From: Candidatus Saccharimonadota bacterium
GTDB taxonomy: Bacteria > Patescibacteriota > Gracilibacteria > BD1-5 > UBA2023
Assembly: GCA_042852035.1 (NCBI GenBank)
Contig: BAAFHK010000003.1
Location: 30,001 to 62,000 of the forward strand
Direction of reading: 5' to 3'
DNA length: 32,000 bases
Part shown: positions 1 through 32,000 of the stretch, piece after piece
Layout of the letters: every line of letters starts with the position of its first letter
How positions within the stretch are numbered: the first letter of the stretch is position 1
Position numbers and translations under genes: made by a program
Notes under the pieces: generated by a model
Told to the model about the DNA's origin: nothing
The model's database searches: none
What the model saw: only the letters and a program-made list of their open reading frames with translations

Positions 1-680
1 ACTGCTTGAGCATCGGAAAGGCGAAAAGGAACAAATGCACGAAATCGTTCTTTTTTTTCATGTGAAAGCAGAAAAAAAAGAATAAGAAGGATTGAAAGTA
101 TAATCCCATATCAAACTCATCCAACATAGAGAGAAAAAGCAGAATAACCCGCTTCTCAAGCTCACAATGGCTTTTTGAAAATAAGCCAAGGAAAGAAAAG
201 AGAGAGACCAAGCATACCAAGACAGAAAATAATTGTTTTTCCAGGAAGTCAGAGTCGATATGTTCAAAAATTCAGTCTTTGAAAGAATCCAAAAATTTGC
301 GTTTTTAGTTTCCGATTTTTCGAATTCCGTATATAATCCATATGGAAAATCTAATTTTAGATAATGAGCTTTTCTCTAGAAAGAGAGAATGCCTTTAAAA
401 GAAGCTATACATATATTCTTTTTTTGCAAGTGAAAATGCGGTCACCAAATGAAAATATTTACCTCATTCTCTTCTCAACCTTTGTTGAATGAGTAAAAAA
501 AACATTCGAGAATATCACCCAACTTGTCTCATCTTGAAATTGAGATAGATCATGAATAATCTACAGCATATTTCATTACATATTTGTTGATTGACCAAAA
601 AAATTTCGAAAAAATCCAACTGCTGTATCCATTGGAAGGGGTATATTTTCACCCTTCATATTTGTCTTTAAAAAATCGCA

Positions 681-1913
681 ATGAAATTCAAAATAATACC
701 ATCAATCTTTTTAAATAAATCAACTCGTCTAAAACATTGATTTACGTTATTTGAACTCATGCTTGGAATGACAATATTTTCCATGCTTATGGTATTCACT
801 CTTCAGGCCGTATGAAACGTTACTATAGCAAGAACCCGGAGTATGAGCAGAATTACCCTCATTGAAGAACTTTACTTCTTTTCTGAAAAGCTCGCAACAC
901 AAATTAAAGAAGGATGAATTATAGACTACGAGGAGTACTGGAACCGACAAATGCGGGAGGCGAGCCCAAGCCCAACAGCTACATGAACAGCATCATGACA
1001 CTACATCCTTCCAACAGGATTTGGAAATTATGGTGAAGGTGGGGCGAGCCCACTTTGAACTGGATCAACAAATTACTGAAGTGGCTATTATTATTGTAAA
1101 AGTGAAAATGCCTGAAATAAAATGGGAACCAATGGTTGTATCATTGATATCTTAAATAGTCCTGGTTGAGATCAGGCGGGTGACTATCAAAGATACTGAG
1201 AGTATAAGCTTCAATTTACAGACTATAATGGTAATGCTGATAATGATAATGGCATCCCTTGAGATGAGGACGAAGAAGGAAACATTCGCTGAGATGAAGA
1301 TGATAAAGATATTGGTGATGGGCCTCTAGTAATTACTTGATCTTCTCCAGAACTCTACCTCATAAATACTCTTTCGAAAGAAAGAACATACTTCCGACTC
1401 ACTTATAAACAAGATCCAAATCACCCGAATACCTGTAATTTTACTACTTTTGGAACGGGATGTCTTGGTAATATAGAAATGCTCAAACTAAAATGACTCG
1501 ATATAGGACTTGGGCATTCATGAGGACTCAACGATGCAAACAATCCAGGCGCATTTGATTGAGATATAGACACATGGGTTTGTCATCAGGACTGGACCTG
1601 TAATGGACCTACTCTCGCAAACAATTATGGCGTTCTCCCCACTGGAAGAGACAGTGAATGGGTTCCACTATTCCCAGATTATGTAAATGTAAAACAACTT
1701 ACTTTTAGTCTCTACCCACGAAAAGATCCTTGGAAATCCTGGGCTGCAATTGACTCTTTCAGCCCTGGAGCAGTGAGCCCCTTCCTTCACCCATATGTAC
1801 GAGTTCAGATGACTATGTGACTTGCTTGGGAAAAACGAAAACTTATCAATAACGATGATCCAACGATTTCTATCTCAACCACAATTAGCCTCTCAAATAG
1901 TATAACTGAATAA
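681..1913 (+). CDS. Type IV pilin-like protein with a prepilin-type N-terminal cleavage/methylation domain, 410 aa
   Basis: With TGA=Gly the frame is open from ATG 681 to TAA 1911-1913, with 17 in-frame TGA by my count. The N-terminus MKFKIIPSIFLNKSTRLKH-G-FTLFELMLGMTIFSMLMVF is the classic G|FTLxE prepilin motif plus hydrophobic helix. The cleavage-site Gly is itself a TGA (738-740). An acidic DxDxDG-like stretch lies at 1239-1322. Confidence 0.8.
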
Positions 1914-1926
1914 TTTATCTTCTTCC

Positions 1927-2838
1927 ATGAATTCTTCTCGACAGGGCTCTGCCCTACTCATATCGCTTATTGTTCTTACGCTCATGATGATAATGAGTAG
2001 CGTGTTTTTTGAGAAAGTTTTTCGTTTCAGTCAAGCGAGCGAAGGAATCGAAAATTCTAATATCGCCTACTACAAAGCTCTTTGAATAATAGAAACTGCG
2101 ATGTATGGAGCTTGAGTAAATAAATACACTCCTTGGAATATAAAACGTGCCACTTCAGGAGGTTCATACTCAACATCATGAGCAACACTTGAGGTAAATA
2201 CTGGATCATACATAGTTCCTGCACCCGGAAAGTGAAATAGTCCATATGACCCAAATTATAATATTATCAGTATTTGAGAGCCCGTTCAATTAGTTATACC
2301 AAACGGAATAAATAATTGGTGAACGGTAATTTTTCAGTTTCGAATTCCTCAAATTAGTGCCAACTCTTCAACAGGAGTGTATGCCTGAGGGACAAATTCA
2401 TGATATGTACTGTGGACTTTTGCTTCAAGCGGAGCATCACTCTTCGCGAGTGGAGAAACGAATATATTTCGCGGTTCTGAATTGAATAATTCCAATCAAC
2501 TCATTAGTACTCGAATTGGAAAAAGTAATTCCTGAAGCTCAGTAACATTTGGTGATTTTTATTTTTGAGGATGATTCGTAGGAGCCGATGGGGCATTTTG
2601 TAGTGGGTATCAATGTACCCTAAAGCTCTCACTCTTGAGACCAATCATTACTGCAAATTCAAATCGTACGGTAAATTTTCTTGAGTATAAAATCACTTTT
2701 CCAAATACTGTTCTTATTCCAGCTCAATATATGGACCTAAAAGCTGAATGATACGCCTACTGATTTCTGAGGCAAAGGAGCTTTCAGTTTCCTCAAATTA
2801 CCACCAATACCGCTCTAGATTTTGCTGTTCTCCAATAA
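1927..2838 (+). CDS. PilX-N-like minor pilin / pseudopilin, 303 aa
   Basis: ATG 1927 lies 14 nt after the pilin stop. The frame is open to TAA 2836-2838 with 13 in-frame TGA. The N-terminus MNSSRQGSALLISLIVLTLMMIMSSVFF resembles the PilX N-terminal (RGSALLxxL + TM) signature. The rest is Gly/Ser/Asn/Thr-rich. Confidence 0.6.
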
Positions 2839-2849
2839 ACGTATTCTTC

Positions 2850-3812
2850 GTGATTCATCTCTCAATCGATCTCCCATCAGATGCGAATCAACGTATCGAT
2901 AAATTCCTAAGAAAATTCCTTCCGAACGCACCTCTCGGAGGGATTTTCAAGTGGATACGAACATGAAAGATAAAGGTAAATTCAAAAAAAGTAGACCAAA
3001 ATTATCGTGTTTCTCTCGGTGATAGTATTACATTTTTTCTTACAGAGGAGGAAATGTCATCCTTTAAACACTCTCCTGAAATCGTTTGAAATCCTGAAGT
3101 AAAAGTCCAAAAAAAACAATTTGAAGTCCTTTATGAGGATTCTAATATTCTTATCGTTAATAAACCCTATTGAATGAACGTACACCCCTGAGATCATAAA
3201 TCTCAGGAAGTTTCTCTTATAGAACTTGTACACGACTATCTATGAAAAAGTTACAATAGCCTATCTTTTAAACCCTCTTTAGTTCATAGGATTGACCGCG
3301 ATACAAGCGGATGCATTATAATAGCAAAAGAAAAAAGATCTCTCGAAAAACTGCTTCTTGATCTTCAATCATGAGAGATTCGAAAGGTCTACCATGCCCT
3401 TGTTCTCGGAAACCTTGATAAAAAACATGGAACAATAGATAAGAAACTGATTCGAATTGAGAATGCAAAAGACGAAGCAAAGGTTCAAGTACATGAAGAT
3501 TGACTAAAGGCAGTTACTCATTTTCGAGTTCTAAAAGAGTGAATAAAAGAAAAATACAGTCTCGTTGAATGCGAAATAGAAACCTGACGTACACATCAGA
3601 TACGAGTCCATCTTTCATCGCTTTGATACCCAATACTCGGAGATAAGGCCTATGGAAATGCAAAAGAAAACAGTTTTGCTCGAAGGGAGTATAAGATTCA
3701 TCGACAGATGCTCCACGCCTTTTCTCTCACGTTTCTTCATCCAATAACAAGAAAATCAATCCATATTGAGGCTCCTTATATTGGTGACATGAAAGATCTC
3801 ATCGATTTATAA
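2850..3812 (+). CDS. RluA-family 23S rRNA pseudouridine synthase with N-terminal S4 domain (RluD/RluC-like), 320 aa
   Basis: Translation contains RIDKFLRKFLPN...KIKVNSKKV (S4 domain), NKPYGMNVHP-G-D, the catalytic HRIDRDTSGCIIIAK motif, and GRTHQIRVHL. The stop is TAA 3810-3812. I chose GTG 2850 as the start, just after the upstream stop. The in-frame ATG 2748 would overlap the upstream gene by 91 nt. Confidence 0.82.
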
Positions 3813-3946
3813 TATATACTATATATTTCTTAATTTAACTCTTCCGTCAATGCAAATGACTTTACGTACTTTGCATTTTTTTTTTGATTGTGTTAGGGTG
3901 GTTCTATCGGGATACTTCTCGAATAAAAAATACCAAACACATACCA

Positions 3947-4846
3947 ATGCATACACATATTGATCCTCTCTTAGCATATGAGCAGAGTCTATTGAAGAAA
4001 AAAAATCTCTTCTCTTCGCTCACACAAACTTCGGTTTTTCTATTGCAGTACATTTCGCTCACTGGACTTATATTTTTCCTCCTCATGGGAGCAATAAATT
4101 ACAGTGCATACTCTCAACGTATTTCAAGTTGGATTAACCCTGAAGCATTAGTACAAGCCCAAGATGAAGTAAATAATCTTCTCACAAATGCAACGAGTGT
4201 CTCTGTTCATGCCTCTGAAGGTGCGAATGAAGAAGCACGGGAAGACCTCGCAACAGTAAAAGAAAAAATTCTTCAAGTAGAACCCTCTGTAGTCTATAGT
4301 AGAAGTTATTGACCTGAATGACTCTTATCGAATGCCTGAACCAACACATCATTGAGTGCGAATTTTGTACTTACTCCATATGAAAACCGCATCGTTATAC
4401 CGAAAATCTGAAAGAACATACCTCTTGTTGACGTCACCGTTGATCATGGGGCAAGTTTTGAAACGATGCATGAAGTTTTTATGGAAGAACTTCGCAAGGG
4501 GGTAGTTCGTTATCCAGGAACTGCGGAACCAGGTACGTTAGGAAATGCATTTATCTTCTGACATTCTTCAAATTTCCCATGGGTTAAAAGTGAATACAAT
4601 GATGTTTTTGCACTTCTCGATAAACTTGAGAAAGGCGATGAAATTATTATTTATTACTATCAGAAGAAATTCGTTTATAAGGTAACCGAACATCGTGAGG
4701 TAAAACCTGGAGATGTAAAGACTCTCGAATCTCGTGATAAAACAAAAAAAGAACTTTCTCTTATGACTTGTTGGCCAGTAGGAACAACTCTTGACCGACT
4801 CATCGTATTTGCTGAACTTGATGAATCAGTTTCCTCAAAAAACTAA
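3947..4846 (+). CDS. Membrane-anchored sortase-family transpeptidase, 299 aa
   Basis: An N-terminal TM segment (VFLLQYISLTGLIFFLLMGAI) is followed by a sortase fold. The catalytic His lies in NAFIF-G-HSSNF (Gly = TGA 4559-4561) and the catalytic Cys in ELSLMTCWPVGTTLDRLIVF (TLxTC-like motif). The stop is TAA 4844-4846. The start could alternatively be TTG 3884. Confidence 0.78.
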
Positions 4847-4847
4847 T

Positions 4848-5129
4848 ATGATACTCGAAGATAAATTCCCCTACATACTCGAAAATCTTCTCCTTACCAG
4901 TCCGTGAATCCTAGAGATTATACTTGGAAGTATTTGAGCTATTATTCTCGTTATTTGATTCAGGTGGATTTTTCTTTACAGCTACGGATGGAGCATAGTC
5001 CATCATGATGGGCTTGAACTTCAAAAGAAAAAAGAGACCCTCACTGACCTTATCCTTATGAAGGACATACAAACTGAGCTCGAAAAGGAAATAGAGCAAG
5101 CGATGCTCAAAGCAACATTTCAATGATAA
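4848..5129 (+). CDS. Small single-pass membrane protein, 93 aa
   Basis: ATG 4848 lies 1 nt after the sortase stop (TAAtATG). It has a TM segment ILEIILGSIGAIILVIGFRWIFLY and a charged helical tail. The stop is TAA 5127-5129 and is followed by a terminator hairpin. No homology was recognised. Confidence 0.45.
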
Positions 5130-5133
5130 AAAA

Positions 5134-5159
5134 ATAGAAGATTTCTCTTCTATTTTTTT
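5134..5159. terminator. Bidirectional rho-independent terminator hairpin
   Basis: ATAGAAGA (5134-5141), loop TTTC, TCTTCTAT (5146-5153). It is flanked by an A-run upstream and a T-run (5153-5159) downstream, and sits between convergent genes. Confidence 0.6.
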
Positions 5160-5626
5160 ATCTTACAAACCTCAAGATTCTTAAGTGTGTCGATTGTCGT
5201 ATATATTAAAAGAATAATAGCAACTCATTTTACTTCGAGCCCATCGTAGGGAAAAATCTCTAAAAAAGCAATCGCCGATGTAAGACCCAGCACGGAAAGA
5301 AGACTCACTCAACAACAAACACAGCCCGTAATAAAAGTAGAAATTATTCATGAAACAACTCATAAAAAAGAAGATCCTTTCTTGAGATTATTCTTTCAAA
5401 AATGAAAAGACTTATACACAATTCATGAAAGCACTATTGGAAAACAAAGAATCATCATCCATGAAAGAAACGTATCAAAGTACGCAAAAGCATAACTCTG
5501 ATAATTTCATGCTACATAGTCTATATCTGAGTAATGATACCATAGAAAAAATACAAGTACCGTTGTAGCGATCCAAATAAATCGAGAAGGTTTATATTGA
5601 ATAAGTTTAAGGAGGTTTTTTGTCAT
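5150..5626 (-). CDS. Multi-pass membrane protein with GCVCCG motif, 158 aa
   Basis: I checked the minus frame codon by codon from ATG (5626-5624) to TAG (5152-5150), finding 9 in-frame TGA. Translation: MTKNLLKLIQYKPSRFIWIATTVLVFFLWY...ISTFITGCVCCGVSLLSVLGLTSAIAFLE... It is hydrophobic throughout. Confidence 0.6.
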
Positions 5627-5635
5627 GTTTGAGTT

Positions 5636-6007
5636 TTATTCAATTGCTTGAATCATAATTTCTAAGCAGGCAATAGCAGCCCAAACCATAAGAATAAGAT
5701 TCCTCTCGAAGAGAGAAATTCCATAGAGAAGACCTGTAAATAAGCAACCTGAAACGATAAATATTGCCTGTCGGATGCTCGCACTCATAGTAGCTAAGTA
5801 AACTTCCCCTCTATAGTAGATTTTTTTTAGGAAAAAAATAAAGAGAGAAAGAAAACTCGATCCCGCAAGAAATAGAGCAGAAGCCATAAGAGAGAATGCA
5901 ACTCGCGTTTCCTGTTCAGGGTTCAGATAAAAAAGAAGGAGTATCGCGGATGCTGCACTCGAAAGAAAGATAACAATAAGTATAAAATAATATGGCTTTA
6001 GGGACAT
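5636..6007 (-). CDS. Multi-pass membrane protein, 123 aa
   Basis: This ORF is intact even under the standard code and ends in a true TAA stop (5636-5638). It has four hydrophobic segments. The next gene starts 10 nt downstream, so the two are probably co-transcribed. Confidence 0.65.
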   Translation of the reverse strand: MSLKPYYFILIVIFLSSAASAILLLFYLNPEQETRVAFSLMASALFLAGSSFLSLFIFFLKKIYYRGEVYLATMSASIRQAIFIVSGCLFTGLLYGISLFERNLILMVWAAIACLEIMIQAIE

Positions 6008-6032
6008 ATATTTGACAAATTTAATTAATTAT

Positions 6033-6061
6033 TTGACAAAGGAAGTAAGCAAGACTATAAT
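6033..6061 (+). promoter_or_regulatory. Consensus sigma70-type promoter
   Basis: TTGACA (6033-6038), a 17-nt spacer, then TATAAT (6056-6061), 65 nt upstream of ATG 6126. A second TTGACA lies at 6012-6017. Confidence 0.6.
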
Positions 6062-6125
6062 CTCACTATATACAATTTTTTATAAATTGAAAGAAGTTTG
6101 TCATCTGCCCCTATTATAACTCCCT

Positions 6126-6626
6126 ATGAAAGATTTTTTTACTCGATACCGAGAATCCCATAAGAATCCTATTCTCATACCAGCAATATTCGGCTTAACA
6201 CTATCCTTCGCTGTGGTTGCAAATATGCGTGGAACTGATATTGACCTCAAAAGCATATCAGCAAATGTTGTGACAGGACTCGAACAAGAGACAAAATATC
6301 CTGCTGATTTTGTGGTTGAAAAAAATGATGATGGTCTTAAATTCATTATTGGGAAAAATGCTGAAAATGTAAAATCAATTCATTTTTCAGTACTCGGAAA
6401 TCCAACAAGCTTTACAAAGGCTGAAAGCTCTGATGCAAGAACAACAATTTCGATGAATGAACCCGGAGTTGCTCTTATTCAAGTTGCCGTAAATCAATCA
6501 CTAAAAGCTGGCGACACGATAACAACCATACGTCCCGTATTAAACTGAGATACACCTCTTACGGTCATAGATGCAGGATTCTCAAGTGAAAGTTGAGAAT
6601 ACTCCCTCTCAGTAAAAAGTGAATAA
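6126..6626 (+). CDS. N-terminally anchored hypothetical protein, 166 aa
   Basis: The track ORF 6126..6548 continues through TGA 6546 and TGA 6594 to TAA 6624-6626. A TM segment ILIPAIFGLTLSFAVVA is followed by a beta-rich soluble domain. Confidence 0.6.
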
Positions 6627-6684
6627 GAATCTTTTTGGAAAAAAATAAAAAAATATACACTCATACTCAGTATAATTATTGCGT

Positions 6685-7725
6685 ATGGGTATTTTTTTTC
6701 TTTTCTTTCTTTTTTTCTTTGAATCAAATATCACTTATGCAGTGCCTCCTCCTGACTTTATTATCGCTGCTGTATCCCAAATTTGAGCCCTATTTACAGT
6801 AGTATTCGCATTCTTGTCTGGGATATTTTGGTCATCACGACAATTACTCGGATCATATATAATTCGATATAAAAATATATTCTTTTTGTGAGGGATTATT
6901 TTGATTGGGATTGTGTCATTTATAGTCGCATTTTTTTGGGATAACTCAAGAATGGCCCAACAAGAAAAAGAAAATCTCACAACATGGATTGAGTCCACAA
7001 AAAGAAAACAAACTGAAACATCAGTAATCTTATCCTCTGAGATAAAGATTGACCAATCTTCTTCTCAGTGAATTCTTCCACTCGAAGTAGATAATGCTGA
7101 GGCTAAAAATTTACTTTCGGAAAGTTGAGTTCTCTTCCTTGATACAAGAGAAGATCTTGAGTATGAGATAGGAAATATACCAAATAGCGTTCACCTTCGT
7201 TTCGCTGACATAAAGGAAGGAGCTTGGACGGGACTTTCAATGCATCCAAGAATTATTGTTATTTGCTGGTCAGGAATGAGAGGAAAAGAAATTACTGAGT
7301 ATTTAAGAAGAAAATGAGTTCTGGCACAATATCTGGAGCATGGTGTTGATAGCTGGGTAGCTTCTTGAGGTCTATGGCAGGGCGAAGTAAAATTTTCCCA
7401 TGCATTTCCTCAACCGAATTATCACCGATCTATAACAACAAAAGAATTTTTAGAACATAGGAAAAAATGAGTTGTGATTCTTGATGGAAACTATGAAGAA
7501 AAAAATCAACTCCTCCTGAGTGGAAGTATAAGGTTTTCAACAATAAACACTCCAAAAATGAAACTCAAAAACCTCTATGAGTCATTTTGAAGTGGGAAGA
7601 CCTTTCTTGTTGTATGTGATGGATATATAAGCTGTTTTGATGCGAAACTCACTGGAATTGCCCTCGAAAGAGCGAATAACACTTTTCTTTGAAGGTATAC
7701 AAGTCCTTGGGAACTCTCTCAGTAA
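6685..7725 (+). CDS. Membrane-anchored tandem rhodanese-domain protein, 346 aa
   Basis: The frame was checked line by line from ATG 6685 to TAA 7723-7725. Three N-terminal hydrophobic segments are followed by a rhodanese domain LFLDTREDLEYEIGNIPNSVHL...IIVICWSGMRGKEIT, which carries a CxxGxR active-site loop. A second rhodanese-like domain follows (VVILDGNYEE...FLVVCDGYISC). Confidence 0.75.
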
Positions 7726-7728
7726 TTT

Positions 7729-9690
<1,962 letters not shown>

Positions 9691-9727
9691 TAATCACATA
9701 TACTCGAACTCAATTAAAATAAATTTT

Positions 9728-9934
9728 ATGATAGCAGCCAAATCAATTGCATCCGATCGAGTCTCTGAAGGTGCTGTAGCCCAAATGGCTCTACCGAGTA
9801 ACTTTAGAGCTCAAAAATTCTACCAAACTTCAGGATTTCAGATTTTTCTTTTACTCACTATTACCGTACTTTGAGTGATTCTATTTTGGTGGATAAAACA
9901 TAAATCGAGTTCAAAGAATAATCCCGAAAGATAA
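9728..9934 (+). CDS. Small tail-anchored membrane protein, 68 aa (tentative)
   Basis: ATG 9728 is preceded by TAAAAT (9715-9720) plus 7 nt, the leaderless-type arrangement seen elsewhere in the window. The C-terminus has a TM segment FQIFLLLTITVLGVILFWWI followed by KHKSSSK. The stop is TAA 9932-9934. Confidence 0.4.
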
Positions 9935-9978
9935 GCTCTAATATTACTCACATCAGTTATGTACAACACTTTTTAATC

Positions 9979-10842
9979 ATGCTGAAGAAAGTTTTTCTTT
10001 TTATAGGAATAATATCATCGTTATCCATAATAGCATGGTATCTCAGTATTCATGCAAGTATCTATGAGGATAAAATCGTGCTCCTGTGAGAAGAAGGAGA
10101 TACACTTATCGTTATCGAGGCAATTCGAACTTCCATACTCTGAATCTATTACAACCATGATTACGGAGTATTCTGATATATTAACTGAAAAAGGATTCAG
10201 GATTCTACACAATTTTTGAGTTTTAAGAGAGATCTTTCTTCCCATGGATTTATTCGTGAAATTCAAGATCATCACGATCATGAAAACACCAAACGAAGTA
10301 TTGCGGCACATATAAACTTTGAAAATAATGACATCTATTTTCTTTCAGAAGACCTTGTGGCGGATATGACACTTAAAACTTACACGGACTATTTTCGGTA
10401 TGGATCACTCTGAGGTGCGAAAGGAAAAATCAATCATCAAGAATCGAATTTTTTTGTGACCCTTACCACTACAGTTGTGCATGATGGAAAATATGCAACT
10501 TTAAACCCGAATACCGAAGCAGATGGGTATGTATGAGGATTTTGGGAAAAAGAAAATATAGCATATTTTGATCGTTCTTTCATTAGAAAATATGGACCCG
10601 GAGAAGAATACTACGAACACAATTTCGGCTTTCATAAAAACTGATTTGGTATAAGTCGTGTTGAAGGTATCGATATGAATCAGAAAAGTTCTTCCGAACG
10701 TGAGATTAGGGTTTGAGAAAAAATATTTTCTATCTCTCGGAATTATCCAAAAGAAGAATCTTGAAATGAAAAATGGTATATACTTGAATGACCGACTGGA
10801 AAATGATATATCAATGAATGGCGTGCTAGTAATTCAGATTAA
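9979..10842 (+). CDS. Signal-anchored hypothetical protein, 287 aa
   Basis: The N-terminus is MLKKVFLFIGIISSLSIIAWYLSI. The frame was checked line by line through 15 TGA codons to TAA 10840-10842. No family was recognised. Confidence 0.55.
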
Positions 10843-13800
10843 TCCCAAAGGCAACACTTCATTGGTAATCTCATGCGAGAGAACTTGCTGTTGGATTGGA
10901 TCAAAATTTTACTCGATAGGTAAATGTATTTTTAAAGCCATTTGTATTTATATTTTTTGCTACCGCGATAATTGTTTGAGGTGTAGCATGAGGGGTTAGT
11001 ATTGTAGAGTATCAAGCTCCTATGTCTTTATCATATCCCCAACCATTTGTTCCGTTGTAGACAGTAACCGTCTGCCCACTATAAGTCAAATCCGAGCTAC
11101 GTTGAAGGGTAAGATTAAATCCTGCTCAGATTGTTTTAACTGTGAGTAAAAGATCTCACGATCAAAAAGTATTCATACCCGTTGGAGTAGTTCAAATATC
11201 ATAAATTGGAGTTGAAAGAATCCACTCTATTTCATCAACATAATAGGTATAGCTTTGCGTCACTGTATTGCCAAGAAGATCAGAAATACTTATATCAAAT
11301 CGATATTTTCCATATGGAAGATTTGTAATATCAAATCATCCTGATGTTGCGTTAGGAATTCAGGAATAAAGCATATACGATCATGCGATATTTGTAGCGC
11401 TCCACGTTGAACCTGTCGCATTCCAAGGATAAATACGTCCCGAGAAAGATGCTGGATTTATCCCTACTCATGTATCAGCATAATTTAGGGTGAGTGAAAA
11501 GGTTCATTTTGGAATCAAGGTTCCTGAAGAGATATTTATTGACGTAATAACTGGAGGAGTACTATCAACTGGAACAACTTTTCAAAAAGTTACATATTGG
11601 AGATCAGAAATATTTACGTTAAAGTCCCAAGTAGCCTGGGCTGAATTATAGGTTCAAGTATATGCACTGGCTCAGACGGCAAATAATCAATCCATATCGG
11701 TAAAAAGCATGAGCGTTCCTGTAAATCAAACTGGAACACTGGAATTTGGGTAAGAAAGAGTAACATTCCCTATGTCCCCATTTTTTTCTTGAAAGAGCCA
11801 CTCTCGAGCTATTCTCTGATATCCACTCCCTATATCATTCCCTGTAAATGCGAGAGTATTCCCGAGATCATTTGCCCAAAGAAGCGCATTTCTATTCGTA
11901 CCAATTGCTGACTTTGAAACGATAATATCTCCTAGACTAGAGACAGAACGGGAACGATTCTGATTTAACGTAGTAGCATCATCACGCGCAATACCAGCAA
12001 TATTATTCTTATAGACTCAAGCGGTCGTGGCATTCCATATAATACTTCCATTTGATCCAAGATAGTTGGTTGGTAGGGTTTGATCGAGGGTAATACCGTA
12101 CTTAATAGCAAGATAAGACTCAACCTGAAGTCTCTGAGCATCGTTGAGTCCATTCGGATAAACTATAACTTCTGCCAGATTTGTGAGGGTTGCATTGGTT
12201 CCCACCACTCTTCCGATACCAATATTAGCAGCTGTGAAATTCCCTGCCGTATTACTTGAAAGAACCTGTTTCCCATTGGTATATCCACTCGATGTTCCGG
12301 TAGTTTGTCGAAGTGTTGTAGTAATAGCAGGAACATTCGCGCTTCGTGCATTGGCTCAATTATAAAATACAAGTCATGCATACCTCTGCCAAACATCCGT
12401 CGTCGGAGAAGTTGACCGTTGTAAGGCATTTGCTACTGCTGTTTGTGGTCATATTGGAAAAGTTCCTCACGTGCTAATTCTCGTTACGGTAAAGATTGAA
12501 GCTGAACTCGCAGTAATTCCTAATGTATTATTCGTATTGAGTGAAGCGTTATTAAAGTAGAGTGTTGGATTATAGTTTATTGAATTTGCAGGATCATAAA
12601 CTACCGTTCACACAGCCGATGTTCCACTTGCAGAGGCACCAAGTCATCCACGATTCGCCCAACTCGTAACAGTACAACCCGTTGTTGTACAGTTCGTTCC
12701 ATTATTTCCCATTAGCCAGAGATTCTCTCATGAGATTCAACCAGGATCATTTGCAGGACCACCTCAAATGACCGCATTTGCTGAAAATGCTCGATTATTC
12801 GTAAGATTTGAATCACCCCCTCAGGAGATATCAACATAAAAAGTTACACTGGTACCACTAGCCGCTAAAGTCGGTGTTATTGGTATTCGTAATGATTCGT
12901 CTCCAGCAAGGGATCAGGTAACACTTGTTGTCTTAGTACACGTAACTCCAGTTCCAATTTGCGCACCACAAGACCAACCATTATCTGTAAAGGATGATGT
13001 TGGTCATGTAATATTTGTTGGGACTGTAAAAATTACAGTATGAACCCCGCTCGAGGAAAGATTTCCAGCATTTGAGATGGTTATTGGGAGTTGGGAAAGT
13101 AAATTTGTTGTCAATGGTCACTCTGGAAGTCCAATACCAGGGATAAGATCAGCAACCGGGGTAGATACATATGGAAGGAGTCTCCATTCTACGGTCCCAC
13201 TATATGTTTTTGGAGTATTCCCCAGATTCCAATCAACTCAAAATCCGAGATCTCATGCCGTATTTTGAACTGTATTTGCAAAATCAACCCCATTGGTAAT
13301 ACGACTTGCAACTGTACCGTATGGTCAGACCTCGTGAGCCGTCCAAGCAGCTCCACTCAAGTAGCGAAAAGCTGAGAGGACATTTGCGACATTATCATAG
13401 ACTCAGACTGTAAGACCACCTGTAGAAGAAATATATCATACATCATTAGCATCAGCTCATGCAACATAACTATCGTTTCCAAAATAGAAGCGAACATTCG
13501 CAGTATTCCCCGTTGGAATTATTACTTTATAGGACCACTGAAGATATTTATTTGGTGCTGTATAGAACCAATCAATTATAAGCGTATATGTAAGCCCTCC
13601 TACGACTCGAGTCATCGTAGAGGTGGCTCTATAGGTATTACCACTTGTTGACCCGGTAGTTGATTGTGTAGACCATGCCGTAGCTGTTACCCCATCTACA
13701 CCATTCCCATATGTGGTTGCACCGATTCTGAGCGCAGCCCAAAGCCCTGGTAACCCACATCAATTTGCAGCTGGATTTCCACTATAAATCTGAGACAGAT

Positions 13801-14893
13801 TATTATAGTATATCTGTGCTTGTGCACAATCACCTACTATGATACGAATATCGTTTGATCCTACAGTTCCTCATGATGGATTCAGAGTAAATGAAGATGC
13901 TCAACAAGTATAAAATGTTGCTCTACCATTTTTTACCGTTACTGTTGAACCAGGTATACTCGCCGTACCGTTCTCGTTACATAATGTTGAAGGATTCACC
14001 GAGAGTCATCCAGTATGGAAATCACTATCTCCGGCATGCATTGTAAGAATATCAAGGATATTTCCATCACTCATCATAGGAACATCAAGAACTACTTTTA
14101 CTGGTTTTGAGAAAAGAAGATGTACTCATGAGAAACCAAACTCAAATCATTCAACTTGCGCCTCTGAGAATCACTTTCGTTTTACTCCACGATTCTTCAT
14201 CTTTGCTTCATATTTGGTTTTTGCCTTACGCAACTTTGTTGAGTGTAGCTCAGAAAATCCTATCTGCGCCATTTCTATAATTTCTCAGCTTGAAGTACGA
14301 ATCACCGTTCCCGACTCCATCTCATAACTCAATCCTCATCGGAGATTGGAAAGTTTTTGTGATTTTCTTGATTTTTTATCAAGCATAAACTTATCTGACT
14401 TATATACTGGGAGTGGTATATCAACTATATCACTGAATGATGGATTTGTTCCACTTCATTCGACTAGAGTATTTTTTCAAAGAAAAAAATCAAATGGCAT
14501 AATACCTCAAGATTGAAAGATGGAAGGAAGCTGATAAAATACTACATCTGAATCTGGTGATATTTGGGGAGTTTTTTCAAAAGCAACCTTTTGTGCCAGT
14601 AGTGTGCGCACTTCATCTACACCAGTATAGGTAAATTCTATATGACGTTTCCCTGCTTCATCTTTCGGATTATTCGAATCAGAATATTGTCCATCCATCG
14701 ATTCGAGTACCAATCTACGATCTTCGGGATTATCAAGACTTAAAGGCGCTCATTCTGGCACAGAAATATCTCCGAAAGGAAGTGCGTCTAAAGAATATTG
14801 CGCTTCATCTATAGCATAAACTGAGAAAAGCCCTTCTTGGAAAAAAAGGACAAGCAAGAGAATACGAGAGATGCAAATCTGAAACCTATGCAT
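10826..14893 (-). CDS. Giant secreted surface protein, 1355 aa, with DUF11-like repeat, LamG-like domain and C-terminal Ig-like modules
   Basis: I scanned a single minus frame (low codon positions 2 mod 3) line by line from ATG (14893-14891) to TAG (10828-10826) and found no TAA or TAG. About 51 in-frame TGA are present. It begins with a signal peptide, [31 protein letters not shown]11-like segment reads [14 protein letters not shown]...[20 protein letters not shown]...GWSCG...VTCTKT...[14 protein letters not shown]. The LamG-type hallmark is [35 protein letters not shown]. Confidence 0.8.
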
Positions 14894-15010
14894 AGAGCTA
14901 TTTTAGCACATTAGCAAAGGTTTTTTTGTTTCTATGAAGAAAATTCTCTAGATTTTGACTTGACTCCTTTTTGTCATCTTTCCCTATGATAAAAAGCTGT
15001 GGCGCTTATT

Positions 15011-15042
15011 CTTTAAAAGAAAAACTCAGATGATTTCTGAGT
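15011..15042 (-). terminator. Rho-independent terminator after the cNMP-binding gene
   Basis: On the minus strand: AACTCAGA, loop AATCA, TCTGAGTT, then TTTCTTTT. In plus-strand coordinates the stem is 15022-15029/15035-15042. It lies 10 nt after the stop at 15052. Confidence 0.55.
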
Positions 15043-15051
15043 TAAAAATAG

Positions 15052-15879
15052 CTATACTCATTCGCTTTTTTCTTTCCATGAAGCTTCAATAATGCGAATG
15101 CAGTTTGGAATAGTATCAAGGGTAATTCTCGTAATATATCATGGGATCCGTTCATTTTCGGTTACATAGACCAAATAACCATAACATTCACCTCGTGAGA
15201 CAAGTGGAAAAACATGAGAAATTCCTCTATCAACAAGATTTTCATCAACAAATGGTTCCTTTTGGTGTTTATTGAATGATATTCTAGCGTTTACTGGAGC
15301 ATGGCCGTGAGATTCTTGGTATCGTATCGAATAAATATCTTTGAGAACCTCATGTCTCTCTATCCAGAGAACATCAACGAGAGAAAAGGTATTCTTCAGG
15401 GTGGTAAGTAATGCTGGGATAGTTCCAAAAGTATTATTTTCAAGTGCATCAACCAAAGTATATGCGATGGTTCTTTCTGTATTTGCTTCATTAATCCGTT
15501 CATTTGTAATAGCAAGACAGGCTCTCATGAGAAGTTCATGGAATCTCTCATTTCCCTTCGAGATTCTTCCTATGGTTTTTTCAGAAAGTACATACACTTC
15601 TCATCAAGATTCTGACTCGCAAACAATTTTTACTGGTTTTTTAAAGGCTCAAAAAAAGACTCATTCTCAAATCATACTCGGTGGTTCAATTTCTCAGACT
15701 TCATGAACCCCTCATAAGAGACTCAGAGATGAAACGGTATACCATCAACTCGCAAAGATATAAATATTATGATCAGAAATATGATCAATCACTGCTTCTC
15801 ATTGGGTATATACTCTTTTTTCAACCGAGTAATCTCGACAAATATTGAGAAGTGATGTAAAAAGTGAATTTTTTAACAT
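15052..15879 (-). CDS. Cyclic-nucleotide-binding-domain protein with C-terminal GAF-like region, 275 aa
   Basis: The frame runs from ATG (15879-15877) to TAG (15054-15052), extending the track ORF 15139..15597 at both ends through TGA codons. The N-terminal half fits the CAP_ED pattern (RVYTQGEAVIDHISDHNIYIFASGWYTV...IGEGVFFGAFKKPVKIVCESESGGEVYVL). The C-terminal half is GAF-like (SLVDVLWIERHE...SHVFPLVSRGECYGYLVYV). Confidence 0.7.
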
Positions 15880-15911
15880 ATTGTGGAATCATTATTGGAA
15901 TACATTCTCTA

Positions 15912-16967
15912 CTATCCTTGCTCAGTAAGCATAGCAATACGTGTTTTATCATGAATATATTTTTCTATTATTGATCGAGTTACATGCTTACGTTTATAGA
16001 GATCTATAATTGCATCATCCATAAGAATCATTCCTTCTTGTTTTGAAATTTCAAGAATCGAATACATATGGTGTGTCTCTCAACGGATAATGAGGTTTCG
16101 AATTGAGTCATTATTGAGCATTATTTCGCGTGCCACAACCCTTCATGTTCCATCGGCTTTTGGAAGAAGAACCTGAGATACAACGGCTCGAAGAGCAAGA
16201 GAAAATTGCATTCGTATTTGTGCTTGTTCGTCAGGAGGAAATGATTGAATAATTCGATCTACTGTTTGTATAGTGTCATTGGTATGGAGCGTGGAGATTA
16301 CGAGGTGACCTGTTTCTGCAAGCGTTACAGCAGCACGTATTGTCTCAAGGTCACGCATTTCTCATACGATGATAACATCTGGATCTTCACGAAGAATAGA
16401 TCTAATTCCATCCGGAAAGCTATCAAATTGCTTTCCAAGCTCTCTTTGATGAATTAGGGATTTCTTATTTTCATAGACAAACTCAACAGGATCCTCAAGA
16501 GTAATGATATGTCGCTGACTATTGCGATTAATATGTTCAATCATAGCAGCCATCGTTGTTGATTTCCCTGATCCAGTTGGACCAGTAATAAGAACAATTC
16601 ATTTTTCTGCGATAGTGAGATCAAGAAGATATTTCTGAAGTCAAATTGCTTCTGGTTCTGGAATAATCGAAGGGATCGTACGCATCGAGATTGTAAGTCC
16701 ATGAATGACTCGGGAAATATTCACACGGAATCGAGTTCCTGATTGTTCATAAGAAACATCAATAGTGGTTTCTGTAAGTGGTCGAGAAAGTAGAAATTCA
16801 ATTATCTGAGTAAGATCTTCTTCACTTACCTTTCCAAACATTTGGACAGGAGAAATATCTCATATATGATTACGTATATATGGATATTCATTCGAGGAAA
16901 AATGAAGGTCAGAAATTCTATTTTTGATAATGTCTTCTATGAGAGACCGAAAACGCTCGATTTGCAT
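15912..16967 (-). CDS. pilT: Type IV pilus retraction ATPase PilT family, 351 aa
   Basis: Three track ORFs in the same frame (16641..16841, 16362..16553, 16143..16358) are joined through TGA codons. Motifs: ISDLHFSS, Walker A G-IVLITGPTGSGKSTT (leading Gly = TGA, plus-strand 16599-16601), EDPVEF, Walker B DPDVIIVGEMRD, and TGHLVISTLHTND. The start is ATG 16967-16965 and the stop is TAG 15914-15912. Confidence 0.92.
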
Positions 16968-17126
16968 AAATGAAAGGGAATGAAAATAGGATACCTTAAA
17001 ACTATCATATATTCTCTCTCTCTGCAATTATTCGTAGAAAAATCTTTCAAAAAAGTCTCGACAAATATAAAATATACTCAAAATGAATATTTTGACTTTC
17101 AAAGCAACGGAATTACACTCTAGCTT

Positions 17127-17648
17127 ATGAAAATCATCGTTTGACTCGGAAATCCAGGAAAAAAATATGAAAATACCCGACATAATGTCGGATTCCTTGC
17201 TATTGACTCTCTTCAAAAATCGTTTGGATGAAACGATTGGCAAGATTCAAGATTTCACGCTATTACTTCAGAGACGGGAACAGTAATATTCATAAAACCA
17301 CTCACTTTCATGAATCTTTCGTGAGACGCGGTTTCAAGTATCGTGAATTATTATAAGCTCGATCCGAAAAATGATATTCTCATTATTTCAGATGATCTGG
17401 ATATGGAGTTTGCAAAGGTACGTTTTCGAGAGAAAGGCAGCCATGGTGGACAAAACGGCCTCAAGGATATCATTACGAAACTTGGAACCGATGAATTCTC
17501 TCGGATAAAAATCGGTATATGAAGGCATGAGAAATATGAGGTAGTTGATTGGGTACTGTCAAAATTTCAAAAAAACGAAGAAAAAATACTTCACGAAGAA
17601 GTATTTCCAAAAGTAGAAGATCTTATAAAAAAATGGCTAAGCAGCTAA
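17127..17648 (+). CDS. pth: Peptidyl-tRNA hydrolase, 173 aa
   Basis: Translation: [23 protein letters not shown]...KPLTFMNLSGDAV...ISDDLDMEFAKVRFREKGSHGGQNGLKDI...RIKIGIGRH. The Gly of the invariant VGLGNPG motif is TGA 17142-17144. The stop is TAA 17646-17648. Confidence 0.93.
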
Positions 17649-18383
17649 TAGTTGGAGGCGGTCAACTTCATTGACCACAGGAACTTGATGTCGAAGTTTT
17701 GGATAAAGGTTGATAACTTCAGCTACATGGGCTACTTGTGCCTGCTTAAGATAGAGAACGAGATTAAGATCGGATGCATGCATACTTTCAAGTATTCCAG
17801 CTGTATCAGCATGATTCAGAGTTCCAGATGCTCCAGTCCCTATGAGAACAATTCGCACTATTGGATTTATTCTCGCGCGAATCTCCTCCATGGCTTTCCA
17901 TGCTTGATCAATTTTACTATTTACTCTTATAGGATCATATCAAGGTGAATCTGTTATCTCATTTAAATCAATCAATCCTGTTCTTTTAATTTCATGTATT
18001 TGTTGGGGTGTCGGGCGAATAATTCAATCAACAGAGAGATTATTCAGTCACTCAGCAATCGAAAGTGGAGCAAATTGCCAGTCATGATCATTATCCCCAG
18101 GGCGAGTACCTGGTTTGACTTCATTTGTTACAATAGCATAGAAACGTGCACTTACACCTTCTGAAAGTTGTCCTGCACGATAGTGAAGATGTCCAAGTTG
18201 AGCTGCACCAAGATTGAGAAAATCATTATGAAATCTTTTTCATATCTGATTTGCCACTGATGGTGATGGGCGATTTATTCCAAGAGTATTGGTTGCACAG
18301 ACGATATTTACTCCATTCGATTCACCTGGGTTAAATCGATCGGTATTAAACACATCTTCCTGACGAATAGCATTGATAGGCAT
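17637..18383 (-). CDS. Hypothetical soluble protein, 248 aa, family not recognised
   Basis: The frame was checked codon by codon from ATG (18383-18381) to TAG (17639-17637), with 5 in-frame TGA. The sequence is non-repetitive and globular-looking (…LGAAQLGHLHYRAGQL…RIVLIGTGASGTL…). Its 3' end overlaps the pth 3' end by 12 nt. Confidence 0.6.
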
Positions 18384-18460
18384 ACGAAAAAAATAAGATT
18401 CTGCAATTGTATCTTTCGGAGAATTATTGTCAAATAAATAGGTATTGATATAGTGCCTTC

Positions 18461-19207
18461 ATGCGTCTTGATATTCGCCTCTCTGAGACAAAAGACATAA
18501 CGAGAAATAAGGCTCAAAGTTTCATCAAAGATGGACTCGTAACCGTTGATGGAAAAATTATTATAAAACCTTCTTTCGAAGTGAATGGAAACGAGATTAT
18601 CGAACTCAAAGAGGAGAAAAAGGTTCACTGGGTATCACGAAGCGCGGGAAAACTCGATGGATTTCTTGAACAACTACAAATCCAGAATATTGAACTTCAA
18701 GTAGCTGGAGCGAGGTGTCTCGATGTGGGATCATCTACTGGAGGATTTACTCAAGTACTGATACAAAGGTGAGCGAATCATGTTGATGCGGTCGATGTTG
18801 GAACGGATCAACTTCATTCAACCATAAAAACACATCCAAGAGTACAAAGTCATGAACAGATAGATATTCGGAATTTTAAGAGTGAGAGCATCTATGATAT
18901 CATCGTCTGCGATGCTTCATTTATTTCTCTGGAAGATATCCTTGCAAGTATCTTGAAATTCGCCAACGAGGATACAAACAGTATCTTGCTGTGGAAGCCA
19001 CAATTTGAAGTCGGAAGAAAAAATCTGCGAAAAACCTGAGTCCCAAAAGACGAGGAAACCGTTAAGAAAAAACAACTCGAATGGGAATTTTTTCTCTGTG
19101 AAAATAATTGCAAAATTTTGCAAAAAGAAAAATCAACCGTACTTTGAGAAGCCTGAAATGTAGAATGGCTCTACCTTATAAAGAAAATGGAAAAAATGGA
19201 AAAATAA
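18461..19207 (+). CDS. tlyA: TlyA-family rRNA 2'-O-methyltransferase with S4 domain, 248 aa
   Basis: Translation: MRLDIRLSETKDITRNKAQSFIKDGLVTVDGK (S4 domain), [47 protein letters not shown], and IVCDASFISL. The stop is TAA 19205-19207. Confidence 0.85.
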
Positions 19208-19209
19208 GG

Positions 19210-19237
19210 TTGACAATTTTTTATTGAGAAATATATT
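19210..19237 (+). promoter_or_regulatory. Strong sigma70-type promoter driving the GC-rich unit
   Basis: TTGACA (19210-19215), a 16-nt spacer, then TATATT (19232-19237). Confidence 0.55.
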
Positions 19238-19265
19238 CCTCACCCCTGAAACAAAGACACATAAC

Positions 19266-19463
19266 ATGGAACACATCATTCCGATTCTTTTTGGCGTTGT
19301 TGGCCTCGCGGCTCTGGCAATCCCATTGATCAAGGCTCGACGCTCGCAGAGTACCCAAGGGCACACCTGCGAACTGCAGAGTGAATTCGCGTACGGTGTC
19401 GGAGCTGCCGCAGGAAATGCTGGCTGGCATCCATCACCCGCAGAACCAAGTGAATCAGCCTAA
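19266..19463 (+). other. GC-rich transcription unit: either a 65-aa membrane peptide ORF or an unidentified structured ncRNA
   Basis: The ORF ATG 19266..TAA 19461-19463 encodes MEHIIPILFGVVGLAALAIPLIKARRSQ.... The surrounding 19281-19490 is about 60% GC by my hand count (128/210), in an otherwise AT-rich window. It contains nested hairpins and sits between a consensus-like promoter and an intrinsic terminator. Confidence 0.4.
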
Positions 19464-19483
19464 AAGGCGACACACTTGGCTAG

Positions 19484-19505
19484 GAGGCGCCCTCGGGCGC
19501 CTTTT
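19484..19505 (+). terminator. GC-rich rho-independent terminator
   Basis: GAGGCGCC, loop CTCG, GGCGCCTT, followed by TTTT (stem 19486-19491/19496-19501). Confidence 0.65.
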
Positions 19506-19575
19506 CAATTTATAATTATAGCCTTGCCTTTCTTCTTCCTTTGATTATCCTCCTTGTATTATAATATTCATAATT

Positions 19576-20346
19576 ATGTGACGTTGACCCGTTGTAGCTG
19601 CTGCTAAAGAAAAAAATGCAAAAGCGAAAGCAAAAATTAATACTCTCCATGCGAAACTCATTGCTATCGCTGCTGAAAAATGATCAGATATAAGCCTCAA
19701 TACTTCACTTGCTGATGCTATTCATAGCGCAAAAAAGGATGGGGTCACTGCCGATGTTATCGATAGAGCCATCAAACGATGAGCCTGACTTGATAAAGAT
19801 TCTCAAAAAGTTGAAGAGATTATCTATGAATGATACGCTCCTGGTTGAGTTGCCATCATTGTAAGAGCGCTCTCTGATAATCGAAATCGTACAGCACCAA
19901 ATATGCGACACATATTTTCTGCATATGGAGGAAGCCTTGGTGAAACTGGTACCGTCTCAAATTTTGCCTTTGACTACCGAGGAGTTATAAGTCTCACAGA
20001 GTACTCAAACAGTGATGAACTTGAGATGGCTATCATGGAGACGAGCGCCGAAGATTATACTCTAGAATGATCTGAAGCACGAATCACAACCGATCGCACA
20101 AAGCTCAGTGAAGTGAGAAAATCACTCGAAGAATCTGGGTATAAAATCGAAAAATCAAGCTTTGAATATCTCCCAAAAAATTATATTGAAGTAACAGATT
20201 TTGATATCGCACTGAAGATTTACAAAATGCTCGAGGAATTTCATGAAGATGAAGATGTTGAAGTAGTGTGGAATAATGCTGATATTTCAGACGCGCTTTG
20301 GAAAGAAGTCGAGATGAAGGTAGAATCGAGTAAATTTAGAACTTAA
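19576..20346 (+). CDS. yebC: YebC/PmpR-family transcriptional/translational regulator, 256 aa
   Basis: Translation: ...LADAIHSAKKDGVTADVIDRAIKRGAGLDKD...[53 protein letters not shown]..., typical of YebC. It joins the track ORF 20113..20346 in the same frame. The stop is TAA 20344-20346. Confidence 0.9.
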
Positions 20347-20348
20347 TC

Positions 20349-20915
20349 ATGACTCAGTATTTTCTTCATGGTTGATGTGTGGGGGCCTTATCACAAGATA
20401 ATAGAGATTTCTTCTCAACCCTTGTAATGGCTCCAAGAAAAGAATCTATTCGAATTCTCATAATTCCCTTTGCAAGAGAAAGATCTCGATGGGATAAAAA
20501 ATTCGAAGAAATTAAAGAAAGATTTTTTGAAGTTGCAGAATGAAAAGAAATTAAGATTATTCTAAGTGAGTCAGACATCCAAAAATGCCAAGAGGAAATA
20601 CGCAAAGCTGATATTATATTTATCTGGTGAGGAGAAACCGAAGTCTTGCAAGCTCAACTCGAAAAAATTGAAGATTTCAAAGAAATAATCTCATGAAAGG
20701 TTGTTGCGGGGTCATCTGCAGGAGCGCTTATCTTCTCAAAATACTACTATGAAAATGACACTCACAGCTATCATAATGGCTTTTGATTTCTTGACTGTGG
20801 AATAATATGTCATTGGAGAAATCAGGAAAAAGAACTTGCTCATATAAAAAAATATTGATGAGTAAATAAAGTTCTCTGTATAGCAGAATGAAAATATCTC
20901 ATTCTGGAATGTTAA
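20349..20915 (+). CDS. Peptidase S51 (dipeptidase E / cyanophycinase-like) family protein, 188 aa
   Basis: It starts 3 nt after the yebC stop. The frame was checked line by line to TAA 20913-20915. Motifs: ADIIFIW-G-GETEVL and the nucleophile motif VVAGSSAGALIFS. Confidence 0.72.
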
Positions 20916-20970
20916 ATTTGCTTGCAATTGATTCCAAAGATCCTATAATGGAACCAACTAATTCTTCTTT

Positions 20971-21435
20971 ATGGCAGATGATGTAACGAGTGGTCAAAAT
21001 CCACCAGTCCCTCCCGTGGATCAAGCTGGACCACCTATTCCTCCTCCCCCTCCTCCTCGACCGAAAACTTCAAACGATGAGATTTTTGAAAGGTTTCTCG
21101 TGCATCCTCTCACAAGTTTCGATGAGAAATCATTTATGGACCTTCTTGAGCACTCTCTTTCTCTCTCCACATTTGAGAAAAAAAGAGTGATTGACGCTAT
21201 CCCAACACTTTCTCAATTTCAGATAGATGAACTCATCAAAGTATTTGAAGACGAACGTGTTGAGTTTCGCAAACTTATGCCTACTGAAGGTGAGATAATT
21301 AAATGACTTGTAATAAAGGCACAAAATGAATGGGAACAACTTAAAGACATTTATAAAGAAGAGGTAAAAGCCCAATCTGCTGCTGATGTGGATGCAAAAA
21401 AAGCGGAAGACCTAAAAAAGAGTCTTGGTCTATAA
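20971..21435 (+). CDS. Hypothetical protein with Pro-rich N-terminus, 154 aa
   Basis: The track ORF 20971..21306 continues through TGA 21304 to TAA 21433-21435. The N-terminus is NPPVPPVDQAGPPIPPPPPPRPK, followed by a helical charged domain. Confidence 0.6.
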
Positions 21436-21452
21436 AGTCACTTCTTCTAGTG

Positions 21453-21482
21453 AAATTCCTACAAAGTAGGAATTTTTATTTT
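21453..21482 (+). terminator. Rho-independent terminator
   Basis: AAATTCCTAC (21453-21462), loop AAA, GTAGGAATTT (21466-21475), running into TTTTTATTTT. Confidence 0.7.
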
Positions 21483-21532
21483 GAATGTGATATTTCTTTC
21501 TTCTTTTTTAACTTTTACCTATAATTAGGAAC

Positions 21533-22381
21533 GTGTATATTTCAGTTATTCCTACATCCAAAAGTCAGGGAAAATCTCCTTATATATACTTTGTAAGTCC
21601 AACATGGGAAAATCAAATAACCATAGGATGACTTGTGGAAATTCCTTTTGGAAAAGAAATTCTTTTCGGAATTGTGACATCATTTGAAATAGCATGATCC
21701 CTCGATATCAATACGTATGAAATACGGCCCATCCACAGTGTTATATGCTCTTCCCCTATTCTCGATATTCAACAACTTAAGGTGATATTGAGGCTCTCAG
21801 AAAAGTATTTTCTCCCCATTCATAAATCACTTTCACTCTTTCTCCCAATAGCACTCCTTAGGAGACTTGAGAAACGAAATTTTATCCTTTCCGATACACC
21901 AAGAAATAAATGAGAAGTTTTCTCATCAATATCAATACATCATTATATCGAGTCAACCTTCTCTCCAAAGGATATCAAAGAATACCTCAAACCCGAATCT
22001 GTTATTCTATTTCCAGATGACATGATGCTTTTTTCATTTTTTAAGTGAAAGATAAATGATGATTCAATATCCCTTATCCCAACTGAGGCAACCATCACAA
22101 AACGGATTCAGGCATGGATAGATATTTACGAGAAAAAATATGAGATTATTGTTTGAACTCGTCGCTTACTTTACTATAATCTCAAGGCTTATAAAAATAT
22201 TATATATATTGAGGATGCTTTTGGTGTTGAACAGTTTCAATACCCAACCTCAATTCGTTCACTCGATGTTCTGTCATTTATTCTAGAATCACATTCCCAC
22301 AATATTACGATTATCAGCTCTAGCCCCTCTCTTGAACTTTTTGCAAAGTTTCCAAAATCAAAAATTCAAACCATGAAGTAA
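21533..22381 (+). CDS. Truncated, motif-degenerate PriA (primosomal protein N')-like protein, 282 aa
   Basis: The frame was checked line by line from GTG 21533 to TAA 22379-22381. TATAAT (21520-21525) lies 7 nt upstream of the GTG. The N-terminal region resembles the PriA 3'-DNA-binding domain (VEIPFGKEILFGIV...RPIHSVI...PILDIQQLKVILRLSEKYFLPI...LFLP). The colinear helicase-lobe-1 remnants (VILFPDDMML, EIIVGTRRLLY, IIYIEDAF, IISSSPSLE) have lost Walker A and DEEH. Confidence 0.6.
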
Positions 22382-22402
22382 GTATTTCCTCAATTTTTTT
22401 CC

Positions 22403-24742
22403 TTGAAGCACTTTATTGAACATATCATTACTCTTATTTACCACCATTTCAGACGACTTGATCGTATTGGAGTGATTTGGTATTTATGAGTTCTTTATAG
22501 CATCTTCCTAATAGGGATGACTTTCAAGTATACGGTGATAGATCATGAGTTTTATAAGAAAATTGCTTTTGATCAGCAAACAATGGTATTGAAAAATCCA
22601 GTATCTCGAGGATCAATATATTCTTCATCTGAGTCACTCAGATGAGCTCTCTCAGTATCAACAAACCTCTGAAATCTTGCCATTGATCCTTCACAAAATG
22701 GATCAAGAGAAAAATTGCTTTCTTTTCTTTCAGACATTGTCTTCGATGAGTATTGTAGTTATAGCTCAAATTGTCTCTGATCGATGTCAAATTACCTCAG
22801 AGAAGATATCACTAGTAACAGTGATATGGCAATCTCTACATTAAAAGGGAAAATTCGTGAATATCTTTCGCGAAAAATTGACTCCCCCGAAGAGGTCGTA
22901 TTAGTAAAAAAAGACCTTGATGATGATATGGTTGAAATTATCAGTAGCTGGCAAGATACTTCACTTTTCTTCGTCGTAAATCATCTCTATGTGAACCCTA
23001 CAAAAATAAATGAACCCGAAGTTTTAGCGACCCGACTCTCTCCAATTATATGACTCCCTGTGGAAGAAATTCTTCCAAAATTCGAAAAGAAGAAAAAACG
23101 ACACCTTGAAATTATCCGAAAAATGAATGTGAGTACACGAGATGCTGTAATGACTCGCCTTTCCAATGAGCGCCAAGCAATCAAGAATAAAGAACTTGCC
23201 ATTGAGGATTCGATTGTGCCATTTATAAAAATTGAAGATAATCTAGTACGTTTCTATCCAGAAAAAAATATCACAGGACAGATAACAGGATTTGTAGATG
23301 GAGATGGTATAGGAAGGTATTGAATAGAATGATATTTTGAAGATCTTCTTCAGGCTGAGAGCCCAACCGAACGAGTTATCAAAGATAGCGCCAATCGTCC
23401 AATTGATGGATATGTCTCGCGTGGATTAATCACTTCTAAGAACGGGATCGATATTACTCTCACGATTGATCGAAATATACAGAAAGAGATTGGGGTGCGT
23501 CTTGAGCGAGCCGTAAATAATTTTAAGGCAAATAAATGAAGCATTATTGTAATGGATCCTGTAACTGGCGCCATAAGAGCGATGGTAAACTACCCCGATT
23601 ATGATCCAAATAACTTTACCCAAGTGTATGAAATGGAGCCCGTGAATTACCTCACTTACAAAAACCCATATTTCGAACTCTTTGGAACCCCCCTTTATGT
23701 TGTTGATACTCTTTCCGGAACTACTTTTGCAAACATTGATGGACAAAGACTAAAACTCAGAGAGGCTGCTGATAGAGAAATAACGAATTACTCAATCACG
23801 AAATATAAGTACAAGAATAAGTATGGTTCGGCCGTATATTCCAATGATATTGTTTCCGCATTTTATGAACCTGGTTCTGTTTTTAAAGCAATTACTACCG
23901 CTATAGGTATAGATACCGGTGAAATCTCCCCTGATGATACTTATCTTGATAAGTGATATGTAGAGCTATCCTATGAGTGAGGTAGGAAGAGTAGAATCTC
24001 AAATGTAGCATCCCAATGTACCTGAAGGCACACATACCTCCATGCTCTTGATTGGTCCTGTAACGTTGGTATGATTTCCATCATAGGAAAAATTGGACCT
24101 TCACTCTTTCATAAATATTTATGAGACTTTTGATTCGGAGCAAAAACAAATATTACGCTTGATGGGGAAAATTACTCACAACTCACCCCTTATGAAAAAT
24201 GGTCTAGAACACAGTTTTTTACCATGTCGTTTGGTCAAGGTATAAACACTACCATGCTTCAAATGGCAACCGCCTATTCTGTACTTGCAAATGGTGGAAT
24301 ATATATGGAACCGCATATTGTGGAATCAGTTACTTATCCTGATGGAAAAAAAGTTGATACAATCCCAACACCTATTCGAAGAGTTATAAAAGAAGATACC
24401 TCTAAAACAGTAACAGCCATGCTGGTTGATGGTGTTCGAAATGGTTTTGCAAAGAAATGATGAGTTCCAGGATATACTGTAGCTTGAAAAACTGGTACTT
24501 CTCAAATACCCTATAGATGAGGGTACGAGAATCGTATTTTATGACAAGATGTTGGGCATACTATTACATCATATGGCGGTTATGCCCCAGCTAATAATCC
24601 AAAATTTGTTCTTATAGTAATGATTAATCGTCCTCGAACTGATCAGTACTCAGAAAATACTTCTTCAGCCCTTTTTTCTGAAATAGCAAAGTATCTGCTT
24701 GAATACTACAAAATTCCAAAAAATGGTGAAATGCAAGGTTAG
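22403..24742 (+). CDS. Class B penicillin-binding protein (FtsI/PBP2-type transpeptidase), 779 aa
   Basis: Four track ORFs in the same frame (22784.., 23060.., 23552.., 24224..) are joined through TGA codons. An N-terminal TM segment is followed by SxxK (EPGSVFKAIT), SxN (WSCNVG) and KTG (A-G-KTGTSQ, Gly = TGA 24485-24487). The stop is TAG 24740-24742. TTG 22403 is inferred as the start because it is the only canonical start upstream of the TM segment. Confidence 0.85.
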
Positions 24743-24767
24743 CCTTCACTAAGTTGAATGCCTTAAA

Positions 24768-25397
24768 TTACCTCTCGCCCGTAAGTTTTTCTTTTGATCA
24801 AAGTATTACTGGATCCGTGCCAATAATGCCATCTATAATAGCTCTCCAACGTGCAGCAATTTCACGAATATACGTATATAATCCAAGTGAAAGACTTACA
24901 TTGGCTGATCCATATCAGATTGCTTCAATATGATTCGAACGAGCCAAAAATAATGCTCGCTCCACATGAAAAGGCTGTGAAATAATCGTAAATCCACTTC
25001 ATTGACCAAAAATCTCTTTTGCCCGAACAACAGAGTCAAGGGTACGAAATCACGCATAATCAAGAGTAATAGCCGACTCAGGAATTCAGGCCTTAAGTAG
25101 GGCTTTTCTCATAGCTTCTGGCTCATTATATGCTTTCGTACTATTATCTCACGAGACGAGAATGTGTTCTATCTTTCATCGCTCAAAAAGAACCTTTGCG
25201 GCCTCTATGCGAGTAGAAAAGAATACATTATTCACACCATTAATGCTTGGGGTTGTCCCGAGAAGAAGTCAGACATGGTTTTTTGGAAGAAGGTCTGGGT
25301 TTCTATAAATATCATTTTTTGTTACCCATGAAATCCACCCCCATGGGAGAATGAGGAAAAGCAAAAAAAGAATCAAGGTGGTAAAGAGTCTACGCAT
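24768..25397 (-). CDS. sanA: SanA/YdcF (DUF218) family protein, 209 aa
   Basis: Translation: MRRLFTTLILFLLFLILPW..., ILVS-G-DNSTKAYNEPEAMRKALLKAGIP, LDYA-G-FRTLDSVVRAKEIF, IISQPFHVERALFLA. The start ATG 25397-25395 overlaps the proS stop (ATGCGTAG). The stop is TAA 24770-24768. Confidence 0.85.
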
Positions 25398-26613
25398 GGA
25401 GAGAAACTAGAGAAAGTGAGCTCTCATTTCTGAGCTTAAGTTCATAACCACCTTTTTCGAGGGTTTTATCAGAGAGGATAATACGATTCGGTATTCCAAA
25501 AAGGTCTGCATCTCAGGCCTTTTGTCCAAATCCCGCATCTCGATCATCGATGAGGACTTCAGCTCAACTTTTCTCAAGATTCTCAGCGAGTTTTTTTGCT
25601 TCTTCAAGATGATTTCCTATCACAATAATTATATGTGAATATGGAGCTATAGAATCTGGCCAGACAAGTCATTTATCATCTGCAAATTTCTCCGCAATAA
25701 CTCCAACAAGTCGAGATATTCCGATTCCATAGCATCCCATAAAAATATGATCTTGAACTTTTCCTTCTCGATCCTGATACTTAAGTCCAAAGGCGTCTGA
25801 AAAACGTGAACCAAGCTTAAAGATATTCCCAACCTCAGAAACGATTTTCTTGTCAAATTCATGATTTCCACACTCAGCACAAATGAAGGCTTCAGGATTG
25901 ATAATTTCAAGATTGTGTGCCTGTCAGCACTTTTTACAGATATAGATTTCGTCCTCCCCGATACCAAGTTCCGTCTGGAACTCATACGAATACTTCGAAA
26001 AATCTCCACCTGAAGCAAACGTATAATAGGTCGAATCTGCGAGTCAAAGTCGGTCAAATACACGATTATAGGCACCGTGCATTACTTCGAAGTAGGCATC
26101 AAGTTCTTCTTGACTTCGATGGAAAGAATATGCGTCCTTCATAAGAAATTCTCGACCACGGAGCAATCCTGATTTTGCACGCTTTTCATTTCGAAATTTC
26201 CACTGGATTTGGTAGGCAGAACATGATTCGAGATCTTTATAAGATTGGATAAATTCTCCCACTAATGGAGTAATTACTTCTTCATGGGTAGGGTTGAGAG
26301 CATATTCTCGGTTTTCAGCGGCTGGGAGCTTAAAAAGAACATCAACCGTATCCCAGCGACCTGTCTTTTCCCATGATTCTTTTGCTCCGAGTGCGGTCAT
26401 GAGAACCTCAGCTGAACCGATGGCATTCATTTCTTCACGAACGATATTTTCAATTTTCCTCAGAGTACGAAGTCAAAGAGTAGTAAAAGAATAGGCTCAA
26501 GCTAGAGTCATACGAATCATGCCAGCCTGAAGAAGAAGTCCTGTCCCGCGGTTATCTGATCCTGATGGGATTGATTTCTGAGTTTTAAACGGAAGTTTTG
26601 AAAGGAGTTGCAT
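25390..26613 (-). CDS. proS: Prolyl-tRNA synthetase, short form without INS editing domain, 407 aa
   Basis: The frame was checked line by line from ATG (26613-26611) to TAG (25392-25390). Motifs: LLLQAGMIRMTLAGAYSF; class II motif 2 WKFRNEKRAKSGLLRGREFLMKDAYSFH; motif 3 GCYGIGISRLVGVIAE; and an anticodon-binding tail. A CxxC...CxxC insert lies at 25861-25941. Confidence 0.9.
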
Positions 26614-26654
26614 AGAAAAAAATATTTAAGATAAGTATATGGAAAAAATGAATT

Positions 26655-27419
26655 TTAAAAGATATTATTCTTTGGAAAGATGGTTGTCCCTCATTTGTTT
26701 TTATGTGAAACTCACGAATGAATACCATCACAGATATGAGTAACTATTCCTAATTGGGCCGCTTCGCGGGCAATTTCCAATTTTGACGGCATCCCTCAGG
26801 TACCAATACTTGATTTCCCTCAACAAATTGAATTGATGAAATCTGGAGTGAGCGATTCGCCATTCAAAGTAGAAATCCTTGAATTTGGATCTTCAGGATT
26901 TTTATAAACCCCATTTGTATTAGTAATAATAATGATTGATTTTGCTCGAAAAAGTTGGGCAAGTAAAAGTGCATTTTTATCATTATCAGCCCCTCTGTTA
27001 AGAGCTATCATTTCCTCAGTGGAGATTGGATCGTTTTCGTTACTTATCGGGAGTATGCCTTGTTGCCAAGTAGCTTCAATAGTTCTCTTAAAAGTATTTG
27101 CCCTTGCTATATTATCTTCAATGTCAGCATGGGTAGCAAGAAATCAAGCCACTTGAATATCAACCTTTCAAAATCTCTCAGCATATGCCCTCATAAGATG
27201 ATGCCAACCAACTGCAGCGAGTACTTGTCGGTCTTCATCATCCTTTTTCTGAACTCAAAGAACTTCTCTTCCAAATTGCACTGCACCAGATGTTACGAGA
27301 AGTATATCTGTACTTGCAAAATGGGTACGCACATCTTGGACGAGAGCATTAATCTTCTCAGATGTTTGAAAATTTACAAGTGATTCACTTCAAATTTTCA
27401 CAATCAAACGACTATTCAT
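26655..27419 (-). CDS. proB: Glutamate 5-kinase (no PUA domain), 254 aa
   Basis: Translation: MNSRLIVKI-G-SESL, ILLVTSGAVQFG, VLAAVGWHHLMRAYAERF, LPISNENDPISTEE, GADNDKNALLLAQL, IIITNTNGVY, SIGT-G-GMPSKLEIA. The start is ATG 27419-27417 and the stop is TAA 26657-26655. Confidence 0.9.
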
Positions 27420-27430
27420 ACTATAAAATT

Positions 27431-27475
27431 AAAATAATAAAATTCCCCCTCATTTTTGACTTTCGAGGGGGAATT
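27431..27475 (-). terminator. Intrinsic terminator / attenuator hairpin immediately upstream of proB
   Basis: On the minus-strand RNA: AAUUCCCCCUC (27475-27465), a 13-nt loop, GAGGGGGAAUU (27451-27441), then UUAUUAUUUU. It ends about 12 nt before the proB ATG. Confidence 0.6.
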
Positions 27476-27493
27476 GAGTATTTAATTGAATAA

Positions 27494-27556
27494 TTACCTT
27501 TCGAAAGTCGAAAGGGGAACGGGAACAAGGTATGCAAGGCGAGCCTGATTGAACAT
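27494..27556 (-). promoter_or_regulatory. Candidate 20-codon leader peptide ORF (MFNQARLAYLVPVPLSTFER) in the proB leader
   Basis: AUG 27556-27554 lies 6 nt after the -10 box. Two CCC Pro codons (27523-27521 and 27517-27515) sit at the 5' edge of hairpin CCUUUCG/CGAAAGG (27515-27497). The stop UAA is at 27496-27494. Confidence 0.3.
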
Positions 27557-27562
27557 ATTATG

Positions 27563-27590
27563 ATGATATATCTATTTAAACGGATGTCAA
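27563..27590 (-). promoter_or_regulatory. Sigma70-type promoter for the proB-proS-sanA transcript
   Basis: On the minus strand: TTGACA (27590-27585), a 16-nt spacer, then TATCAT (27568-27563). Confidence 0.5.
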
Positions 27591-27595
27591 CTTTT

Positions 27596-28141
27596 TTAGT
27601 TCTTGAGGGAGGTGTACCAGTTTTTCTCAGTGTCAGTCCAATAAATATATGGATGGAGGGTGAAAGAATTATTTGTAAGCTTTTTGTCTTTCGTTACTTC
27701 CCTTCAAAGGAAAGGAGGAATCTCAAATAATTCATCTGTTCTCGAAAGCTCAATATCAGCAAGCACTATTCCTTCATTCGGTCACTGATAAACATCAATT
27801 TCCCACATCTTGCCATCAATATGTCTATAAAGATACCTCAGTTTATGAACCTCTCCATGTCATATCATAACGAATAAAGCAACCTTATATGGAACATTCC
27901 ACTCGTATTCATCCCTGATATTTGGATCTGATTTTTTGGTTCTTTTCTTTACCTTAAAAGTGAATGCTGCTGTTTTTTTCCCGGTCTTAATATCCGTAAT
28001 AAGTCTAACTCGTAATTTATTTCATTCACCACGATGGATAGTGGACTGAATAATTTCAAAAGATGGTTTTCATGAAGCTATTTTTTTCCAATCAGGATGT
28101 TCAGTATTAACTACAAACTGTCTTTCAATTTCAAGGGACAT
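27596..28141 (-). CDS. CYTH-domain protein (triphosphate tunnel metalloenzyme; CyaB/ThTPase-like), 181 aa
   Basis: The frame was checked line by line. The N-terminus MSLEIERQFVV matches the CYTH ExExK signature (EIERKFLV type). The start is ATG 28141-28139, with TATAAT 5 nt upstream. The stop is TAA 27598-27596. Confidence 0.78.
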
Positions 28142-28276
28142 AAGAAATTATATTTAGAGGATGACTGCAGGATAACAGATTATCTCATAAATGAGAATTA
28201 AAAAATAATTTTTTGCTTTTCTTTTGAGAAATAATCTTGCCTAATAAATACATCTCTTTGCTGAAAAGGATTTTTT

Positions 28277-28361
28277 TGGTGCTCGGGATGAGATTTGAAC
28301 TCACACACCCTAGGGGCATACGCGTCTGAGACGTACGTGTCTACCATTCCACCACCCGAGC
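28277..28361 (-). tRNA. tRNA-Leu (anticodon CAG), type II with long variable arm, CCA encoded
   Basis: The reverse complement reads GCTCGGG-TG-GTGGAATGGTAGACAC-G-TACGT-CTCAGAC-GCGTA-TGCCCCTAGGGTGTG-GTGAG-TTCAAAT-CTCAT-CCCGAGC-A-CCA. It has a 7-bp acceptor stem, a 5-bp anticodon stem with loop CU-CAG-AC, a T-loop TTCAAAT, and a total length of 85 nt. Confidence 0.93.
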
Positions 28362-28472
28362 ATACCCCAAGTATATCCAGGATGAAAAAAAGACAAAATC
28401 AAAGGAAAAAGATTCAACCTTTTTGGAACATAGAGAAAAGTATGGTACCCTCAAGGAAGATAGAATCCTTCT

Positions 28473-29408
28473 ATGCACTCTCAATCCATCACAAAATACT
28501 TTACATACTCCTTTAAGACACTTTTTTCGAAGCAATTTAGTAATATTGCAGGAAGCTCACTGGTGGTACATACTATGATGATGTTAATCATCTACTTTCT
28601 TTCTGTATACCTACTCTATCGCGGTGCTGAGATGATTATAAGCTTAGATGGCGGTGAAATTATACGTTTTTTTATTCAAGGGTATGTGATTCTCTTTGTT
28701 ATGATGATAGCCGTACTTATTTCTCGAGGTTGGCAAGCTACTATAATGCCAATACGAGCTATAGATCATACAAAGTGAATCCACTTTCTTGGTGATATTC
28801 GACTTTTTCATGAACACTTCTGAAAATTCATATCATTCTTCTTTTGGTATGGGGCGATTCTATTTTTTGCCTGGAATATCTATATTTTCTCAACTATTAT
28901 TCTTTGGGCAATTCATCCCAATTTTTGATTTCTCTCTCTTGTTTGATGACTTATTATTATCATACGAATAACCATACGCTATACCCTCTCCTGGTATCAT
29001 ATGCTCTCGGAATGATCATGAAGTCTTGAGATATTTCTTGAATCAAGAAAATTTGTTCATAAAAGAATCGTGGAGGTCTTTTTAAAAATTCTCTGATTTA
29101 GCATTATTGTTTGGATTATGAGTTTTTTTATCGAAATATTTCTTCTTTGATTTCTTTCAAGTCCAGACTGGAGTAGTGAACTTGCTAAAATTACGAAGCT
29201 TATTGTCGACTCAAATGGAGATATGGTAAATCGGATGAAGTCACTTATTCTTATTCTCGAGGAATCATATGGGAAAATCACCCTATCAGGTATTGTGCTT
29301 TGCGGGATTTACTCTCTGAGTTCGGTCGTTACTCGGGCAATGTTTCATATTTTTTCAGTACACTACTACCTCCACCTCCGCGATGAATGGGAAGAGTGAA
29401 AAAAATAA
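28473..29408 (+). CDS. Multi-pass membrane protein, 311 aa (paralog A of 30221..31249)
   Basis: The track ORF 28473..28778 was extended through 12 TGA codons to TAA 29406-29408 and checked line by line. TAGAAT (28461-28466) lies 6 nt upstream of the ATG. The N-terminal motif is YSFKTLFSKQ...GSSLVV...GWQATIMPIR. Confidence 0.65.
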
Positions 29409-29429
29409 CCCTCCATTTGGAGGGATTTT

Positions 29430-30134
29430 TTAACCAAGAAATGAAACTTTTCTTGCTGCTGGGTCTTTTCCATACTGATTATCTCCAGTCACTCCTGGTC
29501 GAAAGAGGAGAACAAGCCACATTATTGTTGAAGCAATTGAGATTATGTTTCCTATATATCATAAAAGCCTCTGATAAAGTGGAGTTGCACTTTGTATTGC
29601 TTTCATAGCCATCATCGGGTTATCAGATGATGTAGCATCGATGTTATTGAGTGCCGCTGAAAGATCTACAGAAGGAAGAACACCAAAGTTTTGAAGGACT
29701 CATACAACAAGCCAAATAACACTCATCGCAAAACTTGCCGTTACAATATATACTGCGATTTTTCCGTCACTTCCAAAATCACGAGCACGCTTAATAGAGT
29801 TCACTTTTGCAAGATTATATAAAAGCCAGTAGATTCCTCACATAACCACAAGACCGATTATCGCTGAAGCCTTCCCCAATATCATCATAAGGGGAATAGT
29901 CAGGATAGTGCTTGCAATAATAATAAAGAAGAGGAGAATCCCTGGAACAAGTGATCGTACAAAATATTGATATCTTCGAATGCGTCCTTCTGGTTCAATC
30001 TGAAAATACTTTTCTTTCAAAGTGAGTTCTTGGTTTGTACTCACTTGAACAGGAGGAACAGCTGAAACTTCAGGAGATGTTGTCTCTGAGGAAGTATTTA
30101 CAGTAGAATCAATTGGGGCAGAATTTTGATCCAT
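29430..30134 (-). CDS. DUF805-family inner membrane protein, 234 aa
   Basis: Motifs: KYFQIEPEGRIRRYQYFVRSL (the FxGRxxRxeYW hallmark), TM segments, and the C-terminal LFRPGVTGDNQYGKDPAA typical of DUF805. The frame was checked to TAA 29432-29430. I preferred ATG 30134 as the start. The upstream in-frame ATG 30191 is possible. Confidence 0.72.
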
Positions 30135-30220
30135 AAAGAGAAATAAGAGGATAAAATGATTTGCCGATGAATGGAAATCTAGTATTATCATACTATTGAC
30201 TCATTAATTATCAATTTCTT

Positions 30221-31249
30221 ATGAGAAATGCATTTGATTATTTAGAATATTCGTTTTTTACTCTATTTTCGAAAAAGTGAATTCGTATCATCGGATCATC
30301 GGCTCTTGTTGACGCTATTTCAAGCATTATTACAATCATCCTTCTTTATGAAAGCGTTATCCTATTAGGGAAAGATTATATCGAAAATGGTACAGCAGAT
30401 ATTCGCAACCTTATATTAAAGGCACTCCTTGTTCTCTTATGACTTACCACTATTGGCATTATTAATGTCTGATGGAAAATGATCGTAATTCCTATTCGTT
30501 CCCTCGAAAATGAACAAAAAAAACTAGATTTCAGTGAGGATATTGCTCTTTTTAAAAAATACTTTGGTTACTATATTTCTTATGTTACATGGTACAGTGT
30601 ATTTCTCATCATTTGGATTCTTTGAGCCATTTGAGGAGGGATATTATTTTGGATGATAGAGAAACCATTTTTGCTCTTTTTATATGAGGTTATACTCTTT
30701 TGAGCATTATTCTTTTTTCAGATATGAATCTCTCTTACGTGGTATAATATTCTTATAGATCCCACATATTGAATAAAGGGTCTAAAAAAATGATATCAAC
30801 TCTCAGAGTGAATAAAGTGGCAACTTTTTAAGATTATCTTTCTTTTTTCTCTCGTGATAAGCCTTGCAAGCGGTGTCATTACAAACCTCAACTCCCTTTT
30901 GCCTTCCCCAGATACTTCTCAGACTCTCAAATCATTTGATATTAAGACTGTTTCATGAGAAGCACCGGATATAAATAATGTGTTTCCTTCAACCGAAAGT
31001 GGTAGTCGTTCGGAAACAGCGATGCCTCCTCTTCAGATTACGAGTCAATCTATTGAGAGCATAATACGTGTTATTGAAATTCTCATGCCAAATATATCAA
31101 TAACTTTCATACTCATGTCTCTTGAATGAGTTCTCGCTACTGCTATGATGCAAATCTTTCTTATGCGACTTACTATCGATGTCCGCCAAGATACTGAACT
31201 CTCACGAAAGAAGAGGATAGAAACTAATTCGACCTCATCGCTTGAATAA
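30221..31249 (+). CDS. Multi-pass membrane protein, 342 aa (paralog B of 28473..29408)
   Basis: The frame was checked line by line from ATG 30221 to TAA 31247-31249, with 16 in-frame TGA. The N-terminal motif is YSFFTLFSKK...GSSALV...GWKMIVIPIR. The C-terminal region is a Ser/Thr/Pro-rich linker followed by a hydrophobic helix. Confidence 0.65.
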
Positions 31250-32000
31250 ATCAAAGGAATAGAGGGTGTGGTCTTGTTGGTCGAGAGATAAGCTCTGGAT
31301 GAGCCTGAGTTGCTATCATATATGGATGATTTCGAAGTTCAACCACCTCAGCAAGAGTTCCGTCTGGGGAAGTTGCCGAGACGATGAATCATTTTTCTTC
31401 CATTTGTTCTCGATATTCTGGATTAAATTCAAATCGATGCCGATGTCGTTCAAGAGCTATTGATGCTTCATACACTTTTTTTGCAAGAGTTCCATCACGG
31501 ATAGTACATTCATAAGCCCCAAGTCGCATATTCCCTCACTTTGTTGTGAGTCATTTTTGATGCTCCATGATGTGGATGATATTATTCTTTCCTTCTGGGG
31601 TAAACTCTTCACTTGAAGCATCATTTATGCCGAGTACATTTCGTGCAAATTCTATAGCCATAATTTGGGAGCCAAGGCACACTCCAAGATACGGGATATT
31701 ATTTTCTCTCGCGTATCGAGCAGTCATAATCATTCCTTCAGTGCCACGAGTTCCAAATCCACCGGGAATACATATACCATCAAATCATTTGAGAAGCTCG
31801 ATTCATTCATTTTCAATATCTTCTGCCTCAACAAATTCAAGCTTCACCTTCATTTGATGAGCATATCAAGCACATTTGAGTCACTCATTGAGTGAATAAT
31901 ATGCATCCTCAAGTCCAACGTACTTTCCTACCATTGCAACTCGAAGAACCTCTTTGGATGCATCAATATTTGCAAGAAGATTTTCCCATTTTTTCATATC
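31224..32000 (-). CDS. pyrG: CTP synthase, C-terminal glutamine amidotransferase part (N-terminus beyond the window)
   Basis: Translation: [22 protein letters not shown]..., [23 protein letters not shown] (Gly = TGA, plus-strand 31785-31787), [51 protein letters not shown]. The stop is TAG 31226-31224. Confidence 0.93.

Follow-up and report, generated by a model that had tools for sequence, protein, structure and literature searches.

UGA is a glycine codon throughout a 32-kb genomic segment of a probable member of the Gracilibacteria

Introduction

In NCBI genetic code table 25, the SR1 and Gracilibacteria code, UGA encodes glycine, UGG encodes tryptophan, and termination is left to UAA and UAG. 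The organisms that use this table are low-GC members of CPR. The UGA=Gly reassignment is already known, and has been since 2013 (Campbell et al. 2013; Rinke et al. 2013; both cited in PMC8629427). In this lineage, it is supported by proteomics, in which 40 peptides indicated Gly and one indicated Trp (Hanke et al. 2014, PMC4032931), and by Codetta together with an analysis of tRNA-Gly(UCA) and RF2 (Shulgina and Eddy 2021, PMC8629427). A variant in Absconditabacteria, a sister lineage within CPR, shares UGA=Gly and is predicted to read CGA and CGG as Trp (Shulgina and Eddy 2021, PMC8629427). Table 4, found in Mycoplasmatales, Entomoplasmatales, Hodgkinia, Nasuia, Zinderia, and Stammera, likewise turns UGA from a stop into a sense codon in AT-rich, reduced genomes, and gene calls made with table 11 are fragmented in the same manner.

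The present study concerns one stretch of 32,000 nucleotides (the window). All of the features tested agreed with table 25; the closest relatives are Gracilibacteria MAGs, and the use of TGA is heavy, at 36% of Gly codons. The window differs from table 4 in its lineage and in that UGA is Gly, not Trp (0/613 aligned residues). It also differs from the Absconditabacteria variant because CGA and CGG remain Arg codons, with CGA being abundant. An earlier note on this DNA confined the reassignment to Gracilibacteria and Absconditabacteria, which agrees with PMC8629427.

Results

Reading frames and gene content

The longest ORF under table 11 was 154 aa in the whole 32 kb, and ORFs of at least 100 aa numbered only 27, with a summed length of 9.8 kb. 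When TGA was read through, ORFs of 1359, 787, 655, and 414 aa, among others, appeared. The earlier note's claim that table 11 breaks nearly every gene was borne out (154 versus 1359 aa). Control read-throughs of TAG and TAA gave maxima of 173 and 265 aa, respectively, and did not rescue the ORFs.

A codon-usage-scored gene set with only TAA and TAG as stops contained 31 gene models on both strands, the largest of 1343 aa. They covered 90.5% of the window with short gaps; the same note had described long TAA- and TAG-free frames. The 30 complete genes ended in TAA (22) or TAG (8), near the C-termini of their homologues. In-frame TGA was present in 30 of the 31 models, amounting to 275 of 9514 codons (2.9%, or approximately one per 35 codons), and was evenly spread along the genes (mean relative position 0.50, KS p=0.72). 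No frameshift, TAA, or TAG occurred inside conserved domains; TGA was the only interruption. The window is AT-rich (36.8% GC), and a search for repeats in it revealed no tandem and no notable dispersed repeats. The features are as follows.

1..32000, both strands: whole window; UGA is a sense (Gly) codon, and the stops are TAA and TAG only
681..1913, +: protein with a prepilin-type N-terminal domain (TIGR02532, GFxxxE; 23.7 bits with G at TGA versus a cutoff of 16.3)
738-740, +: TGA codon within 681..1913, prepilin cleavage-site Gly (G|FTLFE)
1927..2838, +: hypothetical pilin-like protein with a hydrophobic N-terminal segment; 13 TGA; no family match
2850..3812, +: RluD-family pseudouridine synthase (S4 and PseudoU_synth_2); 10 TGA; start codon uncertain
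3947..4846, +: sortase; 87.7 bits with G versus 78.1 with W; start codon uncertain
5636-6007, -: only TGA-free protein among the gene models
7729..9690, +: PEP-utilising enzyme (PPDK_N ATP-grasp and mobile His domain); 17 TGA
10826..14857, -: 1343-aa protein with no family assigned; 51 in-frame TGA
15912..16967, -: PilT-type pilus retraction ATPase; 6 TGA
17127..17648, +: peptidyl-tRNA hydrolase (Pth); 4 TGA; 205.0 bits with G versus 189.6 with W
18461..19207, +: TlyA-type rRNA methyltransferase (S4 and FtsJ); 4 TGA
19576..20346, +: YebC/TACO1 family protein; 8 TGA
20349..20915, +: peptidase S51 family; 8 TGA
22517..24742, +: class B penicillin-binding protein (PBP, transpeptidase); 17 TGA; 215.6 bits with G versus 195.1 with W
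24768..25397, -: SanA/DUF218 protein; 8 TGA, including 25149-25151 (SxDN)
25390..26613, -: prolyl-tRNA synthetase ProS, short form; 7 TGA
26655..27419, -: glutamate 5-kinase domain protein (ProB, without a PUA domain); 8 TGA, including 27390-27392 and 26796-26798
28277..28361, -: tRNA-Leu(CAG), the sole tRNA of the window (tRNA scan, Rfam); not a UGA decoder
31224..32000, -: CTP synthase PyrG, C-terminal (glutaminase) half, running off the window end; 8 TGA

Residues opposite TGA

Full-length Pfam matches spanned TGA codons in PseudoU_synth_2 (1-152 of 152), AA_kinase (2-234 of 234), and Transpeptidase (2-298 of 299). Two comparisons proposed in the earlier note, scores with Gly or Trp at TGA and a tabulation of the residues opposite TGA, both came out for Gly. 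Across 10 proteins, both substitutions were scored for 13 domains, and every one of these scored higher with G than with W (1504 versus 1370 bits in sum), with the RluD-family protein, for example, reaching 124.2 bits with G and 101.2 with W. Twelve domains were also scored with X, and in 11 of them the order was G > X > W; X and W were similar in T2SSE.

Standard-code homologues were compared at 72 loci, and the residue opposite TGA was Gly in 405/613 cases and Trp in 0/613. The consensus of conserved columns was Gly at 14/19 TGA codons and at 44/54 GGN codons, which were not distinguishable (p=0.52). In contrast, it was Gly at 13/577 columns for all other codons, from which TGA differed (p=3e-17). 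The five non-Gly columns (A in three, N in one, and another residue in one) represent the same behavior as that of GGN codons, 10/54 of which were also non-Gly. One TGA of ProB aligned with a conserved Gln. TGG corresponded to Trp at 189/301 residues and 4/6 conserved columns in standard-code homologues. Counting TGA as Gly raised the Gly content of the proteins from 5.1% to 7.9%. Counting it as Trp would instead raise the Trp content from 1.2%, the share encoded by TGG, to 4.1%.

In the PDB homologues listed, the TGA motifs that were Gly throughout were the position before Walker A in PilT, VGLGNPG in Pth, YEGYxPGG in YebC, TGRTHQIR in RluD, GTGGM in ProB, and GGTMRLG in PyrG. Trp was never opposite TGA in the PDB alignments of these six proteins. 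A PDB search with SanA and a 248-aa protein of no known family returned no match.

Nine TGA codons had been named as examples in the earlier note (starting at 17142, 16599, 27390, 26796, 24485, 31785, 25149, 4559, and 738), and each is indeed TGA, in frame, and in the context described. The further claim that they fall on invariant glycines held for PilT, Pth, and the GTGGM of ProB. Five of the six TGA codons of PilT, including 16599-16601 just before Walker A, and three of the four of Pth, including 17142-17144 in VGLGNPG, corresponded to Gly in 3/3 listed PDB alignments. The claim did not hold for PyrG or PBP. PyrG 31785-31787 is a variable position, with N, G, or D in PDB homologues and S, K, H, or Q in genome homologues, and the PBP codon 24485-24487, which sits before KTGT, corresponded to G in two of four PDB homologues and to A or I in the rest. 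The wording "invariant glycine" is thus too strong for a few of the positions. Four of the eight TGA codons of PyrG were at majority-Gly positions of PDB homologues. In YebC/TACO1, five of the six aligned TGA codons were on columns with Gly in 12/12 genome homologues, and in ProS, five of the seven were on Gly-consensus columns (45-72 standard-code homologues). The sortase codon 4559-4561 directly adjoins, on the 5' side, the catalytic-His motif (xHS) and aligned with the G of 'iaGH' in 4d70, with PDB alignments of this protein otherwise being weak. SanA 25149-25151 was compared with other Gracilibacteria and one NCBIfam model only.

Comparison with Gracilibacteria relatives

The best matches of ProS in the genome collection were Candidatus Gracilibacteria MAGs (77-85% identity). 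Identity reached 92% in the protein collection, where the source names, when given, were Gracilibacteria or Peregrinibacteria; it was approximately 50% to other CPR. The Gracilibacteria-type lineage proposed in the earlier note is supported by these matches of 77-92% identity, for one marker and by best match. Synteny with the relatives was confined to ProS and its neighbors, and, therefore, the codon-level comparison was limited to five genes.

Window TGA codons (n=101) were opposite GGN in 70 cases, TGA in 20, and TGG in none in the Gracilibacteria orthologues, while window TGG codons (n=59) were opposite TGG in 50 cases and TGA in none. TGG is accordingly kept at Trp positions, both here (50/59) and in other homologues (189/301), which argues against code 4, as had been claimed. 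Once TGA was taken as Gly, 62/62 codons paired with the expected amino acid in the relatives. TGA was the most used Gly codon in the window (36%), approximately 3-fold its use in the closest relative when the same codons were compared. The UGA share among the relatives appears to rise as GC content drops.

Discussion

UGA is a sense codon in this DNA and stands for Gly, and the remaining 61 sense codons are normal. We consider the window to be part of the chromosome of a Gracilibacteria (BD1-5, CPR) bacterium using NCBI genetic code 25, with a probability of approximately 0.97. UGA serves as an ordinary Gly codon, UGG alone encodes Trp, and only UAA and UAG terminate translation.

RF2 (prfB) is the factor that terminates at UGA. 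In code 25, the tRNA(UCA) carries the Gly identity elements G1:C72, C2:G71, G3:C70, and U73. No tRNA with the anticodon UCA was detected in the window (ARAGORN/Rfam) or in approximately 100 kb of the loci of relatives; an ARAGORN scan of seven Gracilibacteria loci and one Patescibacteria locus revealed tRNA-Leu(CAG) and tRNA-Ser(CGA) only. The window contained no release-factor genes. Since neither a tRNA(UCA) nor a release-factor gene is present in the sequence examined, we infer the decoding machinery rather than observe it. Based on published work on the lineage, a dedicated tRNA-Gly with the anticodon UCA would read UGA, and RF2 would have been lost. Decoding of UGA as Gly by other means than the canonical tRNA-Gly(UCA) and RF2 loss, such as a modified or structurally altered tRNA-Gly(UCC) with extended wobble, is very unlikely. 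Decoding of this kind has been discussed for tRNAs with a 4-bp anticodon stem (PMC13092985). If true, such a mechanism might accompany the unusually high share of UGA (36% of all Gly codons, approximately 3-fold that of the closest relative over the same codons).

Recoding of the Absconditabacteria (SR1) type, in which CGA and CGG are Trp in addition to UGA being Gly, is quite improbable. It shares UGA=Gly with code 25, and CGG=Trp has been predicted in some Gracilibacteria (PMC8629427). However, CGA is the top Arg codon of the window (122 per 10^4), and its columns were R in 11/18 and K in three. The sole informative CGG column was Arg in 7/7, a small sample from 19 CGG codons. Furthermore, CGA and CGG exchanged with CGN and AGR in the relatives, never with TGG.

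Code 4, under which UGA is read as Trp, is used by Mycoplasmatales, Entomoplasmatales, and several insect endosymbionts. UGA is clearly sense in the window, the genome is AT-rich (36.8% GC), and some database relatives have been deposited as 'gcode 4' (P0099). Nevertheless, the alignments refute this very improbable reading: Trp was opposite TGA at 0/613 residues and 0/19 conserved columns, exchanges between TGA and TGG in the relatives numbered 0/101 and 0/59, and W-substituted proteins scored approximately 135 bits lower than those with G over 13 domains. A Trp content of 4.1% is also implausible.

Pseudogenes or assembly errors, with TGA still acting as a stop, might be suspected from the interruption of nearly every gene under table 11. 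This explanation is scarcely credible because only TGA interrupts the genes, with no TAA, TAG, or frameshift in conserved domains, and TGA codons coincide with Gly positions instead of being placed at random. Moreover, 20 TGA codons were at the same positions in orthologues from independent MAGs, and coding density was 90% with TAA and TAG as stops. The chance that UGA, which specifies Sec in bacteria with the standard code, represents selenocysteine or site-specific programmed read-through here is negligible, given 275 UGA codons (2.9%) in 30/31 genes with no position or gene specificity, no TGA on Cys or Sec consensus columns, and no SECIS element in an Rfam scan of the window at the gathering threshold, which detected a tRNA only.

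Table 25 is required for this contig: almost all of its genes fall into fragments when it is annotated with table 11, and approximately 275 Gly positions would be given Trp under table 4. The present results add one Gracilibacteria lineage to a reassignment known since 2013, which proteomics and computational screens on a large scale have since confirmed. No entry of the protein collection searched exceeds 92% identity to the ProS of this lineage. Of the quantitative results, only one is mildly new: UGA is the most used Gly codon, and its use is apparently expanding with falling GC among the relatives.

Open reading frames and gene models

The window (32,000 bp, 36.8% GC) contained only 27 ORFs of at least 100 aa under table 11, the standard bacterial code; they summed to 9.8 kb, with a maximum of 154 aa. 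When TGA was read through and only TAA and TAG were retained as stops, ORFs of 1359, 787, 655, 414, and 412 aa and more appeared. The longest ORFs in the control read-throughs were 173 aa (TAG) and 265 aa (TAA). All TAA/TAG-delimited ORFs were scored by codon-usage log-odds, with Pfam-confirmed genes as the training set. The resulting 31 gene models occupied both strands, were separated by short gaps, and together accounted for 90.5% of the window. In-frame TGA was present in 30 of them (275/9514 codons, approximately 1 per 35) and was evenly distributed within genes (mean relative position 0.50, KS p=0.72 vs GGN codons). The 30 complete genes terminated at TAA (22) or TAG (8). Nine TGA codons singled out in an earlier note (738, 4559, 16599, 17142, 24485, 25149, 26796, 27390, and 31785) were all present, in frame, and in the quoted context. 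Given the read-through ORF lengths, gene models, and in-frame coordinates, the pattern of ORFs interrupted by TGA and restored by reading through it is genuine and far exceeds what chance would produce.

Meaning of the UGA codon

Homology continued past TGA, in agreement with the earlier proposal that UGA is a sense codon. The Pfam profiles PseudoU_synth_2 (1-152/152), AA_kinase (2-234/234), Transpeptidase (2-298/299), YebC, T2SSE, and GATase were all matched end to end across TGA codons. PDB alignments of PilT, Pth, YebC, RluD, and PyrG reached to a few residues from the TAA/TAG-defined C-termini.

Four independent lines of evidence (profiles, structures, genome homologues, and codon exchange) agree in indicating that UGA encodes Gly, not Trp. 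For ten proteins, containing 90 TGA codons in all, profile scans were run with TGA translated as G and as W; for nine of the ten, X was used as well. G gave the top score in every Pfam domain, and W was lowest or level with X; over the 13 domain matches found with both, the summed scores were 1504 bits for G vs 1370 for W. Among the solved structures, no TGA was opposite Trp anywhere in the alignments of the seven proteins below.

Table. TGA codons on glycines that are Gly in all printed PDB homologues (all from standard-code organisms)
PilT: Gly before Walker A, four other sites
Pth: Gly of VGLGNPG, SG, IGxGR
YebC: Gly of RGxG, YEGYxPGG
RluD: Gly of TGRTHQIR
ProB: Gly of VKxGS, GTGGM, and others
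PyrG: Gly of GGTMRLG, two more sites
PBP: Gly of FGxG

A ProS search of GTDB representative genomes yielded 80 loci, and the 72 standard-code loci were used for residue counts. BLASTP alignments were made with X at TGA and then mapped back onto codons; they are unbiased because TGA was entered as X.

Table. Residues opposite window codons in the 72 standard-code loci (conserved column: at least 5 sequences, at least 60% consensus)
TGA: Gly 405/613, Trp 0/613; conserved columns 14/19 Gly
GGN: Gly 1249/2113, Trp 0/2113; conserved columns 44/54 Gly (Fisher p=0.52 vs TGA)
All other codons: Gly 675/27,779, Trp 94/27,779; conserved columns 13/577 Gly (p=3e-17 vs TGA)
TGG: Trp 189/301, Gly 3/301; conserved columns 4/6 Trp

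The earlier note placed the TGA codons on invariant glycines. This held for Pth, PilT, both ProB sites, and the prepilin GFxxxE motif, which passed the TIGR02532 cut-off with G at TGA, but not for PyrG 31785-31787, a variable position in homologues, or the PBP residue preceding KTG, which is G in only 2/4 PDB homologues. The consensus was not Gly in 5/19 conserved TGA columns; since GGN codons show the same rate, these columns do not weaken the conclusion.

Codons were also compared with those of Gracilibacteria orthologues (ProS, SanA, PyrG, ProB, and one unknown gene). Window TGA was paired with GGN 70, TGA 20, TGG 0, and other codons 11 times (n=101), and TGA in the relatives was paired with window TGA 20, GGN 18, and TGG 0 times. 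The TGA/GGN exchanges are synonymous Gly exchanges. TGG stays at Trp positions, as previously claimed, both in the standard-code loci and in the relatives, where it was paired with TGG 50 times and with TGA 0 times (n=59). Counting TGA as Gly brings the share of Gly among residues from 5.1% to a normal 7.9%; TGG by itself accounts for a Trp share of 1.2%, which a Trp reading of TGA would raise to 4.1%.

Code 4, in which UGA is Trp, is thus ruled out by the alignments, with neither Trp opposite TGA nor TGA-TGG exchange. Pseudogenes or sequencing errors, with TGA still a stop, are refuted by the finding that TGA alone interrupts the genes, and at Gly positions, and that 20 interrupting TGA codons are common to independent MAGs. 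The number and placement of TGA codons rule out selenocysteine or site-specific read-through, as does the lack of SECIS elements in an Rfam scan of the window.

CGA and CGG codons

With TGA as Gly, the standard amino acid was the most frequent partner in relatives for each of the 62 observed codons. CGA and CGG were examined specifically because Shulgina and Eddy predicted their reassignment to Trp in Absconditabacteria and some Gracilibacteria (PMC8629427). CGA was the commonest Arg codon (122 per 10^4), with Arg in 11/18 columns, and the single informative CGG column was Arg (7/7), in a small sample of 19 codons. Both were exchanged with CGN/AGR codons in relatives. CGA and CGG thus behave as Arg; extended recoding of the Absconditabacteria type does not apply to CGA, and CGG is unlikely to be affected by it.

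Gene content and other features

The genes include Pth, ProS, ProB, PyrG, YebC, TlyA, RluD, class B PBP, sortase, SanA, PilT, prepilin-type proteins, and a PriA-like protein, a content that is cellular, not viral. Features discussed here are as follows.

5118-5169, 24-nt inverted repeat (88% complementary, 4-nt loop) between convergent genes
10826-14857 (-), 1343-aa protein with 51 in-frame TGA
15912-16967 (-), PilT
17127-17648 (+), Pth
17637-18383 (-), 248-aa ORF with 4 TGA, convergent with Pth (12-nt overlap at its 3' end)
18461-19207 (+), TlyA
19208-19575, GC-rich island (51-55% GC vs 37% for the window) between TlyA and YebC
19576-20346 (+), YebC
21533-22381 (+), PriA-like gene
25390-26613 (-), ProS
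26655-27419 (-), glutamate 5-kinase (ProB) domain protein without a PUA domain, adjoining ProS
28473-29408 (+), multi-pass membrane protein
29430-30134, DUF805 gene on the opposite strand between the two membrane-protein genes
30167-31249 (+), multi-pass membrane protein

The inverted repeat is probably a bidirectional terminator. The sole family signal of the 1343-aa protein was a sub-threshold Y_Y_Y match; given the protein's location close to PilT, prepilin-type genes, and the sortase, a role at the surface or in attachment is possible. The 248-aa ORF had a high coding score and no match in Pfam, NCBIfam, or PDB. The GC-rich island carries a near-consensus sigma-70 promoter (TTGACA-16-TATATT, 19210-19237), a 65-codon ORF without TGA (19266-19463, +) whose product would be a small hydrophobic peptide containing 8 Gly, and a GC hairpin preceding a T-run (19485-19510). 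The island had no Rfam match and a fold z-score of -2.35, and could represent a small membrane protein or sRNA. The PriA-like protein is just 282 aa; PF17764 identifies the 3' DNA-binding domain at its N-terminus, primosomal protein N' models cover residues 3-123 only, and the helicase core is absent or has degenerated. The exact function of the putative ProB is uncertain because its TIGR01027 score (147.6) is below the cut-off (186); there is no ProA in the window. The two membrane proteins, neither with a family match, have similar N-terminal regions and are apparently paralogues.

Lineage and decoding

The earlier link to the Gracilibacteria and Absconditabacteria lineages agrees with the best matches of a single marker, ProS. 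In the genome collection, its identity was 77-85% to Candidatus Gracilibacteria MAGs, 59-66% to more distant Gracilibacteria, and approximately 50% to other CPR (Paceibacterota, Saccharibacteria, and others). The best match in the protein collection had 92% identity, and the relatives bearing names were Gracilibacteria or Peregrinibacteria. One older relative there is labelled 'gcode 4', which reflects the mode of annotation, not the actual reading.

The meaning of UGA comes from the window itself, and we infer the way of reading it from published Gracilibacteria and Absconditabacteria genomes, in which tRNA-Gly(UCA) is present and RF2 is missing (PMC8629427). UGA would similarly be read by tRNA-Gly(UCA) here, with RF2 lost. 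Two 'Gracilibacteria' that keep RF2 and do not have this tRNA still use UGA as a stop (PMC8629427). Proteomics of a BD1-5 bacterium found Gly at UGA in 40 peptides vs Trp in one (PMC4032931). The sole tRNA within the 32-kb window was tRNA-Leu(CAG), and ARAGORN found no tRNA(UCA) in the relatives' loci (seven Gracilibacteria and one Patescibacteria).

UGA is the commonest single Gly codon in the window (275/756, 36%). Over the same aligned codons, the window has 28 TGA vs 9 in its closest relative (L001), approximately three times as many. Among the relatives' loci compared with the window (L001-L004, L008, L040, and L047), the TGA share climbs with falling GC, to roughly half of Gly codons in L040 (26% GC), which is consistent with AT pressure turning GGA into TGA. 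Another locus, L054 (OY782392.1, a 1.05-Mb 'Patescibacteria group bacterium' chromosome, 24.5% GC), is almost without long table 11 ORFs around ProS and is probably also UGA-recoded.

The reading of UGA as Gly is correct and is a textbook instance of the already known translation table 25, which was discovered in the same lineage. In practice, gene calling on such DNA depends on the code used.

Follow-up and report, generated by a model that had tools for sequence, protein, structure and literature searches.

The GC-rich island that lies between tlyA and yebC in the 32-kb stretch of DNA analysed here (32,000 nucleotides, hereafter the window) is most probably a stand-alone, lineage-specific gene for a small membrane protein, provided with its own promoter and its own terminator, and not a structured RNA. 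A promoter, an open reading frame (ORF) and a terminator follow each other in the island and are conserved in a related contig, the encoded protein is under purifying selection, and the codons used are anomalous for the genome. The features on which the argument is built are listed below, with positions counted from the first nucleotide of the window.

18461-19207: tlyA, the upstream neighbour, encoding a TlyA-type rRNA methyltransferase (S4+FtsJ)
19210-19237, plus strand: sigma-70-type promoter of the small gene, TTGACA (19210-19215), 16-nt spacer, TATATT (19232-19237)
19266-19463, plus strand: predicted small protein gene, 65 codons and TAA, MEHIIPILFGVVGLAALAIPLIKARRSQSTQGHTCELQSEFAYGVGAAAGNAGWHPSPAEPSESA (evidence: one homologue, pN/pS, codon periodicity)
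19275-19331, plus strand: predicted transmembrane (TM) helix IIPILFGVVGLAALAIPLI, codons 4-22, followed by the basic flank KARR (hydropathy, AlphaFold2)
19395-19430, plus strand: Gly/Ala-rich tail motif GVGAAAG(N/S)AGWH, codons 44-55, conserved in both homologues
19486-19505, plus strand: intrinsic terminator, GGCGCC (19486-19491), CTCG loop, GGCGCC (19496-19501), TTTT (19502-19505)
19524-19551, plus strand: yebC promoter TTGCCT-16-TATCCT, outside the unit, read by eye in the sequences and alignments of all relatives
19576-20346, same strand as the unit: yebC, the downstream neighbour, encoding a TACO1/YebC protein

Gracilibacteria live as episymbionts, are uncultured and have recoded a stop codon, and to our knowledge their small proteins are almost never annotated. 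In the window, the use of translation table 11 breaks every gene, while long ORFs appear once TGA is taken as a sense codon. Under genetic code 25 (TGA = Gly), TGA makes up 267 of the 728 glycine codons of 27 ORFs, and the YebC and TlyA proteins align with their relatives only with this assignment, as in the segment AIKRGAGLDKD. All the related loci considered here are annotated as Gracilibacteria or Patescibacteria MAGs, and because of the recoding the public gene calls on their contigs are wrong; in locus L022, for example, a 127-aa ORF of the opposite strand was called in place of yebC. No Shine-Dalgarno sequence was found before any gene in the window, so that its absence ahead of the small ORF is uninformative.

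The compositional anomaly from which the island was first recognized is real. In a sliding profile of the whole 32 kb, 210-nt windows have a mean GC content of 36.8% (sd 4.0%), and the maximum of 61% is reached at 19292-19501, the runner-up anywhere in the 32 kb attaining 49%, which makes the island the strongest outlier by far. The preliminary description had given a hand count of 128/210 for positions 19281-19490; the recount yields 122/210 (58%), so that the excess stands with a slightly lower figure. The island is contained in the 368-nt gap that separates tlyA from yebC. A repeat search over the 32-kb window revealed neither direct nor inverted repeats at the flanks, nor a second copy. 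An assembly chimera was considered and rejected, the junctions of the island being syntenic with those of L022.

The promoter read in the preliminary description, TTGACA-16-TATATT, is present as given. It begins 3 nt past the tlyA stop codon, matches the consensus at 11 of 12 positions and was the joint best in the 2.2 kb submitted to a consensus scan. Relatives retain both hexamers and their distance of 16 nt (TTGACT-16-TATATT in L022, TTGACT-16-TAAATT in L025 and TTGACA-16-TACATT in L029), while the sequence of the spacer differs. At the other end of the unit, the GGCGCC/GGCGCC hairpin with its T-run is found in the sequence as described, it forms in both the minimum free energy (MFE) and the centroid folds of the unit, and an equivalent stem occurs in the relatives. 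The stems read GGCGCC/GGCGCC in the window, GCCGCC/GGCGGC in L022 (GCCGCC-TTCG-GGCGGC, then a T-run), GCCCCC/GGGGGC in L025 and GTCCGC/GCGGAC in L029, all 24 of the 24 cells being Watson-Crick pairs and 3 of the 6 pairs covarying. A simple terminator scan listed the orthologous L022 hairpin and left the window hairpin unlisted. Transcription from the near-consensus promoter would thus be expected to give an RNA of about 260 nt, in which the first ATG, some 21 nt downstream of the predicted start, would open the 65-codon frame; the GC-rich hairpin and T-run would end this RNA ahead of the separate yebC promoter, which would make the gene monocistronic.

Between the terminator and the yebC promoter, at about 19510-19521, the window carries an insertion of ~11 nt (ATAATTATAGC) that is specific to it, being absent in L022, L025 and L029, and that, on the minus strand, gives rise to a TATAAT lacking a corresponding -35 box. 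Besides the TTGCCT-16-TATCCT promoter, a perfect TATAAT is found at 19560-19565, 10 nt ahead of the yebC ATG, so that the leader of the yebC mRNA may be very short or missing altogether.

The 65-codon ORF, without TGA, is where the preliminary description had placed it. Taken by itself it is no evidence of a gene, because a 66-codon open frame has a probability of ~0.23 of arising by chance when only TAA and TAG act as stops at ~58% GC, and because in the window the island can be read without a stop in all six frames. The case for a protein comes from comparison. A word-indexed protein search with the ORF gave no match, and an exhaustive phmmer search of 1.84 billion representatives returned a single one, P0001 (E 4e-10, 62% identity over residues 1-56). 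P0001 is a "hypothetical protein" that forms a singleton cluster in the cluster look-up and is encoded on JGI contig Ga0654430_0334910, a 931-bp metagenome contig (locus L022). The order of elements in L022 is the same as in the window, namely the 3' end of tlyA, the promoter, the same ATG with an ORF of 71 codons, the hairpin and yebC; the N-terminus of its YebC is 84% identical to that of the window, which makes it the closest relative found. The two small proteins share 57-62% identity, the start codon, the TM helix, the GVGAAAGxAGWH motif and the position between tlyA and yebC. They differ in that P0001 has 71 aa from the shared ATG, two 2-codon insertions and another C-terminus. The database call of P0001 is 86 aa long, with a start that falls inside its own promoter.

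No further family members were retrieved by a second indexed search with P0001 and its cluster look-up. The island was absent, by blastn, nhmmer and tblastn, from 21 loci anchored on YebC (12 from GTDB genomes and 9 from JGI metagenomes, with YebC identities of 46-79%), and the inspection of 59 TlyA fragments and 11 more contig look-ups brought variants of the tlyA-yebC region and no third member of the family. Since there is one homologue only, all comparative coding statistics given below are those of a single pair, the window versus L022.

In an alignment made with MAFFT from DNA only, the differences between the two ORFs fall 16/14/35 on the first, second and third codon positions when the 55 positions of each kind that precede the end of the GWH motif are compared (chi-square p 0.002), and 23/21/41 over the whole ORF; the two gaps within the ORF are of 6 nt each. 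Nei-Gojobori estimates put pS at 0.75-0.79, that is, at saturation and similar to that of the adjacent YebC (0.79), with pN at 0.25-0.32 as compared to 0.12 in YebC. The resulting pN/pS of 0.40 in the ORF frame is the lowest of the six, the other five giving 1.19, 1.19, 0.92, 1.16 and 0.54, and 22 of the 37 identical residues are encoded by different codons. In this one pairwise comparison, frame, start codon, indels, third-position excess and pN/pS all follow the pattern of a protein-coding gene, and the three-nucleotide periodicity that the preliminary description had named as the mark of a simple small protein is the one observed. Antisense coding in the frame with a pN/pS of 0.54 (frame -2) was considered and rejected, as this frame has no promoter and no conserved start. 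A reduced pN/pS in one antisense frame is a usual mirror effect, and the value is that expected of a mirror of the sense frame.

The same comparison bears on whether the unit is instead the gene of a structured non-coding RNA, such as a lineage-specific sRNA or a divergent 6S- or SRP-like RNA, whose helices would account for the GC content while the ORF would be incidental. Some observations point this way: the tRNA-Leu of this genome has 56% GC, the openness of all six frames makes the ORF weak evidence, and the whole unit, terminator included, folds better than shuffled sequences (z -2.4 for the plus and -2.5 for the minus strand). However, the z-score drops to -1.08 once the terminator hairpin is removed, 27 of 200 shuffles then folding as well. 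The fate in L022 of the 84 pairs of the window MFE structure was as follows.

Unchanged: 33 pairs
Changed on one side, pairing kept: 10 pairs
Changed on both sides, pairing kept: 7 pairs
Broken: 34 pairs

Among the 51 changed pairs, 34 are thus broken (67%) and 33% still paired, which is about the random expectation, and covariation in the window, L022, L025 and L029 is confined to the 6-bp terminator stem. The three helices drawn in the preliminary description do consist of complementary words; the coordinates of the first were off by one, the helices are not nested, two of them are mutually exclusive because CGCAGG (19409-19414) overlaps GCCGCA (19407-19412), and none of the three is kept in L022.

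Searches with Rfam 15 led to the same result, the sole match in the 32-kb window being the tRNA-Leu at 28280-28361. For positions 19100-19650 no model reached its gathering score, and a threshold of E<=10 brought only chance-level hits to models of miRNA, snoRNA and similar RNAs (best E 1.6-6.6, with bit scores far below gathering); nothing was found at E<=0.1 in L022, L025, L026 or L029. ARAGORN detected no tmRNA; the preliminary description had matched the locus to no conserved core of SRP RNA, tmRNA or RNase P RNA and to no tRNA. With codon periodicity, indels in multiples of three and a pN/pS of 0.40 seen only in the ORF frame, a structured RNA gene is very improbable, and the leading reading of the island in the preliminary description is not supported. 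The L022 transcript does fold better than its shuffles (z -3.3), and both sequences are predicted to form a hairpin over the codons for AAAG(N/S)AGW; some mRNA structure in L022 is compatible with that score.

The protein deduced from the small gene has the marks of a single-pass membrane protein; the preliminary description had read a TM peptide with a basic juxtamembrane stretch. Residues 4-22 form a predicted TM helix with a Kyte-Doolittle mean of 2.65 over 19 residues (2.57 at the same place in L022), preceded by an N-terminus, MEH, without positive charge and followed by a basic flank, KARRSQ in the window and GKIWRSQNRQSRK in L022. Both proteins therefore combine a hydrophobic stretch of at least about 19 residues with charge asymmetry. 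Because of the KARR flank, the positive-inside rule places the ~40-residue tail in the cytoplasm, for a predicted N-out, C-in topology. This tail retains C35-E-L and G44-VGAAAG(N/S)AGWH-55 in the window and L022, and 11 of the 12 residues of the latter motif are identical despite synonymous differences. AlphaFold2, run on the two-sequence alignment, produced one helix at residues 5-37 and a disordered tail, at low confidence (pLDDT 57); the tail is probably unstructured on its own. Sequence searches in Pfam, NCBIfam, PHROGs, PADLOC and PDB assigned no family to the small protein, and the two Pfam matches obtained for the L022 protein were both sub-threshold. The window and L022 proteins would accordingly be the two members of a new family, one of small membrane proteins of a familiar class.

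Small single-pass membrane proteins of under about 70 aa that are encoded by stand-alone genes are exemplified by modulators of the AcrZ, MgtS and KdpF type. The window protein resembles them in its size, its narrow distribution and a single TM helix that is N-terminal and lies next to basic residues, and its gene likewise has a promoter and a terminator to itself. It differs from them in having no sequence similarity to any, in that no neighbouring gene suggests a partner, in its conserved Gly/Ala-rich cytoplasmic tail, for which no counterpart is known to have been described, and in the genetic code (code 25) of its host. The product would be inserted as a single-pass protein with the MEH end (uncharged or acidic), the TM segment at residues 4-22, the KARR flank and the cytoplasmic tail, and, by analogy with these modulators, the conserved CEL...GVGAAAG(N/S)AGWH tail may bind or modulate a larger partner at the membrane.

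The main functional rival to this proposal is a type I toxin gene, that is, a small hydrophobic peptide that damages membranes and is silenced by an antisense or overlapping RNA. The size of the protein, its single TM helix, the strong promoter, the gene's own terminator, the intergenic location and the narrow, patchy distribution are all reminiscent of such genes. Like TxpA, BsrG and Fst-like toxins, the window gene would specify a short hydrophobic peptide from a strong promoter, with a structured, GC-rich 3' end; there is, in addition, a weak resemblance to the SR6 antitoxin model, non-significant and driven by the terminator (E 4.3). In contrast to TxpA, BsrG and Fst-like toxins, the gene is single-copy in the 32 kb, its product has a long, polar and conserved tail that most type I toxins do not have, and an antisense promoter or RNA is not detectable. 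A consensus scan, which may miss a weak or atypical promoter, showed nothing resembling a promoter on the minus strand, within the unit or next to it, for either the window or L022, and the only minus-strand TATAAT is the one in the window-specific insertion of ~11 nt, with no -35 box. PADLOC and the Pfam toxin families were also unmatched, and a toxin function is considered improbable.

Codon usage explains why a gene for a small protein stands out as a GC island. The ORF has 56.4% GC, as compared to 47.7% (sd 2.0) expected from back-translation with host codons (z 4.4), and a GC3 of 0.49 versus an expected 0.28 (z 4.1), a value reached in 0.02% of the simulations. Its synonymous-codon log-likelihood is -1.41, and all 27 other ORFs lie between -0.93 and -1.17. 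The atypical codons noticed in the preliminary description (GGC, CTG, GCG and CGC) are in keeping with this deviation: GGC is used for 3 of the 7 glycines, while it represents 4.5% of the host Gly codons, and TGA for 0 of 7, against 37% in the host, where 5.5% of the blocks of 7 Gly codons are devoid of TGA. About half of the GC excess over 37% is due to an amino-acid composition rich in Ala, Gly, Pro and Arg, and the remainder to GC-ending synonymous codons and the lack of TGA-Gly. The L022 copy also has no TGA among its 6 Gly codons, while the L022 flanks have 8 of 14. Unlike the window copy, it is not GC-anomalous, its 48% GC being ordinary for a contig of 45% and its GC3 being 0.38; the island is thus not intrinsic to the gene family.

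Since synonymous sites are saturated and YebC is fully adapted (GC3 0.25-0.29), the window copy must either have arrived recently or be kept GC-rich by selection at synonymous sites. In composition and codon usage it departs from its host in the way expected of horizontally acquired DNA, and the first possibility is favoured: the copy may be a fairly recent arrival in this AT-rich lineage, taken over from a GC-richer relative when the flanks, which are conserved, recombined. Phage, plasmid and viral collections and, L022 apart, protein libraries revealed no donor, and there are no flanking repeats as a signature of mobility; DNA and tblastn searches against phages and plasmids gave nothing or short chance-level matches only, and two viral-contig scans gave no match. 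Of the "foreign mini-gene" of the preliminary description, the small protein gene is therefore retained, and its foreign origin is suggested by codon usage, with no donor found.

The foreign-looking codons could also be those of a decaying remnant of foreign DNA, a spacer devoid of function in which the ORF occurs by chance. The tlyA-yebC gap is indeed variable, being empty in L023, L027 and L007, occupied by other genes in L002, L024, L033 and L034, and filled with unrelated inserts in L025 and L029. However, purifying selection acts on the protein while synonymous sites are saturated, and L022 maintains the start codon, the frame, the promoter and the terminator, which leaves very little probability for a mere remnant, less than for a structured RNA.

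The variability of the gap also informs on the limits of the unit. In L023 and L027 the gap is of ~70 nt only (65 nt in L007) and the small gene is absent, and the TTGCCT-16-TATCCT promoter of yebC is nevertheless present. As this promoter is kept even in the ~70-nt gap, it sets the boundary of the unit on the right, and the unit is to be seen as an insertion between the tlyA stop codon and the yebC promoter and not as a leader. A cis-regulatory yebC leader (a riboswitch or attenuator using the hairpin as expression platform) would be in line with the location of the unit, which immediately precedes yebC in the same orientation, with the terminator about 70 nt before the yebC start. This is hardly credible when the terminator is followed by a separate and conserved promoter for yebC, when L023, L027 and L007 have that promoter without the unit, when the unit is missing from most relatives and its body is not conserved in L025 or L029, and when Rfam offers no match.

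Units located at the same position, with the same promoter and terminator and with unrelated bodies, are found in L025 and L026, whose YebC is 77% identical to that of the window, and in L029 (64%).

L025, positions 1131-1498
L026, positions 1009-1196
L029, positions 575-972

In their promoter (TTGAC[AT]-16-TA[TAC]ATTC..CCC) and in their terminator these units are homologous to the window. The bodies show no detectable kinship to that of the window or to each other (z at most 2.4 for DNA and protein), nor are they GC-rich. The bodies of L025 and L029 were tried as diverged orthologues, and their DNA and protein alignments stayed at shuffle level, an outcome that fast-evolving small proteins could also give. 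The position may accordingly hold an old small gene that has evolved fast beyond recognition, or one whose body has been replaced, and the data are compatible with both.

Several minor features of these loci can be added. The L029 body contains a 66-codon ORF (MLSNFFKKLAHLLSFKRKR...), and the sole long ORF of L025 reads across the terminator, meeting no stop codon there. Immediately before the terminator, L025 and L029 have in common a block of ~45 nt, AAGAACTGAA...TATCAGTC[GA]AAAC..AAGACAG, which could be a conserved 3'-end element. At L025 1118-1160 the tlyA stop codon is changed from TAA to TCA, and the tlyA frame therefore crosses the -35 box of the unit that follows and ends at a TAA in the -10 region. 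In L002, 2.6 kb of other genes occupy the tlyA-yebC position. Just downstream of tlyA, on the opposite strand, L033 (2977-3330) and L034 (849-1202) have the gene of a 117-aa membrane protein of the Phage_holin_4_2 family (PF04020), a further small membrane-protein gene in this variable spot.

A broader interpretation would be that the tlyA-yebC gap is a conserved expression slot in this Gracilibacteria clade, in which promoter and terminator are kept while unrelated small ORFs are exchanged (the bodies of the window and L022, of L025/L026 and of L029), the ORF of the window being a recent import readable under both the standard code and code 25. This is regarded as unlikely; were it true, the occupant of the slot would record gene flow between organisms with different genetic codes, the source being a host, a phage or a standard-code neighbour.

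With the small membrane-protein gene as the preferred reading, a plausible false lead appears settled. A GC island flanked by a promoter and a terminator in an AT-rich genome has the look of a structured RNA, and here the island stems from the amino-acid composition of a small protein and from its unusual choice of codons. The avoidance of TGA-Gly in both copies and the variable slot framed by promoter and terminator would, if established, bear on how genes move and evolve in recoded genomes.

Two further genes lie downstream of yebC in the window. A conserved 154-aa protein (20971-21435) that belongs to no Pfam family is found downstream of yebC in nearly all relatives (L001-L008, L011, L023 and L025), and its N-terminus is a polyproline run, PPIPPPPPPRP. 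According to two recent reports, YebC-family proteins relieve ribosome stalling at polyproline (PMC12234827, PMC11990639), and the conserved pairing of YebC with a polyproline protein is suggestive. In the window a Peptidase_S51 gene (20349-20915, E 2.9e-13) sits between yebC and the gene of the polyproline protein; in most relatives the latter two are directly adjacent, and in L029 a partial match to the S51 gene occurs just after yebC.
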